Part shown: positions 1 to 64,000 of the stretch, piece by piece | Numbering within the stretch: position 1 is the first letter of the stretch | How the letters are laid out: every line of letters starts with the position of its first letter | NCBI GenBank assembly: GCA_004431415.1 | Contig: QPMI01000026.1 | Coordinates: 62,001 to 126,000, forward strand | Length of the DNA: 64,000 nucleotides | From: Cyanophora paradoxa CCMP329 | Lineage: Eukaryota > Plantae > Glaucophyta | Direction: 5' to 3' | Notes under the pieces: generated by a model | Database searches by the model: none | Seen by the model: only the letters and a program-made list of their open reading frames with translations | Told to the model about the DNA's origin: nothing | Made by a program: the position numbers and the translations under genes

Positions 1-12
1 TAATCGATTCTG

Positions 13-1287
13 TCACTTGATCACTCTGAAATTGAAGATCACGTACCATGCGCCGGCGCTGTTAGGGTCTCTAGTCATGTAATTATACACATCACAAAGG
101 CTTTCGGTTGATGCACTAGCACTGTTGCACGTGTTTTCGAGATCAAGCTCCGCAAAGAGGCTTCTCGCATTTGAGGCAGGCGATGGTCCGCATGCGAATT
201 CAGAAGTCCAATTCCGCGGATTCAAGTCATTTGGACTGCACTGTGGAAGCATACCTCGGATGGCGATCGCAGCCGATCGCGACAGCCACAAGAATCTTTT
301 TACCTTTGACACTAGGCCAGCATCACTTGTCCGACCGCGGTCTGCGAACGCATATCCTAGCCAGTTGTAGGCAGCGTAAAGATAGCAAAAAGCCGCAGAA
401 TAGCCGACTGCGGTGGTGCCACCGCCTACACTGCTCTTTGCGTTCGCAGTCGCAAACCAAGCTTTGAGACCGCTATCACTGCCTGAGCTCCAGCATGATG
501 AGCCGTTCCAGATCAAACCGTAACCCATCAAAGAAGGAACCGCCGCCGCAAACCAGTTGGTTTTGTTGACAAGCCACGCGCGGTCGCCAACCCATCGACC
601 TATATTATCTGGGTCCTGCGCGAATATTAATATTAATTTCGATTCCGAACGCGTATACGTACGCTCGAAGATTTAACCTTAAGCTTTACGCACCCGCCCG
701 GGGAAAGGAGTGAAGGACGAAAAGGAGAAGTCCGTAGCACGAAATGCAGCCGCGGCCGCTGCGTTCGAACTCTATCGGAGGAGCGCAATCAAACGCGGTA
801 TAGAATTGGTAGTTGTCGCGATCGAATGGCAAGCGTACCGATGTGCTCTTCAAATCTATTGTTGTCATGCAAAAGTTATTGATTACGTCCCACTCTGCAG
901 AGGCCCATAGACATCATTTCATTGGCGTTATTCCTCGGCCAGCGGTCGAAGATTTCATCACTTACCACACCTGCGCAATCGATATCATCGATATCAGTCT
1001 AATCATCAGTCGCAATATATGTAGTTATATCAACGTCAGTCGAGTGACGCACAGCTGCAAATGTCCCGAGCTGGCTGTGCCGATCACAGCGAGGCGAACA
1101 TCAGACGATCCAGGAAATTGCGCGGCTCCGCCAAATGGAGAGAGCTGCTTCACCAGGTGAATCTTCCGAATATCACCTATCGATATTATCGACTGTATCA
1201 GGCGGGCAACGAAACGGCCACCGATCGCGATAAATCATGACCTGCTGGGTAGCTGGCCGCGCTCGCCGGCGCCGGCGCCGTCCCCAT
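13..1287 (-). CDS. Hypothetical multi-exon protein of unknown function
   Basis: The last exon (13-~615) is an open frame DPDNIGRWVGDRAWLVNKTNWF...WYVIFNFRVIK* preceded by a GTGCGT...CGCAG intron. Upstream exons can be joined (MGTAPAPASAASYPA, DIRKIHLVKQLSPF..., VVSDEIFDRWPRNN...). The start is uncertain and no family is recognised. Confidence 0.5.
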
Positions 1288-2801
1288 GTACAGTCCGCCG
1301 ATCACAAAGATGCACATTACAAGAAGCGGAGTAGCTTGTCGATCTAGATCTGCAGCAGCGTTGATGCCAATGAATCAATGCACATGCTTGGTGCAGTCTA
1401 CTTACGTTTGCGAGCACGTTTCCCGCGTCCACCCCGCCGCAAGAAGAGGAGGGGGTCAGCCGTCGACGTCGCCATATGCATGGCATGCGCAATTGCTACG
1501 ATGCGTATGGAGCTGCGAAAGCTACACGTGCACTTGCAGCCTGCAGCTGCAGCTGGCGCGCGTGAAAGGTCGTTCGTGCACTCGGCTTGAGTACTAGTCT
1601 AGCCAAATCTAGATTGATTTATATGTCGTGCTCTTGGCACTGCTGGGCTCAGCGGATAACGTTCGAACGGTTGACAGTGCAAGACTCCCTGACTGGGCCA
1701 CTCGCTCCGGCCCCGGCGGGCGGCGGCGGCCCGGCTCGCGCGCAGCTATTGCTCGGCGAGGGTGCTTTGCTGCAGTGCCGCCGCTCAGCGGCTGTGCCGG
1801 CGTGCTGCTGCAGTGCCACGGCAGTGAGTGCACGACCCGCACTGCGCAAGCTGGAGCTCTGGAGCCTGGAGCTCTGGAGCCTCTCAGTCTAGTCTCAGAC
1901 TCTGAGAGTCTGTGCCGCAGTGCAGTGCACTAGTACTGCGGCAGCTGCACTGGACCGTCGGACTACGGATCCCGTGATCCGGGAGTCGGGACTCGGGACC
2001 GGGACTCGGAGTCGGACCGGGAGGCTGCGGCGGGAGCCCGGCGGGAGGCTGCAGTGCCACTGCACTGACTCAGTGATCATGAGTGGCAGCAGTGCAGCCT
2101 GCAGCCGTTGAGCCTGCATCCGATGATCACTGAGTCATAGGCTGCAATATTAATGCCGCTGCATCATAACATTGTATGCGCAGGCTGAAGCCTTGAAGCC
2201 TTTTGCCCAAGTTGAAGCCGCTGAGCGGCCTGAGCCGCGGCCTTGACTCATCATGCTCACTGAGTCAGTGAACATCATGGCAATGATGGCATGCCATGAT
2301 GAAGGCTGCGCATGCAGCCTGCAGGCTGCAGGCTGCAGCTGTGCATGACTCAGCCCCGGGCCCCGCCGGGCCGCGGCCGGGCCGCCCGGGGCCGGCGCCG
2401 CGCGCGGCGCCGCGCCGGGCGCCTGCAGGCTGCAGGCTGGACTCGGGAGGCTGCAGGCTGCAGCTGCCGCAGTACTGTAAACCGTTGAACGTAGAAATGT
2501 TCGTCGAGACTTAATTTCGACAAAACCCGAAAATCCGATGATCGTGACGAAAATATGGTTCGACAGCATATGCATCGAATTTTCGTTAGCCTTAAGCTTG
2601 CGACTCCGCCATAGACGGGTCAGCCGTTAGTACCCCTCTCCATAAAACGGTTTCGTTCAAGAGTATCAAATATTCTTCAAAGTGCAGGTCTGACGAATAT
2701 ATCACTACGAGTTATGGCTCTATGGCGCGATTTCCGCCAATGCATGACCGCCATACAAACCTTTTTCCGAGTCAGGTCGTTTTCCCCATGCGCGGCGACT
2801 T

Positions 2802-3027
2802 GGAATTCGGTAATTAGGTAATTAGGGGTCTCAGGGGGAGTCTTTCGTCGACGAGGGGAGGGGTACAGTCTTTAAACTAGTTCCGGACAGCCCGAGCTAA
2901 TTAGCCGGAACTCGAGGAGGTCCGGCCCGACCTCCTCGAATTCCAAGCTAATTAGATTTTTACCGGTTCGAGGATCGTCCGCAAAAAAAGGTGCGTGTTC
3001 GACCTAATTACCTAACTACCTAATTCC
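2802..3027. mobile_element. MITE-like element with imperfect ~26-bp terminal inverted repeats
   Basis: GGAATTCGGTAATTAGGTAATTAGG at 2802 is inverted relative to CCTAATTACCTAACTACCTAATTCC ending at 3027. There is an internal hairpin (TCGAGGAGGTC...GACCTCCTCGA, ~2912-2939) and no coding capacity. Confidence 0.5.
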
Positions 3028-3054
3028 CGACTACGGCAAGTCCTACATTAGTGC

Positions 3055-3289
3055 ACGCATAATATTAAATTAATGCGCCCCCAATTTAATGCGTTTTCTG
3101 CCAGCAAAACGCATTAATTTGGGGGCGCATTAATATTGAAGCGCTAAGAAAACTACGGTCTGTACCCCCCCATACCCAGCCAAAAGGCTTCAAAACGCAT
3201 TAATTTGGTGCCGCATTAATAGCCACCAGAGGGGTCCGGATCCAAAAACGCATTAATATTGAGCGCATTAATATTGTGTTATACGGTAT
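3055..3289. mobile_element. Palindromic AT-rich DNA transposon end remnant
   Basis: Repeated GCATTAAT(A/T)TT motifs occur in both orientations, with a long palindrome at ~3068-3134. The segment ends in TATACGGTA, which resembles Tc1/mariner-pogo termini. Confidence 0.35.
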
Positions 3290-4029
3290 ACGTGCACCCA
3301 AGACTGGTCCCAAGTTTTATATAATTAGCAGTGGTAATTCACTGGTAAATAATTGCCGTAAATTGCCGAGAGTCTAGGGCTCCGGCCCGGGTCCTAAAAC
3401 CTGGACCCGCGACCCGCGGGTCGGGTCGACCCCCTGACCCGTGACCCACGGGTCCGACCCGGGTCGCTAGGGGGGGTACCGGTTGCGCCGCAAAACCGCT
3501 AAAACAACACGGGTTCGCTTCCGACAGAGACATTTCTGTCAGCGGCGCCCCGAACTCGGTCGGCAGCCAGTTGAGCGGCGCGGTCTTAGTCTTGTGGTTG
3601 CTCGGTTAGCTTCATAGCTATCGTGTGCATCATCCTCGTCGGCCCCCGTACTTTCTCTGGCGCAGCTCCGGTCGACGGCGTTTTGTGTGCCAAGTGCGAC
3701 GCAGCCTTCGTCCTCCTGAATCATTGGATCGATGTGAGGGCTAATGGCGTGCGCTCTTGGCCTCCCGCTGCTGCGCGTTCCCGTGCAGGTCGCGCAGCGG
3801 CCGCGCCGCTGATCATGATCGGACCGCTAGGGCGGCTAGAACATGCATGCAACGTTGGAGCATTGCCGCAGGATGCTCTTCCATGTGTCCAGCGAAGGCC
3901 GGCTCTCCATTGCTGGCCGCCGAGCGAAGGTGCGCATGCGGCGCCGGTGGCCGCGCCCCGCGGGAGTCTTGCCACGTGCGCCCTCCCTGCTGACTCTACG
4001 CTCTTTGTAGCCACACTACGCTCCCGCGG

Positions 4030-4720
4030 CGCGCAGCGGGCGGCGAGCGCGCCTCGTCGAAGCGCGCCGCGTTGTAACAGAGACCAGGCTGGACTACGGC
4101 CGAGCCAAGGTGCGGCGGCCGCGGGGCTGGGGCGCGGGCGCCGCGCGCGCTTCCGCGCGCTTTGAGCTGATGTATTCTCCTTCGCAGCGGGCGCTGGCGG
4201 CCCGACGCGCCGCGGGCGGTGAGCGCGCCTCGTCGTAACCGAGACCAGGCTGGACTACGGCCGAGCCAAGGTGCGGCGGCCGCGGGGCGGGGGCGCGGGC
4301 GCCGCGCGCGCTTCCGCGCGCTTTGAGCTGATGTATTCTCCTTCGCAGCGGGCGCTGGCGGCCCGACGCGCCGCGGGCGGTGAGCGCGCCTCGTCGTAAC
4401 CGAGACCAGGCTGGACTACGGCCGAGCCAAGGTGCGGCGGCCGCGGGGCGGGGGCGCGGGCGCCGCGCGCGCTTCCGCGCGCTTTGAGCTGATGTATTCT
4501 TTTTCGCAGCGGGCGCTGGCGGCCCGACGCGCCGCGGGCGGCGAGCGCGCCTCGTCGTAACCGAGACCAGGCTGTACTGCGGCCGAGCCAAGGTGCGGCG
4601 GCCGCGGGGCGGGGGCGCGGGCGCCGCGCGCGCTTCCGCGCGCTTTGAGCTGATGTATTCTCCTTCGCAGCGGGCGCTGGCGGCCCGACGCGCCGCGGGC
4701 GGCGAGCGCGCCTCGTCGTA
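4030..4720. repeat. Tandem repeat, 161-bp unit, ~4.3 copies
   Basis: AGACCAGGCTG recurs at 4081, 4242, 4403 and 4564, and the units are nearly identical. Confidence 0.92.
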
Positions 4721-5619
4721 GCCAGATGCCCCCTCCACGCACTGCCCCCCCCCCATGCCGCCGCCGAGTTGTTTCTGTCTGTTTTGAGCCGTGCATGTGT
4801 AACGATGAACATATTATTAAAGCTCGCTTGAATTGCTTTCCACAGATGTGTAGCTGTCGGGGCTCGCCAGACGCGGAGCACTGCCGATTCCAGCCCGCCA
4901 GAGAGCTTTGCTTGTTCCAGAGAGTGAATGAGTGAATCGGCAGTCAGGGCGTTGCGGGAGGGCCCTTCAACGCTATAATATATATATCTTATAATATCTA
5001 TTTAAACGCATCTATAACGCTATCCTAAGAGCGCGGGCTGTCTGAATAAAGTGGCAGAAAATTACGGCTTCAAGGGCTTCTAGAGTCGCCAGAAGGCTAG
5101 ACTACGCCATACAGTTGTTCAAGTCACTTTGGGCTGGAAGGAGGGGAGTTTCGGACCATTTTATTCCCAGCGCTTCACCAGCGCCCCTGCAGCATCTAAT
5201 AATGTAATAAAATGTAATATAAGCTTAAATAGAACCTATCTAGTTCTTTTGGGGGGCCGGCTGCCGCAGTGCCGACTACTCAGTGACTTTGCATCTGCAG
5301 CTTCATGATCATGATCATCTAGATCTGCAGCCCGCGGCCGCGGCCCGCCCCAAGTACGTTCCCATTCCCATTCAGCTGTACAGCACTTGCGCTTGCTCTT
5401 GCTCATATTTACTTGCTAGCTGCTGGCGCATGGCGCCGAGGGCCGGGGCGCGGCGCGGGGGGGGAAGGGGTGACCAAGTCAACAGGGGAGGGAGAGAAGG
5501 CCAAGCCCGAGGCGGCGGGAGAGGCCGAGCCCGAGGCGGCGGGAGAGGCTGAGCTAGATGCGGCGGGCGACACCGAGCTGAAGGAGGCGGGTGGAGCCGA
5601 GCTTGCGAGTTCTTGAGCG

Positions 5620-6060
5620 GCGGCGGCTCGCCGCCCGGGGTGGAGGCGCGGCGGGCGGCGGCGGGGCTTCCCGCACGGAGCGGAGGCGCGGCGGGCCCCG
5701 GGGCGGCGGAGGGGCTCGCCGCATGGGGCGGGGACGCGGCGGGCGGCGGCGGGGCTCGCCGCACGGAGCGGAGGCGCGGCGGGCGGCGGCGGGGCTCGCC
5801 GCACGGGAGGAGGCGCGGCGGGCGGCGGAGGGGCTCGCCGCACGGAGCGGAGGCGCGGCGGGCGGCGGCGGGGCTCGCCGCACGGGCGGAGGCGCGGCGG
5901 GCGGCGGCGGGGCTCGCCGCACGGAGCGGAGGCGCGGCGGGCGGCGGCGGGGCTCGCCGCACGGGGCGGAGGCACGGCGGGCGGCGGCGGGGCTCGCCGC
6001 ACGGGAGGAGGCGCGGCGGGCGGCGGCGGGGCTCGCCGCACGGGGCGGGGACGCGCGCGG
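5620..6060. repeat. GC-rich minisatellite, ~39-bp unit, ~11 copies
   Basis: Repeats of GGCGCGGCGGGCGGCGGCGGGGCTCGCCGCACGGAGCGGA. Confidence 0.9.
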
Positions 6061-6119
6061 CGGGCGGGGGCGGGGGCGGGGGCTCACCATGCCAGCGGGC
6101 CCGAACTCCCGGCTGCGAG

Positions 6120-6391
6120 CTGCGAGGCATGCTTCGACTTCAGATGGTCGAGCGGATTCTTTGTGCCGCTGTCAGGGCCGAACTTCCAGTGGGGCCGGGC
6201 TGCCGCGGGCCTGGTGGGCAGAGCTTGCAATACGTTCTGATCTCGCCTGGCTGGCCGTTGACTACCTCCTGCCGCACGCCGAGGTGATTCCACACCTCCG
6301 GGAACGCCGAACGCTTCTGTCCCGCGGGAACGAGGTCCGGCCTCTCTTTGTAGGTGATCTCTTGGTGCCTCTGCTGTGGTGCTGCCGCCAT
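6120..6391 (-). pseudogene. BED zinc finger, N-terminal remnant of a hAT transposase (frameshifted)
   Basis: EVWNHLG...TYCKLC lies in one frame and KFGPDSGTKNPLDHLKSKH in another. Together they match the W-x-H...CxxC...GTxNxxxHLxxxH BED pattern. Confidence 0.75.
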
Positions 6392-7731
6392 CGCTGCGCG
6401 CTGCTTTCGCTGCCGCCATCTCTGCGGGGCCACCGGGAACCCCCTCGCACGGATCCGACCCTTTGTAAGGACCCGACCCGCCGGGTCACCACCTTGACCC
6501 GTGACCCGCGGGTCAGGCGACCCACGGGTCCACCCGCGGGTCGGGCGACCCGGGCCGGAGCCCTAGGGCCCGAGAGGCCAAATTCGCTAATTTAGCATAC
6601 AAACTTTTGGCGCGGTAATTTGGTACCGCGGTATACGTACTTACTAAGTTAAGTGGGCCTTTTTTGGCCCGGTAATTTGGGCCCGGTATTTCTGCCAGGC
6701 TGTGTTCTACGGTAATACGGTAGTACGGTACTAGTGCACGACGACTGCACGTGCCGGCGCCACGTGGCATGCGCAGGCCCTGGCCTGGGCCTGACTCAGT
6801 GACTCATGATCAGCTGCAGTGAGGCTGGCAGCTTTCATGAATCCAACTGGCAAGTTCAAACTTCAAAGTTCCCCTTCGATTTCGCGAATCTTGCCATTGG
6901 AAGACTTCAAGGCTTAGTACTAAGTTAGTAGCGTCACTCACTGCTCGCCGCCGGGCCGGAAAAAAATTCTCTGCTCAAAACGTTGCAACTAGCCGGCTTG
7001 TGATACACAAGCACCGCCTGAGGTCCGCCTCTTGCCGACAGCAGCGCCCTGCGGTGCTCGCCGACACGCTCCTAGCCCCCGGTAGCATGGTGGCAGCACC
7101 TACGACGGCTTTGCGCTAGCTCCCGGCGCGCGACCCATCTCGCGTGCACCGTCTTGCAACTTCCGCGCAGCCAGGTCGCTCGCAAGCGCAACCAACGTTC
7201 TCAGCGTGTTAGATAAGGTCGGGATCGCACCTTGCCGCGTCCCCGGTCGAGCCGTGTGAGCTTCGGACCGTCGGCAGGCGACGAGCACCTTCGGCCGCCC
7301 GCGGGGCCGGCCGGCCGCCCGCCGCGCGCCTCGTATCGATCCTGCCGCTCATAGCTAGTGCAGGCATCACTAATGAGTGCGTGGTGAAGCCCTGCGCGCA
7401 CCCCCTCGCACACTCCGCGCCCTGACCGACCCGCCGCTCGAGCTCGCAGGCCCTGCGCCGCCGAGGCATCTTTCGCCGTCGCGGCGGCCGCTCACCGCTC
7501 GCCCGCATCGCTTAGGCCCGGGAACGCCCCGCCTGCGTGTCCTGCCGCGCCTCAGGCAGATGCGCGCTCGTGTGCAATCAAGCATGTCATGCGGTTCCAG
7601 ATGGCATGGCTGCGACGGCGGGGCGGTGCGGGCTGAGATGTCTAGGGCCATGAGAGACATCTAGAGCACGCGCAGAGCCCGCGTACGGGCGGCAGCACGC
7701 ACCCCCCGCGCCAGCGGCACCTGCTCCAGTG

Positions 7732-8040
7732 GGGGGGTGGCACCTGGCAGATTCGATTTCGCTGCTTACTGCGAGGGCCGCCGGGCCGACGCTAACGCAG
7801 ATCGATGCACAATTTAAAAGAGCATGCGCAGCTGGAGCGCGGCCCCGGCGCATGCATCCGCAGCGGAGATCGCCTGCTTCTCCAGAAGGCTTGGGGTGGG
7901 GGCACCTGCGCGATTTGATTTCGCTCCACACAGCAAGGGTTCGCTGGGCCGCCGCTAGCGCAGATCGATGCACACCTTGATAGAGCATGTGCGTATGCAT
8001 CGCGGCCCGGAGCGGTGCATCCTTAGTGGAGATCGCTTGA
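7732..8040. repeat. Degenerate direct repeat, two ~160-bp units
   Basis: GGCACCTG..GATTTCGCT..GCAGATCGATGCACA..AGAGCATG..GGAGATCGC occurs at ~7739-7872 and again at ~7901-8036. Confidence 0.7.
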
Positions 8041-10529
8041 TCACAGTCAGTGAGCTAGTGAGAGCTAGTGAGTTTCTGGGCGACGGGCTGGCCCCAGCGG
8101 CCCGCTCTTTGAGCCACAATCATTATCACATGTAGTTATATCACTGCTCCAAGATACAGGGTGATCCGAAGTGTTTTCGGGCCCCACCGGTGTTTCGAGC
8201 TTTACTCGTAGGACCCTCTCTGGTACTTTCTAGTTTTCAAGTTCCAAAATGCCACCCCGACCTGCTCATGATGCCTTATTGAAGCATCTACTCACTCAGC
8301 AGCGGTGATTTCACGTCCCCGGGGGTTTTCGAGGGTGCTGAAGACGATGGTGGTGGTACCGAAGGCCGCCGATTTAAGCCTGGGCCCGAATTCAAAATCC
8401 ACTGCAACTTGGGGCCCCACATGCCCTCAGGACGATTCTCGCCCGCCCGGTTGCAGACAGCGCCCGGGAAGCGAGATATACATCATATATATGCATTTAC
8501 AGCATTTTGCATGCTTAACAGAGCGCTCGCTGGCCCAGACGGCGCAGGCGGGGCAGGTTTCTCGAGAATCACGATCTCATTATCAAGATCTCAGGACGCT
8601 GGCGAGCTACTGGCGCTCTACCGACAGAGCGCTGAACAGAGAGAGAAGGCGGGGCGGAGGGGGCCGCAGCCCGGGAGGGCCGCAGAGGAGGGGGGGGATG
8701 CAGCCCCGCTAAGGTGGTGGTGCAGTCTAGCTGCCCCTCTCGAATCCCGCCGCCGGCTGCTGCCGCCTACGCCGCGCGGAGCCTCATCGCTCTGCGCGAG
8801 AGCCGCGGGTGGCGACATCAGCGGGCGCACTGGGCGGGCGGGCGTGCGCGCGCGGCGCAGGCAGGCGCACCGATCTCCAAGAGCGCTCGCTGCTCCGGTT
8901 GCTGCTGCCGGCGCTCAGGTGCTTCTATCGAGAACGAAAGCTCCTTTTCGGCTCCTTTTGCTGCGCGGAAACCGTTCAGCGGCGCGGTGGCGGGCGGGCG
9001 CGGTGGCGCGCAAGCGCGGGGCCCTCACCTCGTTCTCGGCGGTCGATCCTGAGCTTCCTGGACGATAAGCCAGCTTCACCGGCAGTTCTAGACGGTCGGA
9101 AAGTCAGCGCGGATGCGTCTGAGACGAAGCGAGCGGCGAGGGATGCGCACCGGCGTGACCGGGAGCCGCCACCGGGGCGCCGGAGCTCGGCGGTTGCACC
9201 GCGCTAGCTGCGACGCGTGGGGGGTCACCCGGACGAAGCGAAACGCCCCGCGGACGGGCCGAGAGCCCCGCGCCACACTATGCAGAATAGCTTCGAAACC
9301 ACACTCCGCACACATGGCAACGCTGTCACAGCCCACCCAACGCGCTGAGTCAAGAAAGGTGCAGCGAACCTCGTGCCAGAGCGAGCTCTCCTTGATCTTG
9401 TGTTGAATCCGCGGCGTGGGCGCCCTTCTCCGCGTTCCGAGAGCGGTAGGATGCATCCTAGTACGGTTGACAATGCTCCGGCACCGCCCTGTAGCCCGAC
9501 GAAGGCGCGGTCTCTGCTGACGAGGCGGAGCGGGTCACGGGCCGCGGGCGGCGCGGGCGGGCGTTCTTAACGAGGAACCACTCTTTTTAGACCCTCAATA
9601 GTTGTTCCAGACGCTGCTGGCTCGAAAAAGGGGGCACGGGGCGGCCCGGGACGGGAACCGACCCCGAGTGGCCCGAAATCGCCCGGCCAGGCGCTCGAAG
9701 TGCTGTGGTGGGCTCTCCGATACTACTACTGCGAGCGCAGCGCCCCCGGCGCTCACGCCGGCTTCCGGCCGCGGCTGGTCAACAAAGATTTGGGGTACAC
9801 CTTGCTTCGTTCTCCAAGTCGCGGATTTCTGAGGGGCTTGGCGTGCAGTGCTGTAGCGATATCGATTGCCGATTGCCGATCGATCGGATCCGGATCCGGA
9901 TTCCGGATTCGCAATCGCGATTTCGATCATCGCGATCGTACTGCAAGTTAATTAATATTTGCAACCGGGCAGAAACCCTACGCGCTGGCGATCGCGAATC
10001 GCGATTGCGATTCGCCAACTTGGCAAGTTTGAACTTTCAAATATTAATAGGAATATGTACACGAAATTCCTAAATTGACGTCGACGAATAAAACTTGAAA
10101 GTTGATCGTCGGGGCCTCGTCCTCGACATCCAATCAGAACCGGACCTGAAATAGCGAACACATGAATGTGGAGGTTTGGACTCCGGGATTCGTCTCATAT
10201 GCGTGACGGGTCACGGGTGCCCGTACCCGGTCCAGTCCAGTGCCCCCCCCCCCCACACCCCCCCTCGATCCCCCCCCACACCCCTAGGGCCCTAGCCGGC
10301 ATGCGCACATTAAATATTTGCAGTGACCCCCGGCCCGCGGCAGGCCCGCGCTAAGCCGCCGGCCCGGCGGGCCGGGCGCCGGCACAATGGCAGTACTACG
10401 TATACTAGCTATAGCTATAGTGCCCCCCGCGCTCGAGCTCATTGTAATTACAACTACATGAATCCCTCTCCAGCCGCGGCCCGCGGCCCGCGGCGCAACA
10501 TTATATTACCATGGCCAAGTTAATGAACT

Positions 10530-10885
10530 CCTGTACATGTACATGTACGTATACGTATACGTATATATACATGTACATATGCATGTGACAGGTCGGGGTC
10601 CGGAACACGGGATCCGGAAATCGAACCCGGCCGGCGCCCGCGGACCGCGCGCGGCCGATCGATATCGCGAGCTCGAGCTTGATTGATATCGAGTCCGTAC
10701 GTATACACGTATATATATATACGTATACGTACAGCGCATGCATGCGCCTGCGCATGCACTGCCGCAGTGCGCCCGCATGCATATATATGGCGCCGGCATG
10801 CATATGCACGTTTCGACATGAACCCTCGACAGGCATGCGCATTTGCATGCATATGCATGTGCATGCGCAGCTATGCGCATGCATG
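10530..10885. repeat. Alternating purine-pyrimidine low-complexity tract (GTAC/GCAT/TATA)
   Basis: Runs such as GTACATGTACATGTACGTATACGTATAC and GCATGCATATGCATGTGCATGC. Confidence 0.75.
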
Positions 10886-11165
10886 GCATTTTTCTAGTAG
10901 TACTGTTTCAAGTTTTCTGTGAGACGGACTCGACCTCGAAATTTGCAAGGAGATCTGTGATAGCGCTTTAAAAGTTGCAGTACTAGTCCAGGCACCGCTT
11001 TAATTTACGACAAATGCCTGACAAATAAAGCTGAAGAGCTTATAATTAAAGTTACGGCTCCGAAGTCCATTCAAACACTGCAGCTGGCCATGATCATGAC
11101 TCACTGAAGGAGTAAAAAGTCCGCCGTTGGCCTCGTATATGTGCACGCACGCCGGAGCCCAGGGC

Positions 11166-13428
11166 TCAGGCCGCGCCGCCGCCGCCGCCGCCGCCCGCGG
11201 CCGCTGCGGCAGCCGGGCCCCGGCCCTTGGCCCCCCGCTGCCCCTCCTTAAGCTTCCCCTTCTCCTTTTCCGGGGAGGGGGAGGGGGCGGCCTCCTCGCG
11301 ATCGGGGTCGACGGCGAAGGAGGGCTGGCCCGTCGCCGCCACCAGCCGCGCCCAGAGCCGCCCTGCCCGCGGCGAAGCGAGCCCCTCAGCGAGGCCTGAG
11401 GGCTCAGAGTGGCCTCGAGCTCGTGAGAGGCATCTTCGACTCGACTCGCCGTCCCTCTAGAGCTGCAGCCCGCGGCCGGGCGCACTCTCTTGAGCGTGGT
11501 CTCTAGACCTCTAGAGCTCTTAGGGCGGTCTCTTAAGAGAGCAAGGAGTCTCTCAAGCATTCGGTTCCACTAGCACTCGCTCTTTTTTTCGATTCTAGCG
11601 GTTTTCAGTTCTAGTGGGCAGCGCGGGCGCACCGGTGGGGTCGATGCGCTGGGGCGGCCCCGTGATGTCCTCCATCCTGCAGGCCCGGGGGCGTCGGGGG
11701 GGCGAGGGTGGGGGCGAGGGGCGAGGGGAGGGGGCGGGCAGGAGGGGAAAGGGGGTCGGCCGCGGCTCTATTATCAGAAGTTGCAGCGGCGTCGGACCGC
11801 ACCGCCGTGCACGCGGCGCCGGGCGAGGCGGGAGGGGGCGGGGGCGGGGGAGGGGGCCGGGGGCCGGGGGGGCGCGCGGCAGCAGGATAAGGCGCTAGAT
11901 CTAGATATCGAGATTCTAGATTCTAGATCTAGATCTAGACCGAGATCTGCAAATAAAGCAACGCGATAATGTGAAAGCTTAAGGGCGTTTAATCTATACG
12001 ATAGAATCGGGGGGCGGGGCTAATGTGATATCTAATGTGAAAGGCGTCTACTGTATGCTTCGGGGCGCGCGCACGGGAGGAGGACGAGGCGCTGATTGAC
12101 GGTCCCCGTCGTGAACCCTGCCGAGGGCGGGACGGGGGCGCTCGGCGGGGCGGGACGCGGGATGGACGGGGCGCAGACAGCGCGATATTCTAGATCCTAG
12201 CGGAGCGGGGGCGGGACGCGGGATGGACGGGGCGGGGCGGGGCGGGGCGGGACGCGGGATGGATGCATCCTAGCGGAGCGGAGCAAGGCGGGGCGGGGCG
12301 GGGCGGGGCGGGGCCTGGGGCGCACCGGTGTAGCCGGACATGGCGCCGTGCACCGCCGACTGCGCCAGCTGGGCCTGCGCCGCCGCCCCCCGCCCCGCGT
12401 CTCACGATCAGCCACGAAAAGCCTAGCCTAACCTAGCCTAGCCTAGCCGAGCCTGCGGCGAGGGGGCGGGGCCGGCGCGCGTTCGCCGCCTCGTAATAAT
12501 CGGCAGCCAAGCCTAGCCTAGAGCCTAGCGTAGCCCCCGGCGAGGGGGCGGGGCAGGCGGGCGCACGCAGAGCCTAGCCTAGCCTAGCCTGGCCTAGCCT
12601 AGCCTGGCCTAGCCTAGAGCCTAGCGTAGCCTCCGGCAAGGGGCCGGCACGGGGGCGCACACAGAGCCTAGCCTAGCCTATCCTGGCCTAGCCTAGCCTG
12701 GCCTAGCCTAGAGCCTAGCCACACGCTGAGAGGCGGGGGAGGGGCAGGCGGGCGCACGCAGAGCATGTTGTCGCTGCCCGTGGCCCCGATCGTGCGGATC
12801 ACTGCGCGCGGGGGAGGCCGCCGCGAAGTCAGCCATGGGGCGGCGAGGGACCAGCTAGGCCCGGAGGCGACTAGCTAGGCCTAGCTAGGCTAGGACTAGC
12901 TAGCGACTAGCTAGGCCCTACAGGGAGATGCGTTTCTATCTAATTTCTATCTAATCGACGGCGTTTCGGGCCGGGGGCCGGGGCCCGGGGGGCGCACTGT
13001 AGGTGGGGTCGATGTACTTCACATTGACCTGCGGGCCCGCGCGTGAGGCGGGGGCCGGGGAAGGGGCGGGCGGGGGAGAGTTCTTCATGCTTCAGAGGCC
13101 GGGGAGGGAGGCTTCAGGGGGCGGGGGAGGGGGAGGGGGCGGGGCGGGGCGGGGCGGGGGCTGGCCTCGGTCTTCAGGGCGGCGAAGTGCTCGTTGATCT
13201 GCGCGCGAGTCAGGACCAAGGACCGTAGGCTGGACGCTTAATTTTCTTAAGCTGCTAGGACCAAGGACAAGGCGGTCAGGACCAAGGCCAAGGCGGTGGG
13301 CCGAGGGCCGTCGCAGGACGGCGGGGAGGCGAGAGAAAAGGGGAGAGGAAGGGGTGCAGGGGAGGCGGATAGACTCGGCGGCGGTTAAGCAAGAGAGCAG
13401 GAAGGCTATGCCCGGGGCGGGGGAAGAA

Positions 13429-13459
<31 letters not shown>

Positions 13460-16400
13460 CGGGCCTTGTCCTTGAGGAACTTGCCGATGTCCAACAGCAC
13501 GGGGTTGCCTGTCCGCCCGCGTGAGCTAAAAGGGCAGGCGGAGGCGGAGGCGGAGGCGGGGGCGGGGCGGAGGCGGGGCGGGGCCGGGGGGGAGGAGGGG
13601 GAGGGGAGGGGGAGGGGGAGGAGAGGGGGGAGGGGGAGGGGTGGGGGTACCGGAGGCGTCGAAGGCGGGCGCCTTCTGCATGGTCGAGCGCACCAGCTCC
13701 TGCCCCGCGCCCTCTGCAGGGAGAGGGGGGTACCGGTGAGGAAGAGGGAGAGCAGAGCTAAGAAGTCTAACAGAGTCTACGTGGATCCAAGTGCGGGAAG
13801 GGGGAGGGGCGGCCTGGGGGCACGGGAAGCACCGGCGACGACGATGACGGCGTGGTCGGAGCGGCGGAGGCGCTGCTCGAGGTATTTCAGCAGCGCCGGC
13901 AGCTGCGCTCGCGGGGCGGTGTCAGGGGGGCGGCGAGGGGGCGGGAGGGGCCGGAAGGGAACTGAGTGTAGGGCTCGCCTTCCACTCGACCTGCCGGCGG
14001 GCGGCGCCCGGTCAGTGGGGCGCGGAGGGCGCGTGGGCGAGCGAGGTCTAAGAGAGGGCCGTGGATGTTGGACAGGGCGTCCGAAGGGCGGAGAGAAGAG
14101 AGAAGGGCGGATCGTCGGGAGCCAGGGAGGCGGCGGGCCTGGCGGGGCGGACAGCGGGCGGGGCCCCTAGGATGCGAAGCTAGGGGGCCTGCAGGCCCCT
14201 TCAGGCCAACCGGGCAAGGGATATCGATTGTAAGGGCTCGGAACGGTCAGGGAACCTAGGAAGCGCAGCTAGGGGGCCCCCTACGCCCCTCCAGGTCACT
14301 AGCTTTAAGTCTCTGAGGTCATGGCTAGCGGGCTCGCGGCCGGGCGGGCCTGCCGGGGCCTCCGGATCCGGGAGGGCCCGCACCCCGGGGAATGAGGCGG
14401 ATGGCTAAAACGCTTAAGCAGGTGCACAGGGCTGTGTGGATGCTGGACGGGGCGTACGAAGCTTAAGGGAGCTGGGCCTAAGTCCGGGGCCCTCGAGCTA
14501 TGCCTAGGTTCGGGCTGCTGGAGGGGCCACACCTCGGGGATGAGGCAGACGTTGGCCTCCCGCGTCGCCAGGCACGCGTTCAGCGCGATGAAGCCTGCGC
14601 GCCCGGCCGCGCGTCATGCAAGGCTAAACAAGAAGAGAACAACAAGGAAGGCGCCCCCCGCCCGGCCGCGCGTCAAGGAAGGCTAAGGCCGCGCGTCATG
14701 CACGGCTAAAGGAGGAAGGAGGAAGAAGCAGGAGGAGGAGGAAGGAAGAGAAGGAGTAGGGGTAGGAGAGGGTTCGGTTTCATCGTCGAACGCCGTTTAG
14801 AATCGAAGGCAGAGGTGGAGGCGGAGGGCGTTTAAACATCTCAAGACTTCAGCTGAAGGTTTAGAAGCAGAAAAACCATAAGCTGAAGGTTAAGAAGCAG
14901 AAGGAGGAGGAGAAGGAGTAGGAAAGGCTTAGAATCGAAGGGAGGAAGGAGGTGGCCGGGGCCGGGGCGGGGGCGCCGCGCACCGGCGCGTCAGCCCATG
15001 AGCTTTATGATGGCGATGCTCAAGATTAGGGGGGCGCGGGGCCTTAGAAGCTAGAGAAGACCCAGCGTCCAGCTTATATTCAAGAAGCCGAAGGATCCTA
15101 AGAGGGGGAGGGGGATATCGGAGGAGCACCGGCACCGACGCGGCGGCCCATGAGCTTGGTAGACGGGCTAAGAGATCTAGAGGCTAAGATCTAGGGAGGT
15201 CGCCGCCGGGCGGGCGGTGTCCCCTCTAGACCTAGCCGTCTCGGAGGCCTCGAGCTCCGTCCGGGGTGCGGGCTAGGCTTCCCAGCTAGGCTAGGCCAGA
15301 CTTATGATGGAGGCAAAGGAGCTCAAGAAGATTAAGCGTCCAGCTTATAATCAAGAAGCCGAAGAATCCTAAGAGGAGGAGGGGGATACTGGAGGGCGCA
15401 CCGGCGTGGCGGCCCATGAGCTTAATGATGGCGATGCCGTTGGGGTACGCCTTCGCCTCCACGTGCCCCGACATGATCGACCGCTGGCTCTGGGGGAGGG
15501 GGAAGGGGGGGGGGGGGGGAGGGGGGGGAGGGGGGCGCCATCAGGGAGAGAGAGGGGCGCGAAGGACGGGGGGGGGGGGGGGGTGGGGGTGGGGGGGCCG
15601 CAGGGGGGGTTGGGAGAGAGGGGGGCGGGGGCGGGGGCGCGCCTCCTCGACGGCCGTGTCGAATCCGAAGCTCTTGTCGATGATCGGGATGTCGTTGTCG
15701 ATCTGCGGGGGTACGGGCTCAGGGTGGGAGGGTGGGGGTAGGGGCAGGGGGCGTGGGAGGGGGCGGAGGCTCAGGCGCGCGGGGCGCGGGCTCAGGGTCG
15801 GAAGGAGGGGGGGGGGGGGGGGGGGGGGGCGTGGGAGGGGGGGGGCGCGCACCGTCTTGGGACCCCGCGAGGGCGACCTGGCGGGGAAGCGGGCCGTCAG
15901 AGGCGGGGCGCGGGCGGCGGGGCAGGCGAGGCGATGGGCGAGGGGATGGCGGCCTAGAACATGAGCCTAAGATACATAGAAAGGCCGGGCTGGGGCGGGG
16001 CGGGTCGGAGCGGGCGGGGCGGGGCGGCGAGGAGAGAGGGGGGGCGTCGTGCTTAGAACAGGAGTAGAAGGGCCGGGCCGGGCCGGGCAGGGCCGGGCAG
16101 GGCAGGGCCGGGGCGGTGGTCGGAGCCGATGGGCGGGGAGAGGGGCGTTAGAGATTAGATTAGATTAGATTAGATTAGATTGAGATTAGATTTGGGGCGT
16201 CAGAGCCGTGGTTGAGATTAGATTACGTATAGAAGGACCGGACGCTTTCTATGGCCGGGACGGGCCGGGGCGGGGCGGGCGGGGCGGGGGGCGGGCCTTG
16301 AGGCGGCGGCCTAGAGCTATCTATGGGCTTTCTATGGCCGGGGCTTTCTATGGCCGGGCGCTTTCTATGGCCGGGCGCTTTCTATGGCCCTTTATAGAAG

Positions 16401-19400
16401 GGCCGGGCGCTTTCTATGGCCGGACCGGGGCGGGCGGGGCCGGGGGCGCGGGCCTTGAGGCGGCCTAGAACGTAAGCCTAAGCTTTCTATGGCCGGGCCG
16501 GGGCGGGCGGGGCGGGGGCCGTGCCGGGTCGGATCGGGCGTGCGGGGTTCGGGGTCGCTTTATATGGCTGGGGCGCTTTTCTAGGGGGCGGGCGGGGCGG
16601 GGGCCGGGCCTTGAGGCGGCGGCGGCGGATCTCGTCGAAGAGTCCCCGCGCCGCGCGGTGCGTCCCGTCCCCGCCCACCATGAACACCTGCGCCGAAAAT
16701 AAGGGCGCGAGTCAGGGGCGTAGGCTGCGCTGCGACGAGGTCTAGATTTAGATCTAGCGGGTAGGCTCGGTTCAGGCGGGGGGGGCGACGGGACGGGGCA
16801 TTCGGCCGCGCCCCGGGGGATCCAGAAGGGCGGGGGTCAGGCTGCAGCGGGCTGTGCTGCAGCGGGGCGGCGCAGGAGCGGGGCGGGCGGCGGGCGGCGG
16901 GCGGGCACGCCTGGTTGAAGCCGTGGCGGGCGATGGTTGAAGGTATCAGGAATTAAAGACTCTGGTATCAGGACTTAAAGGTCTCTCTCCAGGATTTAGA
17001 ATTCCATCTACAGTCTCCATCTAAAGCCCTCTAGGGGCGGCCCGGCGGGCCTGGTTGAAGCCGTGGCGGGAATCGGGGGCCGCCGGGAGGCGGGGTCTAA
17101 GGTTTCTAGACTTAGATTTGGGCCAGCCGCTGGATTTCGACCTAACTCCTACTACTTTATGTTGCATTTCATCTCCGGCGCGCCTGGTTGAATCCGTGGC
17201 GGGCGATGGCGTCGACGATGCGGGGGATGTCGGCCCCGCCCCGCGACGACCCCAGCATCGTGCCCCCTGCCCAGAGAGGAGCCGATGTCAGCCTTGCAGG
17301 TCGCGATCGGGGCGGGGGCGGCCTGCTAAGTTTAGCTTAACCCTATTAGCTAGGCGCCCTCCTTCCGTTTCGAGGCCCGCCCCAGCTTCCCCCCTAACTT
17401 CTGCGTTCTCCAGCGCCCGGGCGCCCCCGCCAGCCTCCGGGGCGGCCCCTCCAGGTCTAGGCGGGCTCAGCTCTAGGCGGGCGCTCTCCCTCGCGCTCCC
17501 TCGGCTCACGCCTCTAGACTAGGCCGGCGCGGCGCGGGCGGGCGTCTTCGTGGTGGATGCCCAGGCCGCCGGAGGAGGGGCAGGAGGGAGGGCGGGCGCT
17601 GGATCCGGAGGAGCTCTAATCGAAGGCCGAAGGCCGAAATTCTACTTACTTTATGCTAGACATCGATCCCATCTATCTGTCTATCTATTCGGGCGCACCG
17701 TCGTGGTGGATGTGGGCGACCCCGGCCGGCGTGAGGCGCACGAAGGGGTGCTTCTCGTCGTCGTAGAAGCCCCGCAGCCCGTACCGGATCCCGTAGATCT
17801 CCTGCGGGGCGGAGGAGGTGAGAAGGGCGGATCCCGGAGGAGCCAGAGGCCAGAGGCGGGCGGGCGGCGCCTCCTCTTGCCGCCCCGGAGAGCACCAGAC
17901 TCTAGGGAAGTGGGAAGGGAAGTGGAGGGCGCGGCGGGCGGGCGGGCGGGCGGACGACGTCCCCTCTAGCCCAGGGCGGAGGGAGATGCGAGGGCAGCGG
18001 CGGGCAGCGGAGATCTAGAGCGCTCAAGCTCAAGCTCAAGCTACAGCTCAAGCTCAAGCTCAAGCTCAGAGTAGGTGAGGGGGGCGGCGGGGGGCGCCGG
18101 AGTAGGGCAAGGGCCTCTGCCGCGATCGTGATCTCGGGCGGCGAGAAGCTGAAGGGCGGCGGAGATATCAGCGGGCCCGGGGGGGGGGCCAGCGGAGGCA
18201 GGGCGTCCGCGGGGGGAATCCGGGATTTCAGGTGGGAGGGGCAGTGGAGGGCGCGGTGGGCGGGGTGGGGGTGGCGTCCCCTCTATCTAGCCCAGCCGCA
18301 CGCTGCTGACGCGGACCGCGGCGCGGCGCTGCTGAGACGGACCTTTACCCCGTACGAGTAGGACAGGATCATCACGATCTGTGGGAGATCGAATCTAAGG
18401 GGAGAAGCAATTGCAGGGGGAGCAAGGGCGAAGCCGCTGGTACCTCGCGGATTACGGTGTTGAGACCCGGGCAGAGCCCTGAGGCGGGGAGGTCGGGGTA
18501 AGGGGTACGCGTAAGCAGCGCGACGCGGGGGGGCGCTGGAGGGGTACCGCCGCAGGTGACGATGCAGGCCTTGACCTCCTGCGGACGCGGGGGGGGGGGG
18601 GGGGGGGGGGGGGGCGTTGAGATATCGACCGGACAGGGGTAAGGGAAAAGGGGCGAACCTTCGGGTCGAACGCGATCTGGAGCCGGGGGCCGGCGCGGAG
18701 GCTGCGAGGGGTACAGGTTAACGCGGACCCCGAGGAGTGCGGACGGGACGGGTACACACTAGAAGGGGCCGGCGGCCATGGCGGGCCCGTGCATTCCAGC
18801 GAATACGATGTCTCGGAGCACGTGCTCGTCGTCCTGCGGGCGGCCCGTGAGGACGCGTGCGCGCCAAGTGCGGGCGGCGGGCCGCGCGGACGGAGACGAA
18901 GTCCTGCGGGCCACGGCGCGTCAGGCGGGGCGGAGCGGGGAGGGGCGAAGTGGTAGTGATGCATGGGTGCGAACCATGCGAGCGCCGATATTCGTCACGG
19001 ACACGCCAGCGTTCTGGAACAGCTTCAGGACCGGGGTCTGTATGTTCTTCATCTGCGGAACTGGGTGGGACCGGCCGCGCTCCACGGCAAGCGCGAGACG
19101 CAGCGCGCTTCGGAGGGCGCGGAAGAATGCGCGGACCTCACACCACTGCGGCGAAGAAGGCGGCGTCACGAGCCACGGATGCATGCATGAAGGCCGAAGG
19201 GGCACGCACCTCATGCAGCCGGGGAATCGCGCGAATGGCGAGCGAGACGTCGGGTAGCGAAGTCCTCGGTGATCCAGCTGCGTGCCAGGCGCACGTACGC
19301 GAGGCCGGTCTCAGAATGGGGCGGGATCGAATCGAAAGCCCAATGGCGGAGAGAGCATGGGCGTCGAGCGGCGGCGCAGCGCAACGCGGCTGCTGTGCGC

Positions 19401-19709
19401 ACAGCCAATGAGGACGACAGATGGACGCCGTGCGAGGCCCCCGCGTCGCGCGGACGTCGCGGGCGAGAGCACGGTGCCACTCAAGGGCGATGAGAAGTTC
19501 TGCGGCGCCATGATGGGAGTGCGCACGCCGGGAGGCGTCTCCGCGCTCTCTTCCGAATCCCCCGAGAGCCTGCGCTGCGCTGCGATGTCGGCGGCGTCGT
19601 CATCGTCCGCGAAGCCGCGCGCATCGGCCGCCGCGATGACGTCGGGAGTGTGCGCTCGCAGCTGCTCAAACGCGGCCACGAGCATGTTCGGGTGCGGTTC
19701 GGCCGTCAT
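11166..19709 (-). CDS. PFK: ATP-dependent 6-phosphofructokinase (plant/protist type), >20 small exons
   Basis: Exons in order give [145 protein letters not shown] and [14 protein letters not shown], with TGA at 11166-11168. The N-terminal extension and start codon are uncertain. Confidence 0.93.
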
Positions 19710-20257
19710 CGCCGCTGACGTCGACGCTGCACTCAACTGCGTATGGGCCGTACCCCACTCGAGTTCGATCCCCCTTGTTCACCTGAGTTGTTCACGCGCC
19801 AGCTGCAGGCGCTTTCATGCAGGCATGGCGGCGCGAGGGCGCGGTCTCATGGCCACAGCTTCTGTATGAGAAATTTGGAGCTCGCGTGGCGGGCAGCGAG
19901 CCTAGTGCAAATTCGACTGGCCTTCAAATAAATTCATTCATTTCATTAGTATCGATCAGCTGCTGACGCGGCGGTGTCGCCTAGAAATAAATAAGAAGCC
20001 TCAATAGAACTCGCTTATAAGACTGCATATCGCAAACTTGAAAGAGGGGAGGAGGGAAAGCTCAAGGTCGGAAGACGGCCGGGCTCACAGAAACGTGGGC
20101 GGCTGGAAGCTACAGGTCGCAGAACGATAATGCACAATGAAGCAGGGAGCGGCCCCGCGGGAATCCGCTTCGGGGGCCGGCTCCCATTCCTATAAAGAAT
20201 GCGAAGATCTAATCTTATGCGGGAACGGGATTGAAGGCAGGGCGCCCGCGCCGCCGC

Positions 20258-20852
20258 TCAGAAGCCCGCGGCGGACGTCTCGCGGCGGATGCGGCGGGCG
20301 AGGTGGATGTCCTTGGGCATGATCGTCACGCGGCCCGCGTGGATCGCGCAGAGGTTCGCGTCCTCGAAGAGGCCGATCAGGAAGGCCTCCGCAGCCTCCT
20401 GCGCGCGCAGGCGGATCAGAGCGGGATGGAAGCGTATCGCGCGGGTGGACTTTTACCTGGAGCGCGTCCACGGCGGCGCTCATCCACCGCATGTCTTTCT
20501 GGCCGGAAACGACCTCAAGCGAAATGCTCGCGACGAGTCTCTTGAAGGGCGCCCGGCGGATGAGACGTTTGGTTGACTTCTGGTACTTTCTTATCTGCGG
20601 GCACATCAGCGTTATGATTGAGCGCGCGACGCGAGCCTTGAGAAGGCCGGCGGACCTCCTTCAGCGCGAGCTCCCCGGGCCGGAGACGACGCGGCGGCTT
20701 TTTGACCCCCGCCGAAGTTGGGGATGCAGAAGCCTGTTGGGACCCACCCGAGCTGGCAGTCTGCACGCGGAAATGAGCACACGCGACATCGGGGCGAAGC
20801 GAAGGCTCACTTTGATCTGCCGGTGCTTGGGGGCCTGCTTGACCCGCGCCAT
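20258..20852 (-). CDS. CENH3: Centromeric histone H3 variant (CenH3/CENP-A-like), 4 exons
   Basis: The protein reads MARVKQ...[81 protein letters not shown]. It has a divergent tail and a longer loop 1, and it lacks canonical H3 Q68, F84 and T107 (K, W and A here), which is the CenH3 signature. Confidence 0.85.
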
Positions 20853-21109
20853 TTACTCAAGCAACCTCTGGCTCGCTTGCTGGCGCTCGGTGGGAGCGAC
20901 TCGACCACGCGAATGCTCGAGGATGAGCGCCCGGTCGAGGCGGAGAAAGTCGTTGAAGAAGTGAACAATGCCAATGCCGATGTGGGGTCCGCCAAAATTG
21001 CGCGGTTGAGCAGTCAGGAGTCAGGCTGACCGACCTTCAGGCTGACTGTCAGGGGATCCCGGGGGTACAGATCGCTCGTCTGCCAACCCGTCACTCGTTC
21101 GTCGCAAGG

Positions 21110-22834
21110 ATGTCCGCCTTCGTCGCCGCTCTCCCCACCGTGTCCCGCGCCCAGGCCGGCGTCGTTGGCCACGTCTCCCGGATCGCCTCGGCATCGGCAT
21201 CGAAGACAGCGGCTCGGGCGCAGTCCATCCGCAGCACGTTCACGGCGACCCCCGTCCGCCCGGCGGTCTCGTTCTTCGCGACCCGCTCCCTGAAGGTCAA
21301 GACTGTCCCCGTCGCCCACAAGGCCGCTTTCACCACCCGCGCGGAGGCCGGCAAGATAGGCTCCGCCCGCGCGTCCCACGTGAGCGAGGATCGCATGCGC
21401 TCGCTGCGTCCGCCCCGGGATCTGATCGGGGCCGCCAGATCCTCGTCGACGACGAGAAGTTCGCGGATGAGGTGCGGGGACCCCGCCGCGGTCAGCGGCG
21501 CCCATTTGACGCGTTGTCCGCAGCTTCTGGCGAAGGTACGCGGTGCGGCGGGTCTTAGCTTTCGAAAGGGCCGCAAGATCGAACTTCCGGGCTCCGGGCC
21601 TCCGATCCGGTCCCCGAATCGCCTCCCGCCGCGCAGGTCAACGGCGGCGCCAACTTCGCCGACCTCGCCAAGGTGCGGAAACTGCAATCCCGGGCTTTTC
21701 GCCCCGTCCCTATCATTTCGACTGATTGACTGTCGCTCAGGAGCACAGCAAGGTGGGCGGGGCCGTGCTTGCCGTTCCTTCTCGCGCCCTCCCTCCTCGC
21801 TGACCGTCTCGCTCCTTGAAGTGCCCGTCCGGCAAGCAGCAGGGCGGCGGTCCGTACCCCGGGCCCGCCCGGCCGCGGCCGCCGCTCGCCGGAGCCCGCT
21901 GACGTCACGCCGCGCGCTGGCTGCAGACCTCAGCTGGTTCGGCCCGAACATGATGGTCAAGGAGTTCGAGGACGTGCGTATACGTACCCCTCCCCGCGCC
22001 GCCGCCCCCGGGTACCGGCTCATCCCCTCCGCAGGTCTCCTTCGAGCCGAGCAACATGGGCAAGACCGTCAAGGTCAAGACCCAGTTCGGCTGGTGTGGT
22101 ATCCCCCTTCGTCTTCTCCCCCCTCTAGTTTCAACGCCGCTGCAGGCACCTGGTGCAGGTTACCGGCCAGCGCCCGGTACGCCCCGCGGTCCCCTGCGCC
22201 TCCACTCCAGCTTGCTCCGGTTCTTAAGCTTACGTCCTGTTCTTGTGCAGGCCCCGGGCAAGGTCGAGGTTGAGGAGCTCGCCAAGATCATGAAGGAGCG
22301 CAAGGACGAGGTCCAGCTTATCGGTACCCCCTCCCGGCTCAACCCCCCCCACCCTCTGGCTTACCCGGGGGGGGGGGGTAGACGTGCGCGAGGACGACGA
22401 GCTCGCGATCGCGTCGGTCCCCGGCTTCATGCCGTTCCCCCTTACCCAGGCCCAGTCCTGGGCCCCCGCCCTCCAGGTACCTTCTACCCCCCCCCTTCTT
22501 TCCCCCCCCCCCCAACTCAACCGTACCCAGGCGGGCGAGCGGCTCGACAAGACGAAGGAGACCGTGCGGCCGTACCCCTGCCCCTCCCCCGCCCCTTTCC
22601 CCTGACTCTTTCTCCTGCGCCGCAGTACGTGATGTGCCACAAGGGCATGCGGAGCGCGCAGATGTGCAACTTCCTCGCCCAGATCGGCTTCGAGAAGGTG
22701 CCTGGCTGGCATCCAGCGAGCCTTCTTGAGCCCTGAGCTCGTTGTAACCGCCTGGCCGGCGCCAGGTCTACAACGTGACGGGCGGCATCGACGCGTACAG
22801 CAAGAAGGTCGACTCCAGCGTCCCCACCTACTAG
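21110..22834 (+). CDS. Plastid-targeted parvulin (PpiC)-rhodanese fusion protein, STR12-like
   Basis: A Ser/Ala/Thr-rich MSAFVAA transit peptide is followed by parvulin exons ASH/ILVDDE, FADLAK/EHSK/CPSGKQQGG/DLSWF..MMVKEFE and KTQFGW/HLVQV. The rhodanese part reads LI/DVREDDE, YVMCHKGMRS and VYNVTGGIDAYS..VDSSVPTY*. Confidence 0.9.
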
Positions 22835-23071
22835 CCGGCCCGGCCGTCTCTCGGCTCGAGCTTATCGTTCCGTCCCCTGCATTTGCATGCACTTGAATGC
22901 GAGGGACGGATTGCCCCTGCAGCTGATCATGAGCGCCTGCTTGCTTGCTCCACTCTAGCTCGGGGGCCGGGCTGGCACGAGCGCACGTGGGACCGGCAGA
23001 TCCGGATCCAAGCAGAGCCTAATTACTTATAATAAAGCTCCTCTACGCTATCTATCTAATCTGGATCGAAT

Positions 23072-24155
23072 CTAGAGGCGGGCGCGGGCGAACTTGGGGG
23101 CGCGCGTCTCCAGGGCCGCCGAGACGGCCTCCTCCAGGTCGGTGGAGGCGAGGAGGGCGCCGGCGTTGTACGCGGCGACGTAGCGGAGGCCGCCCTCCAC
23201 CGAAAGGTTGGAGGCGAGCTGGGCGTTCAGGACGTGCTTCGTGCCGCGGACGGCGAGCGGGCTCTTGGCGGCGATCGCGCGCGCGGCCTTCAGGCCGTGC
23301 TCGCGGAGGGCCTCGGGGCTCTCCAGGACGGCGGCGACGAGGCCGGCCCGGAGCGCCTCGTCGGCGGGGACGGAGCGGCCCGTGAGGGCCATCTCTCGCG
23401 TGCGGGACTCGCCTGGCGCGGAGGTAAGCGATGGAAAGTGCGGAAGGAGAGTTGCAAAGCTACCGATGAGGCGCGGGAGGCGCTGGAGGGACCCCAGATC
23501 CGCCGTGATCCCCAGGTCGACCTCCTTCACCGCGAAGCTCGCGTCCTTCGTGCAGTAGCGGATGTCCGCCGCGGCGATCAAATCCACGCCGCCGCCGACG
23601 CAGGGGCCGTGCACGCAGGCCACGACGGGCACGGGGCAGGCCTCCAGCGCCGAGAACGCCTCCTGGAGGGAGAGGATGAAGCGGCGGAAGGACTCCCGCC
23701 TCCGCGCCTCGCACGCGATCGGCTGCAGCTCGCGCGACATCTGCGCGGGCGGCGGCGGCGGGCGCGGGGCACGTAAGCGGCGGCGGCGGAGGGCCCCGCG
23801 CGCGAAACGGATCAAATCGCATCGCACGTGGTCGAAGAAGCCGACGAGATCGATTCCCGCGCAGAAGGTGCGGCCCGCCTGCGTCAGGAGGACAACCCGA
23901 GTCTCCTTCCCATCCGCCTCAAGCTGCTCGGGCGCGAAAACGCGCCGGAACTCCGCAAAGCTCGCCACGGTCAGCGCGTTCGCCTGCGCGGCCCCGCATC
24001 GGCCCGCGCTTTCGGAGAAAGCAGCGATAGCTGAATTTCCGCACCTTCTCTGGCCTCGAGAGCTGCACCTCCAGGACGCCCTCCGCCGGCCTCGACACGC
24101 GCAGAAAGCCGCCGCCGCCGCCGCCGCCGCCGCCGCTGCTGCTCGCAGTCTGCAT
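23072..24155 (-). CDS. ECH1: Delta(3,5)-Delta(2,4)-dienoyl-CoA isomerase (crotonase family), peroxisomal
   Basis: Motifs LSRPEK/ANAL, FCAGIDL, PVVACVHGPCVGGGVDLIAAADIRYC, VKEVDLGITADLGSLQRLPRLIG and AAKSPLAVRGTK. The C-terminal ARL is a PTS1. Confidence 0.9.
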
Positions 24156-24735
24156 TTCAGTCCTCGTGCTCCTCCGGTTCCGAGCGGATCTGCGAAAAGG
24201 ACTAAGCGTCGCTCAGCGCAGCGGGCCGGCTTGCACTGCACCGCCAAAGTCGAGAGCCCAATCACGGCGCGCGCCACTGCGAGGGCGCAATCAGAGGCAA
24301 TTACGAGGGACCGCGAGCAGGGCAGCTGCGCCCGTCTACCGCCGCCGCGCGGCGGGCATTCTTTGACAGCTCCCGGGCGGCGGGCCTGCCCGGGCGGGCG
24401 GCGTTCGGGCCGGGCAGGGCCGCACCGCAGTGCAGGCAGGCGTAGGAAGCGAGCAGCTGCACGCCGAAGAACGCGTGGAAGCCGACCTCGGTGTCGTGGC
24501 CAATCCAGCCGGCGTGCCGCAGCAGCTTCGACAATATGAACATATGCAGTCAACGCCGCAAGCGCAAGTAGCTGCTTGCGCTGCGCTCTGCGGCTCTTGC
24601 TCCGGCTGTTCGCACGCCGTACCCAGTGTCAGGAGGGGGGAAGCCGGTCAGGGGGGGCGATCCGTAGGGGCATACAGGACGTGCGCTCTCGATCCCGCCG
24701 ACCCGCTTTCCTGGCTGACGGGGGCCTTGCAGACA

Positions 24736-25538
24736 ATGACGGAGAGCGTGCAGACCTTCGGCAAGAAGGTCCGTATCCGTGCCGGGCGAATCGGGGCAGC
24801 AGGTGGACCGTGGCTGATCGCGTGTCGGCCGCGGCGCACAGAAAACCGCTATCGCGGTGGCCTACGCCAAGAAGGGCAAGGGCCTCATCAAGGTCAATGG
24901 CAGCCCGGTGGAGCTCGTCCAGCCGGAGACCCTCCGCTTCAAGGTCTTCGAGCCGATCCTCCTCCTCGGCCGCCAGCGGTTCGCGAACATCGACATCCGC
25001 ATCCGCGTGACGGGCGGTGGTTTCACTGCTCAGATCTACGGTGCGCACGCGCAGCCAGCCCTCTAGCTTTCGGGATGTTCTCGCTAACGCAGGCCGCGGC
25101 CCTGTGCAGCTGTCCGCCAGGCGCTCGCCAAGGCGATCGTCGCCTACTACCAGAAGTGTAAGCTCCGCGCTCTGGACGCGTAGCGGGCCCAGCGGCTAGC
25201 GGGACGAGATCGACGAGCGCCAGGGATGGCTAAAGTTTGAGATCACGCTACTCTAATGCGTGACAATCTTCGCGCTGAGGTTTCTCTATCTCTTCCGTGG
25301 ACGCCCGCCGCCCCCCGCACACCGCACTCTAGCTCCGTCGCTGCGCCATCGTCCGCCTCGCTGACCTCCGGCATCCACCTGGGGCACCGCAGACGTCGAC
25401 GAGACGTCGAAGAAGGAGATCAAGGACATCCTCCTGGCGTACGACCGCTCTCTCCTCGTCGCGGACCCCCGCCGCTGCGAGCCGAAGAAGTTCGGTGGCC
25501 GTGGTGCTCGCGCCCGGTTCCAGAAGTCGTACCGTTAA
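24736..25538 (+). CDS. RPS16: 40S ribosomal protein S16 (uS9), 4 coding exons
   Basis: [31 protein letters not shown]...[35 protein letters not shown]...[24 protein letters not shown]. Confidence 0.97.
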
Positions 25539-25846
25539 GCAGCAGCTCTTTCGCGGGCTCCTCTCTCGCGCGAGGAGTCAGCGACGAGCTGCGGGGCGGG
25601 GATTCTGTCGGCGGCCACGCCGAATCCCGCCCCGACGGCCAGCGATCTTTCTGCGCCCTCGAATGCCGTTCACGCTTTCCGATCCGTGTCTACGTAGGGG
25701 TTGTGTCTGTCCCTCTCGAATCATCAGATGCCCCGTCTTCCGTCTCCTTGACGCGCCCGGCAGCCGCCAGACTAACCGCCCCGCCCTCCCCGCCCGGCCG
25801 CTTTCCCCTCTTCCCTTCCCCGCCGGTTTTCCTTTGCGACAAGCCT

Positions 25847-25973
25847 CCGTCCCTTTCGGTACTCCGCCTTTATGCGTGGCGATGTACCTAGAAGAGTGGG
25901 GCGAGACGAAGCGGAGGACAGGCGGAGCCCAGGACCGTCCATGAGCGGGCTCCTTTGTTTCCTCTATACATTC
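25847..25973 (+). ncRNA. Box H/ACA snoRNA candidate, copy 1
   Basis: Hairpin 1, then AGACGA (H box, ANANNA), then hairpin 2 (GAGGACA..GGAGCCC / GGGCTCC..TGTTTCCTC), then ACA at 25968-25970. Confidence 0.65.
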
Positions 25974-26247
25974 CATGATCATGATTTCCATCTCTTTCGA
26001 CTCTAAGCCACTCCTTTTCGCGTCCATATGCCTCGCTCTGGTGTCCGGACTGCGGCCGCGCGCCGCATTGATCGGGACCCGCTGCAGGCGCCATATTTAT
26101 GCCTGCGGCCGGATGACCTTCGCTAAGATCTATAAAGCTTTTCAGTCGATGCTCCATCGACATCGCTCTTCTTATCTCCCCTTTCTATTTAGATCATCCT
26201 CTGCGCCTCTTTGACTTCCCTGATGTTTGAGAGCCGTTTGCGAGCCC

Positions 26248-26374
26248 CCGTCCCTTTCGGTACTCCGCCTTTATGCGTGGCGATGTACCTAGAAGAGTGG
26301 GGCGAGACGAAGCGGAGGACAGGCGGAGCCCAGGACCGTCCATGAGCGGGCTCCTTTGTTTCCTCTATACATCT
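26248..26374 (+). ncRNA. Box H/ACA snoRNA candidate, copy 2 (direct repeat, 401 bp downstream)
   Basis: Identical to copy 1 through the ACA at 26369-26371. The identity stops right after the ACA box. Confidence 0.65.
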
Positions 26375-27041
26375 TCAAATTCGAATTCGAGCCGCCCATC
26401 CCTTCCCTTTCGAATTCATGTCCTTCGGCCGCCGGTCTAGCCGTATGCCTCGCCTCACAAGGGTCCCGCCGGCCCTGCGGAGCACCGGCGCGGGTGTGTC
26501 TGCTTGAAGCTTGCAACGAGGGTTCGGATCCGGGGCGACCGATATCGCCATCCCTCGCCCCTTGGCGCCGCGACGGTTAAGCATGGGGCGCCCCGCCGCC
26601 TGTGATCGCATGTCAGCTTTTCTCAGCTGCAGATTTAGATCTAGACGTTGGCACCGAGCTCGGGGCTGTGAGCGAGAGAGCATACGAGTGCGCGTCGTCG
26701 GCAAATGCGGGTTCGATGGGCGGGCAGCACAGCACAGGCCGGGCAGGCACATACGTACGCGATCCGCATATAGCTGCCGCTGGGAGCTTCAAGCCTCCTC
26801 TTGGGGCCGAGGCGATCATCCTTGAAGAGGAGTTGGAGCTGGACGCGAAGAAGCAAGCGGCAGATTTAGACGGCAGGCAGCGCGATTGGCATGCGTGCGT
26901 GCAGGTCACTGATACCGCTGAAGAGGTCAGTACTACTTTTGCTATTGATCGGCTCCGGTTCTGGGCCATGCTCACCTCTGTGCATCACGTGAATACGTGC
27001 GGCCCTCGCGCAGCAGAGCGGGAGGGGCGACTCTCTTCAGA

Positions 27042-28163
27042 ATGCGCTGGCTGCGGCCAGCAGCGGGGAGCTGGGCTGGCTGCATTTGGTCCGCGGCGAC
27101 TGCGAGTCCGCCCTTCCTCTGCTGGAGGTGCGCATGCGCGCGCCAAGGCGCCCTCGCCATCCAAGCGCATCAAGCGCCCACTGCATCGCTGCGATTTCGA
27201 GCTCCGCTCGTGCAGCGGGCCCTTTCGCTGGCGACGATCGCAGAGTCCATGGGCCCGACGCATAAGTTCACGGGCGAAATGCTGTTCGGCATCGCCCGCG
27301 CCAGGCACGCGCTTGGCGAGCGCCCGGCCGCCCTCCTCATGTACGAGGTGCATGCGCCCCTGCGCTCGTTCCGCCCGAACGAAGCACTGCGGCACGCTCA
27401 GCGCGCTCCTCCTCAGCGCGCGCTGGAGATCAAGCGCGCCAACTCGCGGCGGCGGCACGGGGACGACCCGGGTACCCGCCCCGCGTTCTTCTCCACCGCC
27501 CGCGCACCCTGAAGCGCAAGCACCGACCCCGCAGAGGTCGCGACGGTGCTGCTGTGGCTCGGCAAGCTTCACACGGAGGCGGGCAGGCTCGACAAGGCAA
27601 AGCCGCTCCTGGAGGCGCGCGCGGCCCGCCATGGCCACCCCTGACCTGAACTGAGCTGACCGGCCCGCAGCGCTCCCTTTCGATCCGAGTCAAGCCGTGG
27701 GCGGGGCACGGCGGCCCCGGGCACACGCAGGCGCCTTTCCTAAGCTCTGATCGCGCGCGCGCCTCTAAGTATAGCGCAGGTCGCGGAGTGCCTGACGGCG
27801 ACGGCGGCGCTGCTCCAGGCGACGGGACGCCGCATGGAGGCGGAGCGAATGCTGGAGGAGGCGTTCGGACTCCTGCAGCGGGCCGAGCGCTCGGGCTGCC
27901 TGGGTGCAGGCGGCGCCGACCCGGGGCCGGAGGTGCCGGAGACGCTCCACGCCCTCGCCGCGATCATCGCCGAGCGGCGCCCGCACGCCGCCGCCGCCCT
28001 CTTCGAGGTGGGGGTACCCCTCCCTCAAAAATTCAAATTTTCGAAACATTTGATCCGGCAGCGGGCGCTGGGGCTGCGGCGGCGGCTGCTGGTGGCGGAA
28101 CACGCGGACACGCGGCGGACGGAGGCGGCGCTTGCCGCCGCCCGCGCCCGCTGCGAGCGCTAG
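27042..28163 (+). CDS. TPR-repeat protein (kinesin-light-chain-like repeats)
   Basis: Exons give ALLMYE/RALEIK, EVATVLLWLGKLH..GRLDKAKPLLE/RSLSIR, VAECLTATAALL and EVPETLHALAAII..ALFE/RALGLRRRLLVAEHADTRR..*. The 5' end is uncertain and may extend to ~26.7 kb. Confidence 0.7.
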
Positions 28164-28427
28164 CTAGCTAGCTAGCTATAGCTAGCTAGGACCGGATGTC
28201 GACCGGACCGGACTTCTCTGAGATTTTGTAAGCTATAGCTAAGCTGAATTCTTCTTCTAGCCTTCAAATTTTCTGGAGATTCTCATGAGGCCCTGCAGCT
28301 GGCGCCGATCCGCTTTCATTCTGCCCCCAGCAGGGGCGTGTGTACAGTTCGATGTCATTCATTCAATTCTGATCAGAGATTCTTTCCGAGTGTAGCGCGG
28401 TCTATAGCTAGATGTAGACCTATACAG

Positions 28428-30257
28428 CTAGCTAGGCGTCACTTTGGCTCGATATTTTTCTAGTCGGCTCGCTCTCATTGGGTGTGTATGAATGATTAGT
28501 ATACATGAGTGTGATCCCCACCGCGCTAAGCTCGTCTCCCGATCCCAGCTGGGAGGCAGATCGGTGATTATGAAAGCTGCCAGCGGGCTGGCAGGTACCA
28601 GTTCATGATCATTCGCAGCAGCGCGCTCGAACTCGGTGACGCCGAGGGCGTCTGCGGCGAACTGCGCCGAGGGCGTCGGCGGGTGGGCTCGCTGCAGCGG
28701 GCGGCGGGCGTGGCGGACCTGGCGCGTGAGCATGAGCTCGAACTCCGTGACGGCGGGGTCGGTGGGGCGGAAGCAGGGGAAGCGCTCGATGCCGAGGTAG
28801 GCGGCCAGCGCCTCGGGGGAGGGGAAGAGGAGCCACGCCGCGTCCCGCGCCCCGCCCCGCTCCGCCGTGTGCCGGTGCGAGTCGAACACCAGCAACTGCC
28901 CCGCCGCCGTTGCGAGGGGCCGGACGCGAGGCGGGGGGGCGGGCGAACCGTGCAGGGGAGGGCGGCGAGGGGCGGGGGGCGCCAGCGGCGCGGGTGGGCG
29001 CGGTACGCGTCGCGGACGGCTTGGGCGAGCTCGTGGCGGGGCGGCCCGGGCAGCGCGAGGGCGACGAGGGTCTGGCTCGCGCACGTGACGGCGAGGCCCT
29101 CGGGCCGGCGCCGGCCCGCCTCCCACAGCTCCCGCGCCGGCCCCTCGAACGCCCGCCCGTCCGGCTGCTCGCCGGTCGGCCGGGGCAGCGGCGCGGCGGC
29201 GGGGGGCGGACCGCGAGGGCGCCGTCGACGCGGACGGCGACGCGGAGGGGGCGGAGGTCGGGCGCGGCGCCGGCGACGGCGTCGAATTCGGTGTGCTCGA
29301 CGCCCGCCGGCGCCGCGCCGCCCGCCCTCGCCATGTAGTGCTCGTACAGCAGCGTCCCCTCCCGCAGCACCTGCCGCCGCCGGTCGGGCGGCGCGGCGGC
29401 GGGTGGCGCGGCGGCGGGCGCAGGGCGGACCCTGTCGACGGCCTCCGGGTCCCAGTAGGGCGCGTCGCCCCGCATCACCTGCAGCGCCGCCAGCGCCGCG
29501 ATCGCCGTGCACGCGCTCCGCCCACCGACGCCCTTCGAGCCCTGGTGCTTGTTCCCAACCACGCGCGCCACTGCGGCGCGGCGCGGGCGCTCAGCGGCAG
29601 CCGGACCCGCGGCGCGCGGCTCGCCCTTTCGCCGCACGGCGCCGCGGCGCACCGTACGCTGGATGTACTTCTGCAAAAGGAAGGACGTTCATCGCTCCGT
29701 CCGCCGTCGTGCCCATGGAAGGCTGCGCGCCGTGAGAAGTGAGAATGCGGATCCGCAGAGCGAGCGAACAGCGCAGTCCGCCGGCCGCGAACCGAGACCA
29801 GTCATCTTCAGTCTCGAAGATCATGCTGTAGTCTTCCTGCTGCACAGCAGGCACGTCTACGAGCAGCCTCCATTCCCCGCTGTCGGCATCCTTGTGCATA
29901 GGCATGTGAACGTCCTGTGTGCAAGTGTCAACTAGGGACGTGTGAAGCGGTTGAACTCACAATCGAAGGCATGAACGCCGTAGCGCTGATCGCGCGGTCG
30001 CCCGGCAGGCGGAGCTCGGCCGTCCCAGAGCGCGACACATCGAAACTCGGAGAACCAGCGCTGCGCGCCTTCGCGAAGAAGAACTCCCGCAAAGTTCCCG
30101 CGTCGAAGCCCAAAGAGACATCCACAGGCATCGCCTGCAGGTACCCGCCGTCCGCTGCTGCTGCAGTGCTGCAGGGCGATTCTGAACTGATGGATCGGTG
30201 CGCACGGCTCCCGATTTCTGCTGGGGAACTCGGAAATTTGTGTTGCGGGAGCTTCAT
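28428..30257 (-). CDS. CBM48/AMPK-beta-like domain + viral-tegument-like deubiquitinase (VTD, peptidase C76-like), copy 1, 3'-truncated
   Basis: The CBM-like part reads PMHKDADSGEWRLLVDVP..DYSMIF..DW..DGAMNVL. The DUB part reads GNKHQG..GGRSACTAIA (Cys 29509-29511), VDR/VLREGTLLY, LLVFDSH (28875-28883) and FPSPEALAAYL. Confidence 0.72.
28654..30141. repeat. Arm 1 of a ~1.5-kb inverted duplication (partner 38990-40477)
   Basis: Near-identical reverse complement of 38990-40477, introns included. Confidence 0.95.
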
Positions 30258-30443
30258 CGGGAAGGCATGCGCACTGCTTTAGCGGCTGGCAGCCTGCCTA
30301 GTCGAATTGATTGCCCAGTAGTCGAACTTAACGTGTACCCAAGCTCGCGCAGCCTGAGCCAGCCTCCTCCAGCCTCCAGCCTCCAGCCTCCAGCCTCCTC
30401 CTTCAAAGCCTCGCAGTCGTTAATATCGTTCATCCCTCGCCAC

Positions 30444-32853
30444 ATGGCGAGGGACAAGATATGCATCTGGTGCGGTTCCCCGGACTGGAGCGGACACGTC
30501 GAATACTGCAAAGGTCTGCACACAGAGAACATTGCTTCAGATTCTCATCGTTCAAATCCAATTCCTCCTCATCATCGTCCGTAGCACGATTGCAAGCGGG
30601 AAGATCGCTGAGCCTGGCGAGCACCTCAGCGGCAGCTGCTGCGCAATCCGCCCCAACGTATGCGCAAGTAGCAGCGCCAGCGTCACGCACTCCAAGCTCC
30701 GACTCGAGCTCCAGTAGGAGCGGTGACCGGGAGAAGGCTTCGATCGGGGACGCAATCGTAGCAGCCGGCAAGCACTTCTTGCACGCAGTCGGCTCGGCAA
30801 TCGGAGGTTCGAGCTCGAGCAAGCAGAAGGGCCGGGCAGAGGGCGCGATGGCGGACGTGCCACTGGCTCCGCGCTGTTATGACTTCGCCAACTCGCGCCT
30901 CACCTTCCGCACCTTCACCATCACCTACAGGGACGAGGACGACCGGCGCGAGCCCGTCGCCGTCTCTGTGCGCGGCACCTTTGGCCACGAGGCCACGGTG
31001 AGCGCGCAGGGAATGTCCTCCGCCCCCCATTGTCTGACGGTCGCGCAGTGGTCGCAGGACATCGAACTCGCGGCCGTGCCGAGCGAGCAGGGCGTGCTTT
31101 GGCAGCTGCGGATAGATCTCCCGCCGCGCCGCGTTGAATTCCGATTCCGCGTCACTTACGAGCGCGGCCGTGAGCCGGAGTGGCGCACCTCGGTGCGCGT
31201 TGAGGCTTGGGCGAGGCTGTGGGCCACCGGTGACGCCAACGCGCAGGCGGCGCACCCCTGCGAGGGGCAGCACCGGAACAACTTTCTCTCCGCCGGGTAC
31301 TCCTCCAAACAGAGGAGGCCAATTCCCAGTGCGTTGCGACCTGACCCCCCTTACCCGACCTGACCCTACCTGACCTCGCAACCGCCCCCCCCCCCCCCCC
31401 CCCCCCCCCCCTCCTCCCGCGCACACCCCGCAGCCTCCATCGGAAAGGCCAACGACGCGGTCGACGCGACGTGGAGCATCGTCGCTTGCATGTTCGCCGC
31501 CTCGCGGCTGCATGGCGGCGAGCGCGCCTCCTCGCTCCACGAGCTGGCCGGCGCCCTAAGCGCGGTGCGCCTTTCATATCAACTCGGGAGACGCTCGCGC
31601 CGATGGATATGCGGTGCCGCAGGCGATACGGGAGGCGGAGAGGGCGGGGCAGGACAGGAGGGTCGAGAGCGCCGTCAACGCCCTCCTTGCTGCGGAGGCG
31701 GAGCCGGCCGAGTTCCTGCGCGCCGTCCCGCCCCTCGCCAGCCTCACCGCTGGCGAGTCCGCCGTCGACATCCTCGAGCGCTCGGTGCGCCAACTCCTGC
31801 GAGACCGCCGCTTGCAACCCCGCTTATGTGTCCCCGCAGCTGTGCCCGCTGGGGCTGGACAACCTCGCTGCGGCACTTGGCGGTGCAGCGGCCGGCCCTC
31901 TGCGGACGCTGCTCGTCGGCTTCGCGCTGCACCACGTGCTCGTTGTCTGGGGCGGCCCCGTGCCGGCGGGGCGGTTGGTGCTCTTGGACCCGGTGCCCCG
32001 CGGCGACGAGATCGGCCCGTCGGGCGAGCGGGAGGAGTCGCGCCGCGCCGCCGCCCTCGAGTTCGACGGCACCCAGGCAGTGCGGGCGTACCTCAGCCGT
32101 GAACTCTTCGGCGGGCGTGCCGAGCAGCAGGACGCACAGGACGACCGCAACTCTCTTGCGCGCTTCTGCGAGCTACGCCCCAAGGCCCCGGCTTCCACCC
32201 CCTCCGGCTCGCCAGCGGTCGGCGGGGCGTTGCTGGACGGGGGTGGGGACGCGATGGAAGTTGTGCGCCACCGGCTCGACGCGGAGCAGCGGATCGCCCA
32301 GGAGCGGCGGCGCCAGGAGGAGGATGAGCGGCGGATGGCACTGGAGCGGGACGAGGCGGCCCGGCAGCTGGCGGCACGGGAGGCGCAGCGGCGGGCGGAG
32401 CAGGAGGAGGCGGCGCGGCAGCAGGCGGCCCGCGAGGCGCAGCGGCGCGCCGACGCGGAGGCGGCCGAGCGGGAGGAGGCGCAGCGGCTCGCGGAGGAGG
32501 CGCGCAGGCGGGCAGAGGAGGAGGCGGAGCTCGAGGCCCTCCGGGAGCTGCAGCAGCAGCAGGAGCGGCTGGAGGCTGAGGTCGCGCAACTGCGGCGCGA
32601 GTACGAGGAGCGCAAGGCGCACAACGATCAGCAGCAGGGGGAGCTCGAGAGCGCGCGGCTGGCCCTCCGCACCCAGAAGACGTGAGCTTAGAACCCGGTC
32701 ACCACCTTATCGGCTTCTAGTACTGATACCGTGCTGCTCAGGTGTTCGACAGAACTTCACAGCCAGAAGCGCGGGGCAGTGTACGCCACTCAGCAAATCC
32801 TGGACAGGCTACACGACCGGCTGCAGGGGGCCCTCGCTCTAGATCTTGGTTAA
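30444..32853 (+). CDS. Cys/His finger + CBM48 + catalytically degenerate VTD-like domain + coiled coil
   Basis: N-terminal CIWC..HVEYC. The CBM48 reads VSVRGTF...W..WQLRIDLPP..EFRFRV..W..NNFL. The VTD-like part reads WSIVACMFAA/AIREA..LVLLDPV..AALEFDGTQAVRAYL. An E/R/A/Q-rich helix follows, with TAA at 32851-32853. Confidence 0.65.
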
Positions 32854-33278
32854 TCATTGAACAATAAACATCCTCAGCGCTCTCGGTGCCCCTACGCCCC
32901 TTGGCCTAGCTATAGACCCCTACTCGTCCCCCTAAGCACGTGCATACGTATACGTATACGTACCCCCCGGAGGACATACGTACGCTTGTACCCCTCGACG
33001 TCGACGTCGACTTGTGGGGTGCTTGCAATTGCGCCGTGGAGTGTCCTCCTCTGCGTACGGCTTCCATGGCCAGGCTGAAGATCTAGAGGCCTGGGCGGAA
33101 GCCCGGGCCGGCCGCGGTGTTCTGAATTCGAACGAGGGGGTCGACGTCAAACCGGTACCCCCCGGTACCGGAGCACACACACGCGTACGCTAGCGCTTGC
33201 AATTGCACACACACGTGCACGCTAGACCTTTAGATCGATATCTGCAGCTTGGAACAGCCTGCGGAGCTCGAGACGCCC

Positions 33279-34981
33279 ATGGCGGCACGAGATGAACGCG
33301 ATACGGGCGAGCGCCCGTCAAGCAGGAGCCACCGAGACGCCGAGGTGGACGACCTTGACGGACCAGGCGAGTCATTCTGGGAAGGCGTGCCGCCACGGCG
33401 TCCGACTCGTGAGTGGACCGATCCGCCACTCGCATCAAGCTCGTCCAGCTCAGCGAATCCTGCTCGGAGTCGGGGTGTTCCGCGGCGCGAACAGTCCGAC
33501 GAAGACGAGGGTCATGCGTACGAGGTCAACCGGCGCCTCGATGATCTGGAGCGCCGGCACAAGAAGCTGGAGCGCCAGATGAAGGCGGAGCTACTTCACA
33601 TCTCGCAAGAGTTGCAACAGGAACGCGAGGCAAGGGAGCAGGCGGAGGAGAGGGCGCGGTCGCAGGCCCGCGACTTCGAGAACCAGCTGCGGCGCCTGAC
33701 TGACCAGCGCCGCCGCTTCCTGGAGGATGTCCGCGGCGACCTGCAGGTGTGCGCGTCCTAGCTGTAGGGCCTGCAACGCCGCATCCGTCTCTTGACTTTC
33801 GCACGGAATAGCGCAGGCTGCAGGAATCCGAAGAGCGCGCAGAGCTGCTCCAACAGCAGATAGACCGAATGAACGTGCAGGGGACGGCGCAGCCGCCGCA
33901 TGCGCAGTTGCAAGCGCGCTTCCCGGCAAACATCCAGGTTCGGGCCAGGCTCCGCCGCTGCGCCGCGACTTCTGACTTGTCGATCAGACGAACGAGCCGT
34001 ACGCGCCTCTGGGGGCCGGACTGGTCGCCGCTCCGAACCTCGGGCCAGGGCCTTTTGCGGTTGCAGCGCCAGCGGCCGCGGCTGCACTCGTTCAGAACCC
34101 AGCGACGGCGGCACCGCCCGTCCCCCCGGCCCGTCAACCTGCGCCGGCGCCCGCCCAGGCGCCGGCTCCCCAGCCGCGTGTCCAGCAGCGGACCATCGGC
34201 AGCGGCGATATTCGCTGCCTGATCGATGACTGCCCGCATCGTACGTCTAGGAAATCTGTCTGACTCGTTCGCTGGCGGCTATCTGACCAGTTATCAGGTT
34301 TTGAGGACGAGGAAATGCGCAACCACCACATCGCGTTCAACCACGACGACGGCGGCTGTACGTGCGAGACCTGCAGCGGCGGCGCCCCCGCCCCCGCCGC
34401 GAACCGGGCCCCCGCCCCCGCCCCTCGGCCGGCCCCGGCCGCGGCTCCGGCGCCTGCAGTCGCTGGGCCGTCCCGTGCGGGAAACCAGCAGGCGCCTGGG
34501 CCGGCTGCTGCGGCGCCGGCTGCTGCGGCGCCGGCTGTGGCCAACGAGCCGATGCAGCTCTTCTTCCGCTGCGCCGGCGGCGGCGACAACCCGCGGCTGC
34601 CGGTGGCGTGCACGCGAAACGAGCGACTGGTCGACGTCCTCGAGCGCGCCCGCGCCGCCCTCAACGCCGAAGAGCTCACCTCGGTGCGCTGTGCGGGCTC
34701 AGAGCTTGGCGCGCTCCGCTGACCGCGCCCGTCGACCCCGCGTGCAGCAAAACATCCGCCTGGTCTTCGTTGTGAGCGGGCCGAACAAGGTCGCGCAGCC
34801 GCCCATCGCGCAGCGGATGCAGCAGAGCCCGCTGGCGACCCTGGGCGAGTGCGGGGTCCCCAGCGGCGCTGAAATCTACGTGTCTGTCAAGGTGCCAGCT
34901 TCCCCGCCTCGCGCGCCCGCTTCCTTCGCTCGCGCACTCACTTTCGCTCAGATAATCGGACAAGCGGTCGCCAAGGATTAG
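33279..34981 (+). CDS. Coiled-coil, Cys/His finger and C-terminal ubiquitin-like domain protein
   Basis: Coiled coil at ~33520-33750, then CLIDDC..NHHIAFNH..CTCETC. The UBL-like part reads MQLFFRC..RLVDVLERARAAL../NIRLVF..TLGECGVPSGAEIYVSVK. Confidence 0.6.
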
Positions 34982-35646
34982 AATTGATTCGGATTAATTT
35001 ATAACTTCGATTAACTTACTGGGGGGGAGGGGGGAGGGGGATCGGGGGAGGGGATCCCGGAGGGGGGGGGGGGGGGGGGAAGGGGGGCGGGGAGTGGGAG
35101 GGCGGGGGGGGGGGAGGAGGGGGGGGGTGGCCGGGGGGGATGGGGGGGATATATATGAAGGGGGAGGGGGATTCTTATCCATCTACCCACGGGCCCCTTC
35201 TTCTTTAGCACGGCCCTCCGGGCCTGTACCCCCTGCATATATACGTAGCCAGTCCTGCGACCATCTTGCCATGCTTAGCATAGCCTATAACTATAGCTAC
35301 AGCTATAGCTTGCGCTAGCACTCAGCCGTTTGAACTGTACTCATATGCATGCAAGCCAGGGCCTCTGGACCAGCTGCCAGGCTGCAGGAAATAGATGGAA
35401 TGGATCTACTGACTGCAGCTGGCTCAGCCTGGCTGCATATCCTTAGTAATGTCTGTGATGACGGTTTACGTTCGAGACTTGCAAAGCCGGCCGCGTCGGC
35501 GGCATGGCTGCCGCCCGTCGCGTACGTCCCGGCGTGGGAAAGTTTGGTGTAGGGGGATTGATGTGAGAGAAGCCGGGGGAGGTGGGGGCTGGGGCGAGGG
35601 AAGGGGCCGCCGGGACGGCCATGCTGATGGCTTCGCCGTCCCCCCG

Positions 35647-38574
35647 CTACTGCATGAGTTCGGCCTCGACGAACATAGGGTGGGTGGGCGTAAAGTGGTG
35701 GCTGTGGTGCTGGCACGCCGCGCTCTGTACCCCCCTGGAAGCCCGGCACTCCTCCGAGTGCTCCGGCAGGAACGTCCTCTGGCGGCGGTGTCGAAGATTG
35801 CACAAAAAAGAATCAGTCACGAAAAAGAAGACGAACCCGGCAGTCCGCGTAGTAACAGAATTCCTGCCCACACTGACCCGCAGGAAAGTCAAGACGCTGC
35901 GAGTAATGTACAAATGATAGCTAAAGATGCGGACCCGGCAGCGCATGTGGCGGCAGCCGCGAGCCAGCTGCACGTACGCGGTGCAGCGAGGGCAGCGGGG
36001 CCAGCCCTTCTGCCGAGCCAGTTCTGTCATCGCTCTGTCCTCGGGACTCCGCTCGTCCTCCGGAAGGGCCTGGTACTGCAAGCGGATCCGAAGAAAAGAA
36101 ATAGTCAGCCAGGACGTATAAAGTCGCTGGAACAATAGCGAAAAATAGCTACCTGCTCGCAGGTGATTTCCTGGTGCCAGGGCGCGCGGCAGACAGCGCA
36201 GTAGCGCTTCCGGCAGCCGAAACATTCGACGTTCTCGCCTGCCGTCGGATCCCACTCGCAAATCATGTCGCACGATGGATAGGGGCAGTCGCTTCGTCGC
36301 TCTACGAAATTTCCCCGCGATTTGACGCAAGGTCAGCGGACAGTAGCTTGTCAAACTTTGAAGGCTCGCACCAGGGGGAATGTGAGTGAGGGTCAGGTTG
36401 CGCATGAAGATCTGGAGGTCCTTGTCCCGAAGCCCGACCAGCATCGCGAGGTTCTCGCCCAGCTCCCCCTCGAAGAGCGTCGGGCACCTCGAGCCTCCGG
36501 GGCACCTGATGGGGTACAGCGTCGGGTCCTTGAACCGCGAGTCGATGTAGCCCCGCAGGCAGTTGCGGCAGGTGTAGTGCTCGCAAGTCCCCGCCGTGCC
36601 GAGGCAGTCCATCTGAGGTGTCGGCGCGGCTTCAGCGCTCGAGCTAGAAGAGGTTTGAGAAGCTTAGGGGCGTCGACGCACGGAAACCTTGATGCGCTCG
36701 CCGAGGCAGACGCAGCACTGCGCGAGGCTTTCGTCGAGCTCCTGCTGCACGGCGTGCAGACGAGCCTGGTCGTGATGAATGGACCGGAGGGGAGGAGGGG
36801 GGGAGGAGAGGGGGGGGGGGGGGGTGTCAGCTGCGATCTCGGTCCAGCTTTGGGATTTCGGCGGATTCAAACCTCGAGCGCGTCGATGCGGTCCTGCGCC
36901 TGCTCCGTGGCGCCTTCGACGCCGCGGATGCGGCCAACGTCCCTGAACACGCGTTCTGCGCGGTGAAGTGGTGGGGATGAGGTGGTGGGGGAAAGGAGGG
37001 GTAGAAACAAAGATCTAGAGCGAGCTGACCGATGCGGTTGAGGAGTTCCGCTTCGGCGTGCTCCCACAACGACCCGTCGCGATCGTCGCCGGCTTCGCGG
37101 TACACCTGCTCCGCAGGAGATGTCAAACACGCGAAGAAATGAATGTCAGAGGATCGAACCCGCTGCCATTCCGACTCGACGTCGGCTGTGGCGTCCTCGA
37201 TCCGATTGATGAGCTCGTCCACCTCAAGATTTTACACGAGTCAGCCGGTATACATCCGGAGACAGATCTAGATTCATAGAGGGGAGAATACCCGTGCGGC
37301 GGCCTCCGCGGCGGCGTGAGCAGCCTCGCTGGCCTCTGCCTGCAGGTTGAGCAGCTCTGCAGAGGGGCCGCCGTTGTGAGAGGGGGTAGCTAGGAGGCGG
37401 GGGCCGGGGCCGGGGGACGTGCCTTGGGTTGCTGCGCGGGCGCGGGCCTCGGCATCCTGCGCGCGCCGTCGGAAGGCCTCTTCGGCGTGGCGCGCGGTCT
37501 GCTGAGCCCTCTGCACGGCCAGGTCAGCTTGCCGCTCCCGGTGAGCTGCAAGCCGCTTTGCTTCATCTTCGCTTCTCTTTAGCCTCGCAATCTCCTCCCG
37601 CAGTTCGCGCTCCAGCCTCTCCGCGTTCCGAGCAGCCTGTGCGACGTCTTTTATACTGCGTTTCGATCGCAAGTGCAGGGCCACGCGTGCACCTTTTCGG
37701 AACGGTCCTCTTCTCTCTGAGCCCGATTTTTTTGACTGCTGAGACTTGCTTCCAAACGGTCGCAATCCTCTTCAAGCTGCGAAGGGAAAGCAAGCGCTTG
37801 CAGTCATGATCATATGCATGTGATCGATTATGCGATTATAGGGAGCGGTTGCAAACGAACTTTGGAAATCTTCTTGTCTTTCTGCACCAGCTGCGCCCTA
37901 AGACTCATCACCAGGTCTTCCTTGTCAGCGAGCGCCTGCCGCAGTGCGGACTGCTTCGATTCGGGTCAGATTCGACTACTCAGGATAGGGTGGAGACTGG
38001 GACTGACATCCCGCGTCCTTACGATCGCGACGTCACGCTTGAGCGCCTCCAGCTCACGCCCAGAAGCTATGACGGTGAAGAAGCTGTCATTCATTGTAAT
38101 GAAACTTGCAAGTCTAATAGACTACGTACCTATGAGCCTGTCTTTCAGTTCTGCATGCGCGGATCGTTGCACATCAGCGACACGCGCGCAGAATTGAACG
38201 TTCGCATGCAAACCTTGTGCGGCCGTCCGCCATTTGCGATAGGCAACGCGCATCTTGGCGCAGGATTCTAATCCGCATAGTTCTCCATCCACGACCGCTG
38301 CGCACGCATGATGATCGGACACGCGAGCGCTGCCTTTGAACAGCAGAAACTGCTCACAGTAGAAACTGTCGGAGCGTGAAGGGCCAGCGAGACGATCTCG
38401 GTCCGTGCTCTCGTCTAGATCTGCAGCTGCAGATGAAACGGGTCGCCCGGGCGGCGACTGGCCGCCCAGTCCTGCATCAATATCGATATCCTGCCCGCGC
38501 TGCGGTGTAGCAATAGTCTCCGGCACGCTCGCGGCCGCGCCCGGCTCGCGGTCCTCGTCTGGGGGATCCATCAT
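35647..38574 (-). CDS. RBR (RING1-IBR-RING2) E3 ubiquitin ligase 1 with N-terminal coiled coil
   Basis: RING1: CCVC..CEHYTCRNCLRGYI..PIRCP..RC. IBR: CPYPSC..VECFGC..YCAVC..WHQEITC. RING2: CPRC..GCRHMRC/CGQEFC, with catalytic Cys and His intact. The join to the 5' exons at 37.3-38.6 kb is inferred. Confidence 0.85.
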
Positions 38575-38690
38575 GCAACGCGTCCTAACCTGCGTGCCGC
38601 GAACTTCAGCCAGAGGATGCCAGAGGATGGATCGAGCTACCTTCGAATATGGCTCACCCGCGCCACGGTCAATGGCAAATGCCGGTCTCT

Positions 38691-38746
38691 CGAGTAACTG
38701 CCGCTCACTCGAGTAACTGCCGCTCCCTCCAGTAACTGCCGCTCAG
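38691..38746. repeat. Three tandem copies of AGTAACTGCCGCTC (~19-bp period)
   Basis: Directly visible between RBR1 and DUB copy 2. Confidence 0.8.
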
Positions 38747-38989
38747 CGGCTCGGCCAAATGACGATCGCGGACCCGCCAGGCGTATCCGCATTCACTTGA
38801 CCGCGCGGCTTAGGCGGCTTATGATCAGGGGCTACATGATTCGAATACCGACTCGTCACTTGGTCGACGTCCGCGGCAGCTGAGCTGAGCGCTTCCTTGA
38901 GGTTACGAGTTCCGGATCCCCAGCACAACTCGGAACCCGCGCGCACCGATCCACCAGTCAGGTCGGCCCTGCAGCAGCGGGCGGCGGTT

Positions 38990-40477
38990 CCTGCAGGCGA
39001 TGCCTGTGGATGTCTCTTTGGGCTTCGACGCGGGAACTTTGCGGGAGTTCTTCTTCGCGAAGGCGCGCAGCGCTGGTTCTCCGAGTTTCGATGTGTCGCG
39101 CTCTGGGACGGCCGAGCTCCGCCTGCCGGGCGACCGCGCGATCAGCGCTACGGCGTTCATGCCTTCGATTGTGAGTTCAACCGCTTCACACGTCCCTAGT
39201 TGACACTTGCACACAGGACGTTCACATGCCTATGCACAAGGATGCCGACAGCGGGGAATGGAGGCTGCTCGTAGACGTGCCTGCTGTACAGCAGGAAGAC
39301 TACAGCATGATCTTTGAGACTGAAGCTGACTGGCTGGTCTCGGTTCGCGGCCGGCGGACTGCGCTGTTCGCCCGCTCTCCGCATTCTCCTCACGACGCGC
39401 AGCCTTCCATGGACACGACGGCGGACGGAGCGATGAACGTCCTTCCTTTTGCAGAAGTGCATCCAGCGTACGGTGCGCCGCGGCGCCGTGCGGCGAAAGG
39501 GCGAGCCGCGCGCCGCGCGTCCGGCTGCCGCTGAGCGCCCGCGCCGCGCCGCAGTGGCGCGCGTGGTGGGGAGCAAGCACCAGGGCTCGAAGGGCGTCGG
39601 CGGGCGGAGCGCGTGCACGGCGATCGCGGCGCTGGCGGCGCTGCAGGTGATGCGGGGCGACGCGCCCTACTGGGACCCGGAGGCCGTCGACAGGGTCCGC
39701 CCCGCGCCCGCCGCCGCGCCGCCCGCCGCCGCGCCGCCCGACCGGCGGCGGCAGGTGCTGCGGGAGGGGACGCTGCTGTACGAGCACTACATGGCGAGGG
39801 CGGGCGGCGCGGCGCCGGCGGGCGTCGAGCACACCGAATTCGACGCCGTCGCCGGCGCCGCGCCCGACCTCCGCCCCTCCGCGTCGCCGCCCGCGCCGAC
39901 GGCGCCCTCACGGTCCGCTCGCCGCCGCCGCCGCGCCGCCGCCCCGGCCGACGGGCGTGCAGCCGGACGGGCGGGCGTTCGAGGGGCCGGCGCGGGAGCT
40001 GTGGGAGGCGGGCCAGCGCCGGCCCGAGGGCCTCGCCGTCACGTGCGCGAGCCAGACCCTCGTCGCCCTCGCGCTGCCCGGGCCGCCCCGCCCCGAGCTC
40101 GCCCAAGCCGTCCGCGACGCGTACCGCGCCCACCCGCGCCGCTGGCGCCCCCCGCCCCTCGCCGCCCTCCCCTGCACGGTCCGCCCGCCCCCCCCGCCTC
40201 GCGCCGGGCCCCTCGCGACGGCGGCGGGGCAGCTGCTGGTGTTCGACTCGCACCGGCACACGGCGGAGCGGGGCGGGGCGCGGGACGCGGCGTGGCTCCT
40301 CTTCCCCTCCCCCGAGGCGCTGGCGGCCTACCTCGGCCTCGAGCGCTTCCCCTGCTTCCGCCCCACCGACCCCGCCGTCACCGAGTTCGAGCTCATGCTC
40401 ACGCGCCAGGTCCGCCACCCCCGCCGCCCGCTGCAGCGAGCCCACCCGCCGCCGACGCCCTCGGCGCAGTTCGCCGC
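38990..40477. repeat. Arm 2 of the inverted duplication
   Basis: Reverse complement of 28654-30141. Confidence 0.95.
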
Positions 40478-40940
40478 CTTCAGGTTCCACCTGGAGGAGA
40501 TTGCGGCAGCACTGCCCTCGCCTCCTCCCGCCGAGCGGACGCCGTCGCGGCAGACGTCCGCAGAGCGCCAGGCACGGATCGCCTCGCTGCGCAAGCAAGT
40601 GCAAGACCTGGTCCGCCGCAGCTCTGCATCCGCGCGGAAACGGAGCCCTGACCCCGGAGCAGGAGGCGGAGCGGGGCGAGCTGGAGAGGGTCCGGGCAGA
40701 GGAGGAGCGGCGGGCGGCGCAACTCGCGCGGGACGCGGAGGACCTGAGGGGCGAGCAGCGTCGCGCGGAGAACGCGTGCGTCCCCGGACCGCCGGCCCGT
40801 GTACCCCGCAGGCCTGACCCCGGGGGCGCCCTCAGGCCCTGCCCGGAGTGCGAGGCGCTGGACAAGAAGCTCGCGGGGTTTCAGGCGAGCATCGACGAGA
40901 TCACCGCGAGCAGGCTGCGGGTCCCGGCTGGGCGCACGGT
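39000..40940 (+). CDS. CBM48-like + VTD deubiquitinase, copy 2, with C-terminal coiled coil
   Basis: Same motifs as copy 1 (Cys 39614-39616, DSH 40245-40253). It continues FAAFRFHLEE..RIASLRKQVQDL/EQEAERGELERVRAEEERR../CPECEALDKKL and then runs into a C-rich tract. Both ends are uncertain. Confidence 0.72.
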
Positions 40941-41499
40941 GCGCTGCGCCCTTTTCGTCGCGCTTCGTCAGCAACGTCCCCCCCCCCCCCCCCCCCCCCC
41001 TCTCGCCGACCGTCCTTACCCCGCCGCCCGTTCTCCCCCTCCGAACCCCCCGCCCTCCCCCCTCCCCTTCCCCCCCTGCCCTCCCCCCTCCCCCTCTCCC
41101 CCCTCCCCACCGCCCTTCTCGTAACCCCCACCATCCACTTAACTCCAGCCCCCTTTTCGCCCCAGCCCCCCAGCGCCCTCCTCGCCCGCCCCCTCCCCCC
41201 AAACCCTCTCCCGCACAGCCTCCCACTTACCCACGTTCTCCCACTTACATCGACCCCCTTCCCCTCTTTTCTTTCCGCTCCCCGACCCCCTCCCCTCTCC
41301 CGAACCCCTCCCAACAACCCGCCGGCCCACCAAATCTTACATAGCCACGCGCTCCCCCTCCCTCCCCCTCCTTCCAACCCCATCCCCCTTCTTCCGGCCC
41401 CGCCGCCCCCCCTCCCCCCCCACCCCCCCCGCCGGGCCCCTTCCCCCCCCCCCCCCCCTTTCATTTTTCGCTCCCTCCTCCGCTCACGAAGTCTTGCAG

Positions 41500-42420
41500 G
41501 CGTCGTCATCGAGGGCCGATCATCGAGAGGTAACAAACTCGTTTCAGGATGTTTGTTGGACATGCACTTACCAACCTGCAGCCGCGAGCGGGGGAATCTT
41601 CATCGGAGGGTCCTTCTGTCGCCCCTGCTTCGTCTTCCGTGCACATCCCTAGCGGCTTCACTCGCCGCCTCTTGCCAACACGGACCGCCGCAGGGTCAGA
41701 GCTCGACTTTAGAGGCGGCGGCTCCTGGGGGCTTGCCAAGCTTGCCCAGAACGGGGCCTTCGGATCCTACTTCGACGGCCCTTCCGGACCCTGGCGACTG
41801 CACGGTGCTCCTCAGACATCAGACCAGAGGCTGAAACATCTCATTGGACCGCAGACCTGGCGGGTCGAAAACTGCGCCCCGCCGGACCTGCGGGGGTACA
41901 CCTACGCGTCGCCGCGGCCTGATATGGGCGCTTCGGCGCCCACAGGCCGCCCGCCTTTGCCGCGCGAGGCGGTGCGCCGTGCTCAAGTGAGCCGGCCGGT
42001 CGCTTGCAGCACCCTCACCTCGCCCGGCCGCGGCGGCGCGCAGGGCGCGTCTGCTATGGAGATAGACGACGCGCGGCAGCCGACGCAGTCCGAGGAGGGT
42101 CTCGTGCAGCTGTGCCGCGAGTGCTCTCGGGGCCAGCGCCGGACAGAGCTCCTGCAGCTCGTCGACGTGGACGCGGCCGCCCCCGGCGCCAGCACCAGCG
42201 TCAATGACGACATCCACGTCGACGAAGGCGGTCTGCGGTGGCGGTGCGCGCGGGTCCCGCTCTTCTTCTGCAAGCGGCGTCTGAGGTCTGCCGCAGGCTC
42301 GCCTGGGATAACATGCTCTACGTTTCGGAGAAGCACCCCCTGCACCTGCGTCGCGTGTTCTGCAGACTCTGCAGAACTCAAGTTGCGGAACTTCTGGTGC
42401 GAATGAACGCTTACCCCTGA
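41500..42420 (+). CDS. Unknown exons, possibly the 3' part of DUB copy 2
   Basis: Open frames with short introns, ending LAWDNMLYVSEKHPLHLRRVFCRLCRTQVAELLVRMNAYP*, with CxxC pairs. Confidence 0.35.
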
Positions 42421-43797
42421 TAGCTATAGCTCCTCAAAAAACGTTTCGACGCAGGTTGTGGGTGGCGCAAACACCATCCGCCTCTCGCACGCCGCTCTGG
42501 TCGCGGACCCGCCGCAAGACTTGCAAGAGCCCCCGGGCCCGCAGCAGCCGCCCACGCAGTCTTCGAGTGGATCCGCTGCTGAGGTGGCGCCCGTTTGTTT
42601 TTGTAGCCTCCTGTAGAACCGAGGAACTGAATCAAATCGACAGGAGCGGCGCGCTGTTGTCGCCCCGTTGGCTAGCGATGAATCCTTGCGTCCTCCACGA
42701 CCCTCGCCTGCACGTGTGAGTGCCCGGAGCGCGATTTTGAGATTGCGTTCTCAAGATTGATCGCAGGATGCGGACGTCGACATGCAAAGCGACAACGCGG
42801 AACGGGGGACTTCTGCACTGCCCCGCAAGACTCTCTTCTGCGAACGATGCCCGGAGAAGGGCCACGAGACCGCTGTCCTGCAGGAAGTGCTCCAGGAGGA
42901 CGCTGTGCCGGCCGGCCGGAGGATGTTCCGCGACCGTGAGGGAAGGCGCTGGACGTGCGCTCCGGTCCTGCGCCGCCCGCGGCCGCACTCGCGGCCTCCT
43001 TGAAAGCTGATCGTGATTTTCGCCATTAGGGAGGTCAAACCTGACCCCAAGCTGGATAGATTCATCCAATGCCCGCAATGTTATCGTGTCTGTGCCAAGG
43101 TACGAAGGCCTCGTCATTCTTACGCCGCGGCGCAGCTGACGAGTTCCTGTAGGTCGACGTGGGGCTGGGGATAATCGAGCCATGGCGGAGCGACCAAGTA
43201 GAGCTTGCACACGTTGATGAGTTCTTGCGAAGATTCTAAGATGTAGATTTTCATGATCATGATCATGATCTCATGAACGTATGCATGCACATGCACCTGC
43301 ATGCGCAGGCCTGAGACTGCGGCCGCCGGGCAGCCTGGCAGCAGCTGCAGACAGCATGCGCAGCGCTATAGCTAGCGCTAGTTGTACGTATACGTCTACA
43401 TGCATATATAGACCGCGGGCCGGGCTCGCGCGTGACGGCATGCAGCAGTACCACGGGCCCCCGGGCTCCGGATCCGGGCCCCCGGGCCGGCTTCGGAATT
43501 CGAATTCCAAGCCCGGGGGCCCTCAGGGGCCTTGCTTTCCGAAGCTTATATAATTAAGCTTATAACTATATAATTACACTGTGACACCCGTGCTCGTGCG
43601 CTGCGGCACTGCAGCTGCAGCAGGAGCCGCAGAACTCATGATCATAATCGTGATCAGTGTACATTATTATAATCAAATCACTTTTCGTGGGAGGGGGGGG
43701 GGGGGGCGGGGGGGGGGCGGGAGGGGAGGGGGAGAGGGGGGGGCGGGAGGAGATGTGAAGGGGGGGGGGGGTGGGGGGAGGGGGCGTTGGAAGAGAG

Positions 43798-43829
<32 letters not shown>

Positions 43830-43831
<2 letters not shown>

Positions 43832-45813
43832 GTTCCAGAGAGGGCCAGCCACCAAGCTGGAACGGAAAGGGGCTCAGGACCACGTAGGGTGCCCGCAGGG
43901 AAAGGTGTGGTTCGGGGCAGGGCCTGGGGCTACAGTCAGGGTCGATCGCGAGAGCGATCGCGAGGGGCGGAGCAGCGGGAGCAGCACCGCCGCAGATCCA
44001 GCAGAGCTGGTACCCGCATTGGCAGGTGATGCAGTTACAGCCGCCGTTCTTCGTCACGCCGTGCCCGCAGCGGCCACAGACCTGCAGAAAAAAAGTCACG
44101 ACACAGAGAGAAGGGTTAACGGTTATCGCACCCTGCAGCTCTGACGAATCAAGGCCGCGGTTCTGCAGCGACGAGCTGGAATCAAAGAGCAGCTTTGACG
44201 GCGAACTTCGCAGAGTACAAAGGGGGCGCACGCGTCCTCGCCCTCCTTGCCGTTCTCGCGCTTCCACCGTTGGAACTGCTCGCAGTTCATGTCTGCGTGC
44301 CACTGCGGCGGCCGCTAAGCGCCAAGGCCGCTAGCCTCGCCAGCTCGGATCGGAGCAGCAGGCACCTGGCATTGGCATTGCTGGCACCAGGCGTAGCCGC
44401 ACTCGGGGAACGGGCAATGGATCATGGCGATGTTGGGGTCGATCTGCAGCATGCGGGTCAGGGGGGGTGTACACGACTCGCTTCGCTGGGCTCTTTCTTT
44501 CCACTCGCCTCGCAGAAGCCCTTGCACCCGGGGCGGCGGCACTGCCTGCGCGGGACTCGGCACCGCGCGGGAAAGGGGCGGGGGAGGTGGCGAAAGGGGG
44601 AGGGGGGGTACCAGGCGCGCTCCCCGACCAGCTCTCTGAACTTGTCGATGTTGATAGCGTGGACCGCCTCGGCCATTTCGCCCCCCGTCGCGTTCTGCGG
44701 GCGCGCGCGCGTGAGAGCGCGCAGGAGGAGGAGAGCGGCCGCGGGCTCGGCACCTCGAGATCGACCGTGCTCCAGCGGCCGGGGCAGCCGTCGGTGGAGG
44801 GGCACTGCGAGAGGGGAAGTCAGCGAGGCTCGACGGGCGTGGACAGGAGAAGGGGGGCGGAGGCGGGCGGAGCAGTGGAGGGGGGGGGGGGGGGGAGGTT
44901 CGGGAAAATGGCCCTATAGCTAGCCCCAAGCGCTCTGCACCTTCGGCTCGAGATGCCGCGCGCCTATTTCTGCCTTCGCGTATCTTTCGGCGCACTTCCA
45001 GTGGAACTGGTGGGCGCAGCAGCCCGCCTGCGGCGGCAGTGAGCGGCTGCGGGGAGAGAGGTCAGGCGCGCTCGCCTGGAACATCAGGTCCTCGGCGACG
45101 CGATCTGTACACATGGAACACTCCTGCACTTCGAACTGCTCCGCTGCGCCCGGGCATTGGGCATCGCTGCGCTACTGCGCCCAGGCGGCGAACCGCAGAT
45201 CCGGTCCGCCTCCACTTGTCGTTCGCGCTCCCGCTCGAGCCGCTGCGCCTCGCGGGCCGCCTGCTGCCGGGCCGCCTCCTCCTGCTCCGCCCGCCGCTGC
45301 GCCTCCCACGCCGCCTGCTGCCGGGCCGCCTCGTCGCGCTCCCGCGCCATCCGCTGCTCTTCTTGGTGGCGCCGGAGCGCTTCCTCCTGGCGCTGCTGGA
45401 TAAGCAGCCGCCGCTGCTCTTCGACCGCACGCTGATCTGCGCCTAGGCGATCAAAGGGCCGCGGTGTGCCCTGATCATGGGCCGCCCTCCGCCCGCCCAG
45501 CGCGCACCCCGCTGATCGCGCTGGGCGCGCTTGTGCTCCAGATCGATGCGGAGCTTTTCGATGCGCTCCTTTTCCTCCTGAACTCGCCGCCGCAGTCTGA
45601 AGAGCTCGCGAGTCGCGGGGTCGTCTGGGCGCCAGCGCAGCAGGTTCTCGCTGACGCCCAGCTCGAACACCATCTGAAGGTCCTCCAGCTGTCGCAGATT
45701 AAGCAAGTCCACTACAGCTGGAGGTTGGTTCTGCGGGCGCTCACCTGCCGCTCTTCAATGAGGGCCTTCAGGCGCTTCTCGTGTACAGAAGCATCTGGTG
45801 CGGCGTAGGACAT
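43830..45813 (-). CDS. RBR E3 ubiquitin ligase 2 with N-terminal coiled coil
   Basis: RING1: ECSMC..CAHQFHWKC..CPSTDGC. IBR: CRRPGC..HCPFPECGYAWCQQC..WHADMNC. RING2: CGRC..NGGCNCITCQCGYQLCWIC. The 3' end is lost in a poly-G tract, and extra 5' exons at ~46.0-46.3 kb are possible. Confidence 0.85.
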
Positions 45814-47298
45814 TACTGACAGGCAGATGCGGAACTGCCGATCCTGGCCGGGGCCGGGCTGCCTCGAAGTCCGGAGTGACTGTACCCCCAAAGTGAAGTC
45901 CGTGACTGTCCGTCGTAGTCCGAAGCGCCGAGGCGGCAAGGAGGCTCCCTTCCCCACTTCGAGAACGTGAGGCAGCGCGATCTCTCGCGATTTCTCACAT
46001 CAAGATCTGCTGGACAGCTTTCGAAGCGACTGCTACCGGTACTTGACAGTTCCCACAGTTCGCGGTGCTTGACCCACTTTTTCGCCAAGAGATGCTCATC
46101 TATCGGCTGACTGTGTGCGCGCGCCCACAGCCTTCAGCTGGGAACTCGCCCCGCTTGCTCTCCTTTCCCGCGGTCCGATCGCTTGCAGTCGCGCTTCGAC
46201 GATCATAGAGTCACGTTTCCTTGCTTCATGGATCTTGGAAAGGGGCGCTTGCCGCGATGCGACAGCCGGCACCGTCGCGCGGCTCGCTCGACCGACTGGC
46301 GCGGCGGGGGCGCCCGTCGGGCGCCGGCGGGGTTGGTGAAGTCTTTGGCAGTGCATTGATGCGTAATTCGGCAGGCTGGCACGACCTCGGCCGACCGACC
46401 CCCGCCCCGCGGCTCGCGTACCCCTCCCCGGACCCCGCCGACCCCACAGCTGGATTCCCCGGGGTCGAAAACCCCTGAATCAAGTTCAACGGGTCCGTGG
46501 GGCGAAGGTCGGTTCCTCCCCACAGCCCCCACCCCCCTTTCCCCCCCCCCCCCCCCCCCCCCTCCGCGCCGTTCTCTTTTTCCGGAGCTGCCTCGGCAAG
46601 GTGGTATCATGGGGAGGGGTGCGGTGGCGGCGCTGCGTTGCCATACGGCGCTAACTGCCTACTTGTCAATCAGGGAGGAGGGAAGACAGGATAGGATCCT
46701 TGTGCTGGGAGCTCGCGACGTTGACATGGCGGGCCCCCCAGCAGCGAGCTGCCTCGCTCGGGTGTGTGGCCCTTTTTCGGGTGTGGCCCAATGTCGTCGA
46801 GTCCTGCCGCCCCGCCCTTCAGGTTCCCGGCGCGTGAGCGACGGGAAGGCCCGCGTTCTTCTGCGCAGGGCCCGCCCCGCCTCAGCTACCTGCGGCGAGC
46901 GCTGCTCGGCCCGCCCGCGCCCGGCATCGCGTCGTCGCGATTGAATGTCGGTCCGCGAACCCCACTGGCCACCCTCGCCTGTACCCTGACACGAAAACAG
47001 GTTCGGAGGGGCCTGCAAGGGGCTCCGCGATCGCGAGCTGGTCCGCCCCGAGTCCGCCGCCGCGTGCCGGCCGGCCGACCGACTGATATCGATCATGAGC
47101 CGATTTGGCCCCGGCCCGCATCTGTACGGTCACAGACTGTACCCTTGAGCTTGTCAATATATTAATTGCAATTGGTTCATGCACAGTACATCATGAGCTT
47201 TCATAAACCATTAAACCATTCATCTCTCTGATACCAACTTATACTTAGACCTACATCCAAAAAAAGTGCTATGTGCTTGAAAATTCGGGAATTCGGGA

Positions 47299-49826
47299 TC
47301 AATTCTGATGGAACGTGTTACCGTTCACAACGCAGGCGCTGCCTGGCAGAACATTGACGCCGCCGCAGCTTGCATACAACGGGTTCGAGATGCGTTCGAG
47401 CATGTTCTCCTTCACAGTTCCCTTGCCTTGCTCTGCCACGCAGATCCCAAACCGCTGGTCGTGGATCCTGCGGGGAGCCGGCGCGGGGCTGACGTTAATG
47501 TTAGAGGAAGAGGCATGAAAGGGCCGCCAGGCACCGGTTGCCTTGTATGACGGGGTCCGCGCCGCCAACAGTGAGGAAGCCCAGCCCCACGTTGCCGTAA
47601 ATATCGTTGCCCTCCGCCATGCCACACGCCTGCCGTTCGAAGCGGAAGGCCACCCCGCCGCAGTCGTGTACTACGTTCCCTGCGCCGCGCAAATTGTCCG
47701 AGGTTGGTAACCGACGCAAAATGTCCTTATACACGGAGCAGAGCTGAAAGCCAATCACGCACGGCGCAGCGTCGGGGCTGTCCCCTCATCGCGGACGTAG
47801 ATGCCGATCGCCGAGCTGGAGACGTCGCAGTCCTCCACCACCGCCCGGCTTCTGGCGTGGATTTCTACAGCACACTTGTCCCCAATGCTACGGATCGTGA
47901 TGCCGCTCACGCTCGGCATTGCGGAGCCCGCGAAGGACAGAGTAGTTCCACGGCCCCATTCAAGGACGGCATCCCGCGACCCGACGATGCGCACATCCTT
48001 GGTGAGCAAAACCTGCTCCCGGTGCCTGCACCGAGCACAGGCGTTAGGAAGCGAGAACCAGACTATATCGCACAAGAGGCACGCACAAGCCCGGCGCGAG
48101 TCGGATCGTCTGACCTATGGCGGCAAGCCTCACAGCATTCATGATGCTCTCGCCTCGTTGCACCTGAACCTCCACAGCACTGTCTGCAGCTGTCTGCTTG
48201 CACCGCCACTAAGAATGGCCCAGCGATTATGCAGCATGTGGATTGACGCACGTCGGAGCTCGCGGCCACCTCTGCACAGAGCCGCATCGCTTCGAGTTGC
48301 GACGACAGGTCCTCCGCTTGCTGCTCCAGCGTGCCTGAGCCCGCGAACGCTCAGCAAATTGTGGCCGTCCCGGGCGCGTGGGCCGCACCCTTCTCGCGCG
48401 CGAACCGCGCCACGAGGTCGTCTCTCTCCTGGGAAAGGTCAGCATTCTTCTGAGCGAGGTCTGCCTTCTCTCCAGCAAGTTCGTCCTTCTCTCGTTGGGC
48501 CGCCGCCAGCTGCGTCTCGGCCGCCTCTGCATGGAGCCACATCACTTCGAGTTGCGACGACAGGTCCTCCGCTTGCTGCTCCAGCGTGCCTGAGCCCGCG
48601 AACGCTCAGCCAATTGTGGCCGTCCCGGGCGCGTGGGCCGCACCCTTCTCGCGCGCGAACCGCGCCACGAGGTCGTCTCTCTCCTGGGAAAGGTCAGCAT
48701 TCTTCTGAGCGAGGTCTGCCTTCTCTCCAGCAAGTTCGTCCTTCTCTCGTTGGGCCGCCGCCAGCCGCGTCTCGGCCGCCTCTGCACGGAGCCGCATCGC
48801 TTCGAGTTGCGACGACAGGTCCTCCGCTTGCTGCTCCAGCGTGCCTGAGCCCGCGAACGCTCAGCAAATTGTGGCCGTCCCGGGCGCGTGGGCCGCACCC
48901 TTCTCGCGCGCGAACCGCGCCACGAGGTCGTCTCTCTCCTGGGAAAGGTCAGCATTCTTCTGAGCGAGGTCTGCCTTCTCTCCAGCAAGTTCGTCCTTCT
49001 CTAGGGCAAGTCGCGCGAAGAGATCCCGCAGGCAGAGCCCTGTCCAAGGTCACGCGATCCGCGCGGTGGGCTCGGGGCAGAGAGCCGGGAAGTGCAGTAC
49101 CGAGGTGCGCCTCTCGATCCAAAATGGAGAGTTGTGCAGTGCAGCCGACATCAGCGTTGAGGCACGGTCGCTGGCACACTGCCTCGTGCGCCTGCACAGG
49201 ACGGGCCGGGGTGGGTCGAGGGAAGAGGCGCAGGGAGAGGCGAGAGCGCGCACCTCCAGCTCGACGATGCATACACGCGCCCCGCAGCAGCGGCAAACGC
49301 CCCACCCCTCCGGGCAGCGCTCCACGTGGGCCGCGAAGGTGCCCACATTGCCCCGCCACTTGCAGCCGCGCTCCAGGAACCGGCAGCTGCATTCGCGGCA
49401 TCAGAACGAGAGCGATCTGCTTGTAAATCTGCCCGAAAGACACGCACTGCACTCTCAGATCGCTGATTTGGCGGCTGACGAACGGCGCGGGCCGGAAGCG
49501 CTCGCGGTCAACGACCTCACGGTCGACGGGGCACCAAAGGCTCTCCTTCATGTACTCGTACTGAAAAGGGTAGCCCTTGCCTTCTGCCATCCTCTCCGCA
49601 CACGCCCGGCAGAGTGCGTGGTCGTTCGAACACCCAAGCAGCGTCTGAGCACGCGCAGCAATTGCAACGTCGAAACCAGCGAGCATGGCGGCCCAGGCCA
49701 ACAAGGGCGCACCGGCTCACGCATGACGAGTAAACAAATGGAGCATACGAGCTCGAGCCCGCTCGCCTTCGCCTCCTCGCCAGGCTCGAAGAACTCCGAT
49801 GGCCACCCGCCCTGCCCGATGGCCAT
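47299..49826 (-). CDS. RING + TRAF-type zinc fingers + repeated coiled coil + right-handed beta-helix (PbH1, FBXO11-like) protein
   Basis: RING: CSICLLVMREP..CSNDHALCRAC..CPVDR. TRAF-type fingers: LRVQC..GCKWRG..HVERCP, HEAVC and CLNADVGC..REAHL. Beta-helix: REQVLLTKDVRIVG, VVEDCDVSS, GNVVHDC..GNDIYGN..PVIQGNRIHD. Confidence 0.8.
48262..49002. repeat. Tandem 255-bp exon+intron repeat, ~2.9 copies
   Basis: TTCGAGTTGC occurs at 48291, 48546 and 48801. Each unit is a 201-nt exon (67 aa) plus a 54-nt GT-AG intron. Confidence 0.93.
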
Positions 49827-50303
49827 GGCGTTGCAGTTGCAATTGATATGAGCAGCCATTCCGACGGTCAAGCCCGGGCGGCTGAAGGCGACATGCAGCT
49901 GTCAAAATCGCTCAGGCCTAAGCAGCGCGGCAGATCTAGACAGCTGCAGGGATACCTGCAATCCGGCGCCCTCCTCTGGTCCGGCCTCCCCGGAGCGCGT
50001 TGGCCAGCAGCTCTAGATCTGTTCTCAGATCTAGAGTCTCTGGTTCGGCGCTGGAGCGCTCTATACCCCGCCTGCGTCGACGTCGGCCCCCCCCCCCCCC
50101 CCCCCCTCCCCCCCCCGCCCCATATGCGCATGCATGGCCAAATATGCTAAGACGCTATATATTTTGCTGAATTTGAATCAACTCATCAGTGACTCATACG
50201 GTACCGGTCATGGTACCGTATCTAAGCCTGCTTCAACCCCAGCCGGAAGATGATCGATTCTAGCTGCACTAGAATACTGATCCTGCGGCTGTGCTGCAGC
50301 TGC

Positions 50304-53185
50304 CTACAAGTCCAGGTCGTCGTCGTCATCATCCATCGCGGGGGCCGCCACCTTCTTCTTCGACTTCTTCCCCCCCGCCCCCGCCGCGGCGGCGGCGGCG
50401 CCTCCGCCGCCGCCCCCGCCCCCGCCGCCCTTCATCAGCGCCTTCATCTTCGCGATCGACGCCGCGGTCGCCGCGGCGTCCTCCTCCTCGTCTTCGCCCT
50501 CTCCCTCGCCCTCCTCGTCGTCGTCCTCGTCGTCCTCGTCTTCGTCGTCCGAGTCGCCCTTGCGGCCCCTCCGCTTGCCGGCCTTCTTCTTGCCTCCGGC
50601 GCCCTCCTCCTCCTCCTCGTCCTCCTCCTCCTCCTCCTCGTCCTCGTCCTCGTCCATCCCGTCGGGCACGTCCTCATCCTCGTCCTCGTCCTCCTCGGAG
50701 CTCTCGCTCTCCTCCTCTTCCTGCAGCAGGTCGTCCCCTGCGCCGCGCCGTCAGATTTGATCCCAGAGATATCAAGATACCCAACGGTTTCGAACCTTCG
50801 GTGAAGGTGACGAGGGGCCGGAGGGGCCGCGCGGCGCGCCGCGCGGCGTCGCCGACGCGCTGCCGGTCGATCTGGGCGAGCAGAAGGTCGAACTTGCCCT
50901 GCAGCTTCAGGAGACGCTTGAAGGAGGCTACGCGCGCGTCCACTGTCTGGTACAGGCCGGCCAGGCTCTCGCTGAGGCCGGGTACGGTGACCAGGTACCT
51001 GCCGGAGCCAGATCAAATTCGAGTTCGAATTCAAATTCGAATTTGAACCGCGGATCAAATCCGCGCACGAGGTGTGGAGCTGGAGGACGGCGCGGATCCA
51101 GACCGCCAGCGAGGCCGCCCGCGTGGGCCGCTGCGGGCGCGTGCTTAGCTAACTTTCTTCGCGCGGGAAGTGGGGAGGGTACACACCGCCTCGAACTTGG
51201 CCACGACGCGCTTCAGGAACGGCAGCACCGACGACGTCGGCAGCCGCGAGACCGTCGTCTGCGCGTACCACACACGTCAGGGGGTACAAAGCCGGGAGGG
51301 GGGTACGCGATGTGACTCGCCTGGATGACGCGCTCGTTGGTGACACGGAGGCACTGTTCCAGGAGGGTACCGTCGCCCGACTGGAGGGCCTGGACCAGCA
51401 GCGGCTGCAGCGAGTCGGCCCGCGGGGGCGCCCGCTCGGCCTTGGCGGCCCCGGCCTTGCCGCCGGCCTCGCCCTCCAGACCCAGAGCCGCGACCCGATC
51501 CTCGAGCGTCTCCTCCTCGTCCTCCTCGTCCTCGGCTACGATTCCGTCCGCCGGCGCCGGCGCCTCCTCCTCCTCCTCCTCCTCGGCCGCCCCGCCCCGC
51601 TCCTTGCGCTTCTTCTTGCTCTTCTTGTCGGCCTTGGCGCCGGCGGCGCCGCCGTCCTCGCTGGTGTCCATAGCGGCGAGGCCCGACTGGAGGCCGGCGG
51701 CAGCCATACCCGGCAGCTTCGTGTCTGCTGGGCCCAGCGTCCGCACGCGCCCGTCGCCCGCCGCCCCCGCCCCCGCCGCCGCCGCTGCTTGCTGGGGGAG
51801 CAAGAGGCCCCCGCCCTCGCCGGCCGCCGCCTCCAGCTTGACCCGCCGCTTGGGCGCGCCGCTCGCCTCGTCGACGTACGCCACGCGCTGGATGACGGGC
51901 CGCAGGGCCGATCCCCGCACGACCACGACGGCGCCGCCGGCGCCCTCCGCCTCCGCCGCGAAGTGCGCCCCGAGGACTTCCTCGCCCGCCGGCGGCTTGA
52001 TCACGCAGTCGGGCTTGCGCGCCGCGCCGGGCGCGCCCTCCGCCGCCGCCGCCGACGCGCCGCGCGCGTCGTAGCGGTAGACGTTGACGCTGCCCGACGC
52101 GGAGACGGCCAGGAAGTCGTAGAGCTCCGAGCCGTCCCGCTGCCTCCGGAAGTCCAGAGACACGGCGGAGCCGTCGAGCGTGAACGCTGCGCAGCGGCCG
52201 GGTCAGGGCGGAGCCTCGGAGGCGGGCCGGGCGCGGGCGGCGGGCGGGAGAACGGACCCTGGAGGGCGCTGGGGTTGGAGGCGGGGCCGGCCGCGTCCCA
52301 GAGCGACACGAATCGCTCCTCGGCGACCGAGCAGGAGGCGAAGAAGCGCCCGTCGCTCGAGGGGCAGAGCGCCGTGACGGGCTGCGCGTGCCCCGCGAAG
52401 CGCCGCGCCGCCTCCCGATCCGAGAGCCGGACCTGCTTGATCGTCGACGAGGCGACGATCACCTCCTCCTCGTCCGGCGGGCACAGCGCCAGCCGCTTGA
52501 GCGCGTGCTTCGCGCCCTGGAACTTGCTGCGCGAGCGGGGCGGCCCCGCCCCGCGAGTCAGCTCAAGATATCGCGCGCGCGAGCGAAGCGAGCGCCGAGA
52601 GGGCGCACCCGACCGCCGCGCCCGTGAGCAGGTCCCACTCGATGACATGCTTGTCGTCGGAGCAAGAGTAGAGGCGCGTCCCGGCTGCGTTGAAGCAGAG
52701 ATCGTTGACCCGCCGCGTGTGCCCGTCCGGCCCCACGCCCGTCCCCTCCTTGTTCGCGCCCAGGCGCCTCGCCACCTCCCCGCGCGCCAGGTCCCAGATG
52801 ACGATGAAGCCGATCTCAGTGCCCAGCGCAAGCACCGAAGACTGCGACCGCGCCGGGCGCTTCCCCTTCTTCTTCGGCGCTCCCTGCGAGTGCGTACACC
52901 GCACCGAGTGCGTCAGCGGGCAGCGCGAGGTGCTGATCGCGACCCGCCCTCGCTCGGTCGCGGCTAGCCGGCTGGCGCGGGGCGACCCCTGCGTGATCCC
53001 GGCGGACTCACCTCGGCGCCTGGCGGTGCCCACGCGACGCATGTGTACTTCACGACAAGGTGGGACGGTTCCGCGTATTCGCCGCGGAGGCTGCCGGAGC
53101 TGCAGTCCCACACTCGGATGCGCGAATCCGCCGAGACCAGCGCGAAGCTGGTCGCGCTCGCGTCGAAGGCGGAGCAGGCCGCCAT
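50304..53185 (-). CDS. WDR43: WD40 + Utp12-domain nucleolar protein UTP5/WDR43
   Basis: FALVSADSRIRVWD..YTCVAW, LALGTEIGFIVIWDL, GHTRRVNDLCF..LYSCSDDKHVIEWDL, FAGHAQPV, SLQPLLVQALQSGD..LLEQCL and ARVASFKRLLKLQGKFDLL, followed by an acidic tail. Confidence 0.92.
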
Positions 53186-53301
53186 TTCTTCCCCCCTTCT
53201 GCCGGGTACGGCTCTGGGTAGGGGTACGAGGGTCCGCAGCAGAAACAGCAGCCAGCCCCGCCGGCCTTGGAGGACACTCGGACCAGCCTAGCTAAGCAGC
53301 C

Positions 53302-54616
53302 ATGACGCAGTACTTCCCTGGGCCGCGGGGATCCCGCGATCCGATGCACATGGACCATCGCAACGTTGGCGGCTTCGATGCCATCCTGCAGGAGAAGTGC
53401 GGTCCCCGCTGCTGTGGCCGCGCTCCTCATGCTGACGGGGGATCGTAGGCTGGCACACAGGACGAAGATGATGGGAGTCAGGTGCGGCCTTCACTTGGAG
53501 AGACGTTGCCCCTGCGGGCTAGCTAAGCCGGGTGCTGCAGGTCAATCGTCGACTGCGGCAGGCCAGAGACATACGACATACTGCGAGCCAAGCAGAGGCC
53601 GAGTGAGCCCGCTCCGCGGCTCGGATGCGCAGCGGTTCGAGGTGGGCGGCTGACCGCGCCCTCGCAGAGAGCGCCATGGCAACAGTGACTCGCCCAAAGA
53701 CGGGGGACGAGTACACGGAAGTCCGGGAGGCGTTCCGGCGGGTCGCCGCGGCCAAGCCGGCGATCCAGAACTACAACCCGGCGGCCTACGGGCGGGCGCA
53801 GGCGCTGCGGGACTCGAGGGAGCGAAAGGAGGCGCGGGACAGGGAGGCGCACGAGGCCGTTCTGAGGAACATGCAGCGGCGCATGCAGGCCTACAACTCG
53901 GCCACCGAGCAGAAGAAGAAGTGCGCTCCGGGCGGGCCACGCTTCGCGCGGCCCCTCCCGCCCGCCCGCCCGCCCGCCCGGCCGACGCTCCGAGCGCGCG
54001 CAGCCCGTACAACACGGTGTACAACCCGGCGCTGATCCTGCGGCGGGGCCCCAACTCGACGGCGTACACGATCAGCGCTATCCCCGCGCGCCCCGCCTCG
54101 TCCGCCTCGCAGCGGCCCGGCACGGCCCGGAGCACCTCGTCGCTCGGCTCGTCCCGCGAGCGGCCGCAGTCGGCGCGGCGGCCGAGCGCGCGGGACCGCG
54201 ACGACGCGCTCTACGGCTCCTACACGGGCTACGGCGCCCCCTCCGCCTCCGCCTCCTCGCCCCTCGACAACGACGCGGGCGCCTTCGGCGACTCGGACCT
54301 CGTCGTACCCCGGACCGTGACGACGGAGGCGGAGATGCGGTCGGAGCTGAAGCACGCGCTGGTCTCGGCGATCGTGGCGGGGCGCCTCTACAAGTCGCGC
54401 GCGCTGACGGCCCTCTTCGAGCGCGCGGCGGCCCTCAACGCCGCCCACATCCCCTACGAGATCATACAGGCGCGCTTAGCTTAGCTTCCCGTAGCTCCAG
54501 CTCGAGCGCTCCTCGCCCGCCCGTACCCCCCGCCGGCTCTCACCGGCCGCGGGCGCGCTTCGTTCGCGCAGGACGTCGTGCTGGAGCTGAAGGCGGACCT
54601 CGCCATCGAGAACTAA
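53302..54616 (+). CDS. SPATA7-like putative ciliary protein
   Basis: N-terminal repeats HRTKMMGVRSIVDC..P and FRRVAAAKPAIQN..P. The C-terminus AIVAGRLYKSRALTALFER..N..IIQ/DVVLELKADL resembles the SPATA7 C-terminal region. Confidence 0.5.
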
Positions 54617-55312
54617 CTAGCCAGCCGCGGCTCTAGATCTAACTAGCCTCCGGCCGTCTCGGGAGCCGAGGCTGGCTCTGTCCCCCATGGCCATCCGCCC
54701 GCCCGCGCGCCTGCAGCTGCTCCCCCCACCCCGCCCCGCCAGGTCCCGGCCCGTCGCTCCGGTCCTCTCTTCCATTCGCGCTCAGCTCAGATACCCCCTC
54801 TTCCTCCCCTCCGCCGCTTGTTCAGATTGAGCGTATGTAGTTTAAGAGCGGGCGGCGCAGCCCAAGGCCAAGAACTTCGGAACGTCGCTCAGACGCGGGG
54901 GGATTGCTGGGCTGGGGCGCCGGCCGGCTCAGCACCTTCAGCAAACTAGCACTGTTCGAGCCGACTCAGCAGTGGAACTCGGCGCGGGGCCGGGGCGGGC
55001 ACGCCGTGACACAACAAAACGGTCCCCTTAGGGAGTTGAACGGACTGCAGGGGAGCATGTGTGATCTGGCAAGCCTAAGGTAGCGGTGACTGCAGCCCCT
55101 CTAAGAAGCGTTCTGTGAGGCAGCCAAGAGCACGCGCTTCGGCTGAAGGCGCTCTGAGGCCCAGCACGCCCGGCATCGCTCAGCGTCGACAGTCGGCATA
55201 GCTAGGCGTCCTGGCCGCACGCTCGGTCTTCTTTGTTGCCCGAAGAGCGGGTTGCACCGCTCGGACGGCGCCCGCCGCGGCCGCATGACGAAGTGAGCCG
55301 CCGAAAGGGCCG

Positions 55313-57000
55313 ATGCGGGGCGAGCTGGTCCCCGTTTCGGAGCTGGAGGAGGCGCGGGCGGAGCTCGCGCGCCTCGAGGAGGCCGAGGAGCAGGGCCGCG
55401 CCGTCGGCCGCGCCGTAGCCGCGCTCCGCGCCCTCGAGGCCGGCCCCGAGGCCGCCGGGAGCGACGCGGTGCACGAGGCCGCCCACGTACTCGCGCAGAT
55501 GGGCGCTGAGACCGCCAATTCCGGTGCCCTCCGAGCGGCGCCCGCGCTCATCTGCACTCCTTTCTCACGCCGCGCGCGCCCCAGAGGCCTTTGCGGAAGC
55601 GCTGTGGCGTGCGGGCGGCGGATACGCGCTCTACGGCCTCGTCTCGAGCCGCGACCTCGAGCTCTCGAGCCTGGGGATCTACGCGTGGGCGGCCGCCGCC
55701 GGCGCCCTCTCGCCGGGGGCCGGCGAGCTGCGGCGCGAGCTGCTGCCGGCCGCCGACATCGCCGCGCGCGTCTTCGTCGCTCTGGCGGCCCTCGAGGCGC
55801 CCCCGCCGCCCAAGCGCCCCACCAGCGCCGGCGCACACGGCGCCCCGCGGGCCCTCGGCCACGCCCCGGTGCCCGCCCGGGCTCCGCTGCGGCGGCGGCG
55901 GCGGGGCGGGGGCGGGCGCTGGCGCCGCGGCGGCCCGGGACGAGGCCTCAGAGGGCCGCCGCCGCCTCCTCCTCGCGGCCACCCGCGTCCTCCACGCCTA
56001 CGCCCTCGGTCCGCCCCCGGCCCCCCGCCCTCGCGCCCGTACCCCTCGCCTCATCTGACCGAGGGGCCCGCCGGGGGGGGGGGTACAGACTTCGAGGAGC
56101 CGGCGTGCCTGCGCCGGCCCGACGTGCACGAGGCGCTGAGGGCCGTGGCCGCGGGGACCGACCCTGCCCCGCCCGCTGGCGCCCCCCCGCCCCCCCCCCG
56201 CGAGGCCGCGCGCTCCCTCGAGGGCGTACCCCTCCTCCGCCTGCTCGCCCGCTCCGCCCTCCGCGCCCTCCGCTCCCTCCGTGCGTACCCCCCCCCCCTC
56301 TCCCCCAGCCGATCTCATGGTACCCCGCAGCGGCGAAGCACGTCGAGCGGGCCGAGGCCGGCCGCACCGGCGAGCGATCCCTGTACCCCCCGCCGGTACC
56401 CGCACCCCTTCCGCCTTCCTCCCCGCCCTGCAGCCGACGCTCCGCAGGAGCTGGAGGCGGCGGGGGCGCCGTGGGGCCGCCCGCTGCCCTCGGAGCTGAT
56501 GGTCGCGACGGTGGGCGCCGCCGGCTTCCGCCCCGCCCGCCGGAGCGGCGGGGGCGAGCTGCTCCGCGCCCGCCTTGCGCCGGGCCCGCCCCCGCCCGAC
56601 GGGGCGGGGGCGCCCTGGCTGCTGGAGCCCCCCGGGGCGCCGGTGGGCCTGCCGGTGCAGCGGAGCCCCTTCCGCCCCGCGTCGGCGGCGAGCCCCCTCG
56701 CGGAGCACCCGGCGCGGGGCCCCGCCGCCCGCCAGGCCGCCGCCGCCGAGCGCCGCCGCGCCCTCCACGCCCCTCGCCGGCCCCGGCCGGCCCGCGGCCC
56801 GCGCGGCCGGCCCCGGAGCCGGCGCTGCAGGCGTGGGCGGGGCCGGCGGGGGGCGGGCGGCGGGGGCGGCGCGGGTCGGGTCGACGCGGCTGGCGAACAC
56901 GCTGCGGCGGCTGCAGGGCGGGGCCGGCGGCCCGGCGCCCTCGCCGCTCTGGCGCACCACAGAGTAGGCACTCCGGGGACCCTGCGACCATGGCCATGAC
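55313..57000 (+). CDS. Hypothetical alpha-helical (ARM-like) protein, multi-exon
   Basis: Ala/Leu-rich exons such as AVHEAAHVLAQM/AFAEALWRAGGGYALYGLVSSRDLELSSLG, separated by short introns. Boundaries are uncertain and frameshifts are likely in the GC runs. Confidence 0.4.
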
Positions 57001-57427
57001 CCGGCCCCGCCGCCCCCGGCCCCGCCGCCCCGGCCCCGGCCGCCGCCCGCCGCCCGGCCCCTCGAGCGCCCTGTCCTCGGCCGTCCGTCCGCACCCCCCC
57101 CCCCCCCCCCCCCCCCCCGCCTCCACCCCCCTGCAAGGCCTATTAGGGTCGGTGCCTCTTGGGCCCGGGGCGCTGGGCCCCCCCTTCCCCTCCACTGCAT
57201 TCGTGCACTCCGATCCGGTTCCAAATGCAATGCGTGCATAATTAGCCCAAATGCTAAGCGCCGGGCCGGCGACTGGGCTGCAGACGTGGCCGAAGGGGCG
57301 AACGTTATCTTCCAATCTTGCTTAATCATGATATAATATTATAATTACTCAATCTAGCTATAGTCACCTCGAATTCTTCGTATTCTTCGCTTTTCGTTTG
57401 TCATCTTCCTTTTGACGCGTTCCTTGG

Positions 57428-60400
57428 TCAAGCGCCCTTCAACTTCGCTGTGACACCCTCCAGTGCCCCGCGAACCGTCTCCGTCCTCTCGTGCTGGGGC
57501 CCCTGGGTCCGCTCCAGCGCCGCCAGCGCCGCCTGCGCATGTGACCCGGGATCAAATTAGTATTCGAAACTTCGCGAAACTTCGCGTCGCGCGCCTCGAG
57601 GAGCGACGCGGCCTCGGAGAGGGCCTCCCTCGCGTCCAGCTTCGAGAGGAGGTCCCCGAGGCAGTACATAGACCATGCCGTGTCCGCGTGCTCCGGGCCC
57701 AGCCCCGGCGCCTTCTTGTAGATCTGCAGAACCTCCTGCGAAGGGCGGGCCAGGTCAGGGCCTTGGGCTAAGAAGCACTAGTACTGCCAAGATGATCCAG
57801 ATTTACGCGCGCCGCACCTAGTACATGAGCCGTGCCGCTGCGTAGTCGCCCTGCTGCTCTAGCAGCGTGGCCAGGTTGTGCATCGTTGCCGCGACGTTCG
57901 GGTGCTCTGGTCCGTGCACCTTCTTGTATACCCGCAGCGCCTCCTGCGAAACGTGGGCCGGGGTAGACATCAGAGCATTGGAGGACAGAGCGCGGATGAG
58001 AGAATCCAGAGTAACGCGTGCCGCACCTCGTACATGGGCCGTGCCGCAGCGTGGTCGTCCAGCTTTGTCTGCAGAAGACTGCCCAGGGTCAACATCATCT
58101 GTGCGACATCCGGGTGCTCCGGCCCGTGCACTTTCTTGTAGACCTGCAGCACCTCCTGCGGGGGGCGAGATGGGGTCGGGGCCACGGAGGAAGAAGCACG
58201 GCTGAGACGATCCAGGGCGACACGTGAAGCACCTCGTACATGGACCGCGCCGCCGCGTAGTCTTCCTGCTCCCTCAGCAGGTTGGCCAGGTTCGTCATCG
58301 TCCCTGCAACCTCAAGGTGCTCCGGCCCCAGCGCGGTTTTGTAGATCCGTAATGCCTCCTGCGGAATTCAAAGGCGGGCCAGAATCGGGACGTCGGAAGA
58401 AGGAGCACGGCCAGCGCTACGCCGATTTGATTTAGTGCGATGCGTGCCGCACCTCGAACATTGTCCGCGCCGCAGCGAAGTCGCCTTTGCCCTCCAGCAG
58501 GGTGGCCAGGTTATGCATTGTCGTCGCGACGTCCGGGTGCTCCGGCCCGAGCGCCTTCTTGCGCAGCTGCAGCGCCGCCTGCGAGGGACGGGCCAGGTTC
58601 GGCCAAGACGATACCGATGGATGCTCACTGCACCTCGAACATGGTATGCGCATCCGCAGAGTTGCCCTGGATCGATAGCAGACGGGCCAAATTGCTCATT
58701 GTCTGGGCAACGTCCGGGTGCTCCGGCCCCAGCGCCTTCTTTTGCAGCCGCAGCGCCTCCTGCGAGGGGGGTGCCACGTCAGGGCCTCGGAAAACAAGGC
58801 CGGCCAATATGATGGCGCCGTCTGAGCGGGCTGGAATCGGATCCTCGGAGGAAGCTAAAGGAGATCGGCTAAAACAATCCAGACGCACGCCGCGCCGCAC
58901 CTCGTACATGGGCCGTGCGGCTGCGTAGTCGCCCTCCCGATCTAGCAGGGCGGCCAGGTTCTGCATCGCCAGCGCGACTTCCGGGTGCTCCGGCCCGTGC
59001 GCCTTCTTGTAGACCCGCAGCGCCTCCTGCGAGGGGCAATCGCGAGTCGGGGTGGGGGCCTTGTCGGAACGGGCACAGCAATGAGGATCTAAACGGACGA
59101 GCACCGCACCTCGTACATGGGCCGCGCCGCCGCGTGGTCGCCCTGCTCCGACAGCAGGGCGCCCAGGTTCAACATCGCGTCAGCGACGCTTGTGTGCTCC
59201 GGCCCCAGCGCCGTCGTGCGGATCCGCAGCACCTCCTGTGATCACGATGGCAAGGGGCGGGCCGGGGTCGGGGCCCCGGAGGAAGCAACAACAGCTGAGA
59301 CAATCCAGAGCGACACGTTACGCACCTCGTACATGGGCCGCGCCGCCGCGGAGTCTCCCTGATTGTGCAGCACTTGGGCCAGGCTCTGTATCGTCGACGC
59401 AACTTTTGGGTGATCCGGCCCCAGCGCCTTCTTGAAGATCCGCAGCGCCTCCTGTGAGGGGCAGGCTGGGATCGGCGCCTCGGAGGAAAGAACCCGGTCA
59501 AGAGATTAAGAGGGGCGTAGAGTCGCACCTCGTTAAGGCCCCGCGCCGCCGCGTAGTCGCCCTGGTTTATCAGCAGGTTGGCAAGGTTCACCATCGTCCC
59601 CGCAAAGTCTGGGTGCTCCGGCCCCAGCGCCCGCTTCTGGACCTCCAGCGCCTCCTGCAAGATGCGGGCCAGGCCAGGGGCTTCAAAAGAAGGAGAGAGG
59701 CCAATTGCAAGATGATACAGACGGATGCGGGACAGACCTCGTACATGGGCCGCGCCGCCGCGTAGTCGCCCTGATCCTTCAGCAGCATGGCCAGGCTTTC
59801 GATTGTGTTCGCAACGTACGGGTGCCCCGGACCCAGCGCCTGCTTCTGGATCTGCAGCGTCTCCTGCGAGCGGCGGGCCAGGGTCGGGGCCATCTAAAAT
59901 TCTCAGAGGGACGCGCGCCGCACCTCGAGCATGGGCCGCGCTGCCGCGTAGTCGCCCTGGTTCTTCAGCAGGTTGGCCAGGTTCCTCATCGTCTGGGCGA
60001 CGAGCGGGTCCTCCGGCCCCAGCACCTTCTTGTACACCTGTAGCGCCTCCTGCGAGGGTCGGGTCAGGGACGGGGCCTCGGAGGATGGAGCAACGCTACG
60101 ACGATCCAGAGGGAGGTGCGCCGCACCTCGAACAGGGGCCGCGACTCCTTGTAGTTGCCCTGGGTCAATAGCAGAAGGGCCAAATTGTTCATCATCTGCG
60201 CAACAAATGCGTCCTCCGGTCCCAGCTCCTTCTTGCTAAGCCGCAGCGCCTCCTGCTCCAGCGCAGGAAGTTCGGGTGAGCAATCCGTGGCTGGATTTTA
60301 TTGGATGAGCGCAGCACCTGCAGGAACGGGATGCCTTCTCGCGCCCGCCCCATCGTCTGCAGCAAGTTGCCAGCGCTGTTCAGGGCTTCGGGATCTGCAT

Positions 60401-63400
60401 CCTCGCTCCCCAGCCGGAGCGATTCGGCATAGCGCGACGCCGCCTCGTCGGACCGCCCGCTCGCGAGCCACAGCTCCACCAGCTCGTAATCGTCCAGGCG
60501 CCCAAGGACGTCGGCGTCGCACAGGATGCCCGCCAGGCGTTCCGCCAAGTTGGGCCCGCCCCGCGCCAGCGCCCACGGGCCCTCCTCCGCCCGCCGCTGC
60601 GAGGCCGGCTGCGCGGCAAAGAACTCGCCCAGCCGCGCGTGGACGGCCGCCCGGCGCTCGGCTGCTCCTTCGCCCGCGAGACCGAACTCGAGCTCCGCCG
60701 CCTCGGCCGTGCAGCGGTGGAAGAAGGCGTACGGGCCGTCCCGGCACACGACCAGGCCCAGGAAGTCGTGCCAGAACAGCGACCACGTCACCTCGTTCGG
60801 CTCGCCGCTCGCATCCACGCCCACCAACGCCTTCAGCTCGTCCTCCGCCATCCCGTGCCGCGCGCACGCGATGGCAGACGCGACGTCCCGCGCCAGGGCC
60901 GCGCCGTGGCGCGAGGCGAGGCGGCGCAGGACGAGGCGGAAGAGGTCCCGCGGCTCGACGCCGCAGGCGAGGAACGTGTCGATGTCGGCGTCGAGGTTCG
61001 CGTGGACGGAGACGTTCGAGAGCTCGTCGAGGAGGACGGTCAGGAAGAGCGCGTTGCGGCACGCCTCCGCCCCCACGATCCGCTCGAGGCGCTCGTCGGA
61101 GAGGGCGCGCCCCTGCTCGCCGAGCACGCCCTCGACCAGCCTCCGGCGCCGGGGCCCGGTGAGGGGCGCGATCTCGCGGGCGATGTGTACTCTCGCCATC
61201 GCGGCGTCCAGGGTCGGGCCTGCGGTGCTGCGTTGGCAAGACACACATTCTTTACTGCGACGGAACCAGCACCTCGCAGGCTCGAGACGAGGATGCGGAG
61301 GCGGGGGCCGGCGGCGGGCGGGAGCCACGCGAGGCTGTGCACGGCGGGGTCGCCCCGCAGCTGGTCCAGGCCGTCCAGGACGAGGACGGTGCGGAAGGGC
61401 CAGCCGGCGCTGGCAGCGAGGAAGGCGCTCAGGCGGGCCGCCACCTCCGCGTCCGTGCCGTGCAGGTCGATCGCCTCGGCCCCGGGCCACCGGCCCTGGA
61501 CCTCCTCGCTGAGGCGCCTGCCGTGCAAACCCGGGTCATCGGGGAGAGCGAGGGACGAAGAACGAGTTGGGTACGCGGACCGGGCGACCGACGCGAGCAG
61601 CGAGCTGCTCTGGGATCCACCAATGAAGTGCACAACCACCAGGTCGTCGGGGTACGACAAATTCCACTCCCGAGCCCAGTTCGCAAGCAGCGCTGCGCGG
61701 CCCCACCGTCAGCGACGGGACAGTGCGCGCGCGTGGCCCAACGAAGGGCGGCGGACCGCTCTTGCCGCAGCCGCCCTCGCCGTGTAGGACGAGGATCTCG
61801 GGGCCCGAGGCCGCCGCGTAGGCGTGCAGGGCGGCAACGTCCTCCGCGTTGCGCACGAAGACGCGCTGCCGCGACGCCGCGAAGGCCTCGTGCTGCGCCC
61901 GCTCCGCCTCCAGCCACGGCCGCTCCTTCTCGAGGGGATACTCCTGTTCAAGCATCTGCAGCCGCGGTCAGGGCGGAGGCAAACGATCGGTGCAGGGGTA
62001 CGGGCGCACCGCCTTGAGAGCGTCGCGCATGGCGAGGGCGAGCCGCTGGGCGTCGGTGTACTCGGCGACGGGCAGGCCCGCCGCTCGGATCTCGCCCTTC
62101 AGCGCTTCCAGGCGCTGCTCGGCGTAGGGGCCCTCCCCGGCCCCGCCGGTAGAGACCGCGTCCCGCATCAGGCCCGGCCCGGCCACGTAGAACAGGCTCC
62201 TGCCTCGCATCGCCTGAGGGCGGATCGTGAGGACAAGGGGCGGAGGGAAGAGAAGGCGGGAGGAGGCCGGCCGGGTCGCACCTCGAGGCGCGAGGCGGGC
62301 GGGCCGGCCCCTCCGGGCCGCGCCGCGCCTCCGAGCACGCCGGCGCGGATCTCTGCGCGCGGCCCGATCAGAAAACGGCCGCGGCCCGGCGCCCGCTCGC
62401 GCACCGATCTCGGTCACGCTGCGGTCATCCCACTCGTGCACCCAGGGGAAATCGTCCGCGGCGCAATCGAGGTTCCTGCCCCGCCCGCCCTGGCTTCAGC
62501 GGCACTTCGAAGAGAGTCGGGGACCGGAGAGGTGGGGGCGCACATGCGAAAGAGGGCGTTGCCCGTGTCGTTGGGAGGCGCGTCGGGTTGCAGGTGCCAC
62601 CCGTAGCGAGCCTGCGCCGCGCCGCGTGAGCAGGGGCCCCGAGGCCCGAGGCCCCGGGCCTCGATCTCGCGAGCAGGACGGGCGGCACCTTGAGCAGGCC
62701 GACGAAGTGCGTGCTCCGATCCACCTCCCGCAGGCACAGTAGGGTCACCAGGCCCGCCTGGCACGCCTCCTCGTTGATGCCCCACCTGTGGCCGCGCCCG
62801 GCGGGATCAGCGCGAGGGAAGCCCAAAGCAGAGCACAAGCGGGCGGGCCTGAGATCGACGCAGTGGAAGAAGAGGCCGCGCTCCGCGCACATCGCCTTCA
62901 GCGTCGGGTTCACGAAGCTCCGGATGGCGTCCCGCTCCGCCTGCATGTCCTCTGCCGGCACGCGCGCACGGGTCGATGTCAGAGGGGCGGGCGGGCCGCG
63001 CTGGGCTAGAAGCGCTCGGCCGCGCGCGCGCACGGAAGGTTGAGGAGACGAAGATGCGCACGACGCGCTTCTGGGCCAGCAGGCCGTCCCGCCGCGCCGC
63101 CGAGGGAGCAGGGGCCGTCTTGGGAGCGCTAGCTGTAGCGTGCACGTGGGCTTCGGCGGCCGCGGCTTTGGGAGCGACCGCTGGCGAGTCCACATGTACA
63201 GGCACGCCGTGCACGATGATCTGCTGTGGTGGCCCATCCTGGGGCGGCTTCGATGCAGGCTGCGGGGCGGTGGATGAGGCCGCCGGCGCCCCCGCAGCCA
63301 ACTTTTCGATCGGCGGGCTCGCGGATGCAGGCGGTGCGCGTTTCGCCTGGCCCGCGGATGCAGCTGACCGGTCTAGGTCTAACTCTGCGGTGCCGGCTGC

Positions 63401-63463
63401 GGTGGATCCCCCGGAAGAGACTGCATTCCCTGTTCCGACTGCTTGAGAGCTGCCACACCCCAT
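57428..63463 (-). CDS. N-acylated DUF4062 - NACHT-like STAND NTPase - TPR protein (NPHP3/TTC41/TEP1-like, NLR architecture)
   Basis: MGCGSS N-terminus. DUF4062: RIFVSSTF/EDMQAERD..VDLR/WGI..CLREVD..FVGLL/ARYGW. Walker A GEGGCGKS and Walker B LVLDGLDQL. Further motifs NALFL..LDEL, GMAEDEL, FFH and RRAEEGPW. Then 12 TPR exons plus capping exons, with TGA at 57428-57430. Confidence 0.9.
57818..60252 (-). repeat. Array of 12 one-TPR-per-exon modules
   Basis: Exons 60127-60252, 59924-60049, 59738-59863, 59529-59654, 59326-59451, 59110-59235, 58901-59026, 58634-58759, 58453-58578, 58233-58358 and 57818-57943 are 126 nt each, and 58027-58155 is 129 nt. All are phase 0, bounded by CAG| and |GT. Confidence 0.95.
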
Positions 63464-63595
63464 CGGTCAGGCTGATCGCTGTCCTCCAGACTAACGTTAA
63501 CTTGTAAGTGATCGCGAGTCGCTCACGTGCGCGTTAGATTCCGGCTGATCTAATTCTGCTCGCCAAGGCGGCCGCGGGCAGCCTCCTCGATTGGG

Positions 63596-64000
63596 CTAAC
63601 TTGCTAGAGCTCTTGATCCAGCTCCGCCTGGCGCCCGGGCGCAGAGAGGCGCAGAGAGGCTGAATTTCAGGCTAAGAAGTCGGAGCTCATGAAAGACCCC
63701 TGCGCGGAAGAAAAAGCGGGGCTCATTCACGCAGCCGAGTCGCGCTATCGCTTCTCGCGCCGCGCTTCGAAGGGCGGGAGCAATGGAGGCGTATGCGACA
63801 GCCCGATCGCGCCGTCCTGCTCGATCTGCTTCCGCCATTGCAAATTGCGGGTTCGTGCGCGTGCGCCAGCGTCCGAAGAGGAGCTGCGGCATCGTGCCGC
63901 AAAGCTGACAAGCCCGCGGCGCTCCAGGTACCGTAAGGAACCTGCGGCTGGAAATCGGGACTGCGCCGGCGCGCTGCGGGCGGGCGGGCACGCGCCCCGG
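63596..64000 (-). CDS. 3' end of an unknown gene running off the window
   Basis: An open frame ending at 63596, with no recognisable domain. Confidence 0.25.
   Translation of the reverse strand, partial: PGRVPARPQRAGAVPISSRRFLTVPGAPRACQLCGTMPQLLFGRWRTRTNPQFAMAEADRAGRRDRAVAYASIAPALRSAAREAIARLGCVNEPRFFFRAGVFHELRLLSLKFSLSAPLCARAPGGAGSRALAS

Follow-up and report, generated by a model that had tools for sequence, protein, structure and literature searches.

The locus lies on contig tig00000123 of Cyanophora paradoxa, from gene g6922 onward, and occupies 28.4-49.8 kb of the window, that is, of the whole 64,000-nucleotide stretch of DNA that was analysed. It holds seven genes, A to G, all intron-rich (Table 1), with short GT-AG introns of host type and the GC content of the host. 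Two pairs, A/B and E/D, are arranged head-to-head. Three genes, A (P0001, g6922), B (P0003, g6923) and F (P0011, g6927), have models in the database; these and the models of the paralogues were searched whole, and genes C, D, E and G exon by exon. The exons are so short that VTD and CBM48 escaped the exon-wise Pfam and PDB searches. As judged from sequence, the seven genes form a genuine cluster, and most of them are predicted to add or remove ubiquitin. An earlier, sequence-only reading had drawn up much the same inventory. Its cluster, VTDs, two RBR ligases and duplications stand; a CBM48 domain in A and D and a UBL protein are not confirmed, and a housekeeping flank on the left does not hold. 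The left neighbour of the island is a TPR-like gene, and its placement "between housekeeping blocks" was overstated.

Table 1. Genes and features of the island (positions in the window; assignments are predictions).
Feature	Positions	Strand	Content
Gene A (g6922, P0001, 434 aa)	28432..30131	-	degenerate CBM48-like N-domain and putative VTD deubiquitinase
VTD domain of A	28719..29571	-	Q154, C165 (29509-29511), D321 and H323 (28875-28883)
N-terminal beta-domain of A	29654..30131	-	homologous to the CBM48-like domain of B; lacks equivalents of W143 and R174; no Pfam match
Inverted duplication arms	28654..30235 vs 38910-40477	.	95% identical, 1.6 kb, coding dN/dS 0.21
Gene B (g6923, P0003, 632 aa)	30444..32853	+	small Cys/His N-terminal motif, CBM48-like domain, putatively dead VTD-like region, charged helix
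AMPK-type CBM48-like domain of B	30899..31312	+	W143, R174, W187, N201/N202; Pfam AMPK1_CBM below cut-off
Pseudo-VTD region of B	31436..32184	+	by alignment, Trp at Cys site and Val at His site
Ala/Arg/Glu/Gln-rich helical module of B	32285..32494	+	common to RBR gene F
Gene C (inferred g6924)	33279..34981	+	coiled coil, C2H2-like motif, Pro/Ala linker, C-terminal domain UBL-like by eye (34549-34891)
Gene E (inferred g6925)	35647..38574	-	long helical N-terminus and RBR E3; RING1-IBR-RING2 about 35838-36720; catalytic Cys, His at +2
Gene D (inferred g6926), long form of A	39000..43210	+	N-domain, VTD (39555-40409), helical region, C-terminal Cys-rich zinc domains
1-nt deletion in C run of D	39870..39878	+	from A/D alignment; frame shifts between catalytic Cys and Asp-x-His
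Gene F (g6927, P0011, 380 aa)	43874..45813	-	charged helix and RBR E3; catalytic C348, Cys not His at +2
Helical-module copy in F	45193..45397	-	
Gene G	47299..49826	-	RING (49450-49750), TRAF/Sina-type zinc fingers (49096-49385), triplicated helical exon pair, right-handed beta-helix (47305-48018)
Tandem exon-intron amplification in G	48263..49002	.	255 bp x 2.9, 97% identity

Genes A and D, together with g7196 on a second contig, are assigned by sequence to VTD-type deubiquitinases and are predicted to cleave ubiquitin chains. Searched against 1.84e9 proteins, an A-type profile matched, beyond itself and two repeat artefacts (P0005 and P0007, discarded), a single 3xVTD protein (E 9e-5), which is a Herpes_teg_N protein in Pfam and matches PDB 8ADD. 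In the alignment to that protein the triad C165, D321 and H323 is colinear with the VTD triad. An independent VTD profile scores A at 13.5 bits against a shuffle maximum of 1.7, and hhalign of A against VTD gives 75% (E 2.5e-5); a direct Pfam search with A gave no VTD match. AlphaFold models of B and of the A-type VTD were built from alignments of 2 and 5 sequences and reached pLDDT values of 41 and 36, respectively; for the VTD model, Foldseek is uninformative at this low confidence. Two CBM48-like/VTD deubiquitinases had been proposed, and the VTD with its Cys/Asp-x-His triad holds for both. No Pfam CBM48 profile matches A or D, the binding Trp/Lys positions are absent (Leu and Ile/Gly occupy the columns of B's W143 and R174 in the A-type protein P0002), and the VTD frame of D is broken in the assembly. 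Pairwise tests with the CBM48 domains of E. coli GlgB and GlgX gave no significant result, the A-type N-domain reaching p about 0.05 with GlgB. Gene A is a truncated copy derived from D, with a 4-nt deletion at its exon-2 donor, where the database model keeps the intron in frame. The frameshift in D may be a true lesion, alternative splicing or a long-read error.

Gene B carries the better candidate for a glucan-binding domain. Its sole Pfam match is to AMPK1_CBM (E 0.007-0.01; 17 bits against a cut-off of 26.8), and its paralogue P0004 has no such match; the CBM48-like domain found no PDB sequence match either. The domain is 54% identical between B and P0004, with W143, R174, W187 and N201/N202 invariant. 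These run in the same order as W100, K126, W133 and N150, which bind glucan in the AMPK CBM (PMC4032982), and are putatively equivalent to them in the register of the Pfam match. The low-confidence model of B folds the N-domain as all-beta, and its Foldseek matches, non-significant at E above 0.05, include CBM21, pullulanase and neopullulanase sandwiches. The N-domain of B is CBM48-like and likely starch-binding. Downstream, both B-type proteins have lost the catalytic residues, with Trp in the Cys column and Val/Leu at the His position. The independent VTD profile does not score this region and hhalign relates it to VTD weakly (P 0.03-0.05); paralogy with the A-type suggests that it is a pseudo-VTD. 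The earlier call of a CBM48/pseudo-deubiquitinase survives in this form, both halves being weak and the CBM48 match below cut-off.

That paralogy extends over both domains: A-type and B-type proteins are colinear, with a global z of 3.7-4.3, and 0-1 of 600 shuffles align as well. These alignments indicate that A/D and B are a single family that split, which corrects the first reading. Their losses appear complementary, in that A/D hold the triad and lack the glucan-binding Trp/Lys, and B holds those residues and lacks the catalytic Cys and His, so that no single protein would combine an intact CBM with an active deubiquitinase. Both types recur on the second contig, tig00001128, as g7184 (B-type) and g7196 (A-type), 12 genes apart and 50-65% identical to their island counterparts. 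The fusion of a CBM48-like domain to a VTD deubiquitinase, with an active/dead split, is absent from the literature searched; the deubiquitinase family is undescribed, and its component folds are all known. It would extend VTDs to the Archaeplastida.

Genes E and F are predicted to be RBR E3 ligases, from their RING1-IBR-RING2 order and RING2 catalytic Cys, in agreement with the two ligases reported earlier. F exceeds the Pfam cut-off for IBR (25.1-29.4 bits; cut-off 24.3), also matches RING and IBR_1, and carries the precomputed family assignments PF01485/PF26200. E is recognised by its complete motif order, with IBR_1 at E 7e-5 and weak RING matches in exon-wise Pfam searches; at about 656 codons it fits the 662-aa assembled transcript of g6925. 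The two are distant, at 35% identity over the IBR only. F has no HOIL-1 six-Cys cluster, its tail containing C360, C363, H370, C374 and H376 and ending in Ser; E carries the canonical His. Neither RBR has a Pfam match to UBL or NZF, no CBM was found on either, and by sequence neither is HOIL-1-like. A search for RBR paralogues recovered only F itself among 161 candidates, and is too insensitive for counting RBRs.

The remaining two genes are assigned less firmly. The identification of C as a UBL protein was not confirmed: an intron interrupts the candidate domain, and neither exon, searched singly, matched a profile or a structure. In G the proposed RING-TRAF and beta-helix domains occur in the right order, and every match is sub-threshold (Sina_RING E 0.04 and zf-TRAF_2 E 0.045 in exon-wise Pfam searches; Beta_helix E 0.007-0.06 and NosD E 0.003 in the C-terminal exons). 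No MATH domain was seen in the C-terminal exons, and exon 49254-49385 gave no match.

All three rearrangements described in the sequence-only reading were recovered: the inverted duplication, the exon amplification in G, and a module shared by B, of the VTD family, and the RBR gene F. The last is identical at 171/218 nt, including a 68-nt stretch with one mismatch (blastp E 3e-19), and points to recent exchange of DNA between B and F. With only 6% hydrophobic residues, the common helix looks more like a spacer than like a surface for dimerisation. The description of the island as fast-evolving applies to gene structure; the duplicate pair A/D is under purifying selection (p 0.002).

Parallels with known systems are partial. 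Plant PTST proteins combine a non-catalytic CBM48 with a helical region and act as glucan-docking adaptors, and laforin joins CBM20 to a phosphatase and malin a RING to NHL. B is most like PTST and the AMPK-beta CBM (PMC4032982), the latter likewise a non-catalytic CBM48 plus helical region in a glucan-docking adaptor, and differs from both in its apparently dead protease fold, its charged, weakly hydrophobic helix and its sub-cut-off family score. Like laforin, it is a CBM-bearing protein that could deliver an E3 to glucan; here the CBM48-like domain is joined to an apparently dead VTD, and the candidate ligases are RBR and RING-TRAF. The A-type shares with described VTDs the Gln-Cys N-terminal motif and the Asp-x-His motif, colinear with the Helitron-type VTD (PMC9741609), and inactive VTD paralogues are known in insects (Erven et al. 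2022, PMC9741609). The text of that paper mentions neither an N-terminal CBM48-like domain nor the 30-residue insertion seen here before the Asp-x-His strand, nor paired active/dead paralogues or a glaucophyte host. HOIL-1/LUBAC with OTULIN also pairs an RBR ligase with a deubiquitinase and a possible alpha-glucan link (PMC9016349, PMC9853177, PMC13345935), and F, too, lacks the His two residues past the catalytic Cys. E and F differ from HOIL-1 in having no UBL/NZF, binuclear six-Cys zinc cluster (PMC9853177) or C-terminal His, and no HOIP/SHARPIN-like partner is present. G resembles Dictyostelium TrafE in its candidate RING and TRAF-type zinc fingers, its helix and its putative C-terminal recognition domain (PMC10181826), with a predicted beta-helix in place of the MATH domain of TRAFs. 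FBXO11-type E3s also carry beta-helices, their CASH beta-helices recognising protein substrates (PMC8825234); G has no F-box.

The best reading, which we hold tentatively, is of a Cyanophora-specific protein-ubiquitin signalling cluster that expands through local duplications and the swapping of modules around a split CBM48/VTD core. The core would be a domesticated VTD deubiquitinase, in ancient fusion with a CBM48 domain of AMPK type and a charged helix and later duplicated, the A/D type retaining the protease triad and the B type the glucan-binding residues. A and D would trim ubiquitin chains off proteins, E, F and G would ubiquitylate proteins, and B, as a pseudoenzyme adaptor, would attach to alpha-glucan in the cytosol, either starch or soluble glucan, and there bind ubiquitin or partners. 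Glucan would then serve as an anchor or cue and not as the substrate of ubiquitylation. The likeliest setting, by analogy with other lineage-specific, shuffled E3 sets, would be signalling in stress or in cell-autonomous defence: plants show lineage-specific expansions of tandem RBR genes (PMC2904391), and amoebal immunity involves a TRAF-like E3 (PMC10181826). On the ordinary reading alone, the island would be a lineage-specific E3/DUB expansion of modest interest.

The cluster may also be a neutral duplication hot-spot, in which a tandem family (A, B and D) and two unrelated RBRs (E and F) have C and G as chance neighbours, with no common pathway. We consider this unlikely, though less so than the other alternatives. 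The seven genes amount to about four independent lineages, for which a crude estimate gives 0.004-1 such runs per genome by chance, or 0.2-13 with the UBL left out of account, so that the clustering may not exceed chance. The distance between E and F, the lesions in A and D and the lack of conservation outside C. paradoxa fit a hot-spot as well: searches with A, B, F and the A-type profile found no relatives beyond the species save distant VTDs, and no homologues in other glaucophytes. Against it, A- and B-type paralogues remain linked on the second contig despite their divergence, B and F have recently exchanged DNA, selection on the A/D duplicates is purifying, and two pairs are head-to-head.

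Glaucophyte starch is cytosolic, which counts in favour of a pathway of glucan ubiquitylation or starch quality control. In such a pathway B would bring one of the two RBRs, F or E, to starch or polyglucan in the cytosol; this RBR would esterify ubiquitin to glucan or granule proteins for autophagy, and A/D would erase it. The binding residues of B's CBM48-like domain, the helical module common to B and F, the missing canonical His at +2 in F as in HOIL-1 (PMC9853177) and glycogen ubiquitylation in mammals in vivo (PMC13345935) all speak for it. We nevertheless regard it as improbable. Writing and erasing on glucan are unsupported because the intact-looking CBM sits on the dead paralogue, the N-domain of the active deubiquitinases being degenerate and missing the CBM tryptophan, and because a CBM and the six-Cys cluster are missing from both RBRs (F also lacks the C-terminal His) and the beta-helix is generic. 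A housekeeping starch pathway should, moreover, be conserved, and the searches turned up no such conservation beyond C. paradoxa. Direct ubiquitylation of glucan itself is possible but unsupported. Of the ubiquitin module on alpha-glucans proposed earlier, there remains a duplicating writer/eraser cluster with a CBM48-like domain, and not glucan sensing with writing and erasing on glucan. Distinctly improbable is the most specific version, an algal module with a CBM48 pseudo-deubiquitinase on cytosolic starch or invader glycogen, an RBR writer onto glucan or granule proteins and the active VTD paralogue as dedicated eraser, which would be a gene-cluster counterpart of HOIL-1/OTULIN and laforin-malin, evolved independently and outside animals. 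Since glycogen ubiquitylation in vivo was first shown in 2026 (PMC13345935) and no carbohydrate-targeted deubiquitinase family was found in the literature searched, the island proteins are cheap and concrete test candidates for an action of ubiquitin on or at starch in organisms other than animals.

A transposon or endogenous-virus remnant carrying VTD and E3 cargo genes is highly improbable. VTDs do spread on Helitrons (PMC9741609), and the nearest non-self match adjoins two protein-primed polymerase B genes. All genes of the island, on the other hand, match the host in GC and in the type of their many introns, and no polymerase, helicase, integrase or capsid gene was seen. A tblastx comparison of the polymerase-B-bearing contig with the window was empty, and viral contigs gave no matches; scans of viral, metagenome and prokaryote contigs returned one partial VTD and zero CBM relatives. 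Weak tblastn matches to plasmids were noise. Recent insertion is thereby largely refuted, and a mobile source would account solely for where the VTD domain came from in the distant past.

The island, at 28.4-49.8 kb, comprises seven genes, arranged A(-), B(+), C(+), E(-), D(+), F(-) and G(-), with two head-to-head pairs (A/B and E/D). Homologue searches returned EukProt C. paradoxa models identical to A (g6922), B (g6923) and F (g6927) on contig tig00000123, a name that the genome paper uses as well (PMC6704402). From the gaps in the numbering, C, E and D would be g6924-g6926; an assembled transcript of g6925 codes for 662 residues, close to the estimate of about 656 codons that the splice coordinates of E give. 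Introns in the island genes are short and of the GT-AG type, and GC content equals that of the flanks; these are therefore ordinary host genes. The 1.3 kb or so separating F and G (45900-47250) contains no recognisable domain. In the genome paper, g6928 is listed without a database match (PMC6704402).

A and D combine an N-domain with a VTD deubiquitinase domain. When A and its paralogue were combined into a profile and searched against 1.84 billion proteins, a single protein with three VTD repeats was found besides themselves; two further matches were discounted as repeat artefacts. Pfam assigns the three-repeat protein to Herpes_teg_N, and its match to the VTD structure 8ADD, from a zebrafish Helitron, is at 1e-11. 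The alignment of A with this protein runs over the full length and places Q154, C165, D321 and H323 in register; the Asp-x-His motif is a defining feature of the VTD family (PMC9741609). With a profile built from the three VTD repeats alone, A scores 13.5 bits and shuffled sequences reach 1.7 at most, which serves as a consistency check because the three-repeat protein was itself chosen as a match. The text of the VTD paper names no alga and does not mention Polintons (PMC9741609). On one metagenome contig (L002, 1731-8416) a triple-VTD gene adjoins two protein-primed DNA polymerase B genes, a context that suggests that VTDs are also carried on Polinton/Maverick-like elements; an AT-rich metagenome contig (L001, 289-930) carries a VTD gene with an intron. 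At its C-terminus, D has a pair of CxxC motifs (42100-42500, +), for which exon-wise Pfam searches gave no useful match, and a second Cys-rich segment lies at 42830-43100. The spacing of the pair is reminiscent of Yippee/Mis18/cereblon/RIG-I-CTD zinc domains.

The CBM48-like domain is less clear-cut. AMPK1_CBM matches in B only (E 0.007-0.01, below the cut-off), the sole match among 24,736 models; the Foldseek list for the B model contains many starch-binding sandwiches without reaching significance, and the AlphaFold models were unusable. Paralogues of both types lie on a second contig, tig00001128, 12 gene numbers apart: g7196 for A/D (65% over the two domains) and g7184 for B (50%). Global alignment of the N-domain and protease region gave z 4.3 for g7196 versus g7184 (0/600 shuffles) and z 3.7 for g7196 versus B (1/600), while local and profile-profile tests of A-type against B-type were borderline. 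On the global alignments, the A-type and B-type proteins are colinear paralogues. B-type proteins retain W143, R174, W187 and N201/N202, residues whose kind and order agree with the glycogen-binding set of AMPK (W100, K126, W133, N150; PMC4032982), but have Trp at the catalytic Cys site and Val/Leu at the catalytic His site. A-type proteins keep the triad, but their first two binding positions hold Leu and Ile/Gly. The predicted loss is complementary, and therefore no protein would combine an intact CBM with an active DUB. No relatives with the CBM48-like/VTD architecture were found outside C. paradoxa; for B this is a weak negative, because the word-based searches see only close kin within a limited length range. 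Neither the fusion nor the active/dead split was found in the literature searched; the component parts are already known.

F scores above the Pfam IBR cut-off and has RING1, IBR and RING2, which E, followed exon by exon, shows in the same order. The two are distant, with 35% identity in the IBR only. Both RBRs keep the catalytic Cys, E with the usual His at +2 and F with a Cys (C350; 43986-44040, -) in place of the canonical His; H376 lies five residues from the end of F, which possibly uses a non-canonical base. G has RING, TRAF-type zinc finger and beta-helix matches in the expected order, every one below the cut-off. The inventory of the sequence-only reading was mostly right: E and F as RBRs and A and D as VTDs hold, the CBM48 call shrinks to a sub-cut-off match in B, and the UBL of C, a domain split by an intron, gave no match when searched exon by exon and is unconfirmed, not refuted.

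The duplications that it described are borne out. A is an inverted duplicate, at 95% identity, of the initial 1.6 kb of D; a helical module recurs in B and F (171/218 nt, including 68 nt with one mismatch); and inside G an exon-intron block of 255 bp is repeated 2.9 times at 97%. Comparison of A with D across 352 codons gives 6 non-synonymous against 10 synonymous differences (dN/dS 0.21, p 0.002). The sequence-only reading missed that A ends shortly past its protease domain, that 4 nt are deleted at a splice donor of A (the database model copes by intron retention), and that one nucleotide is missing from a C run of D near 39874, on the stretch from the catalytic Cys to the Asp-x-His motif. 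Either deletion may be a long-read error. Just past the deletion in D (39878-39912, +), three amino-acid-changing substitutions fall in ten codons versus six in 352 codons elsewhere, a cluster that may reflect a real lesion or a stretch now spliced out. At the breakpoint of duplicate A (28625-28660), a little of the upstream exon has been copied in a second time, as if by template switching.

Since A, B and D form one family and E and F are distant RBRs, the island represents about four independent lineages. Crudely estimated for 25,831 genes with an assumed ubiquitin-system fraction of 2-8%, the chance expectation is 0.004 to 1 for runs of four ubiquitin genes and 0.2 to 13 for runs of three, and clustering above chance is not shown. 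An old A/B linkage at two loci, a recent B-F DNA exchange and the head-to-head pairs are in favour of a non-random association. The likeliest reading, still tentative, is that the island is a group of genes for protein-ubiquitin signalling that is lineage-specific and undergoes rearrangement. A and D would take ubiquitin chains off proteins, B would be a pseudoenzyme adaptor docking on cytosolic alpha-glucan, and E, F and G would attach ubiquitin to proteins, G via its beta-helix, which need not bind sugar because the CASH beta-helices of FBXO11 are used for protein substrates (PMC8825234). Stress or cell-autonomous defence would be the likeliest setting, the analogues being tandem RBRs of plants (PMC2904391) and amoebal TrafE (PMC10181826).

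A neutral duplication hot-spot, whose genes share no common pathway, is a less likely but serious competitor. Direct glucan ubiquitylation or starch quality control gains plausibility from the occurrence of glycogen ubiquitylation in vivo (PMC13345935), but neither E nor F has a CBM or the six-Cys cluster and terminal His of HOIL-1 (PMC9853177), the helix shared by B and F is only 6% hydrophobic and spacer-like, and a core starch pathway would be expected to be conserved; we consider it unlikely. The glycan-linked mechanism first proposed for the island is a testable possibility of slightly lower standing still. The VTD domain probably derived long ago from a transposon or virus, but the island itself contains no such genes, making a transposon or viral remnant very improbable.

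The flanks, described earlier as housekeeping blocks, are not purely so: next to the island on the left is a TPR-like gene, and 8 kb to its right there is a NACHT/AAA-TPR gene.

Genes outside the island, with window positions and basis of assignment
Feature	Position	Strand	Basis
TPR-like gene directly left of island	26900-28163	+	tested exon without Pfam match
Large NACHT/AAA_16-TPR gene, NLR-like architecture	57400-63500	-	TPR_12 E 3e-10; AAA_16, NPHP3 weak
Divergent histone H3-like gene, possibly centromeric H3	20268-20835	-	by eye

The NACHT/AAA_16-TPR gene has about a dozen amplified TPR exons, and one late TPR exon terminates at an in-frame stop near 57818-57820 where the other exons have Glu. 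Farther left, the segment at 3387-6557 has similar ends (76% over 83 nt) enclosing tandem arrays of 161 bp (x4.1) and 40 bp (x11), and is possibly a non-autonomous transposon.
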